Source: an uncultured bacterium (GTDB lineage Bacteria > Patescibacteriota > Doudnabacteria > UBA920). From it: a stretch of DNA of 64,000 nucleotides. The stretch is taken from contig CAVVMJ010000007.1 of NCBI GenBank assembly GCA_963749445.1, forward strand, positions 9,971-73,970. The letters are read 5' to 3'. Every line of letters begins with the position of its first letter. The first letter of the stretch is position 1. Shown here in pieces: positions 1 to 64,000 of the stretch. Under the pieces are notes generated by a model, which made no database searches, had not been told where the DNA came from, and was given only the letters and a program-made list of their open reading frames with translations. Position numbers and translations under genes: made by a program.

Positions 1-573
1 TAAACTTTCCAAAAAATCCCTGGCGTACCACTGCCGCAAATTCCAGAGATCAACGAAAGTCTGCACAGGCGGCGTCAGTTGGCCGAAAACTTTCAGGCGC
101 GGATCCGCGGCCAGGATCGCCAGATTGGGGAAGTCGGACGAGGCCAAAGGGAAGCGCTTGATAATCTCCGGCAAAAAATTTTCGTCCGCGTAAACGTAAA
201 CGTCCGCGTAATCGGCCGGAGTTAAACGGTACTGCCGGACAAACGCGCTGAACGCGCCATAAATTACTCCGGGCGGCATTAATCCCTCTATATCCAGGGG
301 CGAGTTTACCGAAACCTTTGTCTGGTATATTATATCATTCTCCAATTTGCGGTTGCTGGCCCAGAGCAGCAAAAACTTTTCCCTGTCCCGAACCCTAAAA
401 TTCCTGCCGGTTATTTCAATTGCCCCAGCTCTTTTTGGCAAGGCCATGGCGTTATTAACGGTGGATAGCGAAAAACCCAAACGGCCCGCCAGTTCCTTTT
501 GCGTAAAAACATACTGTTTCTTTTGGAAACAATCGTTTAATATTTCTCTCCAGATTTGTTCCTTTTTGAGCAT
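1..573 (-). CDS. TrmB-like HTH transcriptional regulator (3' end runs off window; no stop seen)
   Basis: Minus-strand ORF in frame from ATG at 571-573 to position 1 with no stop triplets. Translation MLKKEQIWREILNDCFQKKQYVFTQKELAGRLGFSLSTVNNAMA... has a winged-HTH-like N-terminus resembling the two other TrmB-family ORFs in the window. Confidence 0.5.
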   Translation of the reverse strand, partial: MLKKEQIWREILNDCFQKKQYVFTQKELAGRLGFSLSTVNNAMALPKRAGAIEITGRNFRVRDREKFLLLWASNRKLENDIIYQTKVSVNSPLDIEGLMPPGVIYGAFSAFVRQYRLTPADYADVYVYADENFLPEIIKRFPLASSDFPNLAILAADPRLKVFGQLTPPVQTFVDLWNLRQWYARDFLESL

Positions 574-816
574 ATCTGATATGTTTCGGTTTACTAACTA
601 TTTGATTAACCTCTTTTCTATTATATTAGAAACATAATAATTGGTCAAGTTACAAAATAATATGTGTAGTTTTTATGAGTGATATTATATTATTTGCCTT
701 ATATAAAAGGCTTTATTATTTAAATAGTTGATAAAAACCTTATTTTGTGCTATCATTGATGGTTAATTTCATAAAAGTACTTGTTTTGCTTGTGGTGGGC
801 AAAACCCTGTAAATTC

Positions 817-850
817 ATGCCCCCAAAGTCTTTTTGGGGGTTTTTGTTTC
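817..850 (+). terminator. intrinsic terminator-like hairpin (GCCCCCAAAGTCTTTTTGGGGG followed by T-run)
   Basis: Perfect 8-bp GC stem followed by TTTTTGTTT on the plus strand. Confidence 0.4.
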
Positions 851-1068
851 TCCCAAACAATTCGTCTGGCATTACCACCACTAATGCTTAATGAATTGCC
901 GGGTAGAAACACAAGGAGTTATTTCCGATAAATCCGACTTTCTGATTTATCTGACTGATTCCGAATTTACCGGGTTTTCCTCTCCATAAGTCGTCCCGAC
1001 TTAATACATTCAATTTATACGGGACATTATGAGAGGGCGATGGCAATATCGCAGCGGCAATTTTATAA

Positions 1069-1797
1069 TTGAGCCGCAGACGTGCACGGCGTTTCCCGTG
1101 CGGGCACCTTAACAATCGAGAAAACCAAATGTTAAAACTAACGTCTGACCCGGTTCGGACCATGGGTCCGAACAATCACTCGGTTGTGATTGGCGTTACG
1201 ATTATCGGCGACAGAAGAACGCCGGTGGTGAACGCAGACGTGCTCCTAAAGCTGGACTCACGAGATTGGGGCACACGAAAGACAAACCGTAATGGCCAAA
1301 TCGAACCGACGGAAGTGACTGCCATCCCCGATGGCAGTTTCAATGGCAACGGCAAACTGACGGTGGAGGCAATCCGCGTCGGCGCACCGGGGGATATGGA
1401 TCGCAAGATTATTGACATCCCAATGCCTCAACCCAAACCCGAACCCGCGGCAGTGGAAAGCATTGCCGTGACCAACGCGACTGAAGGCATTGTCTTGTGC
1501 TCCGGTTTCAACGGAACGCTCGAGATCGCCTTAGGGTTTGAGCAGGGAAAGAAGTCTCGCCCTGTCAGACTGAAAGTTTCGGCCGACCACAGGGTAGATT
1601 TTGCCAACGATAAAACGGGCACGCCTTTAGGCGCGAACGTAAAGTCGTGCGCGGCAACTACTTCGGCAGACGGAGTGCTCCGTCTGCGCGTCAACTTCCT
1701 GGCCTGCGGTCGGGACGAAGTCGAGATCAAAGTATCGGTCCCGAACTCGTCCAAAACTGCTACCGCCAAACTCAAATACAAAATGTTCGAAACTTAG
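1069..1797 (+). CDS. hypothetical protein, first gene of the GC-rich island (true start probably ATG 1129 or 1162)
   Basis: 242-aa ORF at about 60% GC against AT-rich flanks. No recognisable domain. The first codon of the ORF is TTG. Confidence 0.45.
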   Translation: MSRRRARRFPCGHLNNRENQMLKLTSDPVRTMGPNNHSVVIGVTIIGDRRTPVVNADVLLKLDSRDWGTRKTNRNGQIEPTEVTAIPDGSFNGNGKLTVEAIRVGAPGDMDRKIIDIPMPQPKPEPAAVESIAVTNATEGIVLCSGFNGTLEIALGFEQGKKSRPVRLKVSADHRVDFANDKTGTPLGANVKSCAATTSADGVLRLRVNFLACGRDEVEIKVSVPNSSKTATAKLKYKMFET

Positions 1798-1810
1798 GAG
1801 AGATAGACTG

Positions 1811-2788
1811 ATGACTCGTCACACACCCACATCCGCTGCACCGCCGCCGGCACCACCCGTGGCAACCGCACCGGCACCCCTCGCACCCGCAGTCATCCCG
1901 GCACAGGCACCCCTCGCACCCGCCACAATTCCGATCCCGGGAGGACACCACCTTAGCGACAAAACTTTGGTGACACTCGACATCCTCGTTGGAATCATCA
2001 CCGCTCTGTTCGGCCACGAAATCGGCCGCCAAGCGGGAAAGTGGTTCCAGGGAGCCAAACGCGGCTTGCAACAGATCGGTACGCCCGGGACAGCAACCGG
2101 GGTCACCATCTCAGGCAACGCACCCGCTCACATCGACCCCACCATCCATAGCGCCCTCCTAGGCATTGGACCGTGGGACGAAGCCGCCACTGGCATGACG
2201 CTGGGTGCTGCTTTCCGGCGGGCATTTCAACGCTTGTTGGAAGCAACCGGCACGCCAATGGAAGCGCCCATCCGCGCCGCGCTTGCCCAGCTGGAACAGA
2301 CTGTCGGCTTCATCGCCAACAAGCTCAACCAGCACCAGCGCGACTTCCTCCGCGAAGTCGTCGGCAAGCTCAAGACGGCTGAACTCCAGAACCTCTTCTG
2401 GCAGGACTTGGTCCTCGCCAGCAAGGACGAAACCGGTTTCATAAACTTTATGAAGGCAATGGGGATCGTCCACGAGCCGAACGAACTCACCCAGGAACTC
2501 GCGATTGCTATTGCCTATGGTTTCGAGCAGGCGAATGTGATCCGGGTCCAAATGGTGACCACGCTCACAGTTCGCTACGACGCCCGTTCCGACGCTGCCA
2601 GACAGCGCTGGTTCACCGCACATGGGCAACTCGCTCAAGGGCAGCCCGTTCAACAAAACGCGACGCCGTTCTGGCGCCGCCGCACGATATGGCTCGTCAT
2701 TGGACTGGCCATTCTGGCAGTGGCTCTATTTCTAGGCCTGCCCCACATCTACCTCAACCTTCGAAATTGGGAATGGAGTTGGAAATGA
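1811..2788 (+). CDS. hypothetical Pro/Ala-rich protein with C-terminal transmembrane anchor
   Basis: GGAG 8 nt upstream of the ATG. N-terminal PAPP/APLAP repeats and a C-terminal hydrophobic helix (IWLVIGLAILAVALFLGL). Confidence 0.55.
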   Translation: MTRHTPTSAAPPPAPPVATAPAPLAPAVIPAQAPLAPATIPIPGGHHLSDKTLVTLDILVGIITALFGHEIGRQAGKWFQGAKRGLQQIGTPGTATGVTISGNAPAHIDPTIHSALLGIGPWDEAATGMTLGAAFRRAFQRLLEATGTPMEAPIRAALAQLEQTVGFIANKLNQHQRDFLREVVGKLKTAELQNLFWQDLVLASKDETGFINFMKAMGIVHEPNELTQELAIAIAYGFEQANVIRVQMVTTLTVRYDARSDAARQRWFTAHGQLAQGQPVQQNATPFWRRRTIWLVIGLAILAVALFLGLPHIYLNLRNWEWSWK

Positions 2789-4197
2789 CGAATCTAGGAA
2801 GAATCGGAAGGTCGATCGGCACAATGGTGTCCGGTCTGGAAGCGAGGATTTTGGGCTGGATTAGCGCTCATGTCTCGCTAACGCCGCGCGCCTTCGGCAC
2901 GTGGCTTGACGAACACAATTTCATCCGGCTGGAAAACGGCGCGCCTGTCACGGACTACGCCGGTTTCTTCCGCTGGACACGCAACTCGCTCCTGTCCCTG
3001 ATGGCACTGACTTTATTGCTCGAAGCCTACACCATAGTCATCGGGACATTCAACAACACCCCGCTCGGCCTCGGCATAAGCTTAGGTTTCGGTGTGGCAG
3101 TGTTCGGCATCGCGTCGGTGGTCTGGATTTGGAGGACCATCGGCCGCGTCAACGAAGGCTTGGCCTGGATTTTCACTCTGGCCACTGCCACCCTTGCCCT
3201 AATTGGCTTAGGGACTCCGACTTACCAGTACTACGCCGCGGGGAACCTCGCCAAACTTTCGGCAAAAGATATCCAAAATCTGATCGCGGCAGGCATTCCG
3301 CGAATCTGGGCTATGGCGGGCTTTTGCCTGCTCAGCCTGATCGTTCTTCCGCTTACCTGGATGACCACTCTGGGGCCCGCCCTGCTGTCCCTGGCTTTCG
3401 CCAAGACGGCAGAAGGTCTGGAAACGGCGTGGACAGAAATCCGGAAAATATTCTCGCACGATAGGGAAGTAGCGGAAGCCGCTGCGGAAAACCTCCGCAA
3501 GCGGACAGAAACACAGACCGGCCTGCTCATGCTCACATGGGCGATCCTGGCGCTGTTTACTCTCTCTATTATTCTCTCGTCCACGGTCTGGGGGCCTTTC
3601 GGCGGCTTGGTCATCGGTATGACCGCAATCGTGCCGGTATGGATACGACGGTGGAATATGTTCTTGGGAACTTTCTTAACCAAGGCACTCTACGGCGTAG
3701 CCACAGGAGGGCTGATCTTTATCTGCTTCCTGTACGGCCTTTCACTCTCGGCCTTGATGCTGATTCCCGACCAAATTTCGCTCAACGCACTGCTAGTAAT
3801 CAAGTGGGCCAGCTTCCTAATCGGTCTCGCTTCGGCAGTTGGAGTGTTGTTTACCTCCACCACGGCCAGCAAACAGAACGAACTGGAAGCCGGCATGGGG
3901 GAAATTCAGCCCTACACCAGAAAGGTCACGGGTTTCGGGACTGATGGGCAGCCGATTTTTGAAGCTGTTCACCCCAAACCGACGTCCTTCGCCTGGGTCA
4001 AGCCCACGGTCTTCGGTGCTGTTGTCATCGCTCTGGTTGCCTATGTGCACTACAACGGCAACCCGCTTTCCGGCACCAGCCCGCTCAAGCTGGTCGCTTA
4101 CACAATGGTTGTCGGCTTGATCCTTATTCTCTTTGGGATCTTTTCCGGCGGCAAGACGCAAGCCACCCCTACACAGGAGGTGCGCCATGACCACTAG
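2785..4197 (+). CDS. hypothetical polytopic membrane protein (at least 10 predicted TM helices)
   Basis: ATGA start/stop overlap with the upstream gene and GGAG upstream. Long hydrophobic segments throughout. The longer track ORF from 2689 would overlap the previous gene by 100 nt. Confidence 0.5.
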   Translation: MTNLGRIGRSIGTMVSGLEARILGWISAHVSLTPRAFGTWLDEHNFIRLENGAPVTDYAGFFRWTRNSLLSLMALTLLLEAYTIVIGTFNNTPLGLGISLGFGVAVFGIASVVWIWRTIGRVNEGLAWIFTLATATLALIGLGTPTYQYYAAGNLAKLSAKDIQNLIAAGIPRIWAMAGFCLLSLIVLPLTWMTTLGPALLSLAFAKTAEGLETAWTEIRKIFSHDREVAEAAAENLRKRTETQTGLLMLTWAILALFTLSIILSSTVWGPFGGLVIGMTAIVPVWIRRWNMFLGTFLTKALYGVATGGLIFICFLYGLSLSALMLIPDQISLNALLVIKWASFLIGLASAVGVLFTSTTASKQNELEAGMGEIQPYTRKVTGFGTDGQPIFEAVHPKPTSFAWVKPTVFGAVVIALVAYVHYNGNPLSGTSPLKLVAYTMVVGLILILFGIFSGGKTQATPTQEVRHDH

Positions 4198-4771
4198 GAA
4201 AAAGTGCATCGTCATCGGCACTTTAATCGTCGGCGCAGCAGCCGCTGTGCTCCTCGGCTATTACGTAGGCATTGGCAAGTACGCGCCCAGCGAACAGGCG
4301 GCCTACAACCGCCTTCACGCGGCGAACAACTGGGAGTTTGAGGGGAAAACAAGCGATGTTGAAGACAAGCAAGTTCCCCTCGCCGACAAGGTTGCTCAAG
4401 TCAACGTCCTAGCCGTGCAAAAACGCACTCTGGACGCGCAAATCGGCCACCCGGAGCTGACCAACTGCCGGACGCAACCCGGCAAGGACAAGGACGGCAA
4501 GCCAATACTGGTGTCCGAGCCGTGCCCCGGCGGCGTCTCCGCGGCAATCTACAGGGGCAAAGAGGCCGTCATAACGGTCCAGCTCCTAACTTACAGCAAC
4601 GACGAACTCCCGCTCAATGTCGCACCGACCCTCGTCGGCGACGAGCAACTCGGTGGGACAGCAGTACCCCTGGGCAACAACCGGTTCCGCGTGTCGGGAC
4701 TGGTGTATGACCAGGAAAAAATCGCCGGCGGATACAAGATTCGCGTTACGCCGGAAGGAGGAGGAAACTAA
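4185..4771 (+). CDS. hypothetical membrane-anchored protein (N-terminal TM, extracytoplasmic domain)
   Basis: GGAGG upstream. The ATG overlaps the upstream stop by 11 nt. MTTRKKCIVIGTLIVGAAAAVLLGYYV signal-anchor. Confidence 0.5.
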
Positions 4772-5000
4772 TGAGAGACAGGATCCCGTGGCCTCGATCG
4801 ACAATTGACAGTAATGATTGCCCGACGAGGTGTAGGGAACCGACTTGGACAGGAGAGAAAAACAAATAATTAAGCAATTATTTCTCTCCCGTCCGTTTTA
4901 AAAGCCGTCATAGATTAACCTTATCATTCTCCCCCAAATCATGAGGAGATACCCCGCCGAAGGCGGAACAGAGAGGTTAAACTATGGCGGCTTTTAAATT

Positions 5001-5027
5001 GGCCACATTCCATTTTGGAATGTGGCC
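5001..5027. terminator. perfect 12-bp hairpin GGCCACATTCCA-TTTT-GGAATGTGGCC between convergent genes
   Basis: Palindrome seen directly. It lies between the end of the + island operon and the end of the - strand pilin-like gene. Confidence 0.45.
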
Positions 5028-5060
5028 ATCCCGAACGAAGTGAGGAATCTATTTAACTTT

Positions 5061-5765
5061 TTAATTAGTTGTCTGGGTTGTAGTGCCCCGCTGTAAAATG
5101 TCGGAGGTCGTTAAGGTGGAGGTAATAATCGTAACAATGGAGTAAGCCAAAATTACCACTACCAAACCGACAATCGCGTTAATCAAAGCTTTTTTGCCTT
5201 TTTCCGACTGCTCCTCATTGCCCGCGGACGTAATGTACCAAAACCCGCCGACAATTAACGCGACCACCGCTATCAATCCGGAAAGAATCAATAAATACTT
5301 TATAACGACAAAAATCAAATCCACCAAGGTTCCCGCGCCTGCCGGGCTGCCGGCAGTATAAGTATTTGCCGGTACGCAAAAGCCGTTGATTTGCACCAGT
5401 CGGCTGTCGCCGCAAGGGCCACTCACCGTGGAAGGGATGGTTGGATTTAAGTTCACTCCTCCGCTATTTTGATACGCAGTACAAACCGGATCGTTCGGGT
5501 AGCTGTTGCAACAAGCTAACCCGGTTAAGCCCGAAGAGGCGCAGTCAACTTGCTTTGGCCCGACAATTCCGCCGGCAACGCAGGCACTTCCTGAATAAGT
5601 GCATCCCACTGTATTTGCGCACTGGATCGGATCAGCAATACCGGTACAATTATCGGCTTTAGCCAACAAAGGCCCACATGCCAAAAAACTAAAGGCCAAA
5701 GCAAAAACTGCAAAAAACACAAGTCCTGTCAGTTTATCAAATTGCAATTTGCTATTTTTTTTCAT
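5061..5765 (-). CDS. secreted Cys-rich surface protein with C-terminal VirB2/TrbC-like two-helix pilin module (paralog 1)
   Basis: Signal peptide and 16 Cys in the ectodomain. C-terminal motif IVGGFWYITSAGNEEQSEKGKKALINAIVGLVVVILAYSIV is shared with five neighbouring ORFs. Confidence 0.6.
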   Translation of the reverse strand: MKKNSKLQFDKLTGLVFFAVFALAFSFLACGPLLAKADNCTGIADPIQCANTVGCTYSGSACVAGGIVGPKQVDCASSGLTGLACCNSYPNDPVCTAYQNSGGVNLNPTIPSTVSGPCGDSRLVQINGFCVPANTYTAGSPAGAGTLVDLIFVVIKYLLILSGLIAVVALIVGGFWYITSAGNEEQSEKGKKALINAIVGLVVVILAYSIVTIITSTLTTSDILQRGTTTQTTN

Positions 5766-5774
5766 CGCGAAAAT

Positions 5775-6173
5775 TTAAACCCCGAGCCCGCCGGTAATGG
5801 TATTTTCAATGACCGTAATAATTGTATAAGCCAAAATAATAATCACAATGCCGATAATGGCATTGATTAAAGTTTTTTTGCCTTTTTCCGACTGCTCCTC
5901 GTTGCCGGACGCGGTAATGTAATAGTACCCGCCGATAATAATGAACAGCACGGCAATGGCGCCGGCAAACAGCAGCATCAGCTTAATGACATCATAAATC
6001 AAATGCGGCAAATCCGGCTCCTGGGACAGCCCGCCGATGCCGAACAAATCCCTTAAACCGCCTATGCCGGTCAGCCCCTGGCCGACCGCGCTGGTCTGGG
6101 CAAAAACCATAGCCGGCAAAAATAGCAAAGCGGAAGATATCCAGGCAAATATTTTTTTGACTGTTTGTTTCAT
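5775..6173 (-). CDS. VirB2/TrbC-like pilin-family protein (paralog 2, minimal form)
   Basis: Signal peptide followed by IIGGYYYITASGNEEQSEKGKKTLINAIIGIVIIILAYTII. Confidence 0.6.
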   Translation of the reverse strand: MKQTVKKIFAWISSALLFLPAMVFAQTSAVGQGLTGIGGLRDLFGIGGLSQEPDLPHLIYDVIKLMLLFAGAIAVLFIIIGGYYYITASGNEEQSEKGKKTLINAIIGIVIIILAYTIITVIENTITGGLGV

Positions 6174-6214
6174 AAGATTGTGCTTCTAATTATTAAAAGT
6201 TAATTAAACACCAA

Positions 6215-6392
6215 TCAGAATGTCGGAATGTCGAATTAATCGGAGGGGTCATTTCCAAAATTTTTCCAATTTGTTATTAACCGATTAATTTGTTCAGAAA
6301 CTAAGACCAATCTTTATTGCCTGTATACGTCCAACTACCCGACCTCCGATATTCTGATTTATCCGATTATTCCGACTTCTGATTCCAAACTC
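6215..6392. repeat. MITE-like intergenic repeat module with about 17-bp terminal inverted repeats (AATCAGAATGTCGGAAT / ATTCCGACTTCTGATT)
   Basis: The internal 150 bp is homologous to 7947-8030 plus 8345-8470. Related fragments (GATTTATCCGA, ATTCCGAC) also occur at 930-990. Confidence 0.45.
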
Positions 6393-6548
6393 AGGGGCAG
6401 AACCAGTTCCGCCCGAGAGCCCGGAGCCGAAATTTTCGGCCGACCGTTTAGTGTCATTGCGAGGAGGCCGGGGCTTTGTCCGGCCGACGCGGCAATCCCT
6501 TCTTTTGATAAGATTGCTTCGGCTGCTACTGCAATGACACTAAATTTT

Positions 6549-6941
6549 TTAGCTGGATGACTTGGAAACCAAACCGGCCACCACGTTAACGATTACGTAG
6601 GACAAAAGAATAATGACAATACCGATAATGGCGTTAATGGCCGTGTTCTTGCCTTTTTCCGCGGTTTCCTCATTGCCGGCGGAGGTAATGTACCAGAAGC
6701 CGCCAATGATTAAGAACAACACGGCAATACCAAAGGCGATCCCTAGGAGCCAATTGATGATATTTTTAATCAACGCGTTAGCATCGGTAGTGCCGCAGTT
6801 TAATCCGGTTCCGGAGCAGTTAGGAGCGGTCAGCTGCGCCTGTCCAAAATGCAATGGGACAAACACAAAAATCGCCACCAACACCAGCTCAGCGACCACT
6901 AACCAATTGATTTTCTTGATTATTTGTTTCAAGCTGTTCAC
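6549..6941 (-). CDS. VirB2/TrbC-like pilin-family protein (paralog 3)
   Basis: Signal peptide, CSGTGLNCG ectodomain, then IIGGFWYITSAGNEETAEKGKNTAINAIIGIVIILLSYVIV. Confidence 0.6.
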   Translation of the reverse strand: MNSLKQIIKKINWLVVAELVLVAIFVFVPLHFGQAQLTAPNCSGTGLNCGTTDANALIKNIINWLLGIAFGIAVLFLIIGGFWYITSAGNEETAEKGKNTAINAIIGIVIILLSYVIVNVVAGLVSKSSS

Positions 6942-7061
6942 CCCCTCTCGTTTCCCTTTCCCTCTCCCTCGGGGAGAGGGCAGGGTGAGGGTTAATTTGC
7001 TGACATTATTATACTACGATTCCTAATTTTTGGCCATCTCTATCTTTTTGGCACACGGTTG

Positions 7062-7946
7062 TCATCTCGGGCTCGGCCCAGGCGTAGGATAGGTTAAATT
7101 CTTATTGGTGGCTTGGCCGCAAACAAAAGTTTGCACCTCCTGCCCGGGCTGTATGGGTTTCTGGGAAGCCATGGCCACGGCCCAGCCGCTTGCGTTTTGC
7201 GTATAGTTTGATTGCATATAATCCGCGCCGTCAACTTTTACGGTAAAAGAGATAGGACTTACATCGCCACATATCATCGCAATCTGTGCCAATAAATCTC
7301 TTTCGCCAGTAGAAATTGTGGAATTCACTAACAGGCCGGGATTTTTGGGCGTAATGACAATATTGTCCCCCAAATAATTTTTATTGGTGCTCCTAGCATT
7401 ACTGACATCCTGTAAACTGATGCCCGCGAACATCGGGTTGGAATAAGCATTGCCTCCTTGCGTACCCGCGACCGCCGGATTGGTGTTGGTATTAGCCGAC
7501 GGATTAGTTACTGCCGGGGTATTGCCATTGCCGGTACTGCCCCCGGTCAACCCGCTGGTTAGCAAATTAACCGTGATGCGGACTATGGCATAAGCCATAA
7601 TAATTACGACCAAACCGATAATCGCGCTGGTAATGGCCTTGCGGCCTTTTTCGGATTGCTCCTCGTTGCCCGCGGCCGTCAGGTACCAAAAACCGCCCAA
7701 AATTATGAACACTACGGCCACCAAGGCGGCAAATTCCAGCAATAACTGGATAACATTGCCCACGGCCTGCTGGGGCGTACATAGTTTGGGGAGGCCTTCA
7801 ATGGTATTTACCGGTTTGCCGTTAACGGTAATTTGAAACTGGCCAAAAAACTTGTTGCAATCAAATTGCGCCGACGCCGGCATGGCCAACAGCCAGCTGA
7901 AAAGGATTATCACCAGAAAAAATTGAAGCTTATGCGTTTTCTTCAT
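7062..7946 (-). CDS. VirB2/TrbC-like pilin-family protein with 170-aa C-terminal extension (paralog 4)
   Basis: Signal peptide. The conserved module ILGGFWYLTAAGNEEQSEKGRKAITSAIIGLVVIIMAYAIV is in the N-terminal half, followed by a Gly/Asn/Thr-rich linker and a C-terminal domain. Confidence 0.55.
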   Translation of the reverse strand: MKKTHKLQFFLVIILFSWLLAMPASAQFDCNKFFGQFQITVNGKPVNTIEGLPKLCTPQQAVGNVIQLLLEFAALVAVVFIILGGFWYLTAAGNEEQSEKGRKAITSAIIGLVVIIMAYAIVRITVNLLTSGLTGGSTGNGNTPAVTNPSANTNTNPAVAGTQGGNAYSNPMFAGISLQDVSNARSTNKNYLGDNIVITPKNPGLLVNSTISTGERDLLAQIAMICGDVSPISFTVKVDGADYMQSNYTQNASGWAVAMASQKPIQPGQEVQTFVCGQATNKNLTYPTPGPSPR

Positions 7947-7965
7947 AATTTTTCGGAAAATCGGA

Positions 7966-8307
7966 TTAATCGGAATTATCGGATCTGAAATTCTTCCAAT
8001 TGGTTATTAGTCGATTAATTTGCTTGGATACTATTTTATAGTGCTTGATTAGTGCTTCGCAGGTTTCGGGTTTAATATTCGGGAAACCAATGAGTTTAAT
8101 TTGTCTTAGATGGGTTATAACTTCATCCGAAGATCCCAACGCAATCCGCAAGTAACGCTTGAATTCTTTTTCCGAATTTCGTTTGGCAAAACCTTCGGTA
8201 ATTTGCGCCGGAACTCCTTTTGCCGCGCCCGTTAACTGGTCTTTTGTCCGAAACTCATTTTTTGGCAACAAATCTGCTAACCGGTAAATCGGCCTAATCA
8301 ACTTCAT
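7966..8307 (-). CDS. four-helix-bundle protein (23S rRNA IVS protein family)
   Basis: The sequence ...GAAKGVPAQITEGFAKRNSEKEFKRYLRIALGSSDEVITHLRQ... matches the four-helix-bundle family. The gene sits inside copy 2 of the repeat module. Confidence 0.55.
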   Translation of the reverse strand: MKLIRPIYRLADLLPKNEFRTKDQLTGAAKGVPAQITEGFAKRNSEKEFKRYLRIALGSSDEVITHLRQIKLIGFPNIKPETCEALIKHYKIVSKQINRLITNWKNFRSDNSD

Positions 8308-8394
8308 TGACCTTCTGATAAACCTCTAAATCCTCAACATCCTTTATCATAATTAAAAAATTAAGACCGGTTTTTATTGCCTATATCCATCCAA

Positions 8395-9978
8395 CTATCC
8401 GACCTCCGATTTATCCGACATTCCGACATTCCGACATTCCGACATTCCGACATTCCGATTTATCCGAATCATACTCGTACTCTGGCTGACGTTTTGGATT
8501 TGCGTCTGCAAAATATATTGGACAATGGCAATGATGCTAAAGGACAGCAAAGCAATGGCTAAACCCAAAATGGCCCAGGTGATGGTCTTGCGCGCGGCCG
8601 TGACCGCCTCTTCGTTGCCCTGGGACATGACGTAGCGGAAGCCACCGATGACTATAAAAGCCACGGACCACAAAGCAATGACGCCCAAAAAGGCGCGCAT
8701 TATCAACAGCAAAGTCGCAGTCAAAGAATCCACGGGCAGGGGGTTATATAAACAATTGTTGGCATCGGGACCGGTACAATTAGCGGTGGAAGGAGTGCCG
8801 GCGGCAGAACATGTCCCTCCCGTGGCGGCTGAACATATCTGCCCGGAACTGCAAGTCCCCTGCTGCCCGGGACCTCCGGTACAAGAAGCACCAGGCGCGA
8901 CAGCCGCGGTCGGACTTACAGTAATATTAAAAGTAGTCGGTCCAACCCCATTTAACGCTGTGGTTCCGTCAGCGGCCACCGGAGTCGCGACAATTGAATT
9001 AACGCCGCTAATATTAAAACCGGAGTTTGCGTCCAAGGTAAAATTTTGGCTCCATTGTTTTGAACTGTCAAGTTTTACATCTTGATTACCCGCGTGCACC
9101 AATAAAATGCCGCCACTGGGCATATTGGTGGCAGAAATTGTTATGGTAGTTCCGGGCGCATAAGTACTATTGGCCGCAGGCGGCGATAAAACAACCGTCG
9201 GCGCGTTACCACTTGCGCCTGTGGCCTGAGTTAAAGTATAAGTTTGATCATAAATTCCCTTGCCGCTACTATCAGTCAGGACAAATCTTAACTTGTTATC
9301 CCCATTGCTAATAAATCCATTTGTGGCATTTACCGCTATTTGGTTGCCGCCTGAGTATATTGCAACAAAGTGATTATTATCGTTGACATAAATGTTTCCC
9401 TGCGCACCGGGCGGAAAATCTGTATAAGTAATTTTTAAGGTATCGCCAATTTTAGCGGTAGGCGGTGAAACTGTAAAGTTAAACCCCTCTCCTAAAGGAT
9501 TATTAGAAACATTTAGCTGTTTTCCCCAATTTTTTGTATCTCCCAAGTCACCCAAACTTGAATGAACATCCAAATAGTAAGGAAAAATGTAATCTGACCC
9601 TGACTTGGTAACATCACTCCAACGGGAAAAATTTGATAAATTAAAAGGGCAGTCAATATTAACATTGTTAGGAACAGGCGGGCTGACCTGGCACCTGGCC
9701 AAATACCAAGGGCTACCACTGATAGGGGCAATAAAATCAAACTCCATGATATTATTGGCACTACAGCCGTTTGTATTAACTATGGTATTAAATTTTGCCG
9801 AATCGCCTTTATAAATTCTGGTTGGAACTGCCTCCATAGAGGTAATTTGCACCTGGCAAATTCCTGCGGCTATTGCAGATTTTATGAATCCACGCCCAAA
9901 AACCCCGGCCAGCATCAATAAAATTATGACGCTGCTTTTTAGTGCGCTTAATATTTTATTGTACTTGTTCTGCGTCAT
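8395..9978 (-). CDS. large secreted surface protein with C-terminal VirB2/TrbC-like pilin module (paralog 5). The 3' end reads through the octamer repeat
   Basis: Signal peptide, about 400-aa beta-rich ectodomain, Cys/Gly-rich linker, then FIVIGGFRYVMSQGNEEAVTAARKTITWAILGLAIALLSFSII. The last 30 or so aa are encoded by the repeat module. Confidence 0.55.
   Translation of the reverse strand: MTQNKYNKILSALKSSVIILLMLAGVFGRGFIKSAIAAGICQVQITSMEAVPTRIYKGDSAKFNTIVNTNGCSANNIMEFDFIAPISGSPWYLARCQVSPPVPNNVNIDCPFNLSNFSRWSDVTKSGSDYIFPYYLDVHSSLGDLGDTKNWGKQLNVSNNPLGEGFNFTVSPPTAKIGDTLKITYTDFPPGAQGNIYVNDNNHFVAIYSGGNQIAVNATNGFISNGDNKLRFVLTDSSGKGIYDQTYTLTQATGASGNAPTVVLSPPAANSTYAPGTTITISATNMPSGGILLVHAGNQDVKLDSSKQWSQNFTLDANSGFNISGVNSIVATPVAADGTTALNGVGPTTFNITVSPTAAVAPGASCTGGPGQQGTCSSGQICSAATGGTCSAAGTPSTANCTGPDANNCLYNPLPVDSLTATLLLIMRAFLGVIALWSVAFIVIGGFRYVMSQGNEEAVTAARKTITWAILGLAIALLSFSIIAIVQYILQTQIQNVSQSTSMIRINRNVGMSECRNVGMSDKSEVG
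8415..8454. repeat. octanucleotide microsatellite (CCGACATT)x5
   Basis: Five perfect tandem units. Translated on the minus strand they form the C-terminal tail (RNVGMSECRNVGMS) of ORF 8395..9978. Confidence 0.9.
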
Positions 9979-9990
9979 ACTTTTTGATTT

Positions 9991-10485
9991 TTACTTCCCT
10001 GCCGGCGCGATGCCTTCTTCCACGTTATAGGAATTTGGGACGCAGGTATAACTGCTCGGGTTGGTCAAAGTAATGTAAGTCCACGGACTGGCAAAATCAA
10101 TTTTGCATTTGGACATTAATAGAATATTAACTGCGGTATTGACGAACATATACGCGGCCACGACCACAAAAAATCCTATGAATACCTGGGTTAACGCTCC
10201 CTTGTGTTTGGTAATGTCCTCCTCGTTGCCGCTGCTCGCCACCAGCCAAAAAGAATGTTCAACAATCTTGTAAACCGCGTAAAGCCCGGCCATGGCTATC
10301 AGCCAGTTGGTCACCCGCGCCACCCCGTAAAAAGCGTCCAAAACTCCGCAGGGATGATTATCCGTCGGCCCGCTGCCGCCGCAGGGAACTAGTCCAGCGG
10401 CATGGACGAAAAATGGCATAGAAAAAGCTATTGTTATTGTTAAGATTACCGCAACTAAAAGCCTTTTTTGTTTCAAGATAATCAT
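9991..10485 (-). CDS. VirB2/TrbC-like pilin-family protein (paralog 6, divergent)
   Basis: Signal peptide, CGGSGPTDNHPCG, then LVASSGNEEDITKHKGALTQVFIGFFVVVAAYMFV. Confidence 0.5.
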   Translation of the reverse strand: MIILKQKRLLVAVILTITIAFSMPFFVHAAGLVPCGGSGPTDNHPCGVLDAFYGVARVTNWLIAMAGLYAVYKIVEHSFWLVASSGNEEDITKHKGALTQVFIGFFVVVAAYMFVNTAVNILLMSKCKIDFASPWTYITLTNPSSYTCVPNSYNVEEGIAPAGK

Positions 10486-10540
10486 TTTTCTACAATAACT
10501 CTACCACATTTTTGGCAAATTTTCAATTTTTGTCGCTTTG

Positions 10541-10622
10541 TTGAAATTGCGAGGGCGTGCATCCGACCGAAGCAATCCCCAAAAAATAACCGGATTGCTC
10601 CGGCCACCCTCGCAATTTCATA
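10541..10622. repeat. palindromic repeat element, copy A (GAAATTGCGAGGG...CCCTCGCAATTTC)
   Basis: Terminal inverted arms plus an inner GAAGCAATCC/GGATTGCT pair. Three longer copies lie at 28142, 43438 and 48535. Confidence 0.6.
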
Positions 10623-10727
10623 AAAAACACAACTTTGCAAAAACAACAACTAGTTTCCCAATTTCCAATTTTTCTGTCGTTTTGGCTTTGCATTGGAAAT
10701 TAGTAATTGGGTATTGGAAATTCGCCA

Positions 10728-12024
10728 TCACTGCCCCGCAGTGATTGCGGCCGCTTGTTGTTCGGCTTGACTAAGCGAATCCTGCGCGCTCAACCCGTTT
10801 AAAATTACGTTATCAATCGCCTTGCCGAAAATGTTGTCCATCTTGGCCTGGTCCGGGCGGTAAAAAGATTTAGCGGTAAGGTTGGCGTTGGCAAACACGC
10901 CGATGTCCGGGTCCGGAATTTGCAGCTCAATAAGGTCGCGGCGCGAAGACGGCACTTTGTTTTGCGCGTAATATTGGTCCAGGCTGTCCTTGCTCGTTAA
11001 AAATTTTACCAAATCCCAGGCTGCGGCCAGTTCTTACTCTGTTTGCTCACCACCTCTCCCCAGTAGTTGGCAAAATTCACGGATGGGTTATTCAAATCCG
11101 GCTGCGGCACGCCGGCCACGTCAAAATTCAAATTGGGAGATTTTTGTAAGATGGTGGCGCGACTATAGGAATAGCTGTACAAAAACGCGGCGCGGCCGTT
11201 GGCAAAAGCGTCAATGGAATAATCGCTTTGGGCGTTCCAGTTGTAATTAGGGCTGGAAGGATTGGCAAAAGATGTGTAAAAACTCAAAGCACTGACTCCG
11301 GGATTGGTAAAATTGCCGTTTTTCTGAACCGGGTCGGCAAAAGTCGGCTGCATGCCGGTATAAGGCATGGTGCCCTGCTGCAGCATCATCAAATACAAAA
11401 TATCCACCGCGCGATTGACATTGGCGTTAGTACCTAATGCTACGCCGCTTTGCAAAAAATAACCGTGGCTGTCCTGCCGCTTGATTTTCTGCACATCCGT
11501 TGCCAGCTCGCTCCAGGTCTTCGGCGGCGTGGCAATCCCCGCGCTGCCCATCATATCCTTGTTATAATACAGCGCCAAAGAATCCACGGACATGGCCGCG
11601 CCGTAAATTTTTCCTGGCTGGTAAAATCGTTGACCACCGCGTCCACAAAGGTATCCTTAAAATCCTTCAAAGTAAAAATGGAAGCCGGCGAAGGCGTGGC
11701 TTTGTCCAAATACTGCGGCAGCCAGGCGTTGTTGATGGAAAAAATATCCGGCCCGTTGCCTGCGGCCAAAGCGTTCAGCAAATCCTGCTGGTAAGTGTTA
11801 ATGTCTTTTTTGGTGTAGACGATGGTAATATTGGGATTTTTTTGGCGGTAAGCGTCGAGCAGCGGCTGCAGGCTTTGGCTGTCCATAAACGGATTCCACA
11901 TGGTCAGGGTAATATTCCGCTGAACCGTAGTTGTCCCTCCCCCGCCGCATCCCGCCGCAAGCAAACTAAGGCCGATGGCGGATAAAAGCAATTTTGGTTT
12001 GAAAAATTTTCTTTTTGGTTTCAT
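10728..12024 (-). pseudogene. ABC transporter substrate-binding lipoprotein (sugar-binding family) disrupted by two frameshifts
   Basis: Three consecutive minus-strand ORFs (11551..12024, 11006..11593, 10728..11012) translate to one SBP with a lipobox LAAGC. One frameshift is in the AAAAATTT run near 11588 and one is near 11010. Confidence 0.55.
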
Positions 12025-12123
12025 ATGCCGCGGATATTCACGCGGATTACTACGCGGATCTACCGCTGACAGCCGCGCCTTCCGCGTCTGATCTGCGTTG
12101 CTATCCGCATTTAATCCGCAATT

Positions 12124-13020
12124 TTAAATTTTTAGACCTTTTAAAAATTTGCCAAACTCTTCCCTCAAATCCTCGTGTTTAAGTCCGAATTCCACCACGG
12201 TCTTTAAATACTCCAGCTTGTTGCCGCAGTCGTAATATTTGCCTCCTTTAATCTCCAGGGCGTGGCACGGCTTGCCTTTTTCCAGCAAAATATTGACGGC
12301 GTCAATGTAAACCAGCTCTTTCGGCGTGTTGTCCTCCTTTACCCGCCACATGGCTTCCTCAATAGCGCCAAACATTTCCGGCCCGTAAACCGCTCCGGAA
12401 ATCACCGCGTAGTCGGAATCAATTCTGCCGGGCCCGGGTTTTTCTATCAACCGGTCAATTTTCAAAAGCCCCGGCTTGATTTCTTTGCCGACCGCGTAAC
12501 CGTAGCGCTTGTAATCTTCGTCTTTGTTCATCCGAATGCTGGCCAGCATGGCGCTGGAATCGCTTGAGCCAAAAGCTTCCACCAATTGCCGGCTCCGCGA
12601 AGGCTCGGCTTCTATAAAATCATCTCCCCACAAAACCAAAAACGGCTCATTGCCAACAAAGTCCCGCGCGTTCCAAATCGGCGTGGCATTGCCCAGCGGC
12701 CCTTTTTGCCGGACAAAATAAAAGTTGGCCATGTTGGCGATGTTGCGGATTTGTTCCAGCTCCTCGTATTTGTTGGCTTCTTCCAACCGTTTTTCCAGTT
12801 CAAACGGATAGTCAAAATGGTCCTCAATGCTGCGCTTGCTCTGGCCGGTGACGATAATGATGTCTTCAATGCCCGCGCTCACCGCGTCTTCCACCACGTA
12901 CTGAATAATTGGCTTATCCACTATGGGCAGCATCTCCTTTGGCTGGGCTTTGGTGGCCGGCAAAAACCTGGTCCCATACCCCGCCGCCGGAATAATAGCT
13001 TTTCTGATTTTCTTGTTCAT
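12124..13020 (-). CDS. galU: UTP--glucose-1-phosphate uridylyltransferase
   Basis: AIIPAAGYGTRFLPATKAQPKEMLPIVDKPIIQYVVEDAVSAGIEDIIIVTG motif. Confidence 0.8.
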   Translation of the reverse strand: MNKKIRKAIIPAAGYGTRFLPATKAQPKEMLPIVDKPIIQYVVEDAVSAGIEDIIIVTGQSKRSIEDHFDYPFELEKRLEEANKYEELEQIRNIANMANFYFVRQKGPLGNATPIWNARDFVGNEPFLVLWGDDFIEAEPSRSRQLVEAFGSSDSSAMLASIRMNKDEDYKRYGYAVGKEIKPGLLKIDRLIEKPGPGRIDSDYAVISGAVYGPEMFGAIEEAMWRVKEDNTPKELVYIDAVNILLEKGKPCHALEIKGGKYYDCGNKLEYLKTVVEFGLKHEDLREEFGKFLKGLKI

Positions 13021-13046
13021 GATGATATTATACATCAACTTCTACT

Positions 13047-13123
13047 AAATACGAAAGTGGCTAAAAATACTAAACTTATGGTTTATAAGTTTAGTATTTT
13101 TAGATAATTTAGTATTTAGTAAA
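13047..13123. repeat. long AT-rich nested hairpin (TACTAAATAC...GTATTTAGTA, inner perfect 19-bp stem)
   Basis: CTAAAAATACTAAACTTAT-GGTT-ATAAGTTTAGTATTTTTAG nested within TACTAAATAC/GTATTTAGTA. Related elements lie at 29371, 58565 and 62882. Confidence 0.6.
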
Positions 13124-13125
13124 GA

Positions 13126-14631
13126 TTATTCCGTCTTCGGGCGGTACTGAATGGCTTCGGACAGATGTTTGATGATGATATTCTCGCTGCCGTCCAAGTC
13201 GGCTATGGTGCGGCTAACTTTGAGTAGGCGGTGCATGCTGCGGCCGGAAAAATTGTAGCGTTGCATGGCGGTTTTCATCAGCTGCTGGCCGGCCTGGTCC
13301 AGCCGGCAAAATTCCTTCAGCTCCACCAAGCTCATTTCGCTGTTGGTCTTGGCGCGGCCATAACGCGCGGTTTGGATTTCCCGTGTGCGCTCCACGCGCA
13401 GTTTAATATCGGCTGATTTTTCACCGGCTTCAGGCTGCGACATTTTATCGTAAGAAAGGCGCGGCACTTCCACGTGCAAATCAATGCGGTCAAGCAATGG
13501 ACCGGAAATTTTTTTCTGGTATTTAAAAATCTGCCCGGGGGTGCAGGCGCACGGCTTGCTGCCGTCGCCCAAATAGCCGCACGGGCAGGGATTCTGCGCC
13601 GCTATTAGAGTAAACTTGGCCGGAAAAGTAAAACTGCCCGAGGCGCGCGCCACAGTGACCACGCCGTCTTCCAACGGTTGCCGCAGCGCTTCCAAAACAT
13701 TGCGCGGAAATTCCGGAAATTCATCCAAAAATAAAATTCCCCGATGGGATAACGTCACTTCCCCGGGTTTAGGGTTGGCGCCGCCGCCCACCAACGCCAC
13801 GTTGGAAGTAGTGTGGTGCGGGCTGCGCACCGGCCGGCTGGCCACAAACGAACCGGTTAGCTTTCCCGCAATGCTGTAAATTTTGGTCAGCTCCAAAGCC
13901 TCTTCCAAAGCCAAATCCGGCAACAGGCCGGCCATGGCGCGGGCCAGCAAAGTCTTGCCGCTGCCCGGCGGGCCCGAAAGCAGCACATTATGCCCGCCAG
14001 CGGCCGCGATTTCCAGCGCCCGCTTGGCCAGTTCCTGCCCGGCAATATCGCTCATGTCCAAAGCCGGCGCGGGATTAATTAAAATTTTCTCCAAATCAAT
14101 AGGCGGCTGTTTGGTCAAATTGCCGCTGCCTAACAAATGCTCCAATAACCCTTTCAGGTGGGCCACCGGAAAAATTTTCAGTCCACTAACCAGCGCCGCT
14201 TCCCGGGAATTTTCCCGGGGCACAAAAATTTCCTTAAACCCCAATTCTTTGGCCCTAAGCGCCGCGGCCAAAACCCCGGGCACCGGCCTGACCTGTCCGT
14301 CCAGGGACAATTCTCCCAAAAACAGTTTACCTTTGCCGTCAAAACTGATTTGCTCCGAGGCCGACAAAATCGCCAAGGCAATCGGCAAATCAAACTGCGT
14401 GCCCAACTTTGGCACGTCGGCCGGCGCCAAATTCACGGACACGCGCGTCGGCGGATAAAAACAGCCGGAATTTTTTATCGCCGCCTTGACGCGCTCGCGG
14501 CTTTCCTGCACCGCCGTATCCGCCAGCCCCACGACAACCGTAGCCGGAAGTCCGTTAGTAATGTCAGCTTCCGTTTCCACCAATTCCGCGCCCAAGCCCA
14601 CCACGGCCGCGGAATAAATTCGCGCGATCAT
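13126..14631 (-). CDS. comM: YifB/ComM family Mg-chelatase-like ATPase
   Basis: Lon-like N-domain. Walker A GPPGSGKT, LFLDEFPEF, C-terminal CPCGYLGD...C Zn motif and Mg-chelatase C-terminus. Confidence 0.8.
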   Translation of the reverse strand: MIARIYSAAVVGLGAELVETEADITNGLPATVVVGLADTAVQESRERVKAAIKNSGCFYPPTRVSVNLAPADVPKLGTQFDLPIALAILSASEQISFDGKGKLFLGELSLDGQVRPVPGVLAAALRAKELGFKEIFVPRENSREAALVSGLKIFPVAHLKGLLEHLLGSGNLTKQPPIDLEKILINPAPALDMSDIAGQELAKRALEIAAAGGHNVLLSGPPGSGKTLLARAMAGLLPDLALEEALELTKIYSIAGKLTGSFVASRPVRSPHHTTSNVALVGGGANPKPGEVTLSHRGILFLDEFPEFPRNVLEALRQPLEDGVVTVARASGSFTFPAKFTLIAAQNPCPCGYLGDGSKPCACTPGQIFKYQKKISGPLLDRIDLHVEVPRLSYDKMSQPEAGEKSADIKLRVERTREIQTARYGRAKTNSEMSLVELKEFCRLDQAGQQLMKTAMQRYNFSGRSMHRLLKVSRTIADLDGSENIIIKHLSEAIQYRPKTE

Positions 14632-14706
14632 TTTTGAATGGAATTATGAATCAAAAATTATGAATCATGGGCCAAATCCCCTAATTCTTAATTCCTGATT
14701 CCTGAT

Positions 14707-15150
14707 TCAATCTTTATCCGCAATTCCCTTTTTATTCCAACCGGATGAGAAAAATAAAATAACTATGCCAATAATAATATATCCGTCCGCCAAATTATAA
14801 ACCCCCACCCACTTCCAAAAATGGATATAAATAAAATCCCGGACGTAACCCAAAACCAAGCGCTCGCCGACGTTCAAAGCGGCACCGGTAAAAATCAACA
14901 GCCAGGCCAAACTCTGCCCAAAACTAAATTGCCGAAAGTTTTTTGTACAATAAATTACCATGCCCAAAATTACCACAGCGTAAATTGTAAACATCAATCC
15001 GTTCGGCAGCGGCAGGCTGAACGCGAATTGCCTGTTCAAAAATTGATGGCTGACGATTTTTTTGGAGGCTTGATCAAAAACAATCAACAAAGCAAACAAA
15101 AAAACACCCAGCCCCCAAAAGCTCCTGGATGTTTTTTGAAAATTTTCCAT
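14707..15150 (-). CDS. lspA: lipoprotein signal peptidase II
   Basis: Four TM segments, FDQASKK, NVGERLVLGYVRDFI and NLADGYI motifs. Confidence 0.7.
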   Translation of the reverse strand: MENFQKTSRSFWGLGVFLFALLIVFDQASKKIVSHQFLNRQFAFSLPLPNGLMFTIYAVVILGMVIYCTKNFRQFSFGQSLAWLLIFTGAALNVGERLVLGYVRDFIYIHFWKWVGVYNLADGYIIIGIVILFFSSGWNKKGIADKD

Positions 15151-15284
15151 TCCGGATTCTGAAATGAATGCTTTCCATTTCGACCGAATGCACCTGAGGG
15201 AGAAATCTATTAACTTCTAACTTCGGATATTAACGGATCTCTCCTCGACTGCACTCGTCGAGATGGGAAAAAATATGCTAAGTT

Positions 15285-15638
15285 CTATAATGCCTTATCA
15301 GCCCACGGCATAGCGCGCAAACGGGCTTCGGGTATCTGTTTGCCTTCGTCGTCCGTCCCGTAAGTCCCCTGGCCGATTTTCGCCAAGGCTTTGTCAATTT
15401 TGGCCAAATCCGCCTGCATTACGGCAATCACGTCCTGGCTGGCTTCGTCCACGTTAATTTCCTCGGCATTTTCGTCTTCTTCGTCGCCCATTTCAGTATG
15501 AGCCGAAAGGCCGGCCAAATCATTCTCCAGTTGCCGCTTTTTTTGCAGCAGCTGTTTTTTCATTTCTTCGGTAAAAGATTGCGATAGCATATTTTTTTGA
15601 TTATCTGATGTAATTTCATTATAGCCGATATCCGTCAT
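15285..15638 (-). CDS. DksA/TraR-like protein lacking the Cys4 zinc finger
   Basis: Coiled-coil N-terminus. C-terminal GTYGTDDEGKQIPEARLRAMPWADKAL matches DksA GTYGxCxxCGxxIPxxRLxAxPxA with all Cys replaced. Confidence 0.5.
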   Translation of the reverse strand: MTDIGYNEITSDNQKNMLSQSFTEEMKKQLLQKKRQLENDLAGLSAHTEMGDEEDENAEEINVDEASQDVIAVMQADLAKIDKALAKIGQGTYGTDDEGKQIPEARLRAMPWADKAL

Positions 15639-15656
15639 TTATCAAAACTCTCGGGC

Positions 15657-15860
15657 AGGGCTTACGCATTGGCCAAGTGCGAGGCATTTTGCGAGGATGT
15701 TTGGAGGCGTACTAAAGGTACGACGACAAACACCGCAGCAAAATAACGAAGCAATTGGCCAAAGCCACTTTTTTGGAACCCGGACTTCCTCTGCCAAAAA
15801 ACGGCGGTGCGTAAGTCCTGCCAAAATTGAAAAAGCGCCCCGGTTAGGGGCCGTTTATAA
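15657..15860 (+). ncRNA. candidate structured small RNA with intrinsic terminator (family unknown)
   Basis: 15-bp closing helix GGCAGGGCUUACGCA/UGCGUAAGUCCUGCC, perfect only as plus-strand RNA (one G-U). Nested 8-bp UUGGCCAA helix and GUAC-UAAAG-GUAC hairpin. Then GCCCC-GGUUA-GGGGC stem plus U-rich tract at 15835-15860. Lies in an 850-bp gene-free gap. Confidence 0.3.
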
Positions 15861-16486
15861 AATAAAATGCCCACGCGAGGCGCTTGTAACCCGAAATTAA
15901 TCGGATACGCTTCGCGCAAACGAGTTGCGCAAAGAATACCACACTGTTAATTCCAGGCCTTCCCAACTTTACAGTCGGGAGAAAGCGTCTGAAGTCCAAT
16001 CGCATTTCAAACTGCACTCTAAACTTCTCTTGTGGTAGTTTAACAACTACCTAAAAACTTTGATTGCCTATTTTGGGCAATTAATGCTAATCCATTGGGG
16101 AATAAATTAGCCTACATTTTTGTTTTTGTTTTTCAAACAGCTTAGATTGGAATAAGCTATGACGAGAAGTTTAAAGGAAAATACCCTCAAATATCAAAAT
16201 TAAGAGCAACTTCCTTTAGTTCAGTTTACCTCGACCTTGCGTCGGGGTTTGAAATCAATTTTTAAAGTGCTTTTGTTTCCGAATCTGCTTGAATAACTGT
16301 GTATTTATCATAGCAATGTTTGCCTAAAATGTCAATTACTGACGTCTTTTGTAACTAAACTCCTTTTAAATAAAAGCGATTTAAATTTTGCTGATATAAG
16401 TTGGCTTGCTTTACCGAATTTTTGATTATTTTATCTTTTGGGGATAACCCATATAAACCTTTTAATTATGCCGGGAATAGGAAAAT

Positions 16487-18799
16487 TTAATCACCTTTGG
16501 TCAGCCTAATCCTAAAAAGAGATTTTAAATGGTTCTGATATAATTCCTTATATTTAAAAGCTTTTTTTGCATCTAGAATTATAATTTGTTTCAATTTGGC
16601 TGTATAAAAAAATCGCAGTAAACTTTGAAAGTCATACATGCTCCGCGGCAAGAAAAACTCCCTATCCGGATCAGCAGACTTTTGAGCCAAAGCTTTGCTA
16701 TAAGGATCAGCTACTTTCATACTTGGCCACTGCGAAAAAATGACGGTTTTTGCCTGCAATTGGGCCACCGGCTGGACCTGCTGGACGGAGCGCAAAAAAT
16801 TTAAAACCCCGCTGCTGCTTATTAAAAGCAAGCTGTCTTTATGGATACTGAAATTGCGGAACAGTCTGTTGCTTCCTCCGCCGCTGCGTTCAACCAATAA
16901 AAACGCGCGCTTTTTCAGTTCTCCGTAATATTCTTTGTAAAGCTTCGTAATTTCCGCCGGCGAGTCAAACACCATTACTGCCGGCAAGTCGGCTTTGCTT
17001 AAAATTTTGACGGGATTTGAATCGACGGCCGGCGTAATCCGGCAAATCGGCTGATGATGCAGAATTCCGACTAATTTGCTTCGTAATTTTTTTACCGGCC
17101 ATGGTATCAAAGAAAATTTCCCCATACCGAGGCGATTAATAAAATAGTCGAGCGCGACTTGTTCTCCTTGCGGTTCAATGACGCAAACCTTTTCAAAGCC
17201 TGAAAAACTTTTGCCAACGATGCCGCCAATATCTAGCGGCAAGGAATGGAAACTGCAGGAACGCTCCCCAAAACTTATCCATTTTACTTCCGTAGGCCTA
17301 TCCTCAAAAAAATCCTTGAGGTTACTGGCAAAGTCCGTGAGGCTTTGGAGCTTTAAACTTTGGTTTGCCGATGATAACTTTTCCGTAAAATTTTCCGCGG
17401 CACTCATAATCTTTAAAAATTCTTCGGAATTTCTTAATTCATCCGTTACGCTCACTTCGCCCCAGCCTTTGTTAAATTTTAACAATAGCGCGTTGGTCAA
17501 ACCAAAAAATAAATCCGCGTCCGAAAGCAATCGGCTGATAATATCTCTATATTCGGCATCGCCAAAGCCGGTTTCCGGATCGTAAACGGTTTTTAATAAA
17601 TAAGATAAAAAGCCCCAGCTGCTGCGCTGCCCAATAGTAGCCGTGATTACGGCCTCAAAATCACCAAGACCGATAACAATCAGGCCGCGCTGGCGGAATA
17701 GCTCGGAACTTTTCAATTCTAAAAAAGTTTGCTGGTCGCAACATAACACCCTATCGGGTAATTTCTCCGGCAGTTGCCGGCCTGAAACCAAACCCTGAAA
17801 CTGACCGCCGAAAAATGACAGATTCAAATCCAACAAGCACTCCGTTTGCCAATTTGTGGCCTGCCAAACCAAAAGCTTCATTAAAAACCTAGCCTGCTCC
17901 GGATTTTGGATGTCCTGATGAAGCAGTACTTCAAATTTTTGGCGGTCAAACATATGCCGCGGCTGGAAAATTCCCCGCGCCAAATTTTGCCGCCATGTTT
18001 CCAAAACCTGATAGCGCTTGGGTACCACAATCAGCAGTCGCTCGGCTGTCCGGCTGACAATTTGCCCGATAATATCCTCAACGGGAACAAAAGGGTCAAC
18101 GATGTAAACCGTTTTGTCCTGCATAACAACAGAGCCCAAGCGTGATTTAGCCACTGATATTTTTTTGACTGGTTTGGCTGGCTCTAATTTGTAGGGTTTG
18201 ATTTTTGCTTTTAACAAATCCGACCACGGAGCCTTGACGCGTTCCGCCAGTCCGGTAATCTGGGTCTTAGCTTCGTTGGGCAAACTTTGATAAACGCCGA
18301 GCAGCCGCTCCAGCAACTCCATGGATGCCATGGCGTCCGCCAAAGCGCGGTGCGCGTTTTTGTGCGAAATTTTAAAAATACTCGCCAAATTTTCCAAATT
18401 GTAACTATGATGCGTAGGCAGCAAAAACTGCACCAAGTCCATAGTGTCAATTACCGGCCCGAAAAATTTTATGCCGCACTTTTGCAAAAACTTAATGTCA
18501 AAACCCACGTTATGCCCAACTATCGCCGCCGTCCCCAGCTTCCCCTGCAAAAAAAACAGCTCGTCCGAAATCGCGCCGCCTTTTTCTAGGTCGGCTGATG
18601 TGAGTCCAGTCAGTCCCAAAACATGGTGCGACACCTCGCCCTTTGGCTTAAACACCCTGTCCCATTTTTCAACAATCCGAAATCCGAAATCCGAAATCCG
18701 AAATCCGGCTATCCCCACTTCCAAAATCTCATTGGTTACCGGGTCAAACCCGCTCGTCTCAATATCCAAGCTGTAATAAATTTTTTCTTGATTTGCCAT
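16487..18799 (-). CDS. DnaQ-like 3'-5' exonuclease domain protein with a large C-terminal domain of unknown function
   Basis: DEDDh motifs YYSLDIETSGFDP, GHNVGFDIKFL and HRALADA. No Walker A seen in the 600-aa C-terminal part. Start chosen at MANQEK (18799), which avoids overlap with the upstream gene. The track ORF extends to 18844. Confidence 0.55.
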   Translation of the reverse strand: MANQEKIYYSLDIETSGFDPVTNEILEVGIAGFRISDFGFRIVEKWDRVFKPKGEVSHHVLGLTGLTSADLEKGGAISDELFFLQGKLGTAAIVGHNVGFDIKFLQKCGIKFFGPVIDTMDLVQFLLPTHHSYNLENLASIFKISHKNAHRALADAMASMELLERLLGVYQSLPNEAKTQITGLAERVKAPWSDLLKAKIKPYKLEPAKPVKKISVAKSRLGSVVMQDKTVYIVDPFVPVEDIIGQIVSRTAERLLIVVPKRYQVLETWRQNLARGIFQPRHMFDRQKFEVLLHQDIQNPEQARFLMKLLVWQATNWQTECLLDLNLSFFGGQFQGLVSGRQLPEKLPDRVLCCDQQTFLELKSSELFRQRGLIVIGLGDFEAVITATIGQRSSWGFLSYLLKTVYDPETGFGDAEYRDIISRLLSDADLFFGLTNALLLKFNKGWGEVSVTDELRNSEEFLKIMSAAENFTEKLSSANQSLKLQSLTDFASNLKDFFEDRPTEVKWISFGERSCSFHSLPLDIGGIVGKSFSGFEKVCVIEPQGEQVALDYFINRLGMGKFSLIPWPVKKLRSKLVGILHHQPICRITPAVDSNPVKILSKADLPAVMVFDSPAEITKLYKEYYGELKKRAFLLVERSGGGSNRLFRNFSIHKDSLLLISSSGVLNFLRSVQQVQPVAQLQAKTVIFSQWPSMKVADPYSKALAQKSADPDREFFLPRSMYDFQSLLRFFYTAKLKQIIILDAKKAFKYKELYQNHLKSLFRIRLTKGD
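18675..18708. repeat. heptanucleotide tandem repeat (ATCCGAA)x4 plus partial, inside the exonuclease ORF
   Basis: Encodes GFRISDFGFRI in the N-terminal exonuclease domain. Confidence 0.85.
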
Positions 18800-18809
18800 A
18801 ATTGTTACT

Positions 18810-19547
18810 TTAGGCAGGTAAACTGATTTGCCAAAGCGCTTCAAATAAGTAACCCAAATTCTGGTTCAGCTCCGCGCTTTCAACAATCATGCCAAAATTT
18901 TCTTTTGTTGAAGAAATAATCCCAACTTTATCGTCATAGATATATAAGGTCATGGCAAAAATCATATTTGCTGGGGCGTAACGCAATAACCTTAATTCAG
19001 AAGGGTCGGTCGGCCAAGTTTCTTTTACATCTTTTTGCTTGCTTCTAACAACCCTCAAAGCATAACCTGATTTAATTCTCCGCGCAACATATTCTTTCAT
19101 AAATCTTTCGCCGGGGATTTTAAATAAGTCAACTATCGATAACACGCCTCTTATATTTTTGTCCGGGGTTGAAATTGTATCTTCTAAAACCGTTTTAATT
19201 CCCTCCACTCCTTCGTAAAAAGAAGTTTTCGGCTTAGACTTTAAAGTATTGTAAACAGACTTAAGTTCCGGCAACAAGCTGTCAAAAGTTCGTTGTTTTT
19301 CGGCCAAATTCCGTTTAATTTTTTCCGGGTCATTGGCGATATAATACCGGACTTTATGTTTTTCATATGCCCCCACTAATCCTTCTTCCGCGAGTTTTTC
19401 CAAAAGATCGTAGGCAGTCGGCCTGGCCACCTTGGCTCTCAAAGCAATCTCGTGGGCCTTGGCCTGCCCCATTTCCAAAAGCGCCAAATAAACCCGCGCT
19501 TTTTTATCGTCCAAACCGAATTCCTTTAAGTCTTCTTTTAATGCCAT
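18810..19547 (-). CDS. TrmB-family transcriptional regulator
   Basis: MALKEDLKEFGLDDKKARVYLALLEMGQAKAHEIALRAKVARPTAYDLLEKLAEEGLV winged-HTH plus TrmB-like C-domain. The track ORF extends to 19685. Confidence 0.65.
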   Translation of the reverse strand: MALKEDLKEFGLDDKKARVYLALLEMGQAKAHEIALRAKVARPTAYDLLEKLAEEGLVGAYEKHKVRYYIANDPEKIKRNLAEKQRTFDSLLPELKSVYNTLKSKPKTSFYEGVEGIKTVLEDTISTPDKNIRGVLSIVDLFKIPGERFMKEYVARRIKSGYALRVVRSKQKDVKETWPTDPSELRLLRYAPANMIFAMTLYIYDDKVGIISSTKENFGMIVESAELNQNLGYLFEALWQISLPA

Positions 19548-19569
19548 AAAATTGCGTTTACGATGCTTT

Positions 19570-19589
19570 TTTGATATTTGTCGAAACTT
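19570..19589. promoter_or_regulatory. perfect palindrome TGTCGAAACTTTTCGACA upstream of the TrmB-family gene (candidate operator)
   Basis: 18-bp palindrome 23 bp upstream of ATG 19547, in the divergent intergenic region shared with the 19719 gene. Confidence 0.35.
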
Positions 19590-19718
19590 TTCGACTACAT
19601 AAATATTATATAATAATGCCTTATTTATGTCAACTATTGATAATAAAACTGTTATTAGTCGAATATTATTAACATCGTACGACAAAACTGTTATGCTTGC
19701 AGATTATAAGGAGGAAGT

Positions 19719-20102
19719 ATGCGCTTTGAATCCCAACAGACTACACACGGTCTACCGACAGTTGCCATCGACGACTTCGAAAAGCTCGGCAAAGGAGAGC
19801 TTCTCTGGTTTTTCCTTTTACGGATACAACGCCGCTGGAGACCATGGACTAACCGACGTCTTATGAGAGTTAGCTCAGACAATGGTGTGGTGTTCGTCAA
19901 CAACTTTCTTAACAGATTGCCGAAAGAACTGATTTGCTCCGGGGGTGAGGGAACCCACGGTCTGATCTGCAAAGGTGATGACGGCAAAATAAACGTGCTC
20001 TTGGGCTCTTGGGGGCCAGAACTTTCACTCCCCCTTGCGAAACAGGCTGTTCAGTTGCTGTCCGAAGCCGGCCTACCAGCCAAAATCTTCGGAAAAGAAT
20101 AG
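19719..20102 (+). CDS. hypothetical protein (GC-richer, strong SD AAGGAGG)
   Basis: ATAAGGAGGAAGT-ATG. 127-aa ORF with no recognisable domain, divergent from the TrmB-family gene. Confidence 0.45.
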   Translation: MRFESQQTTHGLPTVAIDDFEKLGKGELLWFFLLRIQRRWRPWTNRRLMRVSSDNGVVFVNNFLNRLPKELICSGGEGTHGLICKGDDGKINVLLGSWGPELSLPLAKQAVQLLSEAGLPAKIFGKE

Positions 20103-20214
20103 CCTCCAATCCCTGCCGTCTGCCACTAAAAAACGCAAAACCGCCCCGGGCAACCTGTCCTCCGTAGCTTTATGCGGAGGAGGGATGCGAAGGGCGGTTG
20201 TTTTTTTATACATT

Positions 20215-20478
20215 TTACGGTTTATATTCCAGCCCAATCTTGGAGCCGGCTTTTGTAATCCAATTTTCTGTGGTCGTGACTCTGCTGTTTACAACCAAAA
20301 TTTCATCGGCATTTTTCTTTGTGCCAACCGCAAAGGATTCCACGGACGCTTGGAGGTTATTAAAATCCTTGCGCTGACCTTCAAACTTTTCATCCATTTC
20401 CAGCTTATCGTAAAATAACTGTTTGTTGGCCTCAATCACCTTATTCACAATTTTAGTTGTGTCTTCGTCGGTAATCAT
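20215..20478 (-). CDS. hypothetical protein
   Basis: 87-aa ORF, charged/helical, no domain recognised. Confidence 0.3.
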   Translation of the reverse strand: MITDEDTTKIVNKVIEANKQLFYDKLEMDEKFEGQRKDFNNLQASVESFAVGTKKNADEILVVNSRVTTTENWITKAGSKIGLEYKP

Positions 20479-20728
20479 ATACGCGGCTATTTATTTTTTG
20501 GTTTTTCGATTAAATGATGACTATTTAAAAATCTTATTACGGGCTTGCCGCAATTCAAACAAAAAGTTAAACTAGACAGTTTGCCCGGGGGAGCGACATT
20601 AACTTCCTTGTTATAATCTTTAATTTGCTTTTTACAAATATCACATTTTGTAACATGCATATGATTTTATTTTAAGGCTTGGGATAAAATCATAAACCCA
20701 AGAAAACTTTCCGTCAACTGTGGAAAAC

Positions 20729-21832
20729 TTATTCCGCCGCGTCTTCTTCCTCGGCCGGCTTGGCGGCCACAACGACTTCGCTTTCTTTGACGCGCTTACG
20801 CACTTCGGCATCTATTTCTTTAAAAACTTTGGGAGTTTCTTTAAGGAAAGCTTTGGCATTCTCGCGGCCCACGCCCAATTTAACGTCTTTGAACATAAAC
20901 GTGTTGCCGTTCTTTTCTATGGCGCCAATTAACACGCCGGTATCCAGCAAATCGCCGGAAGCGGAAATGCCTTCGTTGTACATAATGTCAAATTCCGTGG
21001 TGCGGAAAGGCGGCGCCACTTTGTTTTTGACGACTTTGACCTTAACGCGGTTGCCCACAACCTTGTCGCCGTTTTTGATTTGCGCCGACCGGCGGACTTC
21101 TATCCTGATTGAAGCGTAAAACTTAAGCGCGTTGCCGCCGGTGGTGGTTTCCGGATTACCGAACATCACGCCGATCTTCATACGGATCTGGTTAATGAAT
21201 ACCACGGTGGTCTGAGTTTTGCTGATGATAGCCGTAAGCTTGCGCAAAGCCTGCGACATTAGCCGCGCGTGCAAGCCCATATGGCTGTCGCCCATTTCGC
21301 CCTCAATTTCGTTGCGCGGGGTCAGCGCGGCCACGGAATCAATCACGATTAAATCCAAGCCGTTTGAGCGCACCAAAGTTTCGCAAATATCCAAAGCCTG
21401 CTCGCCGTTGTCCGGCTGGCTAATCAACAAATCTTCCAGTTTGACGCCGATGCGCTTGGCATACTCCGGATCCAGCGCGTGCTCGGCGTCTATAAACGCG
21501 GCGAGTCCCCCGCGCTTTTGCACTTCCGCGATCATATGCAAGGTCAAAGTGGTTTTGCCCGAACTTTCCGGACCGTAAATTTCAATGACGCGGCCTTTGG
21601 GAAAACCGCCCACGCCCAGAGCCAAATCCAAAGAAATGGAACCCGTGGGAATGGAAGCCACGTCCATAGTTCTGGAATCAGACAACTTCATGATGCTGCC
21701 AGCGCCGAACTTTTCCTGGATTTGGTCCATGGCGCTGGTCACGGCCTTCCATTTGCCTGTCTCGGGCTTAGCCGAGGAACCGGAATCCGCCGGCGCGGTT
21801 TTTGGTGTTGGTTTGGTCATAAATTTGCTCAA
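20729..21832 (-). CDS. recA: recombinase RecA
   Basis: [13 protein letters not shown] Walker [51 protein letters not shown]. Confidence 0.95.
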
Positions 21833-22014
21833 ATTCTAATTTCTAAAGCCTAAAATCTAAACAATATTCAAATCCCAAATTTTCAAAGTTTAAACTGTTT
21901 GATATTTTGGGTTTTAGAGTTTGTTTAAAATTTAGCGTTTCGATTTTAGATTTTAATGATTACTTATATAGTATACAATCGTTCACCATATGTCAAATAA
22001 TCCCTGTGGATAAT

Positions 22015-22968
22015 TCACGGCGCGCTGCTGGTAGCGGTATTTTCCGCGGTAAACGGGATATCGGACAGCTGTTCGCCTCGGCGGCCGAGCGGCCCCAGGC
22101 GCTGGCCGTTCAAAGTGGCCGCGGTGGCGCCGGCATTGCTGGTGGAAATGACGATTTTATTCTGGCCCGTCAATGTTTTGACGTCGCCGGCATGAAAAGA
22201 AATCTGCTGAGACGGGCTGTTATCAATAGCGTAGGTTAAACTGCCGTCAGCGGAAAATTCCAATTTTAAACTGACCTGGTTGGGGGAGCTCGGCAAGTCC
22301 GCCTGGCCGATTACCGACATTTTTGCCGCAGCGGTTTTGCCCATCTTGTTATCGGCCACAATGTTAATTTCCTCAGGGCCTGGCTTTAAGCTGAGCTGGG
22401 TCTGAAAATTCCCGCCGCTGTCCACGAACACGCTCTGCCCGTTTACGGTCACGCTGGAGCCCGAATCGGTTTGGCCGCGCACGTTGACAAAAGAATCCTT
22501 AATAATTTGCCCGTCACGCGGCTGGAAAATTTCCAACGACGGAGTTTTATTAATGGATAAAACTTGCCAAACAATATAGAGCAATGTCAGGGCCACAAAC
22601 AAGCTGCCTACCGTGATGCTCAAAACTTTCGGCGTTATCACCAGCTTGCCAAAATGACGGCCCGCCCAGCTCTTACGGACAGCGGTGGAACGCTGCATTT
22701 GGTTGGCAATGGCCTTTTCTTTTTTGTACTGGCTGATCAGCGCCAAGCCGTCCACGGCATACAGTTCGGCCAGCTGGCGCAAAAATCCAAACACATAGAC
22801 ATCAGGAGGCAAAGCGTTAAACTCGCCGGCTTCTAAGGCCCGCAAAAATTCCAGTCTTATCCCAGTCTGCCCGGCGGCGGTCTCCACGGACAGCCCATGT
22901 CCGCTTCTTATGGCTGACAGATATTCGCTTAGGGTTTCGGCCTGGATTTTTTTCTTTTCAAAAGACAC
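22015..22968 (-). CDS. rodZ: RodZ-like protein (XRE-type HTH, TM anchor, C-terminal DUF4115-like domain)
   Basis: N-terminal HTH (LSVETAAGQTGIRLEFLRALE), single TM segment and beta-rich C-terminal domain. Confidence 0.5.
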   Translation of the reverse strand: MSFEKKKIQAETLSEYLSAIRSGHGLSVETAAGQTGIRLEFLRALEAGEFNALPPDVYVFGFLRQLAELYAVDGLALISQYKKEKAIANQMQRSTAVRKSWAGRHFGKLVITPKVLSITVGSLFVALTLLYIVWQVLSINKTPSLEIFQPRDGQIIKDSFVNVRGQTDSGSSVTVNGQSVFVDSGGNFQTQLSLKPGPEEINIVADNKMGKTAAAKMSVIGQADLPSSPNQVSLKLEFSADGSLTYAIDNSPSQQISFHAGDVKTLTGQNKIVISTSNAGATAATLNGQRLGPLGRRGEQLSDIPFTAENTATSSAP

Positions 22969-22974
22969 AAATTA

Positions 22975-23070
22975 ATTGAACAAGATTGACATGATTGATC
23001 AAGATTGACAAGATTGCCATTCCCAAATCATGCTCAATCTTTTAATTCTTTTAAATCTTGTCAATCTCTT
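22975..23070. repeat. direct and inverted repeats of CAAGATTGAC(A) in the intergenic region
   Basis: caagattgacatgattgatcaagattgacaagattgccat ... atcttgtcaatctc lies upstream of the rodZ-like start. Confidence 0.5.
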
Positions 23071-25276
23071 CTATTCCATACTCCGCCTTCTCATCCCGCG
23101 GCACTACCCCATAGACTTCCCTCGGTTTGGCTCCCTCGCCAGGGCCGATGATTCCTCTCCCTTCCAAAATATCCAAAACCCGCGCCGCGCGCGCGTAACC
23201 GATTTTCAAACGCCGCTGCAGCAGCGAGGCGCTGGCTTTGCCCGCGCGCCGCACTTCTGCTATGGCTTCTTCCAAAAGCGGCTCATCATCATCGCCTTCG
23301 CCTTCAAATCCGGGCACGCCAATTCCCCGCTTGGGCTTTTCCAATATCGCCTCATTATAAATAACCGCACCGGTCTGCTGCTTAAAAAAATCCACCACGC
23401 GCCTGACTTCTTTTTCGCCGACGAACGCGCCCTGGATACGCCGCGGCTTGTTGAATTCCGCGGAAATATAGAGCATATCGCCGTTGCCCAAAAGTTTTTC
23501 CGCGCCGCTACTGTCCAAAATGGTGCGGCTGTCAATCTGGCTGGCCACGGCAAAGGCAATGCGCGAGGTAATGTTGGCCTTAATCAAACCAGTGATAATA
23601 TCCACGGACGGGCGCTGGGTCGCCACCACCAAATGGATGCCCACGGCGCGCGCCATTTGCGCCAAACGCACAATGGCCGCTTCCACGTCGACCTGGGCCA
23701 CGGCCATCAAATCGGCCAACTCATCCACCAAAATCACAATGTACGGCAATTTCAAACTTATTGCTTCATTGTATTCAATGATGTTGCGCTTGTTGGCTTC
23801 GGACAAAAGTTTATAACGGCGGTCCATTTCGGCAACCGCCCACTTTAAGGCATTGACCGCTTTCTCATGGTCAATGACCACGGGCGTCAGCAAATGCGGG
23901 ATGCCGTTGTACAAATTCAGCTCCACCCTTTTGGGGTCAATGACAATAAATTTAACGTCCTGCGGCGTGTTGCGGTAAAGCAGCGAAATAAATAAAGAAT
24001 TGATGGCCACGCTCTTACCCGTGCCCGTGGCGCCGGCGATAAGCAAGTGCGGCATCTTGGCCAAGTCCGCCACCATGGGCCGGCCGGCCACGTCGCGGCC
24101 CAAAGCCATGGCCAGCTTGCTCTTGTGATCCACAAAATCTTTGGTCTGCATGACCTCGCGAAGGCGCACGATGGCCGTGGCTTTGTTAGGCACTTCAATG
24201 CCCACCAAGGCCTTGCCCGGGATCGGCAATTCCATGCGGATGCTGTGCGCGGCCAGGGCCAAAGCCAAATCGTTCTGCAAAGTGGCGATCTGCGACAATT
24301 TTACCCCCACTGTCGGCCGCAAAGTGTATTGCGTCACCGTAGGCCCGACATTAACCTCGCCCATTTCCACTTCAATGCCAAAATCCGCCAAAGTTTTTTT
24401 AATAATGGCCACATTGGCCTCAATGTTACCGCTGTCCACCGCGGTCTGGTTGTCATCCAACAAATCAAACGTCGGCAGTTTCCAGTCTTTGCGCTCCAGC
24501 GGCAGGGTTTCAATCTGCGGGCCTTTGGATTTTTGATTGGTGTTAATAACTGTGCCTTTGGGTTTTTCCGGCTCATCCTGTTCTTCCTCATCTCCAACAA
24601 TGGCCTGGTTTTTGCCGGCCACCTTTTCGCTCACAAACCCCTGCGTACCCATGGCATTAATCTTCAATGTAGGCAAAGCGGTTTGCGCGACCGCGGTTGA
24701 TTCGGCAGGCTCTTCTTTTGATTTAGAAAAGAACGCGCGCAGCGATATGTCAAAAGCAATTAAGATGCCAATGACCAATAAGGCAAATAGCACCAAACTG
24801 CCCGCCCAAAAACCCAAAAAATTATAGGCAGGCGAGGCAAAAATCGCGCCAAAATAACCGCCGGCGCGGCCCTGGGACGCCAAATCAAACGCGCTCGCGC
24901 CATTGCCCAAACTAAAAATATGGATTAACCCCGTAATGCCCCCAATCAGCAAAATCGCGCCAAGATAAGTCCGCGCATAAGCGCCGCGGTGCTCCAGCTG
25001 TTCATCCGTTTGCCGATAAAGCAGCACAGCCACCATAATCAAAAGCAGCGGCACAATGTAAACCATCACCCCGAACATTTGCGCCAAAAAGCCAAATAAA
25101 GACGCGCCGAAACTGCCGGCCAAATTTGCCAAACCGAGCAAACAAACAAGCGCCAAAACCACAAACACCACCACTACAATCCCGCGCTTGGTTTCGGCGG
25201 ATAAATTTAAAGTCGGCTTCTCGCGCCTTTTCTTGGCCTGCCTTTCTTCTTCCTTGTCTTTTTTGTTTCTCGCCAT
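23051..25276 (-). CDS. ftsK: DNA translocase FtsK/SpoIIIE
   Basis: N-terminal TM helices, GATGTGKSVAINSLFISLL Walker A, C-terminal gamma winged-helix. Confidence 0.9.
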   Translation of the reverse strand: MARNKKDKEEERQAKKRREKPTLNLSAETKRGIVVVVFVVLALVCLLGLANLAGSFGASLFGFLAQMFGVMVYIVPLLLIMVAVLLYRQTDEQLEHRGAYARTYLGAILLIGGITGLIHIFSLGNGASAFDLASQGRAGGYFGAIFASPAYNFLGFWAGSLVLFALLVIGILIAFDISLRAFFSKSKEEPAESTAVAQTALPTLKINAMGTQGFVSEKVAGKNQAIVGDEEEQDEPEKPKGTVINTNQKSKGPQIETLPLERKDWKLPTFDLLDDNQTAVDSGNIEANVAIIKKTLADFGIEVEMGEVNVGPTVTQYTLRPTVGVKLSQIATLQNDLALALAAHSIRMELPIPGKALVGIEVPNKATAIVRLREVMQTKDFVDHKSKLAMALGRDVAGRPMVADLAKMPHLLIAGATGTGKSVAINSLFISLLYRNTPQDVKFIVIDPKRVELNLYNGIPHLLTPVVIDHEKAVNALKWAVAEMDRRYKLLSEANKRNIIEYNEAISLKLPYIVILVDELADLMAVAQVDVEAAIVRLAQMARAVGIHLVVATQRPSVDIITGLIKANITSRIAFAVASQIDSRTILDSSGAEKLLGNGDMLYISAEFNKPRRIQGAFVGEKEVRRVVDFFKQQTGAVIYNEAILEKPKRGIGVPGFEGEGDDDEPLLEEAIAEVRRAGKASASLLQRRLKIGYARAARVLDILEGRGIIGPGEGAKPREVYGVVPRDEKAEYGIEEIDKI

Positions 25277-25406
25277 CTTTGTTGTTTCCCTTCTCCCCCT
25301 CTGGGGGAGATGTCCCGCCTTTGGCGGGACAGAGAGGGTGCATTAAATAAAATTAATCGATTATAATTTCTCGCCTCCCTATTTTACCATTTTTTTACCC
25401 GCCTTA

Positions 25407-26168
25407 CTAGCCTAAACTTTTCCAAATTAACTGGTACATCACCTTAACCACTTCCACTACCTCTTTGCTCTTTATTACCGCGGCAAAAGGCTTGTTTTCA
25501 AGATTCAAGATGGCCAGTTTGTCTTCATAAATAATAAAACCCGTTCCCACGCTTATTACCCCGGGCAAAATTTTCATTTCCCGCCACGGGGTTTTGGTTT
25601 TTTGCCATTCTTTCCCCAAAGCGAAAACCCCGGAATCCGTAATTATATAAATTTTTGGCCGGTCAGGATTGCCGCGCAAAGCCCAGGCCTCATTTAGGAT
25701 ATCCATTCTTTTTGATTTAACCAGTTTATCCAAAATTTTCGCGCCTGAGCCAAAAAAAAGCCAGGAAGTCGGGCACGCCGATATTTCCAAAGCGATATTT
25801 TTTAAGCCTTCCACCCCGGAATAAAAACTAACCTTTGGCTCTTCCGCGTATTGTTTAGGAAATTTAATAAGCCCGGGTAAAATACTTTCCAATAAAATTT
25901 CCGCATCAACAACCTGCCGCCGCATCCGCTTGGTCAGCTTTCCCAGCTTTTGCGGCTTTTCGGCTTCAAACAGCCTTTTCTTTCCGGCAAAACTTTCTAT
26001 AATCAACCCTTGTTTAATAAGATTCTCCAACGCCAAATAAACCGTCGGCCGCTTTATGCCTGACTGCTCCGATATTTGCCATGCCGATGAAGGCCCCAAA
26101 CTCAAAGCCGCCAAATAAACTTTGGCTTCGTGCTCACTTAACCCCAATTTTTGCAGTTCTTCTTCCAT
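25407..26168 (-). CDS. TrmB-family transcriptional regulator
   Basis: MEEELQKLGLSEHEAKVYLAALSLGPSSAWQISEQSGIKRPTVYLALENLIKQGLI plus TrmB C-domain. The track ORF extends to 26228. Confidence 0.65.
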   Translation of the reverse strand: MEEELQKLGLSEHEAKVYLAALSLGPSSAWQISEQSGIKRPTVYLALENLIKQGLIIESFAGKKRLFEAEKPQKLGKLTKRMRRQVVDAEILLESILPGLIKFPKQYAEEPKVSFYSGVEGLKNIALEISACPTSWLFFGSGAKILDKLVKSKRMDILNEAWALRGNPDRPKIYIITDSGVFALGKEWQKTKTPWREMKILPGVISVGTGFIIYEDKLAILNLENKPFAAVIKSKEVVEVVKVMYQLIWKSLG

Positions 26169-26329
26169 ATATATTTTGTCATCAAATTCTGACAACAATA
26201 ATATAACATAATCATTCAATGTTTGCAAGCAAGTTAATCCAATTTATATGAATTAGTCATAAAATATTGATCATAAATTCAATCGTATGGAATAATGACT
26301 AGTTGTAAACCTTAAGGAGGAAGAAAAAA

Positions 26330-27091
26330 ATGGAAATAAAGGAAATCTGCGAAGCGTACTCCGCGAGTGATGACGTCGCGTTGTTGAAAGCTTTGAACGA
26401 ATTCAGCCTTCGGCTGTCTTATTCTTGCCATTCGATTGGGCCAGCCGCCACGGCAATGCAGTTGCGCGAAACTCATCTGCTTGGGATCTTAAACAAGACC
26501 GCGGCTGAGGCAGAAGATAAGCCGGGGGGGTCTTTAGCTTTGGTAGTTGGACGCCTCTCCGCTTACATCCATTTTGTTGGACTAATCGCTGACCGTGAGC
26601 GTGTAGATTCGGTGGTCGCCCAGCTGTCTGATCTCCCTAACGCCGACTTGACTAACTTTTTCCTCAGAAATAGCTTCTGCCAAGGAGGACTGCGTCGTGA
26701 ACAGTTAGTTTACGCAGCCGCACGCTTTATCAAAGTCAAGGACGTTTTGGCGAGGTCTCGGTTCAGGCAACTTTTACGGATGGAGATGATTGAGTCATTC
26801 AAGGTGTACGAGACGCTGGAGGCGCAAGCGGAGGATCGGGCAGTGTTGCATTACAAGATAACCCATCTTGGCGAGGCAGTCCTGGAGCGCCTCATGCACC
26901 CGCACGAACTTGCGCTGTGGTTTGTAGATGAAGCGGCGTTTAATCCAGAACTGCGCGCCGCGATGAGGAACGAGATTAAACACACGTGGCCACTGGAAGA
27001 CCTGACGGTGCCTGACGCGGAACTACGCGCCATAACCGCAAGGCGGGATGAGATTAAACGCAAATGGTCATCAGATGAGCCGTCCGTCTGA
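26330..27091 (+). CDS. hypothetical protein (GC-richer, strong SD AAGGAGG)
   Basis: TTAAGGAGGAAGAAAAAA-ATG. 253 aa with no recognisable domain, divergent from the TrmB-family gene. Confidence 0.45.
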   Translation: MEIKEICEAYSASDDVALLKALNEFSLRLSYSCHSIGPAATAMQLRETHLLGILNKTAAEAEDKPGGSLALVVGRLSAYIHFVGLIADRERVDSVVAQLSDLPNADLTNFFLRNSFCQGGLRREQLVYAAARFIKVKDVLARSRFRQLLRMEMIESFKVYETLEAQAEDRAVLHYKITHLGEAVLERLMHPHELALWFVDEAAFNPELRAAMRNEIKHTWPLEDLTVPDAELRAITARRDEIKRKWSSDEPSV

Positions 27092-27289
27092 ACGGAATTA
27101 GGTTGTCCTGTTCGACGGGACAACCATCTTAAAACTGCCGGTACGCGTACCACGCCCCGGCAGTTTTTCTTTTGGTATTTTCACCCCTCCCTAACCCTCC
27201 CCCTCCAGGGGAGGGGAATAAAGAACGAAAAATCCCGCTCCGAATGGGGCGGGATTCCTATATGCTAATTACTAAATGCTATCTGCTAA

Positions 27290-27888
27290 TTACAAGCCCT
27301 TAACTTTAACCTTCTTCGTCTTCGCCTTCGCGGCCTTGGGGATTATTACCGTCAATATCCCGTCCTTCAAATCCGCCTCTATCTGCTCGCTGTCAATGTC
27401 TACCGGAATTATGACCGAGCGGGAAAATTGCCCCAGTAGCATTCCTGGTAAAAATAATCGTCCTGAACAATGGCTTCCTCTTTTTTGCGCGCGCCACGGA
27501 TAGTCACCATGTCGTTGGCCACGGTGATGTCAATGTCCTCGGGTTTGACGCCGGCAATGGTGGACTTGATAATCACGTTGTCCTTGGTCTGGTACATGTC
27601 TATGTTCAGCTGCCCTTCAAAATCCGACATCCATTCCTCGCCGCCGTTATTGTTGGCCCCGGCCGGAGCCACAACCGCGGGCTTGGCCGCCGCCGGAATT
27701 TCCGTAACCTGCTCCTCTATTAACACAGTTTCCTGCTCGTCGTCGTCGTCGGCATCGGCACCCAGCTCTTCGGCCTCCACAGTTTGCTGCGCCATGCCCT
27801 GTGAAACGCGCGGCTGTTGGATGTCTTCATCTGTCACACTGCCCCCCATAATTTTCCCGAAAAACGAAGCTCTGTCTTTCTTGGCCAT
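27290..27888 (-). CDS. Hsp20/alpha-crystallin family small heat-shock protein, split by an apparent one-G frameshift at the G-run 27432-27435
   Basis: The ORF ends YWGNFPARS*. The shifted frame continues GQFSRSVIIPVDIDSEQIEADLKDGILTVIIPKA..., the canonical Hsp20 C-terminus. Confidence 0.6.
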
Positions 27889-28141
27889 AGATTTATAATT
27901 ACTGATAATTGTTCTTTGCCTCCGCTTTTGTTTTAGTTCAAAATCTCAGATTTAGCTTATGCCTGTATAATAAAGCATTTGATTACATCCGTCAAACCCC
28001 CACACCAATTCCCCAAAACATCAGTTTGGTTGATAAACTGGGGTAGAATGGTGCTTTTTGAAAATTAAAATATAACCAAAATTGGTGCGGAGGCCAAACC
28101 CCATAAAACAATGTGCAACATCTGAGTATTAAAGCCACCGG

Positions 28142-28272
28142 AGTGGTGAAACTCCCGCAACTCTAAAATGAATTTGCGAGGAGCCAGGGCTTTATCTGGC
28201 GACGAAGCAATCCCAAAATTTGAATGGGATTGCCGCGCCCCTCTCTGCATCGGGGCTCGCAAATTCTGTTAT
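28142..28272. repeat. palindromic repeat element, copy B
   Basis: GAATTTGCGAGGAGCC...GAAGCAATCCC-loop-GGGATTGCCGCGCCCC...GCTCGCAAATTC. Confidence 0.65.
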
Positions 28273-28279
28273 TTGATAT

Positions 28280-29368
28280 TTAATTCCCGCCGGCCAAGTA
28301 CTGCGCCAAACTAGCGGCTGCGGAAGGGTAAGCAAGCAGCTGATGAGCGGCCGGATTATTTTCCAAAGACTGCCGAAAGTCACCGGCATCCAGCTCCTGC
28401 CTGATTTGTTGCAAAACATCTTTGGCCTCGGGCATAATCAAACGTTGCCTTCGCAAATATTCCAAATTCAACTTTTCCTGGCCGGGCAGCATAGAAGTTA
28501 TAATCATCGGTAAACCAAAACGCAAAGCTTCGGACGTGGACAGGCCGCCGGGCTTGGTTAAAAAAATATCCGCGATGGCGTAAAGCTCATCCATGGGTTG
28601 ATAAAAGCCGACTACGGAAATGTTGGCATGATGATGCCGCCCCGATAATTTTTCGCGGATGATTTGATTATTGCCGCAAACCACTATGGTATGCCAATTT
28701 GGGCGCGCGGATAATTGGGCTAGCAGACGATTATTAAGGCCTATGCCGAGTGAACCGCTACCTAACACTATAACTTTTTGATTATCGCTGATGTTAAACT
28801 TGGCGCGCACCGCCTGTTTATCAACGGCTAAAGGCGTGGACAAATTGAATCCGGTGACAAAGATTTTATTTGCCGATATACCCGCGTTAACCATTTGCTG
28901 TTTTTGCTCCTCGATGTTCACCAAATAAAAATCCGCCTGACGATAAAGCCAATACGGATGCAAATGGTAATCACTAAAGGCAATACCAAATGGATTTTTG
29001 TAATATCCTTTCTTCTTTAAATACGCAATGACTGCCGAAGCCGCGGTCTGGGTAGTAATAATAATATCGGGCTGATATTCATCAACCAAAACCTTGGCGC
29101 TTTTATAATTAAACCCCGCAATGTATACGCGGAAAGGCAAAATTAGATAATGCCCAAAACGGTAAATAAAGCCCCAGACAAACGGCAAGTACTTATTGAT
29201 AAACTGATGAATGCCAACGACGATCTGTTCAAATTTACCCTTTTGCACAGCGCCGATATCGGCCAATTTAACCTCAAACCCGCCCTCTCTTAAAGACCGG
29301 CCGATGTTTTCAGCAATGGTCTTGTGTCCAGGCCTACTGAAGTGTGTACAATTAAAATTCTTTTCATA
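28280..29368 (-). CDS. GT28 glycosyltransferase (MGDG-synthase/UgtP-like), with apparent N-terminal one-base frameshift near 29325-29332
   Basis: The main ORF lacks the N-terminal Gly motif. An upstream short ORF, MKRILIVHTSVGL..., continues in the shifted frame as HKTIAENIGRSLREGGFEVKLADIGAVQKG. Confidence 0.55.
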   Translation of the reverse strand, partial: YEKNFNCTHFSRPGHKTIAENIGRSLREGGFEVKLADIGAVQKGKFEQIVVGIHQFINKYLPFVWGFIYRFGHYLILPFRVYIAGFNYKSAKVLVDEYQPDIIITTQTAASAVIAYLKKKGYYKNPFGIAFSDYHLHPYWLYRQADFYLVNIEEQKQQMVNAGISANKIFVTGFNLSTPLAVDKQAVRAKFNISDNQKVIVLGSGSLGIGLNNRLLAQLSARPNWHTIVVCGNNQIIREKLSGRHHHANISVVGFYQPMDELYAIADIFLTKPGGLSTSEALRFGLPMIITSMLPGQEKLNLEYLRRQRLIMPEAKDVLQQIRQELDAGDFRQSLENNPAAHQLLAYPSAAASLAQYLAGGN

Positions 29369-29370
29369 AT

Positions 29371-29462
29371 CTCTACTAAATACTAAAGAATACGAAAGGT
29401 ACTAAATACGAAACTTAATGGCATGCTGATAGTTTCGTACATTTTAGTATTTCGTATCTTTA
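29371..29462. repeat. AT-rich long hairpin of the TACTAAATAC family
   Basis: tactaaatactaaagaatacgaaaggtactaaatacgaaact ... tttcgtacattttagtatttcgtatctttagtatttagta. Confidence 0.55.
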
Positions 29463-29536
29463 GTATTTAGTAGAAAAACAAGTCCCATCCCGACCAACCG
29501 GCCAAGACGGGACATATCAAACTTTATATTAAATTC

Positions 29537-30403
29537 CTATTTCACGACCTGAACATACTGCCCCGTGACCCAGCCCTGGCTGCCGTCTGAAAGTGTAATG
29601 TAATACCAGCCGTTCTTGGTTTGGGTGTAAGTATAAATTTCGCCGGGATGGACTTTAGTCAAAAGTTTGCCCGAAGTGGAAGGCGCGTTTCTGACGTTGA
29701 GGTAGCCGGTCGGGGTATTGCTGATTTTTACCTGAGTGAGGTTAGCAACAGGGGTGGAAGTCGGGACCACGACAGGAGTTGAGGTCGCGGCCGGAACAGT
29801 TACAGGAGAAGGGGTCGCCGCAACGGGATTTTGCGGGGCCTGATTGACCGGAACATTGGGCCGTTGGGGAAACAGGCTGAAATTCTGGCCGGCATTGCCG
29901 CCGCTTTTATTGTTGTACCAAAGCAGCAGGCCGAAAACCAGGCATACGGCCAGCAGGGAAATCAACAGGCTCCAGCCGATTTTGCGGACCGAAGAAGACT
30001 TGGTCGGCAGGCTGATTTTTTGGGAAGTGGACGGGGTGGGAAAAATTTTTGGCTTGGCCGCGGGCACGCCCGTAAACGAAGGCGAAGCCGGCTCTTCTAT
30101 GAGCTGTTTTTCTGAATTGGTGAGGGTAATCTTTGGCGGCACCACAATGCTTTGCCCCTGCATCGCGCCGGCAGGCACAGGTTCCGGCTGGATCGGAGCC
30201 GGAGCCAGCGACACAGGCGCCGGCTCGCCGCCAACAGGCGTATTAATGCCTTCCACTAATGGCTTCGGGCTTTTCCGCGCACGGGCCGGCTTAATATCGC
30301 CGGTATCGGTCGGCCTTTGCGGCACTTTATCAACTTCGGGGATCAAATCGCTTGCCGAAGCGGTCGGCTGGACGGGGAAGTCATTTTTTTTGTCTAGAAC
30401 CAT
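29537..30403 (-). CDS. membrane-anchored Pro-rich protein with C-terminal bacterial SH3 domain
   Basis: Single TM segment (IGWSLLISLLAVCLVFGLLLW). C-terminal GYLNVRNAPSTSGKLLTKVHPGEIYTYTQTKNGWYYITLSDGSQGWV is SH3b-like. Confidence 0.55.
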   Translation of the reverse strand: MVLDKKNDFPVQPTASASDLIPEVDKVPQRPTDTGDIKPARARKSPKPLVEGINTPVGGEPAPVSLAPAPIQPEPVPAGAMQGQSIVVPPKITLTNSEKQLIEEPASPSFTGVPAAKPKIFPTPSTSQKISLPTKSSSVRKIGWSLLISLLAVCLVFGLLLWYNNKSGGNAGQNFSLFPQRPNVPVNQAPQNPVAATPSPVTVPAATSTPVVVPTSTPVANLTQVKISNTPTGYLNVRNAPSTSGKLLTKVHPGEIYTYTQTKNGWYYITLSDGSQGWVTGQYVQVVK

Positions 30404-30490
30404 AAAAAGTAATGCTAAAATTTAACGTTGGATAAATCCATTATACCACCTTTTTAAAAAATGTTTAAATTTTGTCAAACTGGTTTGATT

Positions 30491-31108
30491 TTATCCAACT
30501 TTCGCCACGACCCGGCAGGGTGCCGCGTCGGTCGCAAGCTTCATCGGCAGGGCGACAACCTCAAAATTTGGATGGCCGATGAGGGCTGCCAGGTTAATCA
30601 GGTTTTCAATAATTAAAATATCGCGCCCAAACAAAATTTTGTGTGTGCTGTAAGGAGCGCGGTCGGGGCTTGGCGTGTCCAACCCGACTATCGAGGCACC
30701 GGATTCAGCCAACTTTTTGGCAAAGCCCTCACTAAGTTCGGGATAGTTTTGGTAATATTCCTCTTCCTGGAATTCGCTGGACCAGCCAAAACAAACAAGG
30801 ACAATGTCACCGCGATGAATATCAACATGGGATAACAAATTTTCTCCAGCCGATGTCTTTCCCCGAGCGTCGATGATGATGCCGCGGCCAAAAAACTTTT
30901 CGGACGGATAATCGGACAACATTTTCCCGCCGGAGAGCATATGCGCCGGCCCTTCCATATGCGTACCCACATGCATGCCGGTTTTAAGTTCGTAGTCAAC
31001 AAACCCGTCTTTGCCTATATCAGCAATCCGGTGAAGCGCCGGCGCGGGATCGCCCGGATATACCGGCGCCTGATCGGTAAAAATATGGGTTAAATCAGTG
31101 TATTTCAT
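30491..31108 (-). CDS. cyclase family protein (kynurenine formamidase-like)
   Basis: HVGTHMEGPAHM and ...DTPSPD motifs. Confidence 0.55.
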   Translation of the reverse strand: MKYTDLTHIFTDQAPVYPGDPAPALHRIADIGKDGFVDYELKTGMHVGTHMEGPAHMLSGGKMLSDYPSEKFFGRGIIIDARGKTSAGENLLSHVDIHRGDIVLVCFGWSSEFQEEEYYQNYPELSEGFAKKLAESGASIVGLDTPSPDRAPYSTHKILFGRDILIIENLINLAALIGHPNFEVVALPMKLATDAAPCRVVAKVG

Positions 31109-32411
31109 TTTTGTTCAAAAGCAAATCTTTTAATTCTTTGTAATCATTTTTTATTATAACCAATCTCTTTTGCTTTTTCATTGCCGCCCGGAGCTGTTTA
31201 GGCAAAACAAGCTTGCGATGAATTACGGGCTCCACAATTTCCCTGAATTTGGCCGGATGGGCTGTGGCAAGCACGACCAGCGGATGAATGTCTTCCGATG
31301 ACTCCCTATATCGTAACGCCGCGGTGATTCCCACGGCCGTATGCGGGTCGCAAACATAACCGGTTTGTTCATAAATCTTTTTTATAGTTTTTCGCGTCTC
31401 GGTATCGCTTATGCCGATTCCAACAATGTCCTTGCCCATCTTCCTATAATCGTTACCATACAATTCCAACATACGGACAAAATTACTTGGATTGCCCACA
31501 TCCATGGCATTGGATATGGTCTTTTTGGATTTTTTTGGATTAAAATCGCCCGTACGCAAGTATTTTGGCACACTATCGTTAATATTAGTAGCGGCGATAA
31601 ATTTGTAAACCGGCAAACCCATTTTTTTGGCAATTAAGCCTGAGGTTAAATTGCCAAAGTTGCCGCTTGGCACAACAAAAATCGGCGGCTGATTTATCCC
31701 TTGCCTTCTAAGTTGCCCCGTCGCCCAAAAATAATAGAACGATTGTGGCAATAACCGGCCAAAATTTATTGAATTTGCCGAAGAAAAAACCATAATCTTG
31801 CTTAAACTCGCGTCTAATAAAACCTGCTTAGCCAATTTTTGGCAATCGTCAAAACTGCCCTTAACTTCAATTGCCGTAATATTGTGTCCGTAAGTTGTCA
31901 GTTGCTTTTCCTGAAGTGGACTGACCTTGCCGCTCGGGTAGAGAATAAATACCCCGATGTTTGGCACTTTAAAAAATCCGCCGGCCACCGCGCTGCCGGT
32001 ATCTCCGGAGGTGGCCACGATAATATTTAAAATTTGGTTTTGATTTTTTAAAAAATAACCCAAAGCGCGGGCCAATAACCTTGCGCCGAAATCTTTAAAA
32101 GCCATGGTCGGGCCATGGAATAATTCCAGCACGAACAAATTGGAACCTATCTGTCTTAAAGGAACTGGAAAATTAAAAGCATCCCTAATGATTGCCTTTA
32201 ACTTTTTTTCGGGGATTTCTTTTATAAAATTCCCGGCAACGGCAAAGGCAATTTGCTTAAAACTTAAACTGTCCAAATCCGCAAAAAAATCCCGCGGTAG
32301 CCTCGCCCAGCGGTCAGGCATAAAAAGGCCCCCGTCGGGAGCCAAACCTTTCTGTAAAACTTCGGGCAAACTAAAATTTTTTGACTTTTTATTGGTGCTG
32401 TGAAATTTCAT
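31095..32411 (-). CDS. thrC: threonine synthase
   Basis: LFHGPTMAFKDFGAR PLP-lysine motif. Roughly 438 aa. Confidence 0.8.
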   Translation of the reverse strand: MKFHSTNKKSKNFSLPEVLQKGLAPDGGLFMPDRWARLPRDFFADLDSLSFKQIAFAVAGNFIKEIPEKKLKAIIRDAFNFPVPLRQIGSNLFVLELFHGPTMAFKDFGARLLARALGYFLKNQNQILNIIVATSGDTGSAVAGGFFKVPNIGVFILYPSGKVSPLQEKQLTTYGHNITAIEVKGSFDDCQKLAKQVLLDASLSKIMVFSSANSINFGRLLPQSFYYFWATGQLRRQGINQPPIFVVPSGNFGNLTSGLIAKKMGLPVYKFIAATNINDSVPKYLRTGDFNPKKSKKTISNAMDVGNPSNFVRMLELYGNDYRKMGKDIVGIGISDTETRKTIKKIYEQTGYVCDPHTAVGITAALRYRESSEDIHPLVVLATAHPAKFREIVEPVIHRKLVLPKQLRAAMKKQKRLVIIKNDYKELKDLLLNKNEIH

Positions 32412-32938
32412 ATATTTTTAAGCGTAAAGTTTATTCCCGCTGCCCGCAAGCCGGCAATAACTTTCTCGGCCATCTCTTGCTTGGTCTGCTCCGCGGAATC
32501 AAAAATGTAATCCGCATATTTTTCGTACAAAACCGCCCGCTCCGCCATCAATTTTGGCAGTCCTTTTCCTTCCAACCCGATGATGCCGTTTTTGTACAAG
32601 CGCTCTCCCAGACGTTTTTCCACAATCCCCGGAGTGGTCCTTAAATAAACAACCAGGGAATCCCGCTTGATTCTTTCCATGGCCCGCTCCGCGTAAACCA
32701 TGCTGCCGGGCGGGGCAAAAACGGCATTTTGCAAATCCAGCGACATAGCGTATTGCTCTTCCAACTGGCTTAAAGACTGTTCTCCGTTGCGCTTCATATA
32801 TTCATGGTGGCTAATGCCCTGCCTTTCCAGAATAATTTTGTCCAAATCCCAAAATTGCCAACCCAAAAGTTCAGCCATAGACCTGCCCACGGCGGATTTG
32901 CCCGCTCCGGCCATGCCGATTAAAGTTATGCCGTTCAT
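32408..32938 (-). CDS. aroK: shikimate kinase-like P-loop kinase
   Basis: ITLIGMAGAGKSAVGRSMAELLGWQFWDLDKII P-loop. Confidence 0.6.
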   Translation of the reverse strand: MNGITLIGMAGAGKSAVGRSMAELLGWQFWDLDKIILERQGISHHEYMKRNGEQSLSQLEEQYAMSLDLQNAVFAPPGSMVYAERAMERIKRDSLVVYLRTTPGIVEKRLGERLYKNGIIGLEGKGLPKLMAERAVLYEKYADYIFDSAEQTKQEMAEKVIAGLRAAGINFTLKNI

Positions 32939-32947
32939 GAATGAGCC

Positions 32948-34267
32948 TTAACTTATTTTTACCAATTTATCAAATTCCTTATTGGTCAGCCATTCTTTCT
33001 CCAGCACCACCTCGCGCAAAGTTTTGCCCAAAGCCAGCGATTCTTTTACGGCTAAAGCGGCGTTGTCGTAGCCGATTTTCGGGGAAAGCAGCGTGGCAAA
33101 AGCCGTGGAATTTTCCAAATGCTTTTTGCAGTTTTCGCGGTTGGCTTTCAGCGTCTTTATGCAGGATCGGGTGAATTTGTCCAGGACTTCCGCGGACAGG
33201 GTCAGGCTCTGCAGCAAACGGTCGGCCAAAATGGGGAACATTACCCCCAGCTCAAGCTGGGCCGCATGCGCCGCGTGCTCAATGCTTAAATTATTGCCGG
33301 AAATCAGGTAGTAAAATTGGTTCACGGTTTCCGGCAAAATCGGGTTGATCTTGCCCGGCATTATGGAAGAGCCTTTTTGCAGCTCTTGGAGTTTTATTTC
33401 GCCCAATCCCCCGCGCGGGCCGCTGGCCAGCAGGCGCAAATCACTGGCAATTTTGGAACAGTCAACCATCAGGGCCGTCACGGCCTGCGATATCGCCAAA
33501 AAATCGGTCTGGCTGGAAGTTTGGGACATTAAATTTTTGGCCGGATGGAATTTTTGGCCCGTAATTTTATTGAGCTCGCGGTAAACCGCCCGAATGTATT
33601 TCGGACTGGCATTCAGCGAATTGCCAATGGCCGTGCCGCCCAGGTTCAATTCCTGGCAATAAGCGACCACGCGGTTTATTTTTTCCTGGTGCCATTTGAC
33701 AATGGCGGCATAAGACGCGAATTCCGCGCCCAATGTGGTGGGGATTGCGTCCTGCAAATGCGTCCGCGCCAGTTTTTGGATATTTTTATACTGGCGCGAC
33801 TTTTGTTCCAGGACTTCCACCATATGGCCCAAGACCTGCTGCAAATTTTGGGTCAGGCCGATGGAAGCGATTTTTATGGCCGACGGGTTGGCATCGTTGG
33901 TGGACATACTGCAGTTAACGTGGTCGTTGGGATGGACCGTAACGTTTTTGCCGGCTTTCGCCAGAATCTCCGTAGCCCGCCCGGCCAGAACTTCGTTGAC
34001 ATTCATGTTAATGGACGTGCCTGCCCCTCCCTGCAAAGCCGGCAAAGGGAACTGGCCGTCTAACCTGCCGGCCAGGACTTCATCGGCCGCCTTGACAATG
34101 GCGTCGCTGATGTCGCGGTGGAAATTTCCGGCTTCGTGGTTGGCTATGGCGGCGGAACGCTTAATCTTCGCCAAGGCGGCAATAAATTCCTTGTGCACTT
34201 TGTACACATGGAACGGAAAATTTTTTATGGCTTTTTGCGTTTGCGCGCCGAAGTATTGTTTGGTCAT
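32948..34267 (-). CDS. aspartate ammonia-lyase/fumarate hydratase class II family lyase
   Basis: GSSIMPGKINP signature and GTAIGN loop. Roughly 439 aa. Confidence 0.75.
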   Translation of the reverse strand: MTKQYFGAQTQKAIKNFPFHVYKVHKEFIAALAKIKRSAAIANHEAGNFHRDISDAIVKAADEVLAGRLDGQFPLPALQGGAGTSINMNVNEVLAGRATEILAKAGKNVTVHPNDHVNCSMSTNDANPSAIKIASIGLTQNLQQVLGHMVEVLEQKSRQYKNIQKLARTHLQDAIPTTLGAEFASYAAIVKWHQEKINRVVAYCQELNLGGTAIGNSLNASPKYIRAVYRELNKITGQKFHPAKNLMSQTSSQTDFLAISQAVTALMVDCSKIASDLRLLASGPRGGLGEIKLQELQKGSSIMPGKINPILPETVNQFYYLISGNNLSIEHAAHAAQLELGVMFPILADRLLQSLTLSAEVLDKFTRSCIKTLKANRENCKKHLENSTAFATLLSPKIGYDNAALAVKESLALGKTLREVVLEKEWLTNKEFDKLVKIS

Positions 34268-34424
34268 AAAATAGAGGTTAAATATCTGACTTAACTATAC
34301 TCTTTTTGAGATTGGGATTCAAGGATTATTTGCGGAGCATCCCCTCCTATCTTAAGCTCTTTATTAGCACATAGGAGGGGTGTCCCGACTTGTCGGGACG
34401 GGGTGGTATCGTCATAATTTTCTA

Positions 34425-34485
34425 CCACCTCCCCCGCCTGCGGCGGGTACTCCTCCTATAATAGGAGGAGGGGCTCCGCGGTTGT
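34425..34485. repeat. GC hairpin plus GCTCCGCGGTT motif element
   Basis: CTCCTCCTAT-AAT-AGGAGGAGGGGCTCCGCGGTT. Similar elements lie at 55085-55127 and 60245-60292. Confidence 0.55.
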
Positions 34486-34548
34486 CCTTTAATACAGTCA
34501 CCGCCGAAACCTTGGTGTAGATGGATGGCCGAACCGATAATCCATAAG

Positions 34549-35707
34549 CTATACCATCGCCCTCGCCACCGCTGCCACCGCGGATTTATCCAAAGGGCTC
34601 GGAATAATGTTTGCCGGATTTAGTTTGGTTACGCAACCCGCCAGGTTTTTGGCCGCCCTAATGAGCATCGGCTGGGTAATTTGTTTTATCTGATTGTCCA
34701 GCGCGCCGCGGAAGATTCCCGGAAAAACCAAAACATTGTTAATCTGGTTGGGAAAGTCCGACCGGCCCGTGGCCACAATAAAAGCTCCGGCCCGCTTGGC
34801 CGAAACGGGATTTATTTCCGGATCCGGATTGGCCATGGCAAAAATTACCGGGTCTTTGGCCATGCTTTTAACCATCCGCTGGCTTAAAATATTCGGCGCG
34901 CTCACGCCAATGAAAACATCGGCTGATTTTAAAGCGCCTGATAAATCCCCGGCAATTTTACAGCCGGTCAGTCTTGCCAGCTGGCGTTTGTGCCAGTTCA
35001 AGTCTTTGCGATGACGGCCGATGATTCCCCTACTATCACATACGATAACATGCCGGAAACCGTATTTCATCAGCAATACGGTAATGGCCGTGCCTGCCGC
35101 GCCTGCACCGCAGATGACCACTTTGGTTTTTCCAGCGGTCTGACGTTTTAGCTTTAGCGCGTTAATCAGCCCGGCCAAAACCACCACGGCCGTGCCGTGC
35201 TGGTCATCGTGCATCACCGGTATATCCAGTTCCGCTTTGAGCCGCCGCTCTATTTCAAAACAGTGCGGCGCCGAAATATCCTCCAAGCTTATGCCGCCAA
35301 ACGCCGGCGTGATATTTTTGATGGTGCTGATAACGGCTTCGGTATCCTGCGTGTCTAGGCAAATGGGGACAGGCGTCAACTCCAGCCAACCGTTTAAATA
35401 AAACACACTTGCCTTCCATAACCGGCAACGCCGCCAAAGGCCCCAAATTCCCCAATCCCAAAACCGCGCTGCCGTCTGTCACCACGGCTACGGTATTTTT
35501 TTTGATGGTATAAATTTTGGCCAGAGATTTATCTTGAAAGATTTTTTGGCAGACATCGGCCACGCCCGGGGTATAAGCCAAAGAAAGATCCCTACGGTTT
35601 CGCAGGGGTATTTTGCTTTTTATTTCCAGTTTCCCGCCGTGCTTTTTGTGCAGGGCTAAAGATTGTTTGCCGAGGTCGTTCATTTTTTTTATCAACACCG
35701 TGCTCAT
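34549..35707 (-). CDS. NAD(P)-dependent malic enzyme, split by an apparent single-base frameshift near 35395-35410
   Basis: The N-terminal ORF has LSLAYTPGVA and VVTDGSAVLGLGNLGPLAALPVMEGKCVLFK. The downstream ORF continues ICLDTQDTEAVIS...VICGAGAAGTAI. Confidence 0.7.
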
Positions 35708-35853
35708 TTATGGATAACCGATGATAATCGTGTGTTTCCTTCTCCCCTGCCTGTCCGCCAAAGCCTTGGCGACGGCGGGGCGAGGGGAGATGCCCACACC
35801 CGGACTCACGAGGGGCAGAGAGGTCGAACGGATGACAATCCTAAACGATACCA

Positions 35854-36555
35854 TCACCGCGCATTAAACAGCTTCCCCAATTTTTCCACACTCAATCCGG
35901 AAAAATCCTTTATTACCAAATCCGCCTGCCTTAAATCTTTGGCTTTATTGGTAGTAGTTATGGCCACAATTTTCATTCCTGCCCTTTGCGCCGCCTTTAT
36001 GCCATTTAAGGCATCTTCAAACACCACGCAATTTTGTGGTTTGGCTTTTATCAGCTTTGCGGCTTTTAAGAAAACTTCCGGGTTGGGCTTGCCTTTTTTG
36101 ACCTGGGATGAATCTATAATTTTGTCAAAAAACCTTCCCGTTCCCGTTTTGCCCAAAACGAATTTGATATTTTCCGCTGGCGCGGACGTAGCCATGGCAA
36201 CTTTAATCCGATTTTTCTTCAGGGTCGATAAAAAACCGACCAATCCTTTCACCGGTTTTATAAACTTTTTGTAGCTGTCCCTATAGAATTTTTCCTTTTC
36301 GCCGGCCAGACGGGCAATTTCCCGCGCGGAAACTTTTTCTTTTGCGATAATTTTGACGTCTTCTTCCGCCCGCCTGCCGTTGATTCTGGTTTTAAAAAAT
36401 TTCCAGGTCAGCCTTACCCCAAACTTTGCAGCTATAAACTGCCAGGACTTAAAATGATACTTTGTGTTATTAACCAACACGCCGTCCATGTCAAATATCG
36501 CGGCAAATTCTATTTTTTTATCTTGATGAGTCCCAGTTTCTTTTTTCTTGGCCAT
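35854..36555 (-). CDS. HAD-IA family hydrolase (beta-phosphoglucomutase-like)
   Basis: Motif I FDMDGVLVNN and motif IV-like FEDALNGIKAAQRAG. Confidence 0.65.
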   Translation of the reverse strand: MAKKKETGTHQDKKIEFAAIFDMDGVLVNNTKYHFKSWQFIAAKFGVRLTWKFFKTRINGRRAEEDVKIIAKEKVSAREIARLAGEKEKFYRDSYKKFIKPVKGLVGFLSTLKKNRIKVAMATSAPAENIKFVLGKTGTGRFFDKIIDSSQVKKGKPNPEVFLKAAKLIKAKPQNCVVFEDALNGIKAAQRAGMKIVAITTTNKAKDLRQADLVIKDFSGLSVEKLGKLFNAR

Positions 36556-36755
36556 TTTTTTACTTCCATTTCCCGCCGCAACGCCTTGCTTAATGTCCTA
36601 AACTTTTCCGAATAAACAATTTTCCCGCCGCCGCGGCTCCTGACATATTTGGATCCTTTGCCGCTGTTATGTAACATCAATCGCCGCGCTAAGTCTTTCG
36701 CGCTCCCGCTGTACAGCGTCCCGTCTTTGCATTTAAGGATGTAGAAATAAAACAT
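36510..36755 (-). CDS. GIY-YIG nuclease family protein (UPF0213-like)
   Basis: FYFYILKCKDGTLYSGSAKDLARRLMLHNSGKGSKY. Confidence 0.6.
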   Translation of the reverse strand: MFYFYILKCKDGTLYSGSAKDLARRLMLHNSGKGSKYVRSRGGGKIVYSEKFRTLSKALRREMEVKKWPRKKKLGLIKIKK

Positions 36756-36757
36756 AA

Positions 36758-37093
36758 CTAGCCAATAGACAAGAGCACGATGGATATTACCGCCAACACC
36801 ATTCCAGAAATGCCAACAATGCTCAATTTTTCTTTAAACACCGCAATGCCGATTAAAACCGTGGCAAACAAACTTAATACCGACCAAATGGTGCCCGCTA
36901 TGGAAAGCGAATTTTTTTGCAAAATCGCCGGCAGCCAGGCCAGCGTCCCTAAAATATAGGCTAAAAGGATCAGCAGCGCCAGCGTAAACCTTGGGCCGAG
37001 GGCGAACTTTTTTGAAAAAAATTCGCCGACGGCAAAAAACACAGCCGACAGCACCAGCCAATATAAATAATTTATTGATAACAAAAATTTCAT
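36758..37093 (-). CDS. small multidrug resistance-like (SMR/DMT) four-TM membrane protein
   Basis: 111 aa with four hydrophobic helices. Confidence 0.45.
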   Translation of the reverse strand: MKFLLSINYLYWLVLSAVFFAVGEFFSKKFALGPRFTLALLILLAYILGTLAWLPAILQKNSLSIAGTIWSVLSLFATVLIGIAVFKEKLSIVGISGMVLAVISIVLLSIG

Positions 37094-37139
37094 ATATTTG
37101 TATTATAACCTCTTTTCCAGGTATAATAAATAGCGGCTC

Positions 37140-37229
37140 GGAGAGGTGCGAGAGTGGTTGAATCGGGCGGTCCCGAAAACCGCTAGCTCCGCAAGGGGCT
37201 CGTGGGTTCGAATCCCACCCTCTCCGCCA
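37140..37229 (+). tRNA. tRNA-Ser (anticodon CGA)
   Basis: Acceptor GGAGAGG/CCTCTCC, G discriminator, CCA, long variable arm, TTCGAAT T-loop. Anticodon stem GCGGT/ACCGC with loop CCCGAAA, which has C rather than U at position 33. Confidence 0.7.
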
Positions 37230-37341
37230 AGACAATTTCTTATCGGAGCAACCCGATTAATCGAGAGCGAGTTGCGACCCGAGTAGTTAAATTTTGTAAT
37301 TTTTCTATCCATGTGAAAGAAGTCATGGTAGAATTACACAT

Positions 37342-37788
37342 ATGAAAGAAATTACACTTCATGATCAGTGGCTTGTTAAAGCACCTGTTGAAGATGTATT
37401 CAGGATGATGACAGACTTCGAGAAATTTCCGGAGCATTTCCCGAAGGTTGCCGAATCAATACAGGTGAAGAAACGGGAAGGAAATTATGTAGAAATGGAT
37501 GCAATTGTCAGATCGTTCGGCAAAAAATTTCCGGTACAAATGAAAACCCACATTCTCCCGGGGGAAGGCTTTATTTCAGACAATGACAGTTTTAAATTCG
37601 GAACTTCCGGACATGAAGAGATGCTACTTTCCAAATCCCCCGAAGGAACCTTAATTGATTACACCTATCGCGTTTCAATTCATAAGGCATGGCTACGCGT
37701 AGTTGCAACGCCACTTATCCGCTGGTATTCGATGAAGTACTGGGAAAAAGCAGTTATAAGCGAATTAAGGAAGGCGCTTGAGAAATAA
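37342..37788 (+). CDS. SRPBCC (START/Bet v1-like) family protein
   Basis: 148 aa. VKAPVEDVFRMMTDFEKFPEHFPKV is typical of the polyketide-cyclase/SRPBCC fold. Confidence 0.5.
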   Translation: MKEITLHDQWLVKAPVEDVFRMMTDFEKFPEHFPKVAESIQVKKREGNYVEMDAIVRSFGKKFPVQMKTHILPGEGFISDNDSFKFGTSGHEEMLLSKSPEGTLIDYTYRVSIHKAWLRVVATPLIRWYSMKYWEKAVISELRKALEK

Positions 37789-37950
37789 CGGTTCCAATTC
37801 TGGAATTTCAAACCATTCTGGCTTATCCCTGTAAATTCTCCTCAATTTCTGTATACTTTTATCAATAACCGCGAAGTTTAGGCGTTTTACCGGTTCAAAG
37901 TTCCGGCAATCGTCTCCGCCAGAAAAAAATCCCGTGTTTCGGAATTTTTT

Positions 37951-38718
37951 TTATATCAGGTGACTGCAAAAAGTTAGACGATGGATATCACTCAACCCGT
38001 GCCTAATAATCATTGTTCGATGAAACAACGTGCCGTAGCCTTTATGCTGGGCGAAGTTATAGATTGGATATTGCTGATGATATTTTTTCATCAAGTCATC
38101 GCGGAAAACTTTGGCCACAATGGACGCGGCGGCAACTGATAAAATTTTGTTGTCGCCGCCGACCACGGCTTCCTGGGCAAGGTTGACGCCGGGGATGGTG
38201 AACTTGCCGTCGATAAACAAAAATAGGCCGCCACCCCGACCGACGAGTGCATCCGAGGAGTGGAGGGGTCTGTTTATCTGTGTCTTTGACAGATTCCTCG
38301 ACTCGTCCGGCTGATGATGTTCCAATGCGGACTCGCTCGGAATGGAAGCTAATAAATTCTCTGCCGCCCTTTTCATCGCCAACAATGTTGCGTGGTGAAT
38401 GTTAACTCCATCAATAATTTTTTCATCCACCACCCCAATTCCCCACCAAGCGTGCTTTTTTATCGTAGACGATAATTCCTCGCGCTTCTTTGGTAATAAC
38501 AGCTTGCTATCCCTTATTCCCCGCTTCATATTCCATGTTTCAGGCTTCAAGATTACTGCCGCCGCTACTACCGGTCCGGCCAAACTTCCCCTGCCCACTT
38601 CATCGCAGCCGATAACGTAAGTATAGCCTTGTCTAAATTTTTGATTTTCGTATTTTGGAGACATAAAAAATGTGTCCATCCCGGCCGAGTGCAGCCGAGA
38701 GCCGGGATCCAGAATCAA
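37951..38718 (-). CDS. rnhB: ribonuclease HII, with a palindrome-bearing internal insertion
   Basis: YVIGCDEVGRGSLAGPVVAAAVIL active-site motif. 38250-38340 is a palindromic segment related to 57905-58030. Confidence 0.75.
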   Translation of the reverse strand: MILDPGSRLHSAGMDTFFMSPKYENQKFRQGYTYVIGCDEVGRGSLAGPVVAAAVILKPETWNMKRGIRDSKLLLPKKREELSSTIKKHAWWGIGVVDEKIIDGVNIHHATLLAMKRAAENLLASIPSESALEHHQPDESRNLSKTQINRPLHSSDALVGRGGGLFLFIDGKFTIPGVNLAQEAVVGGDNKILSVAAASIVAKVFRDDLMKKYHQQYPIYNFAQHKGYGTLFHRTMIIRHGLSDIHRLTFCSHLI

Positions 38719-38890
38719 GCTTTATACTGGATCCTGGATATTTTTCACAGCCCTAAAAAATTCCAGGATGACTGCAATAAAGCATCGGCAGCTATCCGCA
38801 TATCCGGATCGGTTTTACATCAAACTCACCACGTGGAAAAAGGTTCCACCGTCTTTTTGGCTTATCTGCAACCCCGTGGCTGATGAAACA

Positions 38891-40091
38891 CTATTGCAAT
38901 TTCGCTGATCCGAATTTTTTTGAATTTAGGTGTTTGAGCACGTTTGATTCAAAAGTAAACGTCACGCTACGTTTTTGCTGATACCTTGCCTCGGCGAAAG
39001 CTATCAATTTTTGCAGCAACTGGCCAAATTCCACTCCGCTGGCTTTCCATAAATGATGATACAGCGTGCCGGGCAAAGGATTAACCTCATTGGCAAAAAA
39101 TTTATTGGATGATTTGTCCAGCAAAAAATCCACGCGCGCGATGCCGCAGCAGCCAAGCGCGCGGTACACCTCTTTGGCTGTATTTTGAATCGCCGATGTT
39201 ACGCCCGCATCCAGCCGCGCCGGAATTATCACCCCGCCCTGCGATTTGCCCAATTGCGCGCCCCCGCCTTTTAAGTATTTTTCCTCAAAATCAAACAAAT
39301 CGGAAGCAAACGTCGATTCCTGCAAAGCTGATGCCGTCAAGTCGTCGTTACCGATAATACAACACGTCACATCCATCACATTTTCCACGCCCTCTTCCAC
39401 CAGAACCTTGTTATCATAATGCAGGGCCACCTCAACCCGGAATTCCAAATCTTTCAAGTCCTGATTTTTGACTTTGGCGATGCCAATGGACGAACCCAAA
39501 TGCACCGGCTTTACAAACAGAGGGTATTTTAATTCACTAATTCTCTTATTCACTAATTCTTTATTTCTCTCCCATTCGTTTTTAGTAAAATAAACAAATT
39601 TTGTGGTCGGGATGCCCGCCTGCCGCATCACGATTTTCGTCAGCGCCTTGTCCATGGAAACGGCGGACGACGGCACATCGCAGCCCACGTAAGGGATGCC
39701 GAACATTTCAAACAAACCCCTGGATGGTGCCGTCTTCGCCGTAAGAGCCGTGCAGCGCGGGAAACGCCAGGTCGATGGTTATTGATTTTCCCATCAGCCC
39801 TTTCTTTCTGAATACCATTTTTCCGATTGATTCTTCAAGATCCAAATAATACCGCGCGTAGGCCGGCTTGCCCTCCGTAGCTTTAGCGAAGGAGGGGTCC
39901 GTAAATAACTTCATATTGCCCAAATCCTCGCCGAGCATCCACTTACCCTGCTTGGTAATGTAAACCGGCGTCACTTGATAGCCCAAACCTTTTAGCCCGG
40001 CGATAATCAGCTGGCCGGTAATAATGGACACGTCATGCTCCGGCGATCCACTTCCAAAAAACACCCCGATATTTTTGTTCAATTTTGTCAT
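38891..40091 (-). CDS. ddl: D-alanine--D-alanine ligase, split by an apparent extra T near 39712
   Basis: The N-terminal ORF ends ...HGSYGEDGTIQGFV*. The shifted frame gives IQGLFEMFGIPYVGCDV, continuing the ATP-grasp domain. Confidence 0.75.
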
Positions 40092-40109
40092 TTATGTCAA
40101 TTTTGTCAA

Positions 40110-41571
40110 TTATAAATACTGGTCTCCCCAGTCATTCTGGAACACCACCACGTCGCCAGGCTGCACGATGTTTTTTAACGACTCATGCATGTCCAGCGCC
40201 GTGTCAAACCAGACGATTTGTGGTTTGTCTCCACCCTTAGCCCTTAGCCCTATACCCTCTGCAATCCACGGCGTCGCGCTGTCCCTAATCAGTATAACCA
40301 CATCGGCCACCGCTGCCAACTGCCGGCCGATTTGCCGGTGGACTTCGGCCGTAGCGGCGCCGATTTCCACCAGACCGGGCGTAATGTAGATTTTGCGCCG
40401 GCCATTAAAGCGCGACAAAACACTTACGGCCTCGGCCGCGCCGGCCGGGTTACCGTTATAACTGTCGTCAATCACCAAAACCCCGCTGGCCGAAATTATG
40501 GGCTTCAGCCGGTGCTCCACGGCCCGGACCTGCGACAGCCCAACCTTAATGTCCACAACGCTCAACCCCAAATGTTCGCCCACGGCCATCGCCGCCACGG
40601 CCGCGCCAATGCTGTATTCGCCGAGCAAAGCCAAGGAAAACGCGCCGTGATTTTTGACATTAAAACTCCAGGCCAGCTGACTTTGGTCAAATTTTTGGTC
40701 ACTGACAAAATAATCGGTCCGACCGCCTTCGCGGCCGGAATAAAAACGCACTTCCCGGCCACCGGTATAGTCCTTAAAATGGCTCACCACCCGCTCGTCG
40801 TCGCCGTTCATAATCACCAACGCTTCCGGCTTGGCGAATTCCGCGGCTTCAAAAATCGTGGCGATGATGTTACCCAAACTGCCCATGCGCTCCAAATGCG
40901 CTTCGTTAATGCCCGTGATTATGGAAATATCCGGCCGCGCGATGTCGCACAACTCTTTAATGTCGCCGCGGTAATGCTCGCCCAGTTCCAAAATTAATAT
41001 TTTCGTGTCATCGCCGACTTTATTCAAAATAAACCGCGCAATACCCACCGGCGTATTCACGCTCTCCGGTGGGCTAAGAACTGCGTACTGTGTACTGAGC
41101 ACTGATCGCAGCACTTCACTTCACCGTAGTCTTGCCATAGCTGCCGGCTATGCCGATAATCTTTAAATCTTTCAATCTTTCAATCTTCAATCTCGCCTGT
41201 TTGGCCAATTTATTTTTGGCGTAACCGTCCAGCGGCCGAATCAAAATCAGCGCAATGCTGTACCATAAAAAATAAAGCCAAAAACCGGCTATAAAACAAA
41301 CAATCACAAAAATTTGCGCCCCGTCAGTCCCGCCAAAAACCAAAAACGAGGCCGCTGCCGGAAAAATCGCAAACAGCAAATGCAAAGCAACGGCCATAAC
41401 CATCAAAGCTTTGGCCTTGGCCGTCCACACCAGCTCTTTTCGCTGCGGCTGGTGCTTGTCCGGAAAAAATCCCTTAATCTTAAGCAATTTCCAATACCTC
41501 CCCAGCTCATAATTTTCCAGTTGGAGCAGGTAAAGTTGATATTTGATGAATTTTGGGACAAATATGTCCAT
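40110..41571 (-). CDS. murF: UDP-N-acetylmuramoyl-tripeptide--D-alanyl-D-alanine ligase, split by an apparent single-base indel near 41112-41118
   Basis: The N-terminal ORF ends IGIAGSYGKTTVK*. The next ORF continues VLRSVLST... and carries the Mur ligase middle and C-terminal domains. Confidence 0.7.
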
Positions 41572-41617
41572 AAGTTACTGAGCATGGGCTAATTCGTGCG
41601 AATAAGCCTATGATGAG

Positions 41618-42398
41618 TCAGGTGATAAATTTTTTCAAAATCTCTGCAAACTCCTCCGGCTGGTCCAAAAAACTAAAATGCCCGGCGTTTTTTAGAATTG
41701 CGAATTGCGAATTGCGAATTAACGAATTCATTTTTTTGCCAAAACTGACAGGGGTGTCCGCGTCGTTTTCACCGCTGATAATTAAGGTTGGACATTTTAT
41801 ATTTTCCATATCGGACGATAAATCTTCGCCTGTGATGTTAACAAACGTTTTTTGCAGTTCCGGCGTAGCCAGGTAATCTTCCGCGTCGATTTTTTGGTAG
41901 ATTTTTTTCCTCAATCCTTGCATAAATGCCGACTTAAAAAACGGTTTTGCGATTTTTGCCGCGGACCGATAAAAATTTTTCTTGGGTGTGTCCATGGCAA
42001 ACCCCGCGCTGTCCACCAAAACCAATTTTCTGACAAGTTCCGGATGCGCAGATGACAATTTTATCCCAACCCTTCCCCCAAACGAATGACCGATAACAAT
42101 TACGTCAGTCAAATCCAATTTTTTTATAAACTCCGCCACCACTTCCGCATAATCCCCCACCGTCATCGGCAACTTCAGGAGCCTGTGATCCGCCAAACCC
42201 GGGTAAATCTATAGCAAACAATTGACGATTGACGATTGACGATTGACTCATCACGTTCGCCCAAACTTCCTTGCTGCTCCGCCATCCGTGCAAAAACAGC
42301 AGAGTCCCCGCGCCCTGGCTTTTATCCTCGCTGTAGCTGATTAACAAATCCTTGATGATTATCTGCTTATCCATATCTATATAATACCATTGCTTCAT
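41618..42398 (-). CDS. alpha/beta hydrolase, split by an apparent frameshift within 42105-42200. It also carries two in-frame 7-bp x3 tandem repeats
   Basis: N-terminal part LLFLHGWRSS...AIDLPGFGGSQAPE, C-terminal part MTVGDYAEVVAEFIKKLDLTDVIVIGHSFGG. (GACGATT)x3 at 42222-42242 and (GAATTGC)x3 at 41696-41716. Confidence 0.65.
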
Positions 42399-42435
42399 CT
42401 AAGATAAAACCCCCAATAACTTGGAGGTTTTATCA

Positions 42436-42509
42436 TGGTCGGGATGCTGGGAATCGAACCCAGTCTCCACGCACCCGAAGCGTGTGTACTACCGGTATAC
42501 TACATCCCG
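42436..42509 (-). tRNA. tRNA-Pro (anticodon CGG)
   Basis: Cloverleaf folded by hand. Acceptor CGGGATG/CATCCCG, loop TTCGGGT, T-loop TTCGATT, CCA. Confidence 0.7.
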
Positions 42510-42632
42510 ATATCTTGTTTATTGTTCCGGACAAAAATAACCCTTATTAGGGTTCAATTATTAGCGGTTTGGTCAAAGCCCGTTAGGGCGCAGACCGCGA
42601 GCGAGTCCCGATATCAATCGGGATGAGTGAAG

Positions 42633-42706
42633 TGGTGGACCTGGGGGGAATCGAACCCCCGACTGAACTATGCCATAGTCCCGTATTACCATTATACTAC
42701 AGGCCC
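42633..42706 (-). tRNA. tRNA-Ala (anticodon GGC)
   Basis: Acceptor GGGCCTG with G3-U70, anticodon loop ATGGCAT, T-arm GGGGG-TTCGATT-CCCCC, CCA. Confidence 0.7.
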
Positions 42707-42882
42707 TTATGAAAATAACGATGAACAATTAACCATTCACGATTAACCATTTATGTTCGGGTTAATTGTCAATCGTAAATTGTTAATTGTATTTGGGTAT
42801 TTTACTGGTTTTGATTGATTTCGGCAAGAGCCAATCCCCTATTGCGTCACATTGACCTTATATTGCTGGCCGTTGGGCAAAG

Positions 42883-43197
42883 TTACGGTTGTCGCTCCCC
42901 GCCGGCCGGCTGACTGGGGTTGGAAGATTTTTGATCTGTGGGAATTAACTTTTTTGCCGAATCCACGAGGTCGGTAAAATTTTTCACCTGGGCCTCAAAC
43001 GCCGGCAACAAGCCTGTCCTTTGCAAAATCCAACCAAGGATGACAACCACAATTGCCAGCCCGGCAACATACCCCAAAGCGCTGAACACACCGTTAAAAA
43101 ACGACCTCCAAATGCCGGTTTTACCGCTTTTTTTGTTGATTTGATTTAAATTTTCGGTGATAGAATCCAGCTGGATTTTAAGCTCCGGGTCGATCAT
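42883..43197 (-). CDS. hypothetical small membrane protein
   Basis: 104 aa with one central TM helix. Confidence 0.35.
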   Translation of the reverse strand: MIDPELKIQLDSITENLNQINKKSGKTGIWRSFFNGVFSALGYVAGLAIVVVILGWILQRTGLLPAFEAQVKNFTDLVDSAKKLIPTDQKSSNPSQPAGGERQP

Positions 43198-43326
43198 TCA
43201 CCCGCCTAAATTTTGCCCAAACTGCTTGGGCAAACTTAATTTATAAAAAAATTAAACAAAAGGCTAACTTTTTCAAATCCCCGGCAAAATTTTGGCGGGT
43301 AAATTTATTATATCATAGATAACTTT

Positions 43327-43402
43327 TGGTCTCCTCGGCAGGAATCGAACCTACATCGTCTCGTTAGGAGTGAGATGCTCTATCCATTGAGCTACGAGGA
43401 GA
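43327..43402 (-). tRNA. tRNA-Arg (anticodon CCT)
   Basis: Acceptor CTCCTCG/CGAGGAG, D-arm GCTC-AATGGATA-GAGC, loop CTCCTAA, TTCGATT T-loop, CCA. Confidence 0.7.
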
Positions 43403-43437
43403 TACAAAATTCAAATTGCAAAACTTAAAACAAGCTG

Positions 43438-43560
43438 AAATTGCGAGCCCCGATGCAGAGGGGCGCGGCAATCCCATAAAATTGACGGGATTGCTTCGCC
43501 CGCCTTCGCTGAAGCTTCGGCGGATAAATCGGATGCACTCCTCGCAATTTCTGATGGAAA
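43438..43560. repeat. palindromic repeat element, copy C (inverted orientation)
   Basis: GAAATTGCGAGCCCCGATGCAGAGGGGCGCGGCAATCCC-loop-GGGATTGCTTCGCC...CTCGCAATTTC. Confidence 0.65.
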
Positions 43561-43724
43561 GAAAGGCTTAAAAGCCCCAAAATTATAACATAGATGGAGA
43601 ATTTGTGCTAAAATGGCCTTATAAAAGCAAAAATGGCACTCCAATGGCCATTATATATATTATAGCATAATTATAAACTATTGTCAATAGATTAAACAAC
43701 AAACCTTTCTTTCTGTCAAATATT

Positions 43725-45068
43725 TTGTTACATATGGAACACTTTTTTAAAAAATCGGTAAATCCTCTTAACATAGCGACAATTTTCCTATTTTTGTTTA
43801 TTTTAAGCTTATTTTTTCCTATAAGATATGTTTTCCCTAGTAATTTTAGCTTAATTACAGGCATTTATTCGGACTTTACCAGCTTTTCTTTATATTTAAG
43901 CGACATTTTCTTAGTATTTACCTTTATTTTTGTTTTAATTGATTCAGCAAAACTTTGGATTTTCCACGTGAAAAAGCTAAAATGGCTCGTTCTTTGGCTA
44001 ATTTTGGCTTTTATCGTTAGTTTTAATGCAAACCACAAGGAAACCATATATTATCTACTTAAATTCCTGGAATTGGTTGTTGCATATGGAACGATTGCCA
44101 CGATCTTATCAAAAAAACCCATAAAAACGGCGCTGTTAACCTTTTTTGTTTGTTTGTCAGCCTTTCAAAGCTTGATAGCACTGTTGCAATTCTATCTCCA
44201 GCACCCAATTGGGTTGTTCAAGCTGGGAGAGCAACAAGTTTACCCCTGGCAACAGGGGATTGCCAAAATCATCCTAAACGGCCAAGCCTATGTCCGGGGT
44301 TACGGGACCTTTTTTCACCCCAACCCCTTGGCCGCTTTTTTGCTGGCCGGAATTTTCTTTAATCTTTATTTGTTTGCGATAGCAAAAAAACGCTTTGCCC
44401 AAATCCTCCTAAGTTTGACACTTTTGATCAATATTTTGGGGATGGCTGTCACATTTTCCCGCGCCGCTTTTTTGGCTTTGGCAGTCGGCCTGGTAATTTA
44501 TTTTGGGTTCCTAATGATGAAAAAAATTGAATTGAAAAAAACTTACCAGTCCCTGGGTTTGGTAATTTTAGGATTGCTGATTGCGCTGTTTTGTTTTAAA
44601 TCTTTTCTTTTGACCCGGGCGACTGTCACCGATTCAGCGTCGCTCGATAGAATTACCTACGACAAAATCGGTTTGCGGATAATTGTCAGCCACCCGCTAT
44701 TCGGCGTCGGGCTAGGGGAGAGCGTGCCGCTGATGAATCAGTATTCCCCGATAAAGCTCCTGCCCTGGGACATCCAGCCCATCCACAACTACTTCCTCCT
44801 CGCCGCCGCGGAACTCGGCATCCCCGGCGCCCTGATTTTAATTTGGATATTTTTGTCTCATTTAATAAAAATCACCAAACACGAGCTGGCTACTAACTAC
44901 TTACTACTAACTACTAGCCTGGTTTGCATCCTAATCCTGATGATGTTTGATCATTATTTTTATACCCTGCAACAAACCCAAATGCTCCTGTGGCTAATTT
45001 TAGGCTTAATTGCGGCGGAAATTTTTCCTAACAAATATGACCAAAGCCCAAAAAGTCAATCTGATTGA
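43725..45068 (+). CDS. O-antigen ligase/polymerase family membrane protein
   Basis: About 11 TM helices. YGTFFHPNPLAAFL and TFSRAAFLALAVG motifs typical of the Wzy_C domain. Confidence 0.55.
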   Translation: MLHMEHFFKKSVNPLNIATIFLFLFILSLFFPIRYVFPSNFSLITGIYSDFTSFSLYLSDIFLVFTFIFVLIDSAKLWIFHVKKLKWLVLWLILAFIVSFNANHKETIYYLLKFLELVVAYGTIATILSKKPIKTALLTFFVCLSAFQSLIALLQFYLQHPIGLFKLGEQQVYPWQQGIAKIILNGQAYVRGYGTFFHPNPLAAFLLAGIFFNLYLFAIAKKRFAQILLSLTLLINILGMAVTFSRAAFLALAVGLVIYFGFLMMKKIELKKTYQSLGLVILGLLIALFCFKSFLLTRATVTDSASLDRITYDKIGLRIIVSHPLFGVGLGESVPLMNQYSPIKLLPWDIQPIHNYFLLAAAELGIPGALILIWIFLSHLIKITKHELATNYLLLTTSLVCILILMMFDHYFYTLQQTQMLLWLILGLIAAEIFPNKYDQSPKSQSD

Positions 45069-45435
45069 AGGAACAATTTTTATTGCCCTGATGGCTTACG
45101 GATACTACCGCCATCCGGTTTTAGATTTTTGGACAATTGCCGGCGGCGTGCTGTTCATAGTTGGAGCAATATTGGGCGTGACGGCTCGCCACGAGTTGGC
45201 GGAGTGTTTTTCGGGCACGCCAAAAGCCAAGAGAATCGTCCATTCCGGAATTTATGCCAAAATCCGCCACCCGATTTATATCGGAGGATTATTAATTTGC
45301 GTTAGCTTATGCCTGCTGTACCGGAATTTGATTTTTTATTCCGTTTTATTAATTATCTTTGTTATCCAAAGTATTCGAGCCAGAGCAGAAGAAAAACTTT
45401 TGCTCAAAACCTTTGGACAAGAATATATAAATTAG
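45037..45435 (+). CDS. isoprenylcysteine carboxyl methyltransferase (ICMT/PEMT) family protein
   Basis: IVHSGIYAKIRHPIYIGGLL motif. The stop TAG at 45433-45435 abuts the IS. Confidence 0.55.
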   Translation: MTKAQKVNLIEGTIFIALMAYGYYRHPVLDFWTIAGGVLFIVGAILGVTARHELAECFSGTPKAKRIVHSGIYAKIRHPIYIGGLLICVSLCLLYRNLIFYSVLLIIFVIQSIRARAEEKLLLKTFGQEYIN

Positions 45436-46462
45436 GCTTAATGGTAAATATTAGTGCTTAGATTTCGGCGTTTGTGCCATACTTAAGATAAATAATTAAC
45501 TTTGATTATGTATGGCTTGTAAAAAAAGTGCCCAAGATGCCGTTCTTCGGCAATTATTAAGAAAGGGAAACAGTTAGGGCTCCAGCGTTACCAGTGCAAG
45601 AATTGCGGAAAGAATTTTGAGAATAAACGGCGTAAACAGAAACTTCAACGCGCCCTCTGGCGGCAATACATCTGGGGCAAACAAACAGTTAAGCAGCTGG
45701 TTAAAAAATATCAGCGGAGTGAAAAGTGGATTCGGCAGCAGCTGGATAAAGCTCCTACAAAGTCATTTCGCCTTTATCCGCAACCTGTAGTTGCCATCGC
45801 TGATTGCACATTCTGGGGTCGGGGTTACGGGGTGTTGGTTTTTAGATCCTTTGACCTTAAACAGAACCTGTACTGGACGGAGGTTAAAACTGAAACGGCT
45901 GATGTGTATCGGGAAGCCAGACAACTGCTGGAAGAATTGGGCTACACCTTTGAAGCAGTGGTCTTAGACGGTAAAAAGGGCGTCAGAGAAGTGTTTTCCG
46001 ACATTCCGGTACAAGTCTGCCAGTTCCACCAAATGGCCATCGTTACCAGGTATTTGACCAAACGGCCGAAGCTGGAAGCGGGAAAAGAACTGCGGATGAT
46101 TGCCTTGGCTTTAACTGAATTAACTGAAAACATGTTGCTGTTGTTGCTGGATGCCTGGCATGAAAAATGGGGAGACTTTTTAAAAGAACGAACCGTTAAT
46201 CCCTTTAATCCTAAAAAGTGGTTTTACACCCACAAGCGAATTAGGTCTGCTTATCGGAGTTTGAAAACCAACGCGCCTTACCTGTTTACTTACCAACGAT
46301 ATACCGGTTTAAATATTCCCAATACTACGAATTCTTTAGACGGCAGTTTTAAATATCTTAAACAACTGATTGGCATCCATAGCGGTCTGAAACGCGACAG
46401 GCGCTGGCGGTTAATCGAGGAAGTTTTAGCCGGTTTCAAGCACTAGAATTTACCATTAAACC
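45435..46462 (+). mobile_element. insertion sequence, IS1/IS1595-like, complete, flanked by an 8-bp target duplication ATAAATTA
   Basis: Imperfect 28-bp terminal IRs (left GGCTTAATGGTAAATATTAGTGCTTAGA, right reverse complement GGTTTAATGGTAAATTCTAGTGCTTGAA). The same 8-mer lies at 45427-45434 and 46463-46470. Confidence 0.7.
45512..46446 (+). CDS. IS1/IS1595-type transposase (N-terminal Zn ribbon plus DDE domain). The start is separated from the body by a frameshift in the A7 run 45521-45527
   Basis: CPRCRSSAIIKKGKQLGLQRYQCKNCGKNF zinc ribbon, HTH, then a DDE-like C-terminus ending NTTNSLDGSFKYLKQLIGIHSGLKRDRRWRLIEEV. An A8 would fuse ATG 45512 to the ORF. Confidence 0.65.
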
Positions 46463-46576
46463 ATAAATTACAAAAAATCCACTTGGTTTTAAAAACCCCT
46501 CTTTACCAAAAAGGGGATTAAATGGGTTATCTGCGGTTATCCGTATATCCGTATCCTATCCGTACTCCGTAGACGT

Positions 46577-47047
46577 TTACTTGTGATACTCCCGACCAGC
46601 TAAAATCATGCACGCGCGATATACCTGCTCTTCCAAAAGCACCCGAGCGAAGTTGTGGGTAAAAGTGAGAGGGGAGAGCGACACCGAATAATTGCTGTAC
46701 TGCTTTAGCGACTCGTGCAGACCCAAACCGCTGCCGATGACAAATACCAGCTCCTTGCCCAAACCGCCGGTACGCTGTAAAAACGCGGCAAAATCTTTGG
46801 AATTGCGGAGAGTGCCTTTTTCTTCCAGCAAAATAACCATCGCGCCGGCCGGCAGCTGCTTGGCGATCATCGCGGCTTCTTTTTCTTTTATCTGATTGAT
46901 ATCATCCTTGGCGCGATAAGAAACTTCCGGCAATTCCACCACCTTGATTTTGGCAAACTGATGAAGGCGTTTTAAATATTCCTTTTCCAAATCCAAAAAC
47001 GCCTTCTCCTTAAATTTTCCCAGCGCGATAATCTTTATTTTAAACAT
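46577..47047 (-). CDS. rlmH: 23S rRNA (pseudouridine1915-N3)-methyltransferase RlmH (SPOUT)
   Basis: 156 aa. The MKIKIIALGK start and ...VFVIGSGLGLHESL... are typical of YbeA/RlmH. Confidence 0.7.
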   Translation of the reverse strand: MFKIKIIALGKFKEKAFLDLEKEYLKRLHQFAKIKVVELPEVSYRAKDDINQIKEKEAAMIAKQLPAGAMVILLEEKGTLRNSKDFAAFLQRTGGLGKELVFVIGSGLGLHESLKQYSNYSVSLSPLTFTHNFARVLLEEQVYRACMILAGREYHK

Positions 47048-47100
47048 AGCTTTACTACTTTACCATATCCAGATAAAATACAATAGATACCTCTAAAACG

Positions 47101-47730
47101 ATGGAAATAAAAACAAAATCTGGATTTACCTTAATAGAATTATTGGTGGTCATAGCAATTATCGGCCTGCTGGCATCGGTGGTGTTGGTGGCGTTAAATA
47201 ATGCCAGAAACAAGGCAAAATCGGCACTAGCCTTGACTAATCAAAGACAACTGCAAAAAGCAGTGGAAATGTACAATCTTGATGTGGGCTTTTACCCGCC
47301 AGACGTAAACAGAGGATGGGATCCGGGTATTGCCAAGCCTCTTCCTTCAAATAAGGATCTGGGATTTGATTGTAATATTGACGCAACTGCCTGCACCTGC
47401 CCCAGCACTGATTTTCCCCCATGCTCCATCACACCATTTCCTTTACCGGCAGACTGGATGAATCAAGTAAAAAATAACTGGAAAGGTCCTTATGTGGCTG
47501 TCTGGCCAAATACGGCACCCTGGGGGGGCAAGTATGACTTCAATAATTGGAATGTACCTACGGTACGATATGGCTGCACCGTGCCGGCCGGCATTTACAT
47601 AGGCACCCAAAGAAACTACGATGATAGTAATCCTATTCCCCAAGATCAGGAACAATGGTTTTTGGATCAAAAAATGGACGCGGATAATTGCCTAAACGGC
47701 GAGGTTCAACTTATGCTTATTAAATATTAG
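47101..47730 (+). CDS. prepilin-type N-terminal cleavage/methylation domain pilin (type IV pilin/pseudopilin)
   Basis: SGFTLIELLVVIAIIGLLASVVLVAL class III signal. Cys-containing C-terminal domain. Confidence 0.7.
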   Translation: MEIKTKSGFTLIELLVVIAIIGLLASVVLVALNNARNKAKSALALTNQRQLQKAVEMYNLDVGFYPPDVNRGWDPGIAKPLPSNKDLGFDCNIDATACTCPSTDFPPCSITPFPLPADWMNQVKNNWKGPYVAVWPNTAPWGGKYDFNNWNVPTVRYGCTVPAGIYIGTQRNYDDSNPIPQDQEQWFLDQKMDADNCLNGEVQLMLIKY

Positions 47731-47806
47731 CCGGATTTACCAGGTAGGCATAATCGGCTAAGATTATTCGGTAGAGACTGTATTAATTGTTAATTACTCC
47801 TGATAA

Positions 47807-47880
47807 GGGCCTGTAGTAAAGTGGTATTACGCGGCATTCGCATTGCCGAGGCGGGGGTTCGATTCCCCCCAGGTCCACCA
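47807..47880 (+). tRNA. tRNA-Ala (anticodon CGC)
   Basis: Acceptor GGGCCTG with G3-U70, anticodon stem CGGCA/TGCCG, loop TTCGCAT, T-arm GGGGG-TTCGATT-CCCCC, CCA. Confidence 0.75.
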
Positions 47881-47940
47881 AAGAAAAACGCTCAAAATTT
47901 TTTGAGCGTTTTTCTTTGTCTCAGACTGAGAGATTATATT

Positions 47941-48510
47941 TTAGATTTCTTTTTTCAGGCGTTTTGATACCAGCCATTTGGCAAAAAAGTAAAGGCCGAT
48001 AAATATTAACGGGATTACTTCCGCAAACCGGAGATAATTTTTAAATTGATGGTAAGAAGCGCTAAAAATAAATCCTAAACTGCCGATTATGGCCAGCCAA
48101 ATTACCCCAATGTAAGCGGAGTCTTTCATAAATTTTTTAAAAGGCAACCTTATCATACCGCTTCGAATAAGTAGGCCGTGATGCAGGCCGTAAATAAATT
48201 TGGATATCAGCAGAGTATGGAAAGGCCGCGCCAGCAAATGCCGGTCAAACGGCGCGGCGACTTTATTGGCCCATTTGGCCAGCCATTCCCGCTTGGATAA
48301 TTTCATCCCCAACCAGTAAAACCCCAACTGCTCGGCAAAAATCCCGAGCAATAAAACCAAAAGCCCCGGCGCGATGCCGATAATTTTATCGGCCATCAAA
48401 AAAACCGCAGCAAACACGGTCAGTGCGGCGTCAATGAACATCCCGCAAAATAGGGCAAAATAGATGTAATTTTGCAACTGGTGCGCCTGGATAAAATGGA
48501 CGATGTGCAT
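47941..48510 (-). CDS. DedA/TVP38-like membrane protein (start set at MHIVHF; the longer track ORF begins inside a repeat)
   Basis: Polytopic membrane protein. The first 41 codons of the track ORF (MRAPMQRGARQS...) are a translation of repeat copy D. Confidence 0.45.
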   Translation of the reverse strand: MHIVHFIQAHQLQNYIYFALFCGMFIDAALTVFAAVFLMADKIIGIAPGLLVLLLGIFAEQLGFYWLGMKLSKREWLAKWANKVAAPFDRHLLARPFHTLLISKFIYGLHHGLLIRSGMIRLPFKKFMKDSAYIGVIWLAIIGSLGFIFSASYHQFKNYLRFAEVIPLIFIGLYFFAKWLVSKRLKKEI

Positions 48511-48534
48511 AAATATTGATGGATCATCTAAGCA

Positions 48535-48658
48535 GATGAAATTGCGAGGAGCCGAGGGCTTTTTATCTGGCGACGAAGCAATCCCGATACTTAACTGGGA
48601 TTGCCGCGCCCCTCGCTGCATCGGGGCTCGCAATTTCCGGGCATTTGGGATTTTGCAA
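48535..48658. repeat. palindromic repeat element, copy D
   Basis: GAAATTGCGAGGAGCCGAGGGC...GAAGCAATCCC-loop-GGGATTGCCGCGCCCCTCGCTGCATCGGGGCTCGCAATTTCC. Confidence 0.65.
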
Positions 48659-48692
48659 TTAAAGACTGACTCTACCTATCAAGGAACATTAG

Positions 48693-51128
48693 CTAGTCAG
48701 AAAACCGCCGGTAAAAACGGCGCTTAATCAATTCCACCAAAACCAGGTAAACCGCGGTTATCAAAATAATTCCGCCTACCGCAGTTACCGGCAATACAGC
48801 AAATTTAAATACCGCGCCAAACCTTGACAGCGCCACCCACCAGCCCGCGGCAATGGCGGCCAGCACGGAAAACGCCAAATACTTGGACGGATTGCTTTGC
48901 AGGAACGGAATTTTTTTGGTGCGGATAATAAAAATCACCAAAGCCTGGGTGGCTAGGCTTTCTAAAAACCAGCCGGTCTGAAACTTACTGCCGGAAAATT
49001 TAAATACCACGAACAGCAAATAAAAAGTGGCAAAATCAAACACGGAACTGACCGGGCCGAACACCAGCATAAACTCCTTAATGAATTTTAGGTTCATTTT
49101 GCGCGGTTTCTGAACCTGTTCGTGATCTACCCGGTCAAGGGGAATGGTGAATTGGGAAGAATCGTATAAAAGATTGTTAAATAATATTTGCGTCGGCAGC
49201 ATGGGCAAAAATTTAAAAAACAGCGAAGCTCCGGCCATGGAAAACATATTACCGAAATTGGATGACAGCGCCATCATTAAATACTTCATGGTGTTGGCAA
49301 ACGTCTGCCGTCCCTGGATAACGCCGTTGGCCAAATCACGCAGGCTTTTGTGCATTAAAATCAGATCAGCCGAGTCTTTGGCCACATTGACCGCGTTGTT
49401 CACGGAAATGCCCACGTCCGCGGCTTTCAGGCTCGGCGCGTCATTTATGCCGTCACCCATATATCCGACCGTGTGGCCGTTTTTTTGCAAGGCTATGATG
49501 ATGCGCTTTTTCTGCTCCGGATTGACGCGCGCGAAAATCGTGGTGGCCTCAACGGCTTTAACCATTTCGTGGTCGGATAACTTTTCTATTTCCTCGCCGA
49601 GCAATACTCCTAAAACCGGCAGCTCAATTTCCTGGGCGATTTTTTTGGTCACCAAATCGTTATCACCGGTAATAATTTTAATGCTAATGCCGTAATGTTC
49701 CAGCAATTTTAAAGTTTCCGTAACGGTTTTTTTGGGCGGATCCAAAAACGCCACAAAGCCCAAAAATATCATAGCTGATTCATCCGCTTTATCGTAAACT
49801 CTTTTGGATTCACTAATGGGTTTGTAAGCGATGCCGAGCACTCGAAATCCGTCCTGACTTAATTTCCGGTATTCATCTTCCAGTTCTTTTAACACATGCG
49901 GTGTAAGCTTGGTCTCTTCGTTTTTATAATGACCACAAGTCGTCAATAACCCCTCGGGCGCGCCTTTGGCCACCAGCTCTTTGCCTGCCGCGGATTCCAC
50001 CACCACGCTGTCCCGCCGGCGGTCAAAGTCAAACGGGATTTCATCGAGCTTCTGATAATGTTTGGTTTCGATCTTTTTAAATTTCTTGATGGCGGCATCC
50101 AGCGGGTTATGGAAACCGCTGCGGAACGTGCTGGTCAAATACGCATACTCAAAAATTTTCTCATCCGCCTCGCCCTTGGCATCCAAATATTTTACCAGGA
50201 CAATGTTGTCCTCGGTCAAAGTTCCGGTTTTGTCCGTGCACAGTACGTCCATACTGCCGAAGTTTTGGATGGATGATAGTTTTTTCACGATAACGCCGTG
50301 CTTGGACATATTCAAACTACCTTTGGAAAGGTTTAACGCGATAATCATCGGCAATAACTCCGGGGTCAAACCGACTGCCAGCGCGGCCGAAAACAAAAAC
50401 GATTCCAAAATGTTGGCCTTAAGCAGGGCGTTTATCAAAAAAATGCAGATTACCAAAACAAAGGTAATCTTCATAATCAAATAACTAAAATCTTTGATGC
50501 TGCGGTCAAATTCCGTGGGCTGTTCGCTGCCTTCCAGAGATTGCGCAATATGGCTAAACTTGGTTTGCCGGCCGGTAAGCTCCACTTCCATGGTCGCCGT
50601 GCCGCTTATGACGCTGGTGCCCAAAAACAGGGGAGTACCCGGCTCTTTTTCCGTGGGGAACGATTCGCCGGTCAACGCCGACTCGTTCAGAAAAAAATCT
50701 TTGGCCTGCAAAATTTTGCCGTCAGCCGGCACTAAATCGCCGGCTTCCAATTCCACCGCATCGCCGGGCACGATTTGCCGAAGCGGTAAATCAACGGTTT
50801 TGCCATCGCGGATGACGCGCGCCAGGACCTGGACTTTTTCCTTTAATTCCTCTGCCGCGCGGCTGGACCTAAAAGTATTAATAAAATCCAGCAGCACGCT
50901 TACCAAAATAATGGCGATGATAATCGTGGCGCTCACCGGATCGCCGGTCAAAGCCGATATGCCGGCCGCAAACACCAAAATCAAAACCAGCGGATTCTTA
51001 AACCTTACCAAAAAATCCACCAACCCTGAAATCTTTTTCCCCTCCGCCATCTGGTTCGGCCCATACTGCTTAAACCGCTTTACGGCTTCGGCTGATGTTA
51101 AACCTAAATTTTGATTTGTTTCTCCCAT
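48693..51128 (-). CDS. mgtA: magnesium-translocating P-type ATPase (MgtA-like)
   Basis: DKTGTLT phosphorylation motif, TGDN, GDGxNDxP-like motifs and MgtA-like N-terminus. 811 aa. Confidence 0.75.
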   Translation of the reverse strand: MGETNQNLGLTSAEAVKRFKQYGPNQMAEGKKISGLVDFLVRFKNPLVLILVFAAGISALTGDPVSATIIIAIILVSVLLDFINTFRSSRAAEELKEKVQVLARVIRDGKTVDLPLRQIVPGDAVELEAGDLVPADGKILQAKDFFLNESALTGESFPTEKEPGTPLFLGTSVISGTATMEVELTGRQTKFSHIAQSLEGSEQPTEFDRSIKDFSYLIMKITFVLVICIFLINALLKANILESFLFSAALAVGLTPELLPMIIALNLSKGSLNMSKHGVIVKKLSSIQNFGSMDVLCTDKTGTLTEDNIVLVKYLDAKGEADEKIFEYAYLTSTFRSGFHNPLDAAIKKFKKIETKHYQKLDEIPFDFDRRRDSVVVESAAGKELVAKGAPEGLLTTCGHYKNEETKLTPHVLKELEDEYRKLSQDGFRVLGIAYKPISESKRVYDKADESAMIFLGFVAFLDPPKKTVTETLKLLEHYGISIKIITGDNDLVTKKIAQEIELPVLGVLLGEEIEKLSDHEMVKAVEATTIFARVNPEQKKRIIIALQKNGHTVGYMGDGINDAPSLKAADVGISVNNAVNVAKDSADLILMHKSLRDLANGVIQGRQTFANTMKYLMMALSSNFGNMFSMAGASLFFKFLPMLPTQILFNNLLYDSSQFTIPLDRVDHEQVQKPRKMNLKFIKEFMLVFGPVSSVFDFATFYLLFVVFKFSGSKFQTGWFLESLATQALVIFIIRTKKIPFLQSNPSKYLAFSVLAAIAAGWWVALSRFGAVFKFAVLPVTAVGGIILITAVYLVLVELIKRRFYRRFSD

Positions 51129-51462
51129 ACTTTGTGCTTTTCTTTATTTTAGCACAAAAAAACCGAACTTTGCTCCAAATAGCTCGGCCTCCTGAACGAC
51201 GTTCGTACCTGTGTGGAAATTGCCCCGGTTTAACCCCGACTAGTACTTTAAACTTGGTTATCTAAATCTTTAGCATTAACACCCATTTTTTTATAATAGC
51301 AATCAGCCAGTTCCTGTAATTTTTTTAAGTTGGACAACATTTCTTCTTCTAAAAGCAACGGCCTATAAGTATCCATTATAATCCTAATAAGTAAACCGGC
51401 CACAAAAATACAATCTACGTACGCGTTCTGGACATCTTTGTCTGATGAACTGCCCCCAACGT

Positions 51463-52245
51463 TTATCCGAACCTGTAAACGTCCGTCTTTGACACCGCCT
51501 TGTGTAACCTTTGATTGAATGTACTTAAAAGTGGCGTGGAACCCATTTCTGAAAATTTGCTATAATATTCGTCTCGGGCTGGCTTACCTAATTTTTTTCT
51601 TACGGCAGCAGGTTTTAACTCTTCCCAACGTTCTTTTGTATCTTCGCCGGCCCAAAGTTTTATAAGTTCAGGACGCAGATTGAATAGCTCTATTTTATCA
51701 ATAATGTCTAAAACAATTCTCGTATGCGCTATGGATTGCGGCGCAAATCTATGCTCTGCCAGGTGATATGCGACAACAATTTCATCTATAGCGGAGAACA
51801 ACAAACCCAACTTCGCCATATCTGCTGACTTTAAACCGCTGTCCGAAACGTCAGAAAGATAATTAAGTAAAGTTTGCCCTATAAAAATAAAAATCTCTTT
51901 TGCTTCCGCAGCCAAGTTAGTTGTTGGGTTGGGCGCTTTATTTAAACTATCCAGGAAAGTATTCAGGTCAAAATGTTCATTTTTAACTTGTTTGGATAGC
52001 CGCAGGGCTTTCCTTTTGTCTAAACTGTCTGGCTTACTTTTCCAAGTTTTAGTAATTTCATCATTTGCTTCTTCCAGAAGTTTAATTTGTTTATCAATCA
52101 GCTCTTTTGCCTCGGGTGTTAACTCTTCATAATGTTCCGACGCAAATTTGAGGTGTTCGGATATAGCATTAGCTAAATCCGCTTCTGTCTTGGCTTGTGT
52201 TGCTGCGTCTTTAAGTTTATTTTTTAAGAAATCGGCATCAATCAT
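51463..52245 (-). CDS. hypothetical protein (island gene; weak HEPN-like R-x7-H)
   Basis: 260 aa, helical and charged. HRFAPQSIAH resembles an Rx4-6H motif only loosely. Confidence 0.3.
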   Translation of the reverse strand: MIDADFLKNKLKDAATQAKTEADLANAISEHLKFASEHYEELTPEAKELIDKQIKLLEEANDEITKTWKSKPDSLDKRKALRLSKQVKNEHFDLNTFLDSLNKAPNPTTNLAAEAKEIFIFIGQTLLNYLSDVSDSGLKSADMAKLGLLFSAIDEIVVAYHLAEHRFAPQSIAHTRIVLDIIDKIELFNLRPELIKLWAGEDTKERWEELKPAAVRKKLGKPARDEYYSKFSEMGSTPLLSTFNQRLHKAVSKTDVYRFG

Positions 52246-52347
52246 TTTTATAGCGCCATTAGTTCTATGGTAAAATTTAGCCCCCAGCCCAACTCATGGT
52301 ATCTTTGGGGAGGTTCACGGGGTTCACTGATTCACGTTCTTAAATGT

Positions 52348-52641
52348 TTATTTTCTTAAAAAATAAGCTAATAAATATCCAACAATGGCTGTCGCAACAA
52401 TCGCTATAATAATCTTATAGCTTTTACTAAGTATGTCTTTAGCGAGTTTAGAAATGCCCTTCCAAATTCCCCAAAAAATTAGCATGATGGGTGCCAAAAT
52501 ATAATTTAGCAGAAATTCTATAACACTTATTTTTTTATCGTATTTGTTCCATCTTTTTTTCATAATGGTCTGATTATGGCTTTCTCCATTTATCCCGGCC
52601 ACCGACTTTCGTATCCCGCACTCGTTCAACATGCGGAGCAA
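52348..52641 (-). CDS. hypothetical small membrane protein
   Basis: 97 aa with two TM helices. Overlaps the next ORF by 68 nt, so one of the two may be mis-called. Confidence 0.25.
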   Translation of the reverse strand: MLRMLNECGIRKSVAGINGESHNQTIMKKRWNKYDKKISVIEFLLNYILAPIMLIFWGIWKGISKLAKDILSKSYKIIIAIVATAIVGYLLAYFLRK

Positions 52642-52795
52642 CGCCGGGGTTTAATTCTTGAGCTATCTCGATCGCTTCTTGCTGGGTAGGAGCGGTTGCG
52701 GAAGCCCTATCCGCGTCCGCCCTTCTCACGGCGTAATCGCCTTGTTCGCGCCGCTCCACATACAATCTTTTGTCCGATTTACTCATAAGTAACAA
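52574..52795 (-). CDS. DUF2188 family protein
   Basis: RLYVERREQGDYAVRRADADRASATAPTQQEAIEIAQELNPGVAPHVERVRDTKVGGRDKW matches the DUF2188 consensus. Confidence 0.5.
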   Translation of the reverse strand: MLLMSKSDKRLYVERREQGDYAVRRADADRASATAPTQQEAIEIAQELNPGVAPHVERVRDTKVGGRDKWRKP

Positions 52796-52805
52796 AGTTA
52801 ATTTT

Positions 52806-54311
52806 TTAGGTAGTGATTTTTTCTTTCTTCTTTTGACTTAAATTTTCTTTTGCCAAGTCTACATTATTACAGAAGAAAGAATATAATTCATCGAAACTAG
52901 CAATGTATTCTTGAGGTGTAAGTTTTTCGTCGTCTTCTGGTACTGCCAACTGTATAGCGGCAGTTTCTATAAGATATAGGATTTGACCTCGGCTGGCTTT
53001 ATAACCTGAAAATAAATTGTTTATTACCAAAGTTTTTTTACTATTAACTTCCTCAATCATACTTCTGAGACTTTCATCCATAGGCCTAATATCCCAGTCC
53101 AAAAATTCCTTGAGCCTGCGGCGCTTTCCAGTTGCATCAGGTGGAGGGGGTGTTCGTGGGTTGTACTTTCGATTTAAGATTTCAGGTTTGGGTTTGGGAT
53201 CAACGGGTTCCACAGTCTTGATGCGGGGTTTTTGACCTTGGGTAAACGTATCCATTAAATTGGAACCTTTTATGTCCTTGTTACGCATTTTCATTAATTC
53301 GGCAACCAAATCTTTAGCGTTCTTTACCCGGTCTTTTTCTTCATCTGTTGCTTCTTGTATTTCCCTACCGAGCAAATCATCGATATGGGGTTTGAGAACC
53401 TCAAACATAAGCTGGCTAACCTCCTGCCACTCATCTGTATCCCTGTCAAAATCAGTTTTATTGGTTGTTGCGTGAACGTGGTTGAGGTAAACTTCGCCAA
53501 ATAGTGAATTAAGTGTTTGTTTATAATGAGCGTCGGGGTGTCCGAAATACTCTCTATCGCAGATAAGCCGACCAAGCTTATAACATCTTATTCCTCCCTT
53601 AACTCCGGTTCTTGGGGCAAGCCTGCCAACCCATCCCTTAATTTTTTTATAATGTTCATCACCAAACCGTAGAGGAAACTCGAATTTTTGAATTTTAAAT
53701 GACTCCTCAAGGGGAAAGTCTTTGGTTTTAACTAATTCGTCATTAATTCGAAATTCAACCTCGTAGTTATCTATAAGCGGTTTGTATCTATCGACAACTA
53801 GCAATTTTAATTCGTCGTTCTTAACTTTACGTTTTAATTTATGCACTTCGACTGAGACAAATCCGTCTTGATTGTTTGTATCAAATTGTTCAACTTGAAA
53901 TTTTTTAAGTCTGTAGTCGTGAAGATTATCGTCCTCAATTTGATAAACTATTTTGCTTTTGTCCGGAGAAGCCTTAACAATCATAGTACCACCCAAATAA
54001 CCCATAGCCGCTTTACCACCTTGTGAGTACGCTCCTAAATCGTGAGACTCCCTCTCTTTTATTTTTCCCCAAGCCAAAAAATCCTGTAATTGATCCGGGC
54101 CCATTCCCTTGCCCCCTTTGTTTGTAATAGAAATAAATTTTGGAGAAGTGAGTATTTCAACAATTAGTTTTTTCCCAATTATCCGATTACTAACAGCATT
54201 GTCTAGTAGTTCCAAAACAGCCTCTTCCCAATTTTTAAAGTTGGAGTAAAGGGAGTGTTTTAGCCCACCTTCGAAGCTTTCTTGTAATATTAATTTTTTA
54301 TTCTTTTTCAT
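52806..54311 (-). CDS. GHKL (histidine-kinase/HSP90/MutL-like) ATPase domain protein with a long charged C-terminal region
   Basis: N-box ELLDNAVSNRI and G1-box ISITNKGGKGMGPDQL. No kinase dimerisation or DNA-mismatch domains seen. Confidence 0.5.
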   Translation of the reverse strand: MKKNKKLILQESFEGGLKHSLYSNFKNWEEAVLELLDNAVSNRIIGKKLIVEILTSPKFISITNKGGKGMGPDQLQDFLAWGKIKERESHDLGAYSQGGKAAMGYLGGTMIVKASPDKSKIVYQIEDDNLHDYRLKKFQVEQFDTNNQDGFVSVEVHKLKRKVKNDELKLLVVDRYKPLIDNYEVEFRINDELVKTKDFPLEESFKIQKFEFPLRFGDEHYKKIKGWVGRLAPRTGVKGGIRCYKLGRLICDREYFGHPDAHYKQTLNSLFGEVYLNHVHATTNKTDFDRDTDEWQEVSQLMFEVLKPHIDDLLGREIQEATDEEKDRVKNAKDLVAELMKMRNKDIKGSNLMDTFTQGQKPRIKTVEPVDPKPKPEILNRKYNPRTPPPPDATGKRRRLKEFLDWDIRPMDESLRSMIEEVNSKKTLVINNLFSGYKASRGQILYLIETAAIQLAVPEDDEKLTPQEYIASFDELYSFFCNNVDLAKENLSQKKKEKITT

Positions 54312-54329
54312 AAGATTGTTTTTAACTGG

Positions 54330-54554
54330 TTATAACCTAAATTCTCCTTTTTGCCTAGGAAAATAAAATTTTGTCTTTATATCCTTTGTGGCTCTTTCTA
54401 TTTCTGAAAATATTTTGTTTATCTCTTCCGGAGTGTAGTCGTAAGCGCTACGATTCGAGCAATTACCTAAAACCCTAAGCTTTTTTAAGACCTCGTTTGT
54501 TCTATAAACTGCCAGCCTTTTAAACCTTTCCTTTTTATTATCAATGGATACCAT
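54330..54554 (-). CDS. hypothetical protein
   Basis: 74-aa ORF immediately upstream of the GHKL ATPase gene. Confidence 0.3.
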   Translation of the reverse strand: MVSIDNKKERFKRLAVYRTNEVLKKLRVLGNCSNRSAYDYTPEEINKIFSEIERATKDIKTKFYFPRQKGEFRL

Positions 54555-54717
54555 ATATTTATATCCTGTGTATATTTAATGCTTATACGGTAATAGTATA
54601 CTCCTATTGCGTATTTTGTCAATAGGTACTTTTAAAAATCAAAAAAGTACCTCATTTAAAACATTTTGTTATCATTTACCTTTACCTAAGGCTCGCTCTC
54701 CAGGAGAGATGAAAATG

Positions 54718-54996
54718 CCAAGGCATTTGACAAACCCAGTAACAACAAGTAAGATTAAGTCATACTCATTAATTAACCATAAATTTATGCGCACGACGCA
54801 AACCATGACAATTTCCCTGCCGCCGCAGATTATGGAATACTTGGAAACTTACAGAAAAAAACACGATTTTACCCGGTCGGAACTAGTAAGACACGCTTTG
54901 CGGGAATTATTCAATAAACAATCTCCTGTTAATAAGCCGACAAAATCCGAGCAAGTATACCCAAAAAGGTTGGGGAGAAACAAAAAACACTACTAA
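54718..54996 (+). CDS. ribbon-helix-helix (CopG/Arc-like) DNA-binding protein
   Basis: GGAGAGATGAAA-ATG. The C-terminal TMTISLPPQIMEYLETYRKKHDFTRSELVRHALRELF is RHH-like. Confidence 0.45.
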   Translation, partial: PRHLTNPVTTSKIKSYSLINHKFMRTTQTMTISLPPQIMEYLETYRKKHDFTRSELVRHALRELFNKQSPVNKPTKSEQVYPKRLGRNKKHY

Positions 54997-55122
54997 AATC
55001 CCGCCCCGAGCGAAGCCGAGGGGCGGGATTTTAAACAGTTAATTAGATGGCAACCAATACACCTCATCTGTCGCTCCGATGCAGTCGCGACATCTTCCCC
55101 TCCAGGGGAAGAGGCTCCGCGG

Positions 55123-56694
55123 TTAAACCCCGCGCAATAATTCTATTTTGGCGCCAATCTTGCGCAGGCGCGAGACGAGGTCTTCGTAGCCGCGGTTGAT
55201 GGAGTAGGCGTTGCGGAGGATGGAGGTGCCTTTGGCCGCCAGCATGGCGACCAGAATGTTGGCGGCCGGGCGCAGGGCGGGAGGACAAATGACTTCTGCG
55301 CCGCGGAGCTCGGTCGGCCCTTCAATGTATACCCGATGGGCATCGGCCAAAATTATATTGGCGCGCAGCTTGGTTAATTCCATATAGTAAATTGCGCGGT
55401 TTTCGTAAACCCAGTCGTGGATTAAAGTTGTGCCCTTGGCCTGCGTGGCAATGGGCACAAAAAACGGCAAATTGTCTATATTTATGCCCAATCCGCCGGG
55501 CAACGGGTGCAATTTTTCCTCCAGCGCCTTGAGTTTGGAAGGAAAAGCTTGCACATCGGCCAAATTGGTTATGCCGTTATAACTTTTGTACTGTTTGATA
55601 ATTTTATAGCGGAAACCCATTTTTTCCAGCTTTAAAAGTTCAAGCTCCAAAAAATCAATCGGGCAACGCTCAATCGTCAGCGAAGAATTCGTCGTGGCCG
55701 CGATGGCCAAAAACAGCATTGACTCAATCGGGTCTTCGCTTAAATAATAACTGACGGTTTGGTTGATATGCGGTTTGCCGTGGACAACAAGAGTGGAAGA
55801 ACCGACCCCGTCTATTTTTACGCCCAGGGCAATAAGGAAATGGCACAAATCCCGCACCATATAATTGGCGCTGGCCATTTTGATGATGGTAATGCCGGGC
55901 AAGCGCGCGGCAGCCATTAAGGCATTTTCCGTAACCGTATCACCGGTTTCATAAAGTACGATTTCGGAGGTTTTCCCGCCGGAGGCGGATCCGCCTTTGG
56001 CGGAAAGTCCAACCGATGTGACCTGGTAATTATCATGGGTGGTTTTAACTTTAACGCCCAGTTTTTCCAAAGCGAACAAATGCGGCCGCACCGTGCGCGC
56101 GCCAAGGCGGCAGCCGCCGGGGTGGGGAAGGGCAAAATTTTGCAGCAGATGAACCAGCGGCCCAAGCAGCATCAGCACGCTGCGCGTTTTGGCCGCGGAC
56201 TCCACGTCCATAGCCTTTAAATTCAGCCTTTTTGGCGGAATAATTTGCAAATCCCGGTCTTTCCATTTCACATCCACGCCAATGCTTAAAAGAACTTCCA
56301 CCATCCGATAGACCTCTTCAATCTTGGGAACTCTTTTGAGTATGGTCTTGCCCGAATTGAGCAGGCTCGCGCACAGCAGAGCCACGGCCGCGTTTTTAGA
56401 GGTGTTGGTGGTTACTTTGCCGGAAAGTTTAAACCCACCTTCAATTTTAAAATTAACGCTTTGGCCGCCCAAAGTAATAATTTCCCGCCCCAGCACGGCG
56501 CTGATTTTAGCCAGGGTTTCCGTTGTTAAATTCTGCAAACCGTTTTCCATGCGGGCCACGGCCGATTGGGAAGTTTTCAGCAGCACGGCAAACTCCGCCT
56601 GGGTCAAGCCCTTTTGTTCGCGCGTCTGGCTAATAAACCGGCCGATTCTGGCCTGTTCTTGGGCGATATTTTTAGTTAAAGCCACATTTGGCAT
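55123..56694 (-). CDS. murA: UDP-N-acetylglucosamine 1-carboxyvinyltransferase with N-terminal XRE-type HTH domain fusion
   Basis: The N-terminal 70 aa (GLTQAEFAVLLKTSQSAVARMENGLQNLTTETLAKISAVLG) are HTH_XRE. The rest is an EPT-family enzyme. There is an internal GGSASGG insertion at 55970-56000. Confidence 0.75.
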   Translation of the reverse strand: MPNVALTKNIAQEQARIGRFISQTREQKGLTQAEFAVLLKTSQSAVARMENGLQNLTTETLAKISAVLGREIITLGGQSVNFKIEGGFKLSGKVTTNTSKNAAVALLCASLLNSGKTILKRVPKIEEVYRMVEVLLSIGVDVKWKDRDLQIIPPKRLNLKAMDVESAAKTRSVLMLLGPLVHLLQNFALPHPGGCRLGARTVRPHLFALEKLGVKVKTTHDNYQVTSVGLSAKGGSASGGKTSEIVLYETGDTVTENALMAAARLPGITIIKMASANYMVRDLCHFLIALGVKIDGVGSSTLVVHGKPHINQTVSYYLSEDPIESMLFLAIAATTNSSLTIERCPIDFLELELLKLEKMGFRYKIIKQYKSYNGITNLADVQAFPSKLKALEEKLHPLPGGLGINIDNLPFFVPIATQAKGTTLIHDWVYENRAIYYMELTKLRANIILADAHRVYIEGPTELRGAEVICPPALRPAANILVAMLAAKGTSILRNAYSINRGYEDLVSRLRKIGAKIELLRGV

Positions 56695-56904
56695 ATTTTA
56701 TCCGCCTAAATTTTATATTTAATAGAATAAAATTAAACTCAATTATCCACCCTAACTTATTGGGTGTTTGATAATAAACAACCAAAATTTTGCGGATTTA
56801 TATCACCTATGATATTTATTGCATTCTAATTATAGCAAATCTAACTAATTCCGTCAAAATATACCATATATGACAAAACCCGCACGTAGGTGCGGGTTAA
56901 AGTT

Positions 56905-57005
56905 TTAAGTTATAAGTTGTGGCGGCCGGTACGGTCATAGGGATATGGTTTTAGGCGACTTACAACCTATTACCTACAACTATACTGGCCGCCATACCTT
57001 ATAAC
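56905..57005. repeat. long inverted repeat (22-nt arms GTTATAAGTTGTGGCGGCCGGTA / ACTGGCCGCCATACCTTATAAC) upstream of murA
   Basis: Arms separated by about 50 nt in the 320-bp intergenic region. Confidence 0.5.
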
Positions 57006-57017
57006 CTATTCCCCATC

Positions 57018-57227
57018 TTAAAAATGAAACAGCTTCCCAAACCAGTGTTCCAAATACTGCGAGCGCTGGTTAGTAAAATAAACCACTAACAACGCAGCAA
57101 GATAAATCAAATTCAAATACAACACCTTCCATAAATCATGCCGGATAATCCGGTATTCTGCCGCGTGCATTGAGCCGCCGGAAACGGTTACGTTTTCCTG
57201 GACGATTTTTTTGTGCTTTTTGGACAT
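57018..57227 (-). CDS. hypothetical small membrane protein
   Basis: About 69 aa with one TM helix. Confidence 0.3.
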   Translation of the reverse strand: MSKKHKKIVQENVTVSGGSMHAAEYRIIRHDLWKVLYLNLIYLAALLVVYFTNQRSQYLEHWFGKLFHF

Positions 57228-57392
57228 AAATAGTAGCGTTCCCAAATATACAAATCAACACAAATATACAAATTACTGACAGTGCTATAGATTTGTATAT
57301 TTGTTAAAATTTGTATATTTGCGATTACTACAATTATAGCATTTGAAAGGATTTGAACGCAAGCCGCCGGAGTGCTACAATACCAAAAGCTT

Positions 57393-57881
57393 ATGACTTC
57401 ACCGCTTCTCAGTTTAGCCGCTTTAATCATCGGCATTTTGGCTTTAACCGTGGCCATTGTCGGCTGGTTAAGTTTGCGTTCCTTTAACCGCCTGCGGCAA
57501 ACGTTTTTTACCGGCAGCGGGGGAGCCAACCTGGAGCATATCCTCAATAGCCTGGCCGCAGATTTCCGGCAACTGCAAAGCCAACAAACGGCCCTGGAGC
57601 AGACCTTATTAAAGCTCAAAAAAGATTTCGGTTTCGCCGTGCAGAAAATCGGCGTGGTGCGCTTTAATCCGTTCGCGGACGGCGGCGGCAATTTTAGTTT
57701 CACTCTGGCCCTGCTCAACGGCCACGACACCGGGGTGGTCATAACCAGCATGCACGGCCGCGAGCAGAACCGAATTTATACCAAAAAAATCCAAGACGGA
57801 AAAAGCGAAACAGCGCTGACCGAAGAAGAACAGCAGGCCATTGAACGCGCGGTTGACCAGCATCGCAAACAGATGGAATAA
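57393..57881 (+). CDS. DUF4446 family protein
   Basis: N-terminal TM helix. GVVRFNPFADGGGNFSFTLALLNGHDTGVVITSMHGREQNRIYTK matches the DUF4446 core. Confidence 0.5.
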   Translation: MTSPLLSLAALIIGILALTVAIVGWLSLRSFNRLRQTFFTGSGGANLEHILNSLAADFRQLQSQQTALEQTLLKLKKDFGFAVQKIGVVRFNPFADGGGNFSFTLALLNGHDTGVVITSMHGREQNRIYTKKIQDGKSETALTEEEQQAIERAVDQHRKQME

Positions 57882-57904
57882 TATTTCTCCACCCTTGGAT
57901 TCCA

Positions 57905-58030
57905 TCCCGAGCGAGTCCTCAATGTACTCTCAAGACGAGCCGAGGGATCTATCCAATATAGCAGATCCCTCCACTCCCCCTCGACTCGTCCGCTTCGCGG
58001 TGCTCGCTCGGGGTCGGTCGGGATGGACAC
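57905..58030. repeat. multi-stem palindromic element (CCATCCCGA...TCGGGATGG outer stem, GAGGGATCT...AGATCCCTC inner stem)
   Basis: Nested inverted repeats. Shares CCTCGACTCGTCCG and GACGAG..CCGAGG with the insertion inside rnhB. Confidence 0.5.
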
Positions 58031-58118
58031 TTATCTAGACAAGTTATGAAGTTGTTAAATCAAAAAGGTAAATAAAACAAAACCGGTTATCAGCAATTAA
58101 TCATAGAAAGGAAAAACA

Positions 58119-58562
58119 ATGGACAAAACGTTGAGTGACGAAAATTTAAGCCAGCAGGCCGAGACCGTGGTCGGGCCGTCCGTAAAAATTCAGGGCGACC
58201 TGAATTCCGAAGGCAACATCCGCATAGAAGGCCAGGTCAGCGGCAAAGTCAAAACCAGCCAAAGCGTGTTCGTCAACCAGGGCGCCAAAATCGCGGCCGA
58301 CGTTGTGGCCGGCAACGCCGTCATCGGCGGAGATGTCCAGGGAAATCTTAAAATTTCCGGGCACTTAATTCTCCAAACCACCGCCAAAATTACCGGCGAC
58401 GTCACTTGCTCAATTCTGCGCGTGGAAGACGGCGCCCAGTTTACCGGCAAATGCGCCATGAACGGCGCCGTGGCGGGAGCCCAACCGCCCACCAACGGCC
58501 ATACTGAACGCGGCGCCAGCAAAAAAACCGGCCGTGAGGAAATTTTGGAGATGGAAGAATAG
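58119..58562 (+). CDS. bactofilin family cytoskeletal protein
   Basis: Repetitive beta-helix pattern (GNIRIEGQVSGKVKTSQSVFVNQGAKIAADVVAGNAVIGGDVQGNLKISG...). Confidence 0.65.
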   Translation: MDKTLSDENLSQQAETVVGPSVKIQGDLNSEGNIRIEGQVSGKVKTSQSVFVNQGAKIAADVVAGNAVIGGDVQGNLKISGHLILQTTAKITGDVTCSILRVEDGAQFTGKCAMNGAVAGAQPPTNGHTERGASKKTGREEILEMEE

Positions 58563-58564
58563 AT

Positions 58565-58660
58565 AGCGATACTAATATACGAATGCATACGAATGATACT
58601 AATAATACGAATTCGTATTATTCGTTTCATTAGTATCAATTAGTATACTGGTATCTTTTA
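58565..58660. terminator. AT-rich palindromic hairpin element centred on GAATTC
   Basis: ATACTAATAATACGAA-TTCGTATTATT..ATTAGTAT with TACGAAT/ACTAAT repeats, downstream of the bactofilin gene. Confidence 0.35.
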
Positions 58661-58662
58661 AT

Positions 58663-59505
58663 ATGTACTACTATATTCTCGACCAAGGCAATCTGCCTCT
58701 TGAAAAATACGAGAAGCTGCAAACCCAACTTTCGGGGCTGTTGGCCGAGTTTAAAATTTCCGGCGAAAACGCCCGCGTCACGCCGCTGCGCAGCATCACC
58801 GATTTGGTGGATACCGCCAGCCAGCGCGGCACCAACACTTTGGTGGCCTGCGGTTCGGACGATACCTTTAACGTCATGCTGGCCGCGCTCAAAGGCCGCG
58901 ATTTTACTTTGGGTTTTATTCCCTTGGACGAAAATTCCATTTTGAGCACAATCTTAGGCATCCCAGATTTGTTTACCGGCGTCAAAACCATTGCCGCGCG
59001 CCGCATTGAAAAAATTGATTTGGCCAGAATTTCCGGCAGCTACTTTATCAGTTTTTTGGAATTTGGCGTTATGAGCCAGCGCCTGCAATCCGCCGGGCTG
59101 TGGCAGTCGTTAAAACTTCTGTCCAGCGAATCCAAAAACTTTACCATCCGGATTGATGATTCTTACACCGTCAACTTAAGCGGGCTCGGGGGGCTCGTGG
59201 CCAACATCCGTTCCAACTCCGGCAAAGACCAAAAAATCGCCAACCCCACGGACGGCAATTTGGATTTATTGATGCTGGAACGGCTGAAAAAAACCCAAGT
59301 TTTGGCTTACCGCCGCAGCATTGTGGACGGCCTCTTGGAAAAAGTGCCCAAGACCACGGTCATCAAATGCAAAAAAATCCAATTTTTGGAGCCGCGCGGT
59401 TTCCCCTTAACTATGCTTGGCCGCATGGTGACCAAATTCCCCGCCACCGTGGAAATTATTCCCAACCGGCTTAAAATGATTGTGGGGAAAAACCGGACAT
59501 TTTAA
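58663..59505 (+). CDS. diacylglycerol-kinase catalytic-domain family protein with a degenerate GGDGT motif
   Basis: TLVACGSDDTFNVMLAAL occupies the position of GGDGT. YegS-like length. Confidence 0.35.
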   Translation: MYYYILDQGNLPLEKYEKLQTQLSGLLAEFKISGENARVTPLRSITDLVDTASQRGTNTLVACGSDDTFNVMLAALKGRDFTLGFIPLDENSILSTILGIPDLFTGVKTIAARRIEKIDLARISGSYFISFLEFGVMSQRLQSAGLWQSLKLLSSESKNFTIRIDDSYTVNLSGLGGLVANIRSNSGKDQKIANPTDGNLDLLMLERLKKTQVLAYRRSIVDGLLEKVPKTTVIKCKKIQFLEPRGFPLTMLGRMVTKFPATVEIIPNRLKMIVGKNRTF

Positions 59506-59726
59506 GTTCACGGATACGCGGATTGAATCAGATATCGCGGATGTAGCGGCACGCCGTGGCGTGCCGCTTTGTTTACGATCTCACCCGCCCGGTGTAGTGT
59601 GCCGATTTATCGGCTCTGACGTTACCCGCTGTAATACGGGCCCGTGGCCTGCTTTTTTTATCCAAAACAAAACCGGCGGGGCTCGCTTGCGAACCAACCG
59701 CCGGTTTCATTATCTAAACATAATTT

Positions 59727-59962
59727 TTAATGTATTGGCGGGCCGTCAGGCGGATTCTTGCCGTTGGTAACCACAAAGCTCACGCAATCGCCCTGGTTCT
59801 TGAACGTATCGCCAAAGTCTCGCCAGTCGTCTTTCTTGCACTGGTCTTTGCTGGTCGGCACAGTCGGCGGGGGGGCGGCGTAAAATCCGCCAAAGCTGTC
59901 CCGGCGGCGACAAACAAGCTTGCCGCGGCCAGCAAAGAGGAAACAACAATTTGTTTTTTCAT
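59727..59962 (-). CDS. small secreted Cys-containing protein (needs a one-base correction in the G7/C7 run at 59869-59875)
   Basis: Signal peptide MKKQIVVSSLLAAASLFVAAGTALA. The shifted frame reads PPPPPTVPTSKDQCKKDDWRDFGDTFKNQGDCVSFVVTNGKNPPDGPPIH*. Confidence 0.3.
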
Positions 59963-60244
59963 TTTTGATTTCTTTCCGAAAAAATAATCTTTTCGACCTT
60001 TTACAATATTATATCATAGAAAAAAACCGGCAAGTTTACCCCGTACCGTCCCGACTTGTCGGAACCAGTGCGGGGTTATTCATACGTAACTATCGGAAAG
60101 CCCAAAAATCGCTTATAGCGAGCGCAAGAATTTTGACATCATTTGGGGACTGACAACCGCGGCAAACGCTTGATTTTATTAGAGTTTGCAAGTATAATCA
60201 ATGGGTTAAACATTATTTTCCCTCCAACCACCCCGTCTCGCGAA

Positions 60245-60292
60245 GCTCACCACCCCTCCTCAGCAAGGAGGGGAAGCTCCGCGGTTCAGCGA
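60245..60292. repeat. GC hairpin plus GCTCCGCGGTT motif element upstream of infB
   Basis: CCCCTCCTCAGCAAGGAGGGGAAGCTCCGCGGTT. Confidence 0.5.
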
Positions 60293-60329
60293 CATATCAG
60301 CGTCCCTATCAGCGACGTATCAGCGGAAT

Positions 60330-62249
60330 ATGAATTTATCCAGCCTCTCGTCACAATTAAATATGTCCATCCAAGACCTCCGCCTCAAAGCCAAGGAGAA
60401 GGGGTATTTTATTTCACCCAAGGCCAACAAGGTGGACAATTACGTGGCCAGAAAAATGATGGAAATTTTCGGCAAGCCGGCGCCAACTCCGTCGGGACCC
60501 AAAGAAATCAAAAAAATCAAACTGCCGGGCTTCATTAAAGTGCGCGACTTGGCCGACTTGCTCAAACTGCCCGTCACCGAAGTCATTAAAACTTTAATCA
60601 AAAACGGCGTCATGGCCACCATCAACGAAGAGGTAGATTTTGACACGGCCAGCATTGTGGCCCAGGATTTGGGTTTTGAAGTGGAAACCGAAGCCGACCA
60701 AACGCACAAAGAATTCGGCTTGGGATTCTTGCAGGAAATTTTAGCCAACGAAAAAGAAGAAAATTTAAAGCCGCGCTTTCCGATTGTCACCATAATGGGC
60801 CACGTGGACCACGGCAAAACCACGCTGCTTGATACCATCCGCAAAACTAAAGTTGCCGAAGGCGAAAGTGGGGGCATTACTCAGCACATCGGCGCCTACC
60901 GCGTGCAAAAAAACGGCAAGTGGATTACGTTTTTGGATACCCCGGGCCACGAAGCGTTTTCCGAAATGCGCGCCCGCGGCGCCAATGTTACGGACATTAT
61001 CGTGCTGGTAGTGGCCGCGGACGACGGCGTCAGGCCGCAGACTTTGGAAGTCATCAACCGCGCCAAATTTACCGAAACGCCGATGATTGTGGCCATCAAC
61101 AAAGTGGACAAGCCCGAAGCCAACGTCATTAAAGTCAAACAGGAGCTGGCCGGCGTTGGGGTTTTAACCGAAGAATGGGGTGGCAAAACCATTGCCTGCG
61201 AAATTTCCGCCAAACAGGGTTTGGGCATAGACAATCTTTTGGAAATGATTTTACTGACCGCAGAGTTGGAAAATTTACGCGCCAACCCGCAAGGCAAGAC
61301 AATCGGCACGGTCATTGAAAGCAAAATTAGCCAAGGTATGGGAGCCACGGCCACGGTGATCATCCAAAACGGCACCTTAAAAATCGGCGATATTTTTGCC
61401 GCGGGAACCGCTTTTGGCAGAATCCGGTCGCTGGAGGACGAAAAAGGCCGCAAGCTTAAAGACGCCGGCCCTTCCATCCCGGTGCAAATCTCCGGCCTGT
61501 CCGAAACGCCCAAGGCCGGCGACATTTTGCAGGTTATGGAAAATTTGGACGAGGCGCGGCAGATTGCCATGTCCGCCAAAAAAAAGGAGCAAAGCCACCG
61601 CTTTGCGCGCCACGGCCTGGCCGGGGACATAACCAGCAAAAGCTTAAATTTGGTTTTAAAGGCCGACGTGGCCGGCAGTTTGGAAGCCATTAAGCAAAGC
61701 ATTGCCAAATTAAAAAATGATGAGGTAAAAATTAATATTTTGTCCGACGGCGTGGGTGAAATAAACGAGTCCGATGTCCTGCGGGCCTCCAGCGCCAAAG
61801 CCACCGTTTTGGCGTTTCGCGTCAAGACCAATCCCAAAGCCGAAAGCCTGGCCAAACAAAGCAAGGTTACGATTGACAGCTACGAGGTTATTTACGAACT
61901 GCTCGAAGACGTAACTTCGGCGGTCATTAAAATGTTCACGCCCGAGCTGGAAAAAGTCGCCTACGGCACGGCCAAAGTTTTGGCGATTTTCCGCACGGAA
62001 AAAGGCGTAATGATCGTGGGCGGCAGCGTGCTCTCCGGCCAAATCAAAAAAAACAGCCGCATCGCGATTTTTAGAAATGACGTTGAGTTGGGTCGAGGCG
62101 AAATTATGGAACTCCAGCAAACCAAAGTCGCCGCCAAAACCATCGGCATCAACGAAGAATTCGGCATCAAACTAAAAACCCCGGTCAAAATTTTAGTCGG
62201 GGATATTTTGGAAAGCTTTGAGGAGAAAATAAAGATAAAAACTTTGTAA
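60330..62249 (+). CDS. infB: translation initiation factor IF-2
   Basis: [20 protein letters not shown] and NKVDK GTPase motifs. IF-2 C-terminal domains. Confidence 0.9.
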
Positions 62250-62311
62250 AGAAATTGGTAGAAATATGCCCCGATAAATCGGGACGAAATTTATTGAAAT
62301 TGGTTGCTGTA

Positions 62312-62340
62312 GGGGCGGGTCTAGACCCGCCCTTTTCTTT
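62312..62340 (+). terminator. intrinsic terminator (GGGGCGGGTCTAGACCCGCCC followed by TTTTCTTT)
   Basis: GC-rich perfect stem plus T-tract 60 nt downstream of infB. Confidence 0.6.
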
Positions 62341-62517
62341 GCCCGAAAACGGATTTAGCCTGCCCTTGCCCAAACTGTGGAAATTGATTATACTATGGGG
62401 CTGATATAATAAATATTGAAGCGAGATTATCTAGTTGTGCCATCCCGACCGAAGTGGATGGATCTATTATTAACAGATTCCTCGGCTCGGATGCACTCGA
62501 TCGGAATGGAATAATGT

Positions 62518-62880
62518 ATGAGACCAGTAAAAAAAGACACCAACCGCATTGCCAAGGTCAATTCGCTAATTAGGCGCGAGTTGGGACCGATTTTGTTAGT
62601 GTTTTTACAGGGGATGGAGGGATTAGTGACCATTACCAAAGCCGACACCAGCAAGGATATGAAGTGGTGCAAGGTTTGGATTTCCATTTTGGGCGGAGAT
62701 GATGATAAAATTTTAGGTTATCTTGCAAAAAATATTTACGACATCCAGGGCGAGCTGAATAAATATTTTTTCACTAAAATTATCCCGCGGATTTCCTTTC
62801 ACCTGGATACCAGCCCAAGGTACGCGCAGCATATTGATGAAGTGATACGGAAGATACACGATGAAGAAGAGACAATTTAA
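62518..62880 (+). CDS. rbfA: ribosome-binding factor A
   Basis: RIAKVNSLIRRELGPIL...VTITKADTSKDMKWCKVWISI matches the RbfA KH-like fold. Confidence 0.8.
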   Translation: MRPVKKDTNRIAKVNSLIRRELGPILLVFLQGMEGLVTITKADTSKDMKWCKVWISILGGDDDKILGYLAKNIYDIQGELNKYFFTKIIPRISFHLDTSPRYAQHIDEVIRKIHDEEETI

Positions 62881-62881
62881 G

Positions 62882-62928
62882 AATTACGGATTGCGGATTA
62901 CGAATTCGTAATGCGCAATCCGTAATTA
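62882..62928 (+). terminator. 22-bp inverted repeat ATTACGGATTGCGGATTACGAA/TTCGTAATGCGCAATCCGTAAT centred on GAATTC
   Basis: Near-perfect palindrome immediately after the rbfA stop. Confidence 0.45.
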
Positions 62929-62946
62929 ATAATTCCTATTAAGTTA

Positions 62947-63932
62947 ATGCAGCAAGATTTTATTAAAGCCAAACAACTAATTGACCAATCCCAAAACATC
63001 CTCCTGACAATGCATGAGCGGATGGACGGGGATGACGGCGGCAGCGTGCTGGCCGTTTTTCATCATTTGGCCAAAAACGGCAAGCAGGTCACCTGCGCCA
63101 TCAAAAAGGGCGTACCGCTCGCTTTGCGTTTTCTGCCCGGCAGCGAAAAAATCGCCGATGACATCAGCCATCAAAATTTTTCCGCCGAAGGCGGATCCGC
63201 CTCTGGCGGAGACTTTGATCTACTGATAATGTTCGGATGCTCTGCCAAAGACCGCTGCGGCAGCGAAGATATTATCAATTTGAACGTGCCTACGATTAAT
63301 TTTGACCACCATCCCGACAACTCCCATTTTGCCGACGTGAACGCCGTGGATCCGGCCAAATCTTCCGTGGCGGAGATAATTTATGACTTTTTCCGCTTCC
63401 ACAACTGGCCCATAACCCCCGAAGTCGCCACTTGTCTTTTGACCGGAATTATTACCGACACAGGCTCATTTATGCACGCCAACACCAAAAACTCTACGCT
63501 CAAAACCGCGGGCGAGCTGATGCGCAAAGGCGCCCAAACCAACCTTATCATTAAACACACTTCCCTGGGCAAAAATCCCCAAATTTTAAAAGCCTGGGAC
63601 AGGCTTTGGAAAACTCGCATTACGATAAAAAACACAAAATTATTTACGCTGTAATGACGGGAGAAGATTTACTCAATTTTAAAAACCTGCCGCAGGCGGC
63701 CTTTGAAGGATTCGTGGAAACGTTGAATACTTACCCGGATGCAAAGTTCGCCATGTTTTTGCGGCAGGACGGCGACGTAATTAAAGGCAGCCTGCGCTCC
63801 GACCCTTATAAAAATATTGATGTTTCCCAAATCGCCAAAGCCTTTGGCGGCGGCGGCCACAAACTGGCGGCGGGGTTTTCGCTGGCGGGAAAACTGACTA
63901 AGGACGAGGCGGGAAAATGGCGCGTAATTTAA
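62947..63932 (+). CDS. nrnA: bifunctional oligoribonuclease/PAP phosphatase NrnA (DHH-DHHA1), split by an apparent T-run frameshift near 63605
   Basis: DHH motifs (DHHP) in the first ORF and GGGGH in the second. The junction WDRLW|ENSHYDKKHKIIYAV is restored by one extra T. There is an internal GGSASGG insertion at 63180-63210. Confidence 0.7.
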
Positions 63933-64000
63933 TTGAACAAAATTAAATAAAATTTAAAAAATTGACATAATTGCCAACCGGTAATTATGTCAATTCTGTT

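Follow-up and report, generated by a model that had tools for sequence, protein, structure and literature searches.

Two TrmB-family regulators in a Candidatus Doudnabacteria-like genome probably act as local autorepressors that also control a divergent gene

Do the TrmB-like regulators in this DNA, each set back to back with a GC-richer gene, silence genes that were acquired from elsewhere, do they move together with these genes, or are they switches of a more ordinary, local kind? The initial annotation of the window (the whole stretch of 64,000 nt analysed here) counted three such regulators and favoured the first two possibilities. The host of the window is a Candidatus Doudnabacteria-like genome. 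Two of the pairings form the cassettes that we refer to as module 2 (TrmB2 and cargo2) and module 3 (TrmB3 and cargo3); the third proposed regulator, HTH1, is taken up last. L-numbers (L002 to L039) denote loci from related genomes that were used in the comparisons.

18810-19547, minus strand: TrmB2, 245-aa TrmB-family regulator (PF01978, 54.6 bits)
19719-20102, plus strand: cargo2, 127-aa protein, fold unassigned; AAGGAGG at 19708-19714
25407-26168, minus strand: TrmB3, 253-aa TrmB-family regulator (PF01978, 61.0 bits)
26330-27091, plus strand: cargo3, 253-aa protein; AAGGAGG at 26314-26320

Both regulators score above the Pfam cut-off for PF01978 (TrmB, 25.6 bits), and by this profile they are members of the TrmB family. 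They are paralogs with 24% identity (pairwise E 1e-25), and both genes are without a Shine-Dalgarno sequence. TrmB2 has an N-terminal winged helix, joined by a helical linker to a short C-terminal domain; its orthologs in L004, L009 and L016 are 76–82% identical. With archaeal TrmB and TrmBL1 (Pyrococcus, Thermococcus, Halobacterium; PF01978; PDB 3QPH) the two proteins share the N-terminal TrmB winged helix, and the homology continues past the HTH, through the dimerisation (linker) helix and as far as the beginning of the effector domain. In a search of the PDB, a profile of the paralogs matched P. furiosus TrmB (3QPH_A, E 1e-6) with query residues 4–169 on chain residues 11–175, and the alignment with NCBIfam TransRegTrmBHalo covers TrmB2 residues 8–175.

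The two proteins differ from these archaeal regulators in being bacterial and about 90 aa shorter (245–253 aa versus 338–349 aa in the NCBIfam models). The C-terminal sugar-binding subdomain was not detected: Pfam at E<=0.01 gave HTH families only, PF11495 was not found and no ligand-binding domain was recognised. No sugar genes lie in the vicinity, the predicted regulon is confined to a single local spacer instead of being global, and the scores against the NCBIfam TrmB equivalogs (15–42 bits) are far under the cut-offs of 500–650. As judged by sequence, TrmB2 and TrmB3 are not of the sugar-sensing type (TrmB, TrmBL1). TrmBL2, a chromatin-like global repressor of the Thermococcales with about 264 aa and no sugar-binding subdomain, is similar to them in length and domains (a winged helix and a truncated effector domain). 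However, its model (NCBIfam NF041141) gave only 18.6 bits, confined to the HTH region, against a cut-off of 530, and the paralog-specific dyads described below argue for site-specific binding rather than DNA coating.

The two divergent ORFs that had been annotated opposite these regulators held up: both are preceded by AAGGAGG, conserved, and face TrmB2 and TrmB3, respectively. cargo2 has two full-length homologs (67% identity), with a dN/dS of 0.26–0.40 and changes biased to third positions, as well as a distant homolog of 126 aa in L016 (hhalign E 8e-5). It has no match in Pfam, NCBIfam, PADLOC or PHROG, and the pLDDT of its AlphaFold model (39) is too low to use. An alternative ORF of 79 aa called at this position in public data was rejected, as it contains stop codons in the orthologs. 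Among 1.84 billion proteins, the tiny cargo3 family has 7 clusters (90% identity) and 25 representatives; the gene is syntenic in L002, L005, L006 and L013. Comparison with homologs establishes both as real, conserved genes.

The spacers between regulators and partners contain the following elements:

19580-19595, unstranded: putative operator O1 of module 2, dyad GTCGAAA-CT-TTTCGAC, core GTCG-N8-CGAC
19605-19633, minus strand: predicted TrmB2 promoter, TTGACA, 17 nt, TATAAT; 12/12 consensus matches
19658-19673, unstranded: candidate operator O2 of module 2, GTCGAATATTATTAAC; left half-site intact, right half merging with the cargo2 -35
19669-19697, plus strand: predicted cargo2 promoter, TTAACA (19669-19674), 17 nt, TATGCT, TG-extended
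26178-26193, unstranded: putative operator O1 of module 3, GTCATCAAATTCTGAC; core GTCA-N8-TGAC, extended TTGTCA-N8-TGACAA
26200-26228, minus strand: predicted TrmB3 promoter, TTGCAA, 17 nt, TATATT, TG-extended
26256-26271, unstranded: putative operator O2 of module 3, GTCATAAAATATTGAT; overlapping the cargo3 -35 (TTGATC, 26267-26272)
26267-26296, plus strand: predicted cargo3 promoter, TTGATC, 18 nt, AATAAT, TG-extended

The promoters are consensus matches, and the consensus may not hold for these bacteria. The TrmB2 promoter and the cargo2 promoter block are both conserved in L004 and L009, the former being recognisable in L016–L034 as well; the cargo3 promoter is conserved in L002, L004, L011 and L012, and the TrmB3 -10 block AATATA(A/G)CA is invariant across 6 aligned loci. 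O1 of module 2 lies 9 nt downstream of the -10, covering the predicted TrmB2 transcription start, and O1 of module 3 has the same placement, immediately after the TrmB3 -10. An 18-bp perfect palindrome had been reported for the spacer of module 2. The 18-mer as given is not a perfect palindrome, and it is absent in that exact form: the window reads TGTCGAAACTTTTCGACT at 19579-19596, with one mismatch, and what is symmetric there is the 7+2+7 dyad of O1. The second site of this module has a weak right half (TAAC in place of CGAC). Its distance from O1 is 78 bp in the window and 78–79 bp in 7 loci, while in module 3 it is exactly 78 bp in every one of the 8 loci that yielded both dyads.

In the 64-kb window each exact dyad has a single occurrence, where 0.33–0.36 are expected, and therefore its occurrence alone is not significant. 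Significant are the position beside the regulator promoter and the retention in 13 of 14 related loci. The exact core GTCG-N8-CGAC was found within 100 nt of the ATG in 13 of the 14 non-redundant TrmB2-clade loci, which span 80–28% protein identity, versus a mean of 0.0005 loci in shuffles. GTCA-N8-TGAC is present in 9 TrmB3-clade loci; O1 of module 3 was found in L002, L004, L005/6, L011, L013, L014, L015 and L016c, and its left half is degenerate in L012. Column identity in the spacer reaches 70–85% versus 41–67% protein identity for the partner genes, suggesting selection on the spacer itself. In L004 and L016, where both paralogs are present, each type of dyad is restricted to the vicinity of its own regulator, with no further copy in the loci of 7–13 kb. 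A search upstream of other TrmB paralogs, which the initial annotation had recommended, was successful as well: each has a dyad of its own sequence but similar geometry (AGCCGAT-TT-ATCGGCT and GTCC-N7-GGAC). Across the loci compared, the dyads are conserved, specific to their paralog and fixed in position and spacing. They persist in L014 and L015, which lack cargo3, so the protein that binds them should be one that is always present, TrmB3.

It is thus probable, on the strength of these comparisons, that TrmB2 and TrmB3 are paralogous local autorepressors, each with its own operator, which also control the divergent gene. A regulator dimer on O1 would block its own transcription, and a dimer on O2 would block that of the partner. 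The fixed distance between the operators suggests a single joint complex, although 78 bp correspond to 7.4 helical turns, so plain in-phase cooperativity is not obvious. Release of both operators would follow when the short C-terminal domain senses a signal. We infer the binding of the dyads by the TrmB proteins, repression through this binding, the promoters and the existence of a ligand from the sequences. Halobacterium TrmB recognises and binds an inverted palindromic motif (PMC2710871).

The cassettes can be compared with a well-known divergent pair. In TetR/tetA, regulator and target have overlapping promoters and palindromic operators, which leads to simultaneous autorepression and target repression. 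The TrmB cassettes are also divergent, with predicted palindromic operators serving both directions, but the protein family is unrelated, the predicted operators are 78–79 bp apart rather than adjacent, and the target gene is not fixed.

This last difference became apparent in the related genomes. Synteny is conserved across Ca. Doudnabacteria in the order MGDG-synthase, hsp20, a slot, TrmB3, ftsK, rodZ and recA, with the TrmB3 gene upstream of ftsK-rodZ-recA and cargo3 in the slot. TrmB3 is 82–86% identical across three Ca. Doudnabacteria genomes, a conservation equal to that of RecA, versus 34–79% for cargo3; for cargo2 the identity is only 26% where TrmB2 has 80%. Even in loci that lack cargo3 (L014, L015) or have an ORF inserted between it and the operators (L005, L011, L012), the operators show full conservation. 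Across the genomes the divergent gene encodes a winged-helix protein, a radical SAM protein, a receiver-like protein or proteins of unknown function. What is conserved, as far as the aligned loci tell, is the cassette of a regulator, two predicted promoters and two putative operators, while the gene behind the divergent promoter evolves fast or is replaced. Since TrmB3 is as conserved as RecA and its divergent partner is dispensable, it may have additional targets outside our view, beyond the local spacer. The repeated pairing of regulator and divergent gene thus recurs in related genomes and is more general than the initial annotation could see.

The modules also vary in number and location. 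Related genomes contain one to three of them, which stand alone or follow one another in tandem between hsp20 and ftsK (L004, L016, L028), and they border on HicAB pairs. In the window, module 2 occupies the recA/exonuclease gap; in L004 it adjoins ftsK and in L009 hsp20, and it is absent at the recA/exonuclease junction of L013 and L015. In the window, the exonuclease gene (770 aa, with a DEDDh-exonuclease domain) has its ATG at 18798, 12 nt past the TrmB2 stop codon. The DNA homology of module 2 between genomes ends no more than about 15 nt from either gene end (18822-20119). All of this could point to a mobile two-gene module of regulator and partner, either similar to addiction or toxin-antitoxin systems or otherwise self-transposing. 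We regard such mobility as unlikely. The borders of module 2 show no transposase, integrase, terminal repeats or target duplications, no relatives of the modules were found in viral or phage scans and no close copies on plasmids, and PADLOC and PHROGs yielded nothing beyond generic HTH similarity. In L017 and L019 a TrmB2-type regulator has other partner genes, so the pair does not invariably move as one, and TrmB3 keeps its place. Moreover, all contexts fall inside one small neighbourhood, from hsp20 to the exonuclease gene, and local rearrangement explains the pattern equally well. On these observations the modules do not classify as mobile elements, toxin-antitoxin systems or defence modules. 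The proposed joint movement of regulator and cargo is borne out in part for module 2, which occurs in varied contexts, but not for module 3, where TrmB3 is fixed and the partner changes.

The GC content of the partners had been read as a sign of foreign origin. The partners are indeed richer than their regulators (cargo2 50.5% versus TrmB2 40.2%; cargo3 53.0% versus TrmB3 43.6%), but this does not mark them as foreign. Over the 65 ORFs of the window, gene GC has a mean of 0.478 (sd 0.059), and the z-scores are +0.46 for cargo2 and +0.88 for cargo3 compared with -1.28 for TrmB2 and -0.72 for TrmB3; at third positions (GC3) cargo2 and cargo3 have z-scores of -0.13 and +0.46. recA, ftsK and rodZ have a GC of 0.53, the same as the partner genes, and they agree with these in GC3 as well. 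The compositional outliers are the GC-poor regulators, not the partners. That TrmB paralogs silence horizontally acquired genes would agree with the restriction of the partners to this lineage (3 homolog clusters for cargo2 and 7 for cargo3), with their fast evolution and with their replacement by unrelated genes in some genomes. It nevertheless seems improbable, given the core-like composition of the partners, the synteny of cargo3 across genomes and the lack of relatives in viral, phage or defence collections. Known foreign-DNA silencers bind AT tracts, whereas here promoters carry specific dyads as predicted operators. Neither cargo2 nor cargo3 presents itself as part of an acquired island or as a target of xenogeneic silencing, and this part of the earlier proposal is not upheld.

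Another possibility concerns module 3 only. cargo3 has a helical N-terminal domain of about 100 residues, a probable MarR-like winged helix (approximately residues 105–190) and a conserved C-terminal motif, EIK.TWP. The AlphaFold model has a pLDDT of 71 overall and 75–90 over residues 100–190, and its top Foldseek matches are nearly all of the MarR/PadR type (AdcR, PecS, MexR, ZitR, MepR, LmrR). These matches are weak (E 0.012–0.06, TM 0.25–0.55); none is significant (E >= 0.012), a sequence-profile search of the PDB found nothing, and the Pfam winged-helix matches of family members are all below threshold. The sequence pattern fits the MarR/PadR order of helix, helix, recognition helix and beta-wing, although the helical N-terminal domain and the C-terminal motif are extra. 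According to the model, cargo3 is probably a winged-helix protein, and one source labels a homolog as 'predicted transcriptional regulator'. With back-to-back promoters and two operators in the spacer, cargo3 and TrmB3 might then repress each other from this common region, similar to CI/Cro. We consider this a doubtful explanation. The fold matches are weak (E 0.01–0.05) and there is no Pfam match at threshold, the operators are fully kept where cargo3 is missing or displaced by the inserted ORF, and in the spacer no third conserved motif was seen that could serve a second binder.

It is very improbable that the O1 palindromes are RNA hairpins affecting stability or translation in the regulator 5' leader rather than protein-binding DNA sites: O1 falls within the predicted leader, the predicted folding energies are modest (-6.7 and -7.2 kcal/mol) and L004 has a two-sided change that retains the symmetry (GTCGGAA..TTCCGAC), but a one-sided change in L009 breaks the pairing, the conserved outer half-sites with a loop fixed at 8 are typical of dimer recognition, and O2, which repeats the half-site 78–79 bp away, overlaps the divergent -35 and is covered by neither predicted transcript, which rules out action as RNA.

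The wider family also fits local autorepression: full-length proteobacterial homologs with 37–41% identity are likewise divergent from operons, with near-dyads in the equivalent position. We tentatively suggest, as a possibility and not as the most likely outcome, that the short bacterial TrmB-like branch (Patescibacteria, and Proteobacteria at 37–41% identity) is a widespread, uncharacterised set of mutually independent repressor/operator pairs built on one ancient geometry, with O1 at the regulator start site and O2 78–79 bp off on the opposite -35, which has been kept between paralogs sharing just 24% identity. These pairs would, in Ca. Doudnabacteria, have been duplicated into tandem arrays between hsp20 and ftsK, serving as docking sites that give new or exchanged, fast-evolving genes ready-made control. 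The cassette would be an ordinary kind of local gene switch, yet one undescribed in these little-known bacteria.

The count of three TrmB-like regulators holds for TrmB2 and TrmB3 with their PF01978 matches. The ORF at the window start encodes a different winged-helix protein:

1-573, minus strand: HTH1, winged-helix protein, truncated by the window start
728-841, plus strand: promoter-like site, then strong intrinsic terminator, between HTH1 and the island; candidate short transcript
1129-4771, plus strand: GC-rich block, four co-directional genes, 54–60% GC, mostly membrane proteins, functions unassigned

The best Pfam match of HTH1 is HTH_Crp_2 (27.3 bits, cut-off 27). PF01978 was not found at E<=0.01, NCBIfam gave no match, the paralog HMM gave none at E<=1 and the hhalign probability was 2.7%; on these results HTH1 is not recognisable as a TrmB-family member. 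Nor is it directly paired with the GC-rich island, as had been thought; the gap of 555 bp between them holds the plus-strand promoter-like site and the strong plus-strand terminator; the sole Rfam match in 728-841 is below threshold. The genes of the block have no family match in Pfam, NCBIfam, PADLOC or PHROG. The gene order isl1-isl2-isl3 recurs in L038 and isl2-isl3 in L039, with protein identities of 34–50%; both are short contigs, with a GC of 0.57 and 0.56, respectively.

The four ORFs of the two divergent pairs, TrmB2 (18810-19547, minus strand) with cargo2 (19719-20102, plus strand) and TrmB3 (25407-26168, minus strand) with cargo3 (26330-27091, plus strand), were confirmed at the coordinates of the initial annotation. 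Both regulators match the Pfam TrmB family PF01978 (54.6 bits for TrmB2, 61.0 bits for TrmB3; cut-off 25.6). They are paralogs with 24% identity over their full length (E 1e-25), and the paralog profile matches P. furiosus TrmB (3QPH) in an alignment that extends past the HTH. Their scores lie far under all NCBIfam equivalog cut-offs for TrmB, TrmBL1 and TrmBL2, and neither Pfam nor NCBIfam reveals a recognisable sugar-binding subdomain. By descent, both belong to the TrmB family as short bacterial proteins that lack the sugar-sensing part. The AAGGAGG reported upstream of both cargo2 and cargo3 was found; the TrmB2 and TrmB3 genes have no Shine-Dalgarno sequence.

The window also encodes recA, rodZ, ftsK, hsp20, a MGDG-synthase-like gene and many PF18895 T4SS-pilin paralogs. 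Five of the latter form an array (5061-10485, minus strand), in which a 23S-rRNA intervening-sequence protein gene (PF05635, 7966-8307) is embedded. In a species-level genome collection, the closest relatives of the region are three Candidatus Doudnabacteria genomes, with identities of 82-86% for TrmB3, 84-85% for RecA and 67-75% for FtsK. That a regulator is conserved as strongly as RecA is an unusual trait.

The two spacers, of 171 bp in module 2 (19548-19718) and 161 bp in module 3 (26169-26329), contain the following predicted promoters and operator dyads (O1, O2):

19633..19605, minus strand: predicted TrmB2 promoter, a perfect TTGACA-17-TATAAT
19580-19595: module 2 O1 dyad, 9 nt past the -10 and over the predicted TrmB2 transcript start
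19658-19673: module 2 O2, GTCGAATATTATTAAC, another copy of the dyad, covering the -35 predicted for cargo2
26228..26200, minus strand: predicted TrmB3 promoter, TG-extended
26178-26193: module 3 O1, GTCATCAAATTCTGAC, directly after the TrmB3 promoter and absent from the initial annotation
26256-26271: module 3 O2, GTCATAAAATATTGAT, another copy of the dyad, covering the -35 predicted for cargo3

The 18-bp palindrome described for the module 2 spacer is indeed a dyad, but not a perfect one: it is present with one mismatch as TGTCGAAACTTTTCGACT (19579-19596), and its symmetric part reads GTCGAAA-CT-TTTCGAC. The exact dyads occur once each in the window (expected 0.33-0.36). Because occurrence alone is not significant, the evidence rests on their position and conservation. 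One-mismatch dyads elsewhere in the window were rejected as further regulon sites, as they sit inside genes and look like chance.

For comparison we used contigs encoding homologs of the partner genes, the three Ca. Doudnabacteria loci and, from metagenomes, twenty loci encoding TrmB2 relatives (28-80% identity); related loci and contigs carry L numbers. Palindromes proved to occur upstream of other TrmB genes as well. An exact GTCG-N8-CGAC lies within 100 nt of the start codon in 13 of 14 non-redundant TrmB2-clade loci (mean of 0.0005 loci in shuffled sequences), with the consensus GTCGGAA-NN-TTCCGAC. The L004 dyad is changed on both arms so that symmetry is kept, and that of L009 has a one-sided change. 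In the TrmB3 clade, O1 and O2 are found in nine loci, the left half of O1 being degenerate in L012. The distance between the two dyads is 78 bp in all eight TrmB3-clade loci compared and 78-79 bp in seven TrmB2-clade loci, while the DNA between them is poorly conserved and the two clades are just 24% identical. Within the loci of L004 and L016, which encode both paralogs, each dyad type is found solely beside the regulator to which it belongs. Paralog-specific predicted operators on a fixed 78-79 bp scaffold are a second unusual trait, and they suggest paralogs whose half-site specificity has diverged (GTCG versus GTCA) with the scaffold unchanged. Other TrmB paralogs have other dyads in a similar geometry. 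Full-length homologs of 37-41% identity in Cupriavidus and Azospirillum likewise adjoin operons in divergent orientation, with near-dyads at the same place.

The best-supported reading is that TrmB2, TrmB3 and their kind form a family of local autorepressors, for which we infer binding, repression rather than activation, and a ligand. A regulator dimer on O1 would occlude the regulator's own start site, and one on O2 would cover the divergent promoter's -35. The constant spacing suggests a joint complex on O1 and O2, and a signal perceived through the short C-terminal domain would lift repression at both. In this proposed way of working, the modules resemble classical divergent repressor/target cassettes. 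L014 and L015, in which cargo3 is replaced, retain intact operators; since only TrmB3 is always present, it is TrmB3 and not cargo3 that is the predicted binder. It is also conceivable that O1 acts as an RNA hairpin rather than as a DNA site, and it could fold into a modest one (about -7 kcal/mol). The RNA reading is disfavoured on two counts: neither predicted transcript includes O2, and O2 carries the same half-site again at a constant spacing.

The arrangement of TrmB3, ftsK, rodZ and recA as a single operon is weakened by a conserved TG-extended -10 directly after the TrmB3 stop (TGGTAAAAT / TGGTAGAAT; window 25370-25400, minus strand, and aligned L013, L015 and L005). TGGTAAAAT is found there in four of five aligned genomes, L002 being the exception; given the place of this -10, ftsK is probably transcribed from a separate promoter. 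TrmB2 ends 12 nt before an exonuclease gene, with which it may be co-transcribed. In three relatives, a GC-rich hairpin CATTCCGGCCTCCGAGCCGGAATC is located between the TrmB3 start codon and O1 (L002 918-945, L011 299-326, L012 962-988); this insertion is absent from the window. The ftsK leader (window 25277-25370) is filled with similar hairpins, and those of both leaders may represent a small dispersed palindromic element.

To our knowledge, hardly anything is known of how Patescibacteria (Candidate Phyla Radiation) control transcription. The operators proposed here amount to a concrete prediction that covers the two regulators and extends to an entire clade of short TrmB-like proteins from bacteria. 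A full-text literature search returned no paper joining TrmB with the Candidate Phyla Radiation or Patescibacteria, and a 2009 study of Halobacterium TrmB stated that TrmB orthologs were then still unidentified in bacteria (PMC2710871).

The position of TrmB3 is constant (hsp20, slot, TrmB3, ftsK, rodZ, recA), and the gene behind the divergent promoter varies:

window, L002, L004 and L013: cargo3
L005/6, L011 and L012: an unrelated small ORF inserted before cargo3
L014: a 198-aa unknown protein
L015: a small membrane protein, a CxxC protein and HicAB

This partner-gene turnover behind a conserved predicted switch is a further unusual trait, and it marks a chromosomal spot at which lineage-specific genes are exchanged. 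HicAB-type or other small toxin-antitoxin-like pairs are seen in the slot of L004 (4739-4984), L015 (4654-5167) and L014 (4634-5121). A conserved CxxC...CxxC protein also recurs there (L013 2426-3106, minus strand, 226 aa; L015 5332-5634, minus strand, 100 aa), the L013 copy having no Pfam match. TrmB2-clade partners include cargo2, radical SAM enzymes, a haem-oxygenase-like protein, receiver-like proteins (only the L027 copy matches Pfam Response_reg, below threshold) and unknowns. In L016, identity is only 26% for cargo2, against 80% for TrmB2. Tandem arrays of modules occur in L004, L016 and L028.

In the window, module 2 lies in the recA-exonuclease interval; it adjoins ftsK in L004 and hsp20 in L009. 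It is absent at the recA/exonuclease junction of L013 and L015 (L013-L015 were examined over +/-6 kb). Its homology at the DNA level breaks off no more than about 15 nt from the two gene ends, and no repeats, mobility genes, viral or phage relatives were found for it. Between recA and module 2 (20215-20660, minus strand) lie a 57-aa zinc-ribbon-like ORF with two CxxC motifs and an 87-aa ORF, both without Pfam match, adjoined by a compound hairpin with T-run (20138-20208) that resembles a two-way terminator.

Cargo2 has two full-length homologs (67% identity), with a dN/dS of 0.26-0.40 and substitutions biased to third codon positions. Public gene calls (window 19627-20102, L001/L008, P0010) split it into two 79-aa ORFs (19627-19866 and 19863-20102), the upstream one of which contains stop codons in the orthologs. 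Judged by the orthologs and dN/dS, the single 127-aa gene of the initial annotation is the correct reading, which corrects the public call. Pfam, NCBIfam, PADLOC and PHROGs gave no family, fold or defence match for cargo2, and its structure model was unusable (pLDDT 39). The cargo3 family is tiny, with 7 clusters when grouped at 90% identity and 25 representatives in a set of 1.84 billion proteins; a metagenome scan with its alignment gave no matches. Its model (pLDDT 71) displays a helical N-domain and a winged helix; Foldseek matches are nearly all MarR/PadR-type regulators, none of them significant, and the Pfam winged-helix matches are all sub-threshold. Cargo3 is a probable winged-helix protein. 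A kinship of cargo2 and cargo3 was rejected, as no relatedness was found. Viral, phage, defence and phage-family searches were empty except for generic HTH similarity.

The elevated GC content of the cargo genes had been taken as a sign of acquisition. The contrast with the regulators is real, but it is no mark of foreignness: cargo2 (0.505, z +0.46) and cargo3 (0.530, z +0.88) match the core genes recA (0.528), ftsK (0.529) and rodZ (0.532), and TrmB2 and TrmB3 are the low-GC partners (0.402 and 0.436). Gene GC ranges from 0.33 to about 0.60 across the window (65 ORFs, mean 0.478, sd 0.059), and where it varies so much in one genome, a within-pair contrast is not evidence of foreign origin. 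Three ORFs at 51463-54311 (minus strand), without Pfam match, have the lowest GC of the window (0.33-0.39; z -1.5 to -2.5; GC3 z about -2.3) and are clearer compositional outliers than the cargo ORFs. Overlapping ORFs of 195 and 157 aa at 11006-12024 (minus strand) correspond to the C-terminal half and the N-terminal half of a single SBP_bac_1 solute-binding protein, and are a frameshifted pseudogene or an assembly error.

A third TrmB regulator had been proposed at 1-573 (minus strand), facing a GC-rich island. Neither point held up. The paralog HMM detects TrmB2 and TrmB3 and no other TrmB gene in the 64-kb window; 1-573 gives only a borderline Crp-type HTH match in Pfam, none in NCBIfam and an hhalign probability of 2.7%. 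A 555-bp gap separates it from the island, and in this gap the plus strand has a promoter-like site and a strong terminator. The site (728-841, plus strand) is a TG-extended TTGATA-17-TATCAT followed after ~65 nt by the intrinsic terminator (GCCCCCAAAG...TTTGGGGGT and a T-run), a candidate transcript of ~80 nt whose sole Rfam match is sub-threshold (NsiR1, 24.8 bits versus 39). A palindrome TTTCTATTATATTAGAAA (614-631) overlaps the -10 of the predicted 1-573 promoter (TTGACC-17-TATAAT, 648..620) and may be the own operator of this non-TrmB regulator. The analysis found neither a function for the island (1129-4771) nor a link to the 1-573 regulator. Its GC of 0.54-0.60 is at the top of the window range; rRNA or another structured RNA as the source was rejected, since Rfam gives tRNAs only for the window. 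The gene order isl1-isl2-isl3 recurs in L038, and L039 has isl2-isl3, both on short contigs of similar GC.

Follow-up and report, generated by a model that had tools for sequence, protein, structure and literature searches.

What is a block of four GC-rich genes, most of them led by Shine-Dalgarno (SD) sites, doing in the genome of a bacterium whose other genes do without such sites? The block lies in the 64,000-nt stretch of DNA analysed here (the window: contig CAVVMJ010000007.1 of assembly GCA_963749445.1), whose host is a Doudnabacteria-like patescibacterium of the candidate phyla radiation. Patescibacteria account for much of bacterial diversity and spend their lives attached to other bacteria, yet few of the genes behind partner contact and specificity have been identified. 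The explanation that we favour, at a little better than even confidence, is that the block is an accessory, exchangeable cassette for an envelope complex, placed in a fixed hot spot beside pilin genes in Doudnabacteria-like Patescibacteria.

Sliding-window analysis of GC content and codon usage confirmed an island where a preceding sequence-only reading had put it (1069–4771), with a contrast of 58% versus 46% GC in place of the 60% versus 40% given there. GC content is 57.6% over 1129–4771, and likewise over bases 1141–4796, which are the GC change points, compared with 46.3% over 5001–64000. The next-highest 3.6-kb window elsewhere reaches 51.9% (island z = 3.9), and the codon-usage (RSCU) distance between the island and the host pool is 0.194, against 0.03–0.08 for equal-sized host blocks. 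Composition and codon usage are thus unlike those of the host, as in genomic islands. GGAG or GGAGG is found 6–10 nt upstream of ORF2, ORF3 and ORF4; ORF1 has no SD site, so that the canonical sites described for the block hold for three of its four genes. The absence of SD sites from host genes was borne out: an SD-like motif precedes 4 of 55 host genes in the window (a control position gives 7 of 55), and across 80 related loci it precedes 9% of genes with host-like GC (control 7%) and 42% of GC-rich genes (control 6%). Around half of Parcubacteria have a 16S rRNA lacking the anti-SD (PMC9297842); should this apply to the host, the SD sites may be non-functional in this cell. The reading of the segment as accessory DNA, unlike the host in composition and in translation signals, is supported.

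The abrupt compositional shift at both island ends could also be read as an assembly artefact, with a high-GC fragment of another organism mis-joined to a patescibacterial contig. However, a Logan assembly built separately from run ERR10755942 is 100% identical over positions 781–6481, crossing both island borders, and the junction between cassette and pilin genes recurs with the same GC step in contigs of at least eight other samples and studies. With this junction seen in independent contigs, we consider a chimeric assembly very unlikely, to the point of being negligible.

The cassette comprises four co-directional ORFs on the plus strand, here called C1 (1129 or 1162 to 1797), C2 (1811–2788), C3 (2785–4197) and C4 (4187–4771). 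They are closely packed: 13 nt separate C1 from C2, the C2 stop and C3 start overlap as ATGA at 2785–2788, and C3 and C4 overlap by 11 nt, which leaves one exact case of the ATGA-type overlaps reported earlier. C1 has 222 aa from the first ATG or 211 aa from position 1162, as set by gene callers, rather than 240 aa, and from its sequence pattern is probably beta-rich, as proposed. A TM scan and an SD check gave no signal peptide, TM segment or SD site for C1, so its description as secreted is unsupported. C1 homologues in related loci L003, L018, L004 and L010 have a common C-terminal motif, ..L(K/R)YK. C2 is a helical protein of 325 aa with GGAG 10 nt upstream of its gene. It starts with an Ala/Pro-rich tandem repeat, and its conserved features are a hydrophobic helix (residues 53–71) and a G..DEA motif; the C-terminal TM segment (292–310) is restricted to the window copy. 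C3 is a polytopic membrane protein of 470 aa with 9–11 helices, correcting an earlier count of 10 or more, and has a conserved loop hairpin, Y.R.V.G...DG.P..E.V. C4 (194 aa; GGAGG upstream) is bitopic, with an N-terminal TM anchor at residues 7–25 and two invariant cysteines in its ectodomain; a single-sequence structure model had a pLDDT of 37, too low to assign a fold. A candidate fifth ORF (4771–4869, plus strand), which would encode a basic protein of 32 aa, overlaps C4 as TAATG and has GGAGGAGG upstream. SD-led mini-ORFs also follow the last cassette gene in L010, L012, L014, L028 and L033, with sequences not conserved among them.

Searches of Pfam, PHROG, NCBIfam, PADLOC and PDB sequences with C1–C4 returned no match, in agreement with the sequence-only reading that none belongs to a recognisable family. 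All PHROG matches had E > 0.05, PADLOC gave no family at E ≤ 0.1 and hence no known anti-phage system, and Pfam and NCBIfam profiles detected no enzymatic domain, whether nuclease, ATPase or other. PDB sequence profiles yielded nothing meaningful for C1 and C3, and Pfam comparison of all sequences in the C2 and C3 alignments gave no consistent result. The predicted architecture of the products resembles that of a membrane complex, as had been suggested: C3 would be the polytopic core, C4 is bitopic and carries an invariant cysteine pair, and C2 is helical and includes a hydrophobic helix.

As an operon the cassette is self-contained: it has a sigma-70-like promoter of its own, a structured leader and hairpin terminators in common with the convergent pilin genes. 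A consensus scan located the promoter at 728–756 on the plus strand (TTGATA-17-TATCAT with an extended −10 TG; 10 of 12 matches), and TTGACA/TATAAT-like equivalents precede the cassettes of L004, L008, L010, L014, L033, L043 and L021. It is followed by a leader of ~360 nt (767–1128) with host-like GC content, the rise in GC starting only at ~1141, 3′ of the leader. The predicted fold of the leader has an energy of −132.8 kcal/mol, compared with −88.0 ± 5.6 for shuffled sequences (z = −8.1). A long-range helix of ~25 bp pairs 789–816 with 963–990 (duplex energy −29.9 kcal/mol, −9.8 with shuffled arms) and encloses a terminator-like hairpin at 819–851, a candidate attenuator with a 10-bp stem then TTTTGTTTCT. 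By a direct tally of pairing, the helix is also present, with compensatory changes, in L014, L033, L008 and L010. L014 has an equivalent terminator-like hairpin, and 784–815 is the sole stretch on the left side with nucleotide identity to L014 (94%). The 5′ arm of the helix could alternatively pair with the 3′ half of the terminator hairpin.

The cassette leader resembles leader attenuators and riboswitch-type 5′ UTRs in being long, structured and placed right after the promoter, and in combining an intrinsic-terminator-like hairpin with a conserved, covarying helix. It differs from them in matching no Rfam covariance model at the gathering score (at E ≤ 1 only chance-level mir-14 and NsiR1), in having no identified conserved core resembling a ligand pocket, and in being a type known from five examples only. 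The leader may control read-through into C1–C4 by attenuation or RNA processing; alternatively, the 25-bp duplex might serve as a cleavage site for RNase III or stabilise the 5′ end. The sequence-only reading had placed a repeat-module fragment on the left flank. The stretch 600–1130 has no second copy in the window, where border sequences in general have no repeat copies elsewhere, and is occupied by the promoter and leader. On the right, the perfect hairpin described earlier (13 bp, 5000–5028) is the last of three between cassette and pilin array (4847–5028), the others lying at 4847–4894 and at 4897–4998, the latter with 25-nt arms and A/T runs on both sides. At the same position relatives have a bidirectional terminator, an A-run, GC-hairpin and U-run.

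Six VirB2-like pilin genes (PF18895) form an array at 5061–10485 on the minus strand, convergent with the cassette. Five of these neighbouring genes score above the gathering threshold of 26.6 bits (5061–5765, 6549–6941, 7062–7946, 8395–9978 and 9991–10485), one more (5775–6173) was recognised from a precomputed match, and a 23S rRNA IVS-protein gene (7966–8307) lies inside the array. The cassette adjoins a PF18895 array, and converges with it, in every contig showing its flanks (the window, L004–L007, L010, L012, L018 and L064), and weaker cassette matches in L054 are also beside a pilin array. The conserved backbone order is galU, SBP, pilin array, tRNA-Leu(UAG) and ftsH, and relatives have the cassette site where the pilin array gives way to tRNA-Leu(UAG)/ftsH. 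In the window a Crp-like HTH gene stands to the left in place of tRNA-Leu/ftsH, with no tRNA within 30 kb. Since this regulator has no homologue in 80 related loci, tRNA-Leu served as the anchor for recognising empty sites.

The presence/absence comparison proposed earlier showed the site to be empty in 22 of 43 related loci, with tRNA-Leu(UAG) 65–239 nt beyond the pilin array, while the C1–C4 family occupies it in 4 and other GC-rich clusters, largely SD-led, in at least 9 more. GC-rich, SD-bearing genes are present in at least 13 of the other 21 loci. Of the sites, 4 are occupied and tRNA-bounded, 8 GC-rich clusters reach the locus end, and one locus, in a genome of 35% GC, has a GC-rich cassette of a single gene. 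Relatives with galU 77–81% identical to that of the window have different C3 subfamilies, unrelated cargo or an empty site. GC3 of the GC-rich cargo rises to 0.7–0.88, next to pilin genes at 0.3–0.45. Comparison of C1–C4 with the other GC-rich clusters by hhalign gave probabilities below 6% throughout, so that "the same kind of cargo" here refers to position, composition, SD sites and a loosely similar architecture. Further occupants of the spot include a Ser/Thr kinase and cold-shock-domain proteins, of which one weakly matches an S1/CSD domain from TOTE conflict systems.

The C1–C4 operon family is very rare, with 21 representatives among 1.84 billion proteins, and every homologous cassette keeps the order C1-C2-C3-C4. 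Those of other patescibacterial lineages have the same SD sites, a GC excess of +7 to +13 points and a pilin array alongside, with protein identities to the window cassette from ~40% down to ~18%; C3 is only ~18% identical between some lineages, with position and gene order nonetheless the same. The galU of the window is 77–79% identical to that of L018 or L012, compared with 40–45% for the cassette proteins of L018, a cassette nearer to that of L003 than to the window's. L012 has a C3 of a different subfamily, and two alleles, P0008 and P0003, have a near-identical C-terminus on otherwise unrelated bodies. The mismatch between galU and cassette identities, the C3 subfamily switch and the mosaic alleles argue against simple vertical descent.

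All homologues with visible flanks are in patescibacterial contexts, and protein, genome, metagenome, viral, phage and plasmid searches found no donor outside Patescibacteria. C3 pattern scans of 185,579 species genomes, IMG/VR and JGI metagenomes were empty, the patterns being narrow enough to miss L018, which is present in the genome collection. Searches by tblastn of 50,697 phage records and a plasmid collection gave no match, and word-indexed protein searches with C1 and C2 returned only the queries. A prophage or phage-derived module was rejected on the PHROG results and on the empty phage-record and IMG/VR searches.

Several known systems invite comparison. Passages of Quinonero-Coronel et al. 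2025 (PMC12102498) describe 441 VirB2-like arrays of 2–11 highly divergent pilin genes in Patescibacteria, suggest a role in adapting to different hosts, cite them as essential in the one lineage tested, and report that some classes have little or no VirB6, "suggesting extreme sequence divergence". Such an array is the cassette's constant neighbour, six of its genes being in the window; the passages searched in that paper mention no adjoining cassette, hot spot or GC/SD anomaly. C3, polytopic, and C4, bitopic with an ectodomain, invite comparison with two inner-membrane components of type IV secretion systems (T4SS), the polytopic VirB6 and the bitopic VirB8, and both are encoded next to VirB2-like pilins. 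Unlike components of the patescibacterial T4SS, C1–C4 match no VirB3, VirB4, VirB6 or VirB8 profile of the set used there (PMC12102498), nor any Pfam model. A check for a VirB6/TrbL/PrgH identity gave no TrbL/VirB6 match at E ≤ 1 for the window C3 or any of 16 family members. VirB8-like proteins are bitopic with an NTF2-like ectodomain, and the comparison covers the bitopic topology of C4 from the TM scan.

Atypical GC content and codon usage, clean empty sites (22 of 43 loci) and a tRNA boundary in relatives are features that the cassette shares with tRNA-associated genomic islands. It differs in that the cargo is only 2–6 kb, has a conserved promoter and leader, and lies on the 5′ side of tRNA-Leu in relatives, not at the tRNA 3′ end. 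Mobility features of a classical integrative island were looked for and not found: the only ORFs are C1–C4 with the Crp-like HTH gene to the left and pilins to the right, no integrase, transposase or relaxase is among them, no att-like or other flanking direct repeat occurs in 500–5300, and there is no insertion at a tRNA 3′ end. Integron gene cassettes were dismissed, as the genes overlap or sit 13 nt apart, with no intergenic hairpin sites and no integrase. O-antigen and capsule loci occupy a fixed position, are typically AT-rich and encode sugar-pathway enzymes. The cassette is like them in its constant position between conserved genes, diverse content in close relatives, persistently atypical composition and presumed surface role, and unlike them in that its cargo is GC-rich, SD-led and made up of non-enzymatic membrane proteins.

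Where, then, did the cassette come from? The sequence-only reading saw recent acquisition from a high-GC, SD-using donor, and foreign GC content, codon usage and SD sites, together with the lack of a homologue in most relatives, would fit a single recent transfer into this genome from outside Patescibacteria. "Recent" is not supported, given the homologous cassettes of other patescibacterial lineages, which have the same order, GC excess and SD sites at identities down to ~18%, and no "high-GC donor" emerged from the collections searched (for genomes and metagenomes, with the patterns used); the patescibacterial contexts of the homologues, and a promoter and leader common to relatives, also speak against it. 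The GC/SD signature recurs in diverged homologous clusters and in non-homologous ones, and is thus the mark of a cargo class tied to a hot spot rather than of a single recent event. Transfer from a high-GC donor is therefore only partly supported, and we regard a single such event as improbable. Another account, in which C1–C4 belonged to the pilin/T4SS-like locus before the lineages split and were then repeatedly lost, would explain why position and gene order are identical at ~18% C3 identity and why the leader helix is conserved with covariation. It would also explain why no cassette lacks the GC excess: old transfers followed by simple amelioration would have removed it, whereas selection (for example, a structured GC-rich mRNA needing SD sites) or GC-biased gene conversion at a locus prone to recombination could have kept it. 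The different C3 subfamilies, unrelated cargo or empty sites of close relatives, the mosaic alleles, the distance of codon usage from the host's and the GC3 step next to the pilin genes weigh against such long residence, which we judge unlikely.

Two further readings concern what the genes do. Variable hot spots near tRNA genes frequently house defence systems, and the cold-shock-domain proteins (including the weakly TOTE-like one) and the Ser/Thr kinase found at this spot would suit a conflict island in which C1–C4 act at the membrane in abortive infection or exclusion, unrelated to pilins. C1–C4 match no PADLOC model, however, and lack enzymatic domains such as a nuclease or an ATPase, and this reading seems to us quite unlikely. 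More speculatively, the spot might be an "export site" whose genes are destined for expression inside the cell of the bacterial host, not inside the patescibacterium, which does without SD sites. DNA transfer via the adjacent VirB2-like/T4SS apparatus would carry them there, making them a bacterial counterpart to Agrobacterium T-DNA. That destination would account for their consensus sigma-70 promoters, strong SD sites and GC-rich codons, and the proposal, if true, would explain why the foreign signature is preserved, not ameliorated, across deeply diverged lineages; we see it as a long shot.

Under the favoured explanation, an exchangeable envelope-complex cassette, polytopic C3, the helical, membrane-associated C2 and bitopic C4, whose ectodomain is probably disulfide-bonded, would form an envelope complex with C1 as a cytoplasmic partner. 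From adjacency only, we infer a functional tie to the pilins: the complex may display a fast-evolving surface domain, with or alongside them, in the cell–cell contact of an episymbiont. Cassettes would be traded between lineages at this spot, probably via recombination in the conserved flanks, and such swapping would account for the pattern of presence and absence, for the mosaic alleles and for a GC, codon and SD signature that persistently differs from the host's.

The locus links a fixed, swappable cassette site to VirB2-like pilin arrays, and defines four new protein families and one new structured leader RNA. It also reveals an unexplained rule, that cargo at this spot is GC-rich and SD-led in genomes otherwise without SD sites, and so opens the question of whether a distinct gene pool can be told by its translation-signal "dialects". 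Presence/absence alleles, a promoter with its leader and an exposed ectodomain offer handles on how patescibacterial cells vary their surface, and the hot spot is a useful marker of gene flow for the group, even if the cassette is one of many unrelated passengers.

Sliding-window composition revealed a single block of raised GC content in the window, at its left end. GC content is 57.6% in 1129–4771 compared with 46.3% in 5001–64000 (z = 3.9; all other 3.6-kb stretches of the window reach at most 51.9%), and a cumulative walk placed change points at 1141 and 4796. The sequence-only reading had recognised the block, with a steeper contrast (60% against 40%) than is measured. Four plus-strand genes make up this cassette: ORF1 (1129, or 1162, to 1797), ORF2 (1811–2788), ORF3 (2785–4197) and ORF4 (4187–4771), encoding proteins C1–C4, respectively. 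GC is raised at codon positions 1, 2 and 3 in the cassette genes (GC3 0.62–0.71) and so cannot be explained by amino-acid content alone. Their pooled synonymous-codon usage lies at a distance of 0.194 from the host pool, compared with 0.03–0.08 for equal-size host blocks, bearing out the foreign composition proposed earlier. The canonical GGAG or GGAGG sites are present 6–10 nt upstream of ORF2, ORF3 and ORF4, while ORF1 has no Shine–Dalgarno (SD) sequence; likewise, the proposed ATGA-type overlap joins ORF2 and ORF3, but ORF3 and ORF4 share 11 nt instead. Host genes do not use SD sites, as first noted: of 55 host genes in the window, 4 have a GGAG-like motif in the SD position and 7 have one at a control position. 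Across the related loci compared with the window, SD-like motifs precede 9% of 1,067 host-GC genes (7% at the control position) and 42% of 64 GC-rich genes (6% at the control position).

The island is very unlikely to be a chimera. Window positions 781–6481, both borders included, are reproduced exactly in a Logan assembly of run ERR10755942, and the junction between the cassette and the adjoining pilin genes was found again, with the same GC step, in contigs of other samples. To the right of the cassette lie six VirB2-like pilin genes (PF18895; the pilin array), followed by a solute-binding protein (SBP) gene fragment, galU and comM. The array also contains a 23S rRNA intervening-sequence protein gene (PF05635, E = 4e-17; 7966–8307, minus strand). 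Using galU, 80 loci were retrieved from species-representative genomes at 59–81% identity; Patescibacteria account for nearly all of them, the best matches being labelled Candidatus Doudnabacteria. Elsewhere in the window, 55123–56694 (minus strand) encodes a 523-aa protein, an unusual fusion in which an HTH_3 domain at the N terminus is joined to an EPSP-synthase/MurA-type domain.

C1–C4 had no match in Pfam, PHROGs, NCBIfam, PADLOC or PDB sequences, in agreement with the earlier statement that none belongs to a recognisable family. Two relatives of C3 (43–44% identity) were present among 5.8 billion clustered proteins, and a profile search of 1.84 billion representatives yielded 21 proteins in all. 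Every contig bearing a relative has the gene order C1, C2, C3, after which comes either a gene resembling C4 or an extension at the C terminus of C3. C1 lacks a signal peptide and transmembrane (TM) segments and can be aligned with two- or three-domain relatives that have a C-terminal ..L(K/R)YK motif; judging only by sequence pattern, we read it as beta-rich. The helical C2 carries a hydrophobic helix and a G..DEA motif, both conserved, and its Ala/Pro-rich repeat and C-terminal TM helix are confined to the window copy. C3 contains 9–11 membrane helices together with a loop hairpin that is conserved; among PDB structures, its AlphaFold2 model (pLDDT 71.9) resembled only generic helical bundles. 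C4 is anchored at its N terminus, and two cysteines in its ectodomain are invariant. The description of the products as secreted and membrane proteins therefore agrees with polytopic C3 and anchored C4 and is unsupported for C1. By analogy, C3 could be the counterpart of VirB6 and C4 that of VirB8, a membership supported by no test.

On the left, the AT-rich border contains promoters in divergent orientation: a promoter scan found a sigma-70-like site directed towards the cassette (728–756) and a second, near-consensus one directed towards a Crp-like regulator gene (648–620). The ‘repeat-module fragment’ previously placed on this side does not exist. Downstream of the promoter is a 362-nt leader (767–1128) of host-like GC content that is strongly structured (z = −8.1). 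A helix of ~25 bp, in which 789–816 pairs with 963–990, is its first element and encloses a terminator-like hairpin (819–841). The same helix follows the promoter in four of the compared loci (L014, L033, L008 and L010), with duplex energies of −24 to −39 kcal/mol, where shuffled arms give about −10, and is backed by many two-sided changes, for example C-G to G-C at three successive pairs. Rfam contains no family matching the leader, which we read from these features as a candidate new cis-regulatory RNA that may act by attenuation or processing. An imperfect second copy of the 3′ arm lies within the leader (893–910, GAATTGCCGGGTAG, compared with 963–980, GAATTTACCGGGTTTT) and could be an alternative partner for the 5′ arm; MAFFT placed the L014 and L033 3′ arms on this inner copy.

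At the 3′ border, three hairpins rather than the single proposed terminator lie between the cassette and the pilin gene convergent with it, and relatives have a bidirectional terminator at this position. One 102-nt element (4897–4998) has 25-nt inverted arms (92% complementary) with flanking A/T runs and a 52-nt interior containing two small hairpins; hairpins placed alike, differing in sequence, lie 5′ of the terminator in L012, L014, L018 and L064. A candidate SD-led ORF of 32 codons (4771–4869, MRDRIPWPRSTIDSNDCPTRCREPTWTGEKNK) overlaps the C4 stop through TAATG, and short SD-led ORFs of unconserved sequence also come after the final cassette gene in L010, L012, L014, L028 and L033.

The 80 loci anchored on galU have the backbone order galU, SBP, pilin array, tRNA-Leu(UAG), ftsH and tRNA-Val. 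Presence and absence in relatives, the comparison proposed with the sequence-only reading, was counted in 43 array-bearing loci of this set. The site between array end and tRNA is empty in 22 (65–239 nt), is a gap of 0.4–1.0 kb in five and carries 2.1–4.8 kb of tRNA-bounded extra DNA in four; the remaining 12, eight of them GC-rich, run off the locus end. L018 has all four genes of the C1–C4 family, L012 has the family with a different, short C3 subfamily, L064 shows C4 before the locus ends and L054 matched weakly. Other occupants (L014, L028, L029, L033, L042, L043, L073 and L085) are convergent to the array, have a GC excess of 3–20 points and are largely SD-led, with no homology to C1–C4 by hhalign. 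In our reading of their sequences, some nevertheless loosely resemble the C1–C4 cassette in make-up, combining a bitopic protein that contains Cys with polytopic and Pro-rich beta proteins. The 35–37% GC genome of L021 has a lone GC-rich occupant gene (15646–16062, minus strand) encoding a 138-aa secreted, Arg-rich protein, with an AAGGAGG SD, its own TTGACA-17-TATAAT promoter and its own terminator. GC-rich segments are concentrated at this hot spot: 8 of the 15 segments at least 8 points above the locus-median GC start at the array end.

Cold-shock-domain proteins are encoded in the GC-rich occupants of L073 (18232–20879) and L042 (17302–19479), both by Pfam, and of L085 (19219–20340) by sequence reading. 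The L073 protein weakly matches an S1/CSD domain of TOTE conflict systems, and L073 additionally encodes a Ser/Thr kinase, which hints that the cargo may serve conflict or defence. On the left of the window cassette, the neighbour is the Crp-like HTH regulator gene (1–573, minus strand), a homologue of which occurs in none of the 80 related loci. The expected tRNA-Leu(UAG)/ftsH pair is missing there, giving a synteny break exactly at the left edge of the island.

P0017, which is only distantly related to the window C3 (18% identity), occurs in four contigs from different samples, where the gene order is ftsH, tRNA-Leu(UAG), C1-C2-C3, two genes for membrane proteins, three pilin genes annotated by Pfam, SBP, galU and comM. 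This cassette has 55–60% GC in a 44% GC genome, L010 is similar (60% against 51%), and nearly all cassette genes at all loci have an AGGAG/GGAGG-type site at SD distance. High GC and SD use are thus constant properties of the cassette family, shared by lineages whose cassette proteins are by now barely recognisable as relatives. The recent transfer first proposed, with a high-GC donor, is unsupported. In L008, an ftsH fragment of ~60% GC (1–717), a single gene that lacks an SD, adjoins tRNA-Leu and a cassette; this high-GC patescibacterial lineage therefore has the cassette at the same site with no contrast in composition. Lineages of this kind are candidate native hosts or donors.

Descent with loss could account for a family scattered among occupied and empty sites, but exchange and replacement fit better. 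galU of the window is 77–79% identical to that of L018 or L012, compared with only 40–45% for the cassette proteins of the window and L018, with C4 not alignable by BLAST; the L018 cassette has a closer match in the unplaced contig L003 (59–61%). L012 has its different C3 subfamily, and one short-type and one long-type C3, P0008 and P0003 (the latter at L003 1757–3160), have ~65 nearly identical C-terminal residues and bodies otherwise <20% identical, apparently a recombinant allele. Together with the empty sites, these are the grounds for preferring exchange and replacement. The cassette has no mobility gene or att-like repeat, and nucleotide similarity to relatives is limited to a 32-nt leader piece and to sequence from 5094, inside the last pilin gene, so recombination through conserved flanks is only what we infer.

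In the most likely reading, the cassette is an accessory operon that can be exchanged, encodes an envelope complex of four proteins and occupies a fixed position next to the pilin array; the earlier proposal of a foreign, membrane-complex cargo is supported. Constant adjacency and shared hypervariability suggest a tie to pilin function. The searched passages of published work on these arrays contain no description of their neighbours. The 16S rRNA of about half of Parcubacteria is reported to lack the anti-SD motif (PMC9297842). The cargo may stay GC-rich and SD-led through inflow from an SD-using gene pool not yet seen, through GC-biased conversion at a locus prone to recombination, or because structured GC-rich mRNAs need SD sites. 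The island belongs to a known kind, being variable, atypical in composition and located at a chromosomal hot spot; new with it are four protein families and a leader RNA.

Follow-up and report, generated by a model that had tools for sequence, protein, structure and literature searches.

What are the six complete minus-strand genes for pilin-like membrane proteins (F, E, D, C, B, and A, or slots 1-6; Table 1) that stand together in the 64-kb stretch of DNA analyzed here (the window), and what might their products do? A sequence-only reading had taken them for a cassette-style family of variable adhesins or pilus tips on a VirB2/TrbC-like anchor. We find that the locus, on a Patescibacteria (CPR) chromosome related to 'Candidatus Doudnabacteria', is a VirB2-like pilin array, and that it is a fresh example of an already described kind of Patescibacteria array and no new system; its membership in that described family is very likely. 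The source names of homologs and relatives place the organism in the Patescibacteria/CPR, and the episymbiont context suggested earlier is therefore plausible.

The common module

All six proteins exceed the Pfam gathering cut-off of 26.6 bits for PF18895 (T4SS_pilin), so the earlier assignment of the module to a T4SS-pilin-type hairpin stands. Pilin C is the only one that also passes the threshold of TrbC/VirB2 family PF04956 (28.9 bits, cut-off 27.9). Pilins A and B (40.6 and 40.4 bits) just reach the cut-off of 40 for NF045849, the NCBIfam Mycoplasma-ICE pilin-like model; C, D, and E fall under it and F has no match. Similarity to canonical VirB2 is weak, and hhalign detected none to Agrobacterium VirB2.

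In all six proteins the module consists of two hydrophobic helices that form a hairpin, and its G-N-E-E turn is invariant. The full motif, GGF/YW/YY..GNEE..EKGK, had been attributed to every member and is confined to A-D; E and F keep just G-N-E-E and the flanking pattern. The signal peptides proposed for each protein are borne out by N-terminal hydrophobic sequences that end in A-x-A-like sites (AKA↓D, VFA↓Q, GQA↓Q, ASA↓Q, AIA↓A, and VHA↓A), and two further hydrophobic helices follow in every case (Kyte-Doolittle means 2.2-2.8). Cys counts are even and all of these residues lie in predicted outside segments (A 10, C 2, D 2+2, E 10, F 2+2), and the hairpins are free of Cys. The repeat is visible in the DNA as well, as six copies of a 34-nt core with 64-85% identity, and together with the six PF18895 matches this puts it far beyond chance. 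Over the module the paralogs share 21-56% protein and 35-63% codon-aligned DNA identity, and outside it they are unrelated. Since nucleotide identity is this low, the six genes are true paralogs and not identical duplicates.

Table 1 Features of the array and its surroundings (window coordinates)
Feature	Position	Strand	Size or location	Basis and remarks
Pilin F (slot 1)	9991-10485	-	164 aa	PF18895 30.0 bits; module nt 10099-10365 (hmmsearch)
Pilin E (slot 2)	8395-9978	-	527 aa	PF18895 28.3 bits; AlphaFold2 model
Pilin D (slot 3)	7062-7946	-	294 aa	PF18895 38.5 bits; module nt 7551-7808
Pilin C (slot 4)	6549-6941	-	130 aa, GTG start	PF18895 53.8 bits; module nt 6555-6815
Pilin B (slot 5)	5775-6173	-	132 aa	PF18895 51.3 bits; module nt 5790-6038
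Pilin A (slot 6)	5061-5765	-	234 aa	PF18895 42.0 bits; module nt 5097-5360
23S-rRNA intervening-sequence protein (IVP)/four-helix-bundle gene	7966-8307	-	113 aa	PF05635 62.9 bits, TIGR02436 69.9 bits
Tandem octamer (CGGAATGT)n	8403-8450		3' end of E	Sequence reading; translated as RNVGMS-repeat tail
Internally deleted IVP cassette copy	6215-6350		C-B intergenic region	Direct repeats D5 and D7, inverted repeat I9
Array upstream region	10498-10605	-		REP-like hairpin 10568-10605 after SBP gene; candidate sigma-70-like site

Individual pilins and the probable IVP insertion

The six slots are compared below with their orthologs in the related array L003. Pilin C is a minimal pilin with a CSGTGLNC loop, and its AlphaFold2 model consists of a signal helix and a hairpin (H52-86/H91-127). 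It has homologs in 538 clusters at E <= 1e-5; among the 120 matches listed all are at least 62% identical, and some carry the name 'TrbC/VirB2 family protein'. It is also the most conserved slot (module 90% identical to the L003 ortholog), and we infer that it is the candidate major subunit. Pilin B is likewise minimal and has no Cys (ortholog 126 aa, 62% identical), while F has a signal peptide, a short N-terminal Cys pair, the hairpin, and a C-terminal tail of 40 aa that holds another Cys pair (ortholog 166 aa, 62% identical).

The other three carry larger extra domains. In pilin D the signal peptide is followed by a 33-aa N-terminal segment with a Cys pair, the hairpin, and a C-terminal extracellular extension, again with a Cys pair, that is 162 aa long and not 170 aa as first given; its ortholog (297 aa) is 40% identical overall, 75% in the module, and 27% in the extension. 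Pilin A has a signal peptide, a 108-aa N-terminal ectodomain, and the hairpin, and the count of 16 Cys once given for a knot-like domain does not hold up: the whole protein contains 11 Cys and its mature ectodomain 10 (ortholog 227 aa, 42% identical overall, module 71%, ectodomain 31%). Pilin E begins with a signal peptide and has, toward its other end, a helical hairpin at residues 419-490 (nt 8509-8724) and after it a disordered tail; between signal peptide and hairpin lie three predicted beta-sandwich domains at residues 44-158, 167-251, and 261-314 (about nt 9037-9849) and a disordered Cys/Gly/Thr linker (residues 324-399). For the beta-rich domain with linker, given previously as 400 aa, the mature N-terminal part, including the CTGGPGQQGTCSSGQIC linker, measures 381 aa. 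In the AlphaFold2 model (pLDDT 73.5) the ectodomain is predicted to form three tandem Ig-like beta-sandwiches, and Foldseek against the PDB returned tandem Ig/FnIII/macroglobulin-like domains (E ~1e-8), so that the modeled sandwiches appear to resemble those of surface and scaffold proteins. Every one of the 42 pilin E homologs (289-583 aa) has PF18895.

The six ORFs are all on the minus strand as first described but are not strictly consecutive, since the IVP gene, which is not a pilin gene, sits between E and D. The orthologous L003 array lacks it, with E and D overlapping there, and it was probably inserted into the array. The octamer at the 3' end of E matches 6215-6246 in inverted orientation (91%, repeat I9), and two direct repeats connect the C-B intergenic region with the surroundings of the IVP gene (D5, 6223-6303 vs 7953-8033, 75%; D7, 6293-6350 vs 8353-8410, 83%). 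The inserted IVP cassette has this octamer as its terminal repeat, and the disordered tail of E, which has pLDDT below 50 and is missing in the L003 ortholog, is translated from cassette repeats. Upstream of the array, TTGAAA-17-TAGAGT with TG at 10526-10498 is a weak candidate for a sigma-70-like promoter; such sites are no commoner than in shuffled sequence.

Conservation of slots across genomes

One-to-one orthologs of all six genes occur in the same order in a 1.21-Mb related genome, together with the upstream neighbors RodZ-RecA-exonuclease-LspA-ComM-NTP transferase-SBP. At least 11 related genomes have the order F-E-D-C-B-A, and 17 have F-E-x-C-B-A; the six genes are ancient positional orthologs. 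In this lineage the array borders a solute-binding-protein (SBP) gene, with FtsH on the other side in relatives.

Strong constraint on the hairpin contrasts with turnover of the ectodomains in slots E, D, and A. Against L003 the modules are 71-90% identical and these ectodomains 27-31%, so that between orthologs the ectodomains are much the faster-changing part. Where closely related arrays were compared in pairs, module dN/dS is 0-0.11; most values outside the module are 0-0.31, and a single 29-codon segment reaches 0.66. Gene-wide values are <1 everywhere, and the diversifying selection formerly proposed is not shown in a pervasive form; what is seen is just turnover of domains and, in slot E, one apparent replacement of an allele, which looks imported (69% identity and raised dS between L050 and L051, whose arrays are otherwise 94-99% identical).

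Many family members have 2-17 modules in their polypeptide, a layout equally compatible with a filament and with an assembly embedded in the membrane. If every subunit bore a 400-aa domain, packing into a helical filament of the VirB2 type would be difficult.

Role of the array and comparison with known systems

The literature says more about function than the sequence-only reading, which left it open, allowed, for such arrays are described as belonging to the T4SS that ultrasmall Patescibacteria need in order to live on a host cell, and one cultivated species cannot do without them. A total of 441 arrays of 2-11 divergent VirB2-like pilins have been described in 383 Patescibacteria assemblies, with pilins near virB4 in 1135/1948 assemblies and a VirB4 related to the MPF-FATA class (Quinonero-Coronel et al. 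2025, PMC12102498). The six-pilin array of Southlakia epibionticum ML1 lies in T4SS cluster SEML1_0006-0019 (Wang et al. 2023, PMC10633639), and this pilin series is essential (PMC10633639; PMC12857230). In the literature consulted here, no pilus of such proteins has been seen in any Patescibacterium.

As stated before for VirB4 and VirD4, neither these nor VirB6 were found in the window (all ORFs >=500 aa; ~50 ORFs scanned in total), and the relatives scanned (22 loci, 48 ORFs) have none of the three closer than 10 kb to the six-slot array; their large P-loop ORFs are FtsH (27), SMC (16), ComM, and FtsK. The same query also retrieved more distant Patescibacteria loci; there, at about 6 kb from the array, are 7 VirB4-like ORFs (P-loop_TraG, AAA_10, DUF87) and 3 that match TrbL/VirB6.

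In our best reading, each protein is exported by Sec, cleaved after the A-x-A site, and left in the membrane as an out-in-out helical hairpin, with the conserved G-N-E-E...K-G-K turn facing the cytoplasm (or the lumen, if polymerized) and both termini, plus any extra N- or C-terminal domain, outside the cell. We further infer a T4SS-dependent host contact, to which we give about even chances. Because of their homology and the published Saccharimonadia data, the hairpins may be substrates of a monoderm-type (MPF-FATA-like) T4SS encoded elsewhere in the genome, which would pull them out of the membrane and assemble a surface structure, pilus-like or associated with a channel, that touches the host cell. 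The short, highly conserved slots, C and then B and F, would form its body, and the decorated slots would present exchangeable host-binding domains, namely the three Ig-like sandwiches of E, the C-terminal domain of D, and the disulfide-rich domain of A. Taken as one proposition, pilin-array membership with T4SS-dependent host contact seems to us somewhat better than even.

The main rival is a T4SS-independent display, in which the hairpin would be only an anchor or a small oligomeric membrane assembly for variable ectodomains, with no pilus or secretion ATPase. The distance from T4SS genes in the window and in the Doudnabacteria-like relatives speaks for it, as does the weak resemblance to canonical VirB2, and large ectodomains and multi-module proteins are easier to reconcile with a membrane-embedded state. 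We nevertheless consider it rather unlikely: the conservation of the hairpin (dN/dS <=0.11, invariant G-N-E-E) exceeds the need of a passive anchor, three of the six slots have almost no ectodomain to display, distant family members adjoin VirB4/VirB6-like genes, and the S. epibionticum pilin genes are inside a T4SS cluster (PMC10633639).

It is very improbable that the genes are antigenic or phase-variation cassettes, with one expressed gene rewritten by gene conversion (as in Neisseria pilE/pilS) or with retroelement-diversified ectodomains. Tandem copies of a shared module with different variable parts, the Avd-like IVP/bAvd-family gene within the array, and the imported look of one slot E allele would suit this. 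But 'cassette-style' shuffling does not survive the comparison: all six genes are full-length and have a start codon and signal peptide of their own, the copies diverge too far in DNA for recombination and no long identical tracts were found, and slot order and identity are kept across many genomes. Nor was a reverse transcriptase found in the scanned ORFs or a template/variable repeat pair in the window, and the IVP gene, missing from the orthologous array, has the look of an insertion, of which there is a second, deleted copy. We give equally little credence to secreted T4SS effectors; a transcriptome preprint on strain TM7x (10.1101/2022.03.25.485537) did label the six equivalent genes of its T4SS region 'putative effector genes' and saw three induced in stable symbiosis, but that set was later reinterpreted as a VirB2 array (PMC12102498), and the present proteins all match a pilin family and have a pair of strongly hydrophobic helices behind the signal peptide. 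An assembly artefact of collapsed or duplicated repeats, suggested by nothing more than the repetitive layout, is refuted: 37-65% of nucleotides differ between copies, an independent Logan contig (L001, where the pilin A gene is identical) carries the same A and B genes, and the six-gene layout recurs in many independent assemblies.

Among known systems, canonical VirB2/TrbC/TraA (diderm T4SS, PF04956) share with the array a long signal peptide, a ~70-residue two-helix hairpin with a short charged turn, and the small size of slots C, B, and F, and C passes the TrbC threshold. Unlike them, the array is in a monoderm host, has no VirB5, VirB1, or VirB7-10 context, and comprises six paralogs instead of one, several with N- or C-terminal domains of 100-380 aa. 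The 80-residue hairpin profile of Mbov_0395/MMCAP2_0565 (Mycoplasma ICE, NF045849) aligns end to end with the module and also has a monoderm MPF-FATA context, but those are single genes on mobile elements (a relaxase-independent DDE-transposase ICE), whereas the present array is chromosomal in a housekeeping context. The VirB2 paralogs of Anaplasma and Bartonella/Rickettsiales likewise combine tandem amplification and divergence in host-dependent bacteria, and their multiplication is thought to vary the exposed surface (PMC12102498); they differ in belonging to diderms with complete VirB/D4 systems and in being small, without fused domains or a conserved ordered six-slot set.

The closest likeness is to the Patescibacteria VirB2-like arrays themselves (PMC12102498), with PF18895/PF04956 proteins, tandem genes that tolerate one non-pilin gene between them, a chromosomal location in a CPR genome, and six genes as in S. 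epibionticum. Paralog identity is low in both (whole proteins in the published arrays average 25% and reach 54% at most; the range here is over the module). Unlike the published arrays, this one lies away from virB4 and beside an SBP gene, and three of its slots bear large extra domains that the array papers, one of which states that no adhesins were detected, do not describe. To the published account, whose text does not report positional orthology of slots across genomes, this locus adds that orthology, a constrained hairpin set against ectodomains that turn over, and an SBP/FtsH setting away from VirB4.

A family of six divergent pilin-like genes

The six genes designated A to F, which are listed with other features in the table below, share a module consisting of a two-helix hydrophobic hairpin with a G-N-E-E turn; the part of each protein outside this module is here called the ectodomain. 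All six pass the gathering cut-off of the T4SS_pilin family PF18895 (26.6 bits, whole-protein HMM score), with A at 42.0, B at 51.3, C at 53.8, D at 38.5, E at 28.3 and F at 30.0 bits, so the assignment to a pilin-hairpin family made in the sequence-only reading is borne out. The related TrbC/VirB2 family PF04956 (gathering cut-off 27.9 bits) is passed by C only (28.9), with A, B and D below it (17.1, 19.3 and 15.9) and E and F without a match, and many C-type homologs bear a precomputed PF04956 label. For NF045849, the Mbov_0395 family of pilin-like conjugal transfer proteins of a Mycoplasma ICE (curated cut-off 40 bits), A (40.6) and B (40.4) lie barely at the cut-off, C (33.3), D (27.8) and E (21.3) lie under it, and F has no match.

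At E ≤ 0.001 the module matches 75,444 cluster representatives, which makes its family very large. Protein C has 538 homolog clusters, of which the 120 listed are all at least 62% identical and some are named 'TrbC/VirB2 family protein'. Protein E has 42, all PF18895 and 289-583 aa long, most of which align over the linker and module only, at 50-72% identity. Every listed homolog of E and C carries a precomputed PF18895 label. No homology to a characterized pilin or a solved pilin structure was detected: hhalign did not link the module to Agrobacterium VirB2, a profile search of PDB sequences did not link it to canonical pilins, and a tblastn search of C against 72,556 plasmids gave one spurious match.

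Over about 80 aligned residues the six modules are 21-56% identical in amino acid and 35-63% in nucleotide sequence, the G-N-E-E turn being invariant; as the ectodomains cannot be aligned with one another, whole-protein identity is lower still. Thus A to F are old paralogs and not assembly duplicates with identical DNA. Genes A and B recur identically on an independent 5.7-kb Logan contig. Pilin C has 116 aa in the public annotation (P0192), to which a GTG start adds 14 N-terminal residues; the 130-aa form is probably the correct one, since homologs conserve this extra stretch, with K5 and K9 each present in at least 90% of them. Promoter and terminator scans gave no enrichment over shuffled sequence.

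At the N-terminus of each protein is a hydrophobic signal sequence with an A-x-A-like site at its end, as judged from hydropathy and sequence, and this is followed in all six by two strongly hydrophobic helices separated by a short polar turn. AlphaFold2 models these as a long antiparallel hairpin (residues 419-451 and 456-490 of E, 52-86 and 91-127 of C). The data fit an out-in-out topology in which both termini and any extra domain would be extracytoplasmic, because the cysteines all lie in predicted outside segments and in even numbers (A 10, C 2, D 2+2, E 10, F 2+2), with none in any hairpin. The domain of A had been described as containing 16 cysteines, which is wrong; the mature part has 10 and the whole protein 11.

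Three of the proteins, E, D and A, are decorated with sizeable ectodomains. In E, three beta-sandwich domains are predicted at residues 44-158 and 167-251 (pLDDT about 90) and 261-314 (about 70), followed in the AlphaFold2 model by a disordered Cys/Gly/Thr linker with CTGGPGQQGTCSSGQIC. A Foldseek search of the PDB with E returned tandem Ig/FnIII/macroglobulin-type domains (E about 1e-8), among them complement C3 MG domains, Vibrio RbmA, cohesin-FnIII and PECAM; as modelled, this ectodomain is a generic surface-protein architecture of no specific family. D has a 162-aa C-terminal extension and A a 108-aa disulfide-rich N-terminal domain. Pfam yielded no family above threshold for any ectodomain of A to F.

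We also note that many members of the module family (P0043-P0191) have 2-17 pilin modules in one polypeptide, among them an 820-aa protein with 8 and a 1775-aa protein with 17. Several modules per chain are topologically possible because each is out-in-out, but such a covalent pilin chain is unexpected for a VirB2-type filament.

Positions of features in the window and in related loci (the L-numbered loci found in other genomes; L003 is the array locus of GCA_964474825.1)
Feature	Position	Strand	Description	Ortholog in L003
Pilin A	5061-5765	-	complete ORF, 234 aa	227 aa, 42% identity
Pilin B	5775-6173	-	complete ORF, 132 aa	126 aa, 62% identity
Pilin C	6549-6941	-	complete ORF, 130 aa	127 aa, 77% identity
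Pilin D	7062-7946	-	complete ORF, 294 aa	297 aa, 40% identity
Pilin E	8395-9978	-	complete ORF, 527 aa	465 aa, alignable in module and linker only
Pilin F	9991-10485	-	complete ORF, 164 aa	166 aa, 62% identity
IVP (23S-rRNA intervening-sequence protein)/four-helix-bundle gene	7966-8307	-	between E and D, unrelated to pilins; PF05635, TIGR02436	
IVP cassette region	7953-8450		holds the IVP gene; reaches into the 3' end of E	absent
Deleted copy of cassette ends	6215-6350		C-B intergenic; repeats D5, D7, I9	absent
GC-rich four-gene island	1069-4771	+	convergent to pilin A; 53-61% GC vs about 47%	
Solute-binding protein (SBP)	11006-12024		apparently split into two ORFs	intact, 432 aa
D-Ala-D-Ala ligase	38891-40091		apparently split into two ORFs	
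MurF	40110-41571		apparently split into two ORFs	
REP/MITE-like copy 1	10568-10605		just upstream of pilin array	
REP/MITE-like copy 2	28191-28266			
REP/MITE-like copy 3	43414-43501			
REP/MITE-like copy 4	48562-48660			
IS256-family transposase fragment	45832-46446	+	NF048019, 228 bits	
501-aa protein	52806-54311	-	no family match	
Island homologs	L027 13420-16580		three island genes, between slot A and FtsH	
Non-homologous GC-rich island	L003 14148-16658		four genes, same site	
Lone E-type pilin	L006 10001-11170		adjoins FtsZ	
Lone E-type pilin	L007 10001-11122		adjoins FtsZ	
Multi-module locus	L053 7482-8573			
Multi-module locus	L073 2521-4525			
Multi-module locus	L085 9599-10660			
Slot E differing in ectodomain only	L050 9620-10408		compared with L051	
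Slot E differing in ectodomain only	L051 9644-10432		compared with L050	

Slot order and variation among related arrays

On a 1.21-Mb contig of GCA_964474825.1 all six genes recur in unchanged order, the upstream neighbours also being shared, and orthology with the window is one-to-one across all six. Between these orthologs the hairpins are 71-90% identical and the ectodomains 27-31%, the latter being essentially unalignable. An alignment-based scan of one genome per species gave 80 loci, and the names on most of these are Candidatus Doudnabacteria, 'uncultured Candidatus Saccharibacteria' or Patescibacteria group; a genome scan with protein E alone as query found nothing. The closest homologs and syntenic loci lie in MAGs with the names Candidatus Doudnabacteria, Patescibacteria group or Candidatus Saccharibacteria, and by these names the host appears to be a Patescibacteria/CPR bacterium, its class being a tentative assignment.

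Most of the 80 loci have 5-8 pilin genes by the module HMM. Ordered by best module match, they read F-E-D-C-B-A in 11 genomes and F-E-x-C-B-A in 17. In all 11 of the fully ordered arrays slot C stays within 128-141 aa; it is better conserved than any other slot, its module having a median identity of 79% to that of the window, and the decorated slots range widely in length (E 256-471, D 128-422 and A 200-301 aa). The order of the slots is kept while E, D and A vary in length, and the array therefore is, as judged from these sequences, an ordered set of six ancient paralogs with no recent expansion, whose decorated slots gain, lose and replace domains.

The sequence-only reading had proposed diversifying selection. 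The dN/dS of the window genes themselves is not computable, as the nearest relative is saturated in dS and other contigs are identical, so close pairs among related arrays were used (Nei-Gojobori). In these pairs dN/dS is 0-0.11 in the module; outside it the values are mostly 0-0.31, and a single 29-codon segment reaches 0.66. All values are below 1, which argues against gene-wide positive selection in these arrays. One pair, L050 and L051, is 94-99% identical in four slots and only 69% in the slot-E ectodomain, where dS is 1.2 versus 0.2 in the adjacent module. This suggests that a divergent allele may have replaced the slot-E ectodomain through recombination.

Several genomes also have a lone E-type decorated pilin (373-451 aa) beside FtsZ, at L006, L007 and similar single-pilin loci (L012, L015, L021, L023, L026, L033 and L036). 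The lone pilin is followed by a divergent cluster of large proteins of up to 1,707 aa; nine ORFs scanned beside the lone pilins of L006 and L007 had no Pfam match. One genome (contigs L026 and L066) has a main array without slot E and a lone E-type gene elsewhere.

Genomic surroundings and secretion genes

The remainder of the window is ordinary chromosome, with genes for RecA, FtsK, RodZ, ComM, LspA, a UTP-glucose-1-phosphate uridylyltransferase-like protein, Ddl, MurF, EPSP synthase, IF-2 and a P-type ATPase, together with tRNAs, one type IV (T2SS-G-like) pilin and an IS256-type transposase fragment. None of the ORFs scanned in the 64-kb window is VirB4, VirD4 or VirB6, in agreement with the earlier remark that T4SS ATPase genes (VirB4/VirD4) are absent from it. 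Among 48 large P-loop ORFs within 10 kb of the array in 22 six-slot loci there is likewise no VirB4; these are FtsH (27), SMC (16), ComM, FtsK and similar proteins. A T4SS-operon arrangement with VirB4/VirB6 was found for distant family members but not for the window or, within 10 kb, for the six-slot relatives scanned. Near distant arrays seven ORFs match P-loop_TraG/AAA_10/DUF87, the VirB4 type, and were placed at L064, L070, L071, L074, L076, L057 and L058 because they are 52-68% identical to the set's first member; for L064 and L057, the two cases measured, the distance between ORF and array is about 6 kb. Three further ORFs match TrbL/VirB6. Thus the T4SS association is reproduced for the family at large but not for the window's lineage. 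In published data VirB4 is present in 2,407 of 3,035 Patescibacteria assemblies, and one GTDB-class Doudnabacteria genome is listed as VirB4-positive.

Several small elements lie in and around the array. The IVP gene region resembles a small inserted cassette bounded by a tandem octamer (CGGAATGT)n, and translation of this octamer gives the disordered tail of E; between C and B there is another copy of the cassette ends, with an internal deletion. The four-gene island beside pilin A, scanned for hidden T4SS parts, had no Pfam, NCBIfam or PHROG match, and it has only three relatives among 5.8 billion proteins, while for its 470-aa membrane protein the count is only two other relatives. The same site, between slot A and FtsH, holds homologs of three island genes in one relative and a different island in another, and in other relatives FtsH follows slot A directly; it appears to be either an insertion hot spot or an accessory module that evolves rapidly. 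Several housekeeping genes of the window appear split, through either assembly frameshift errors or pseudogenization. Palindromic REP/MITE-like intergenic repeats (CGAAGCAATCCC...GGGATTGC) occur in four copies that are up to 91% identical, and the 501-aa protein has, as judged by eye, a GHKL-ATPase-like N-terminal motif, LLDNAVSN...GGKGMG.

Possible function and comparison with known systems

A large proportion of uncultivated bacteria are Patescibacteria, which live attached to other cells; to our knowledge, how they recognize and tap their hosts is largely unknown. A T4SS with its pilin array is among the few Patescibacteria systems shown to be essential in a cultivated species. In the best-supported reading of the locus, A to F would be exported by Sec with cleavage of the signal peptide and held as membrane hairpins, from which a monoderm-type T4SS encoded elsewhere would build a host-contact structure; the conserved short pilins would be its body, and E, D and A would display host-binding domains. 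Family membership, topology and the pattern of evolution are shown by the data above; dependence on a T4SS, polymerization and adhesion are the parts of this that we infer. The main rival is that the proteins are displayed on the surface by their hairpin anchors independently of any T4SS, which would agree with the lack of linkage between the array and T4SS genes, with the weak similarity of the module to canonical VirB2 and with the existence of multi-module chains, but which is harder to square with a hairpin as extremely conserved as this one and with three slots that have almost no ectodomain.

The sequence-only reading had called the six genes a cassette-style family; silent-cassette antigenic variation of the pilE/pilS type is rejected, as all six are complete ORFs with signal peptides, and gene conversion of that type is unsupported at the DNA identities found between the modules, where the longest shared repeat is 187 nt at 64-70%. 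The same nucleotide divergence leaves an assembly artefact without support. A diversity-generating retroelement is likewise rejected: the scanned ORFs include no RT and there is no TR/VR-like repeat, and only an IVP/Avd-family gene is present. That the proteins are secreted effectors is unsupported by the hydropathy and hairpin data.

The T4SS host-contact reading can be carried further, to a version that we judge rather unlikely as a whole: that E, D and A are the 'missing adhesins' of the Patescibacteria T4SS, hairpins fused to exchangeable host-binding Ig-like or disulfide-rich domains and present as minor subunits of a heteromeric structure made mainly of the bare C, B and F of a fixed six-slot set; that ectodomain replacement, as in slot E of L050/L051, sets host range; and that in the Doudnabacteria-like lineage the set has no genetic coupling to the secretion ATPase genes. 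With their swappable surface domains E, D and A are natural candidate host-specificity determinants. The locus is a clean example for three testable ideas: that the array is an ordered set of six ancient paralogs and no recent expansion, that a very conserved short pilin exists alongside pilins bearing swappable surface domains, and that the array can be inherited without the secretion ATPase genes. Its interest comes from the fixed order of the six slots, from the decorated pilins and from the separation of the array from virB4. These points could guide the choice of what to tag, deplete or bait in cultivated relatives.

Pilin arrays of this sort have been described before. Quinonero-Coronel et al. 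(2025; PMC12102498) used PF04956 and PF18895 to search 3,035 Patescibacteria genomes and found VirB2-like pilins in 1,948 VirB4-positive assemblies, near virB4 in 1,135 of those; 383 assemblies contained arrays of 2-11 pilin genes, 441 arrays in all. Wang et al. (2023; PMC10633639) reported a predicted pilin series within the T4SS cluster that is essential in Southlakia epibionticum. It has been suggested that a monoderm might form a pilus (PMC12857230), and one paper reports that no adhesins were detected. Large fused ectodomains, positional orthology of the slots and the SBP-array-FtsH context are not described in the texts consulted. In the following respects the window array matches the published ones: they comprise at least two PF18895/PF04956 genes in tandem or with one non-pilin gene between, and the window has six with one IVP gene; their paralogs are highly divergent (mean identity 25%, maximum 54%), as are the modules here; and the hosts are Patescibacteria/CPR in both cases. 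The feature recognized in the sequence-only reading is therefore real but of a kind already known from these descriptions (PMC12102498; PMC10633639), and the window array is an example of the Patescibacteria pilin array and not a new system.
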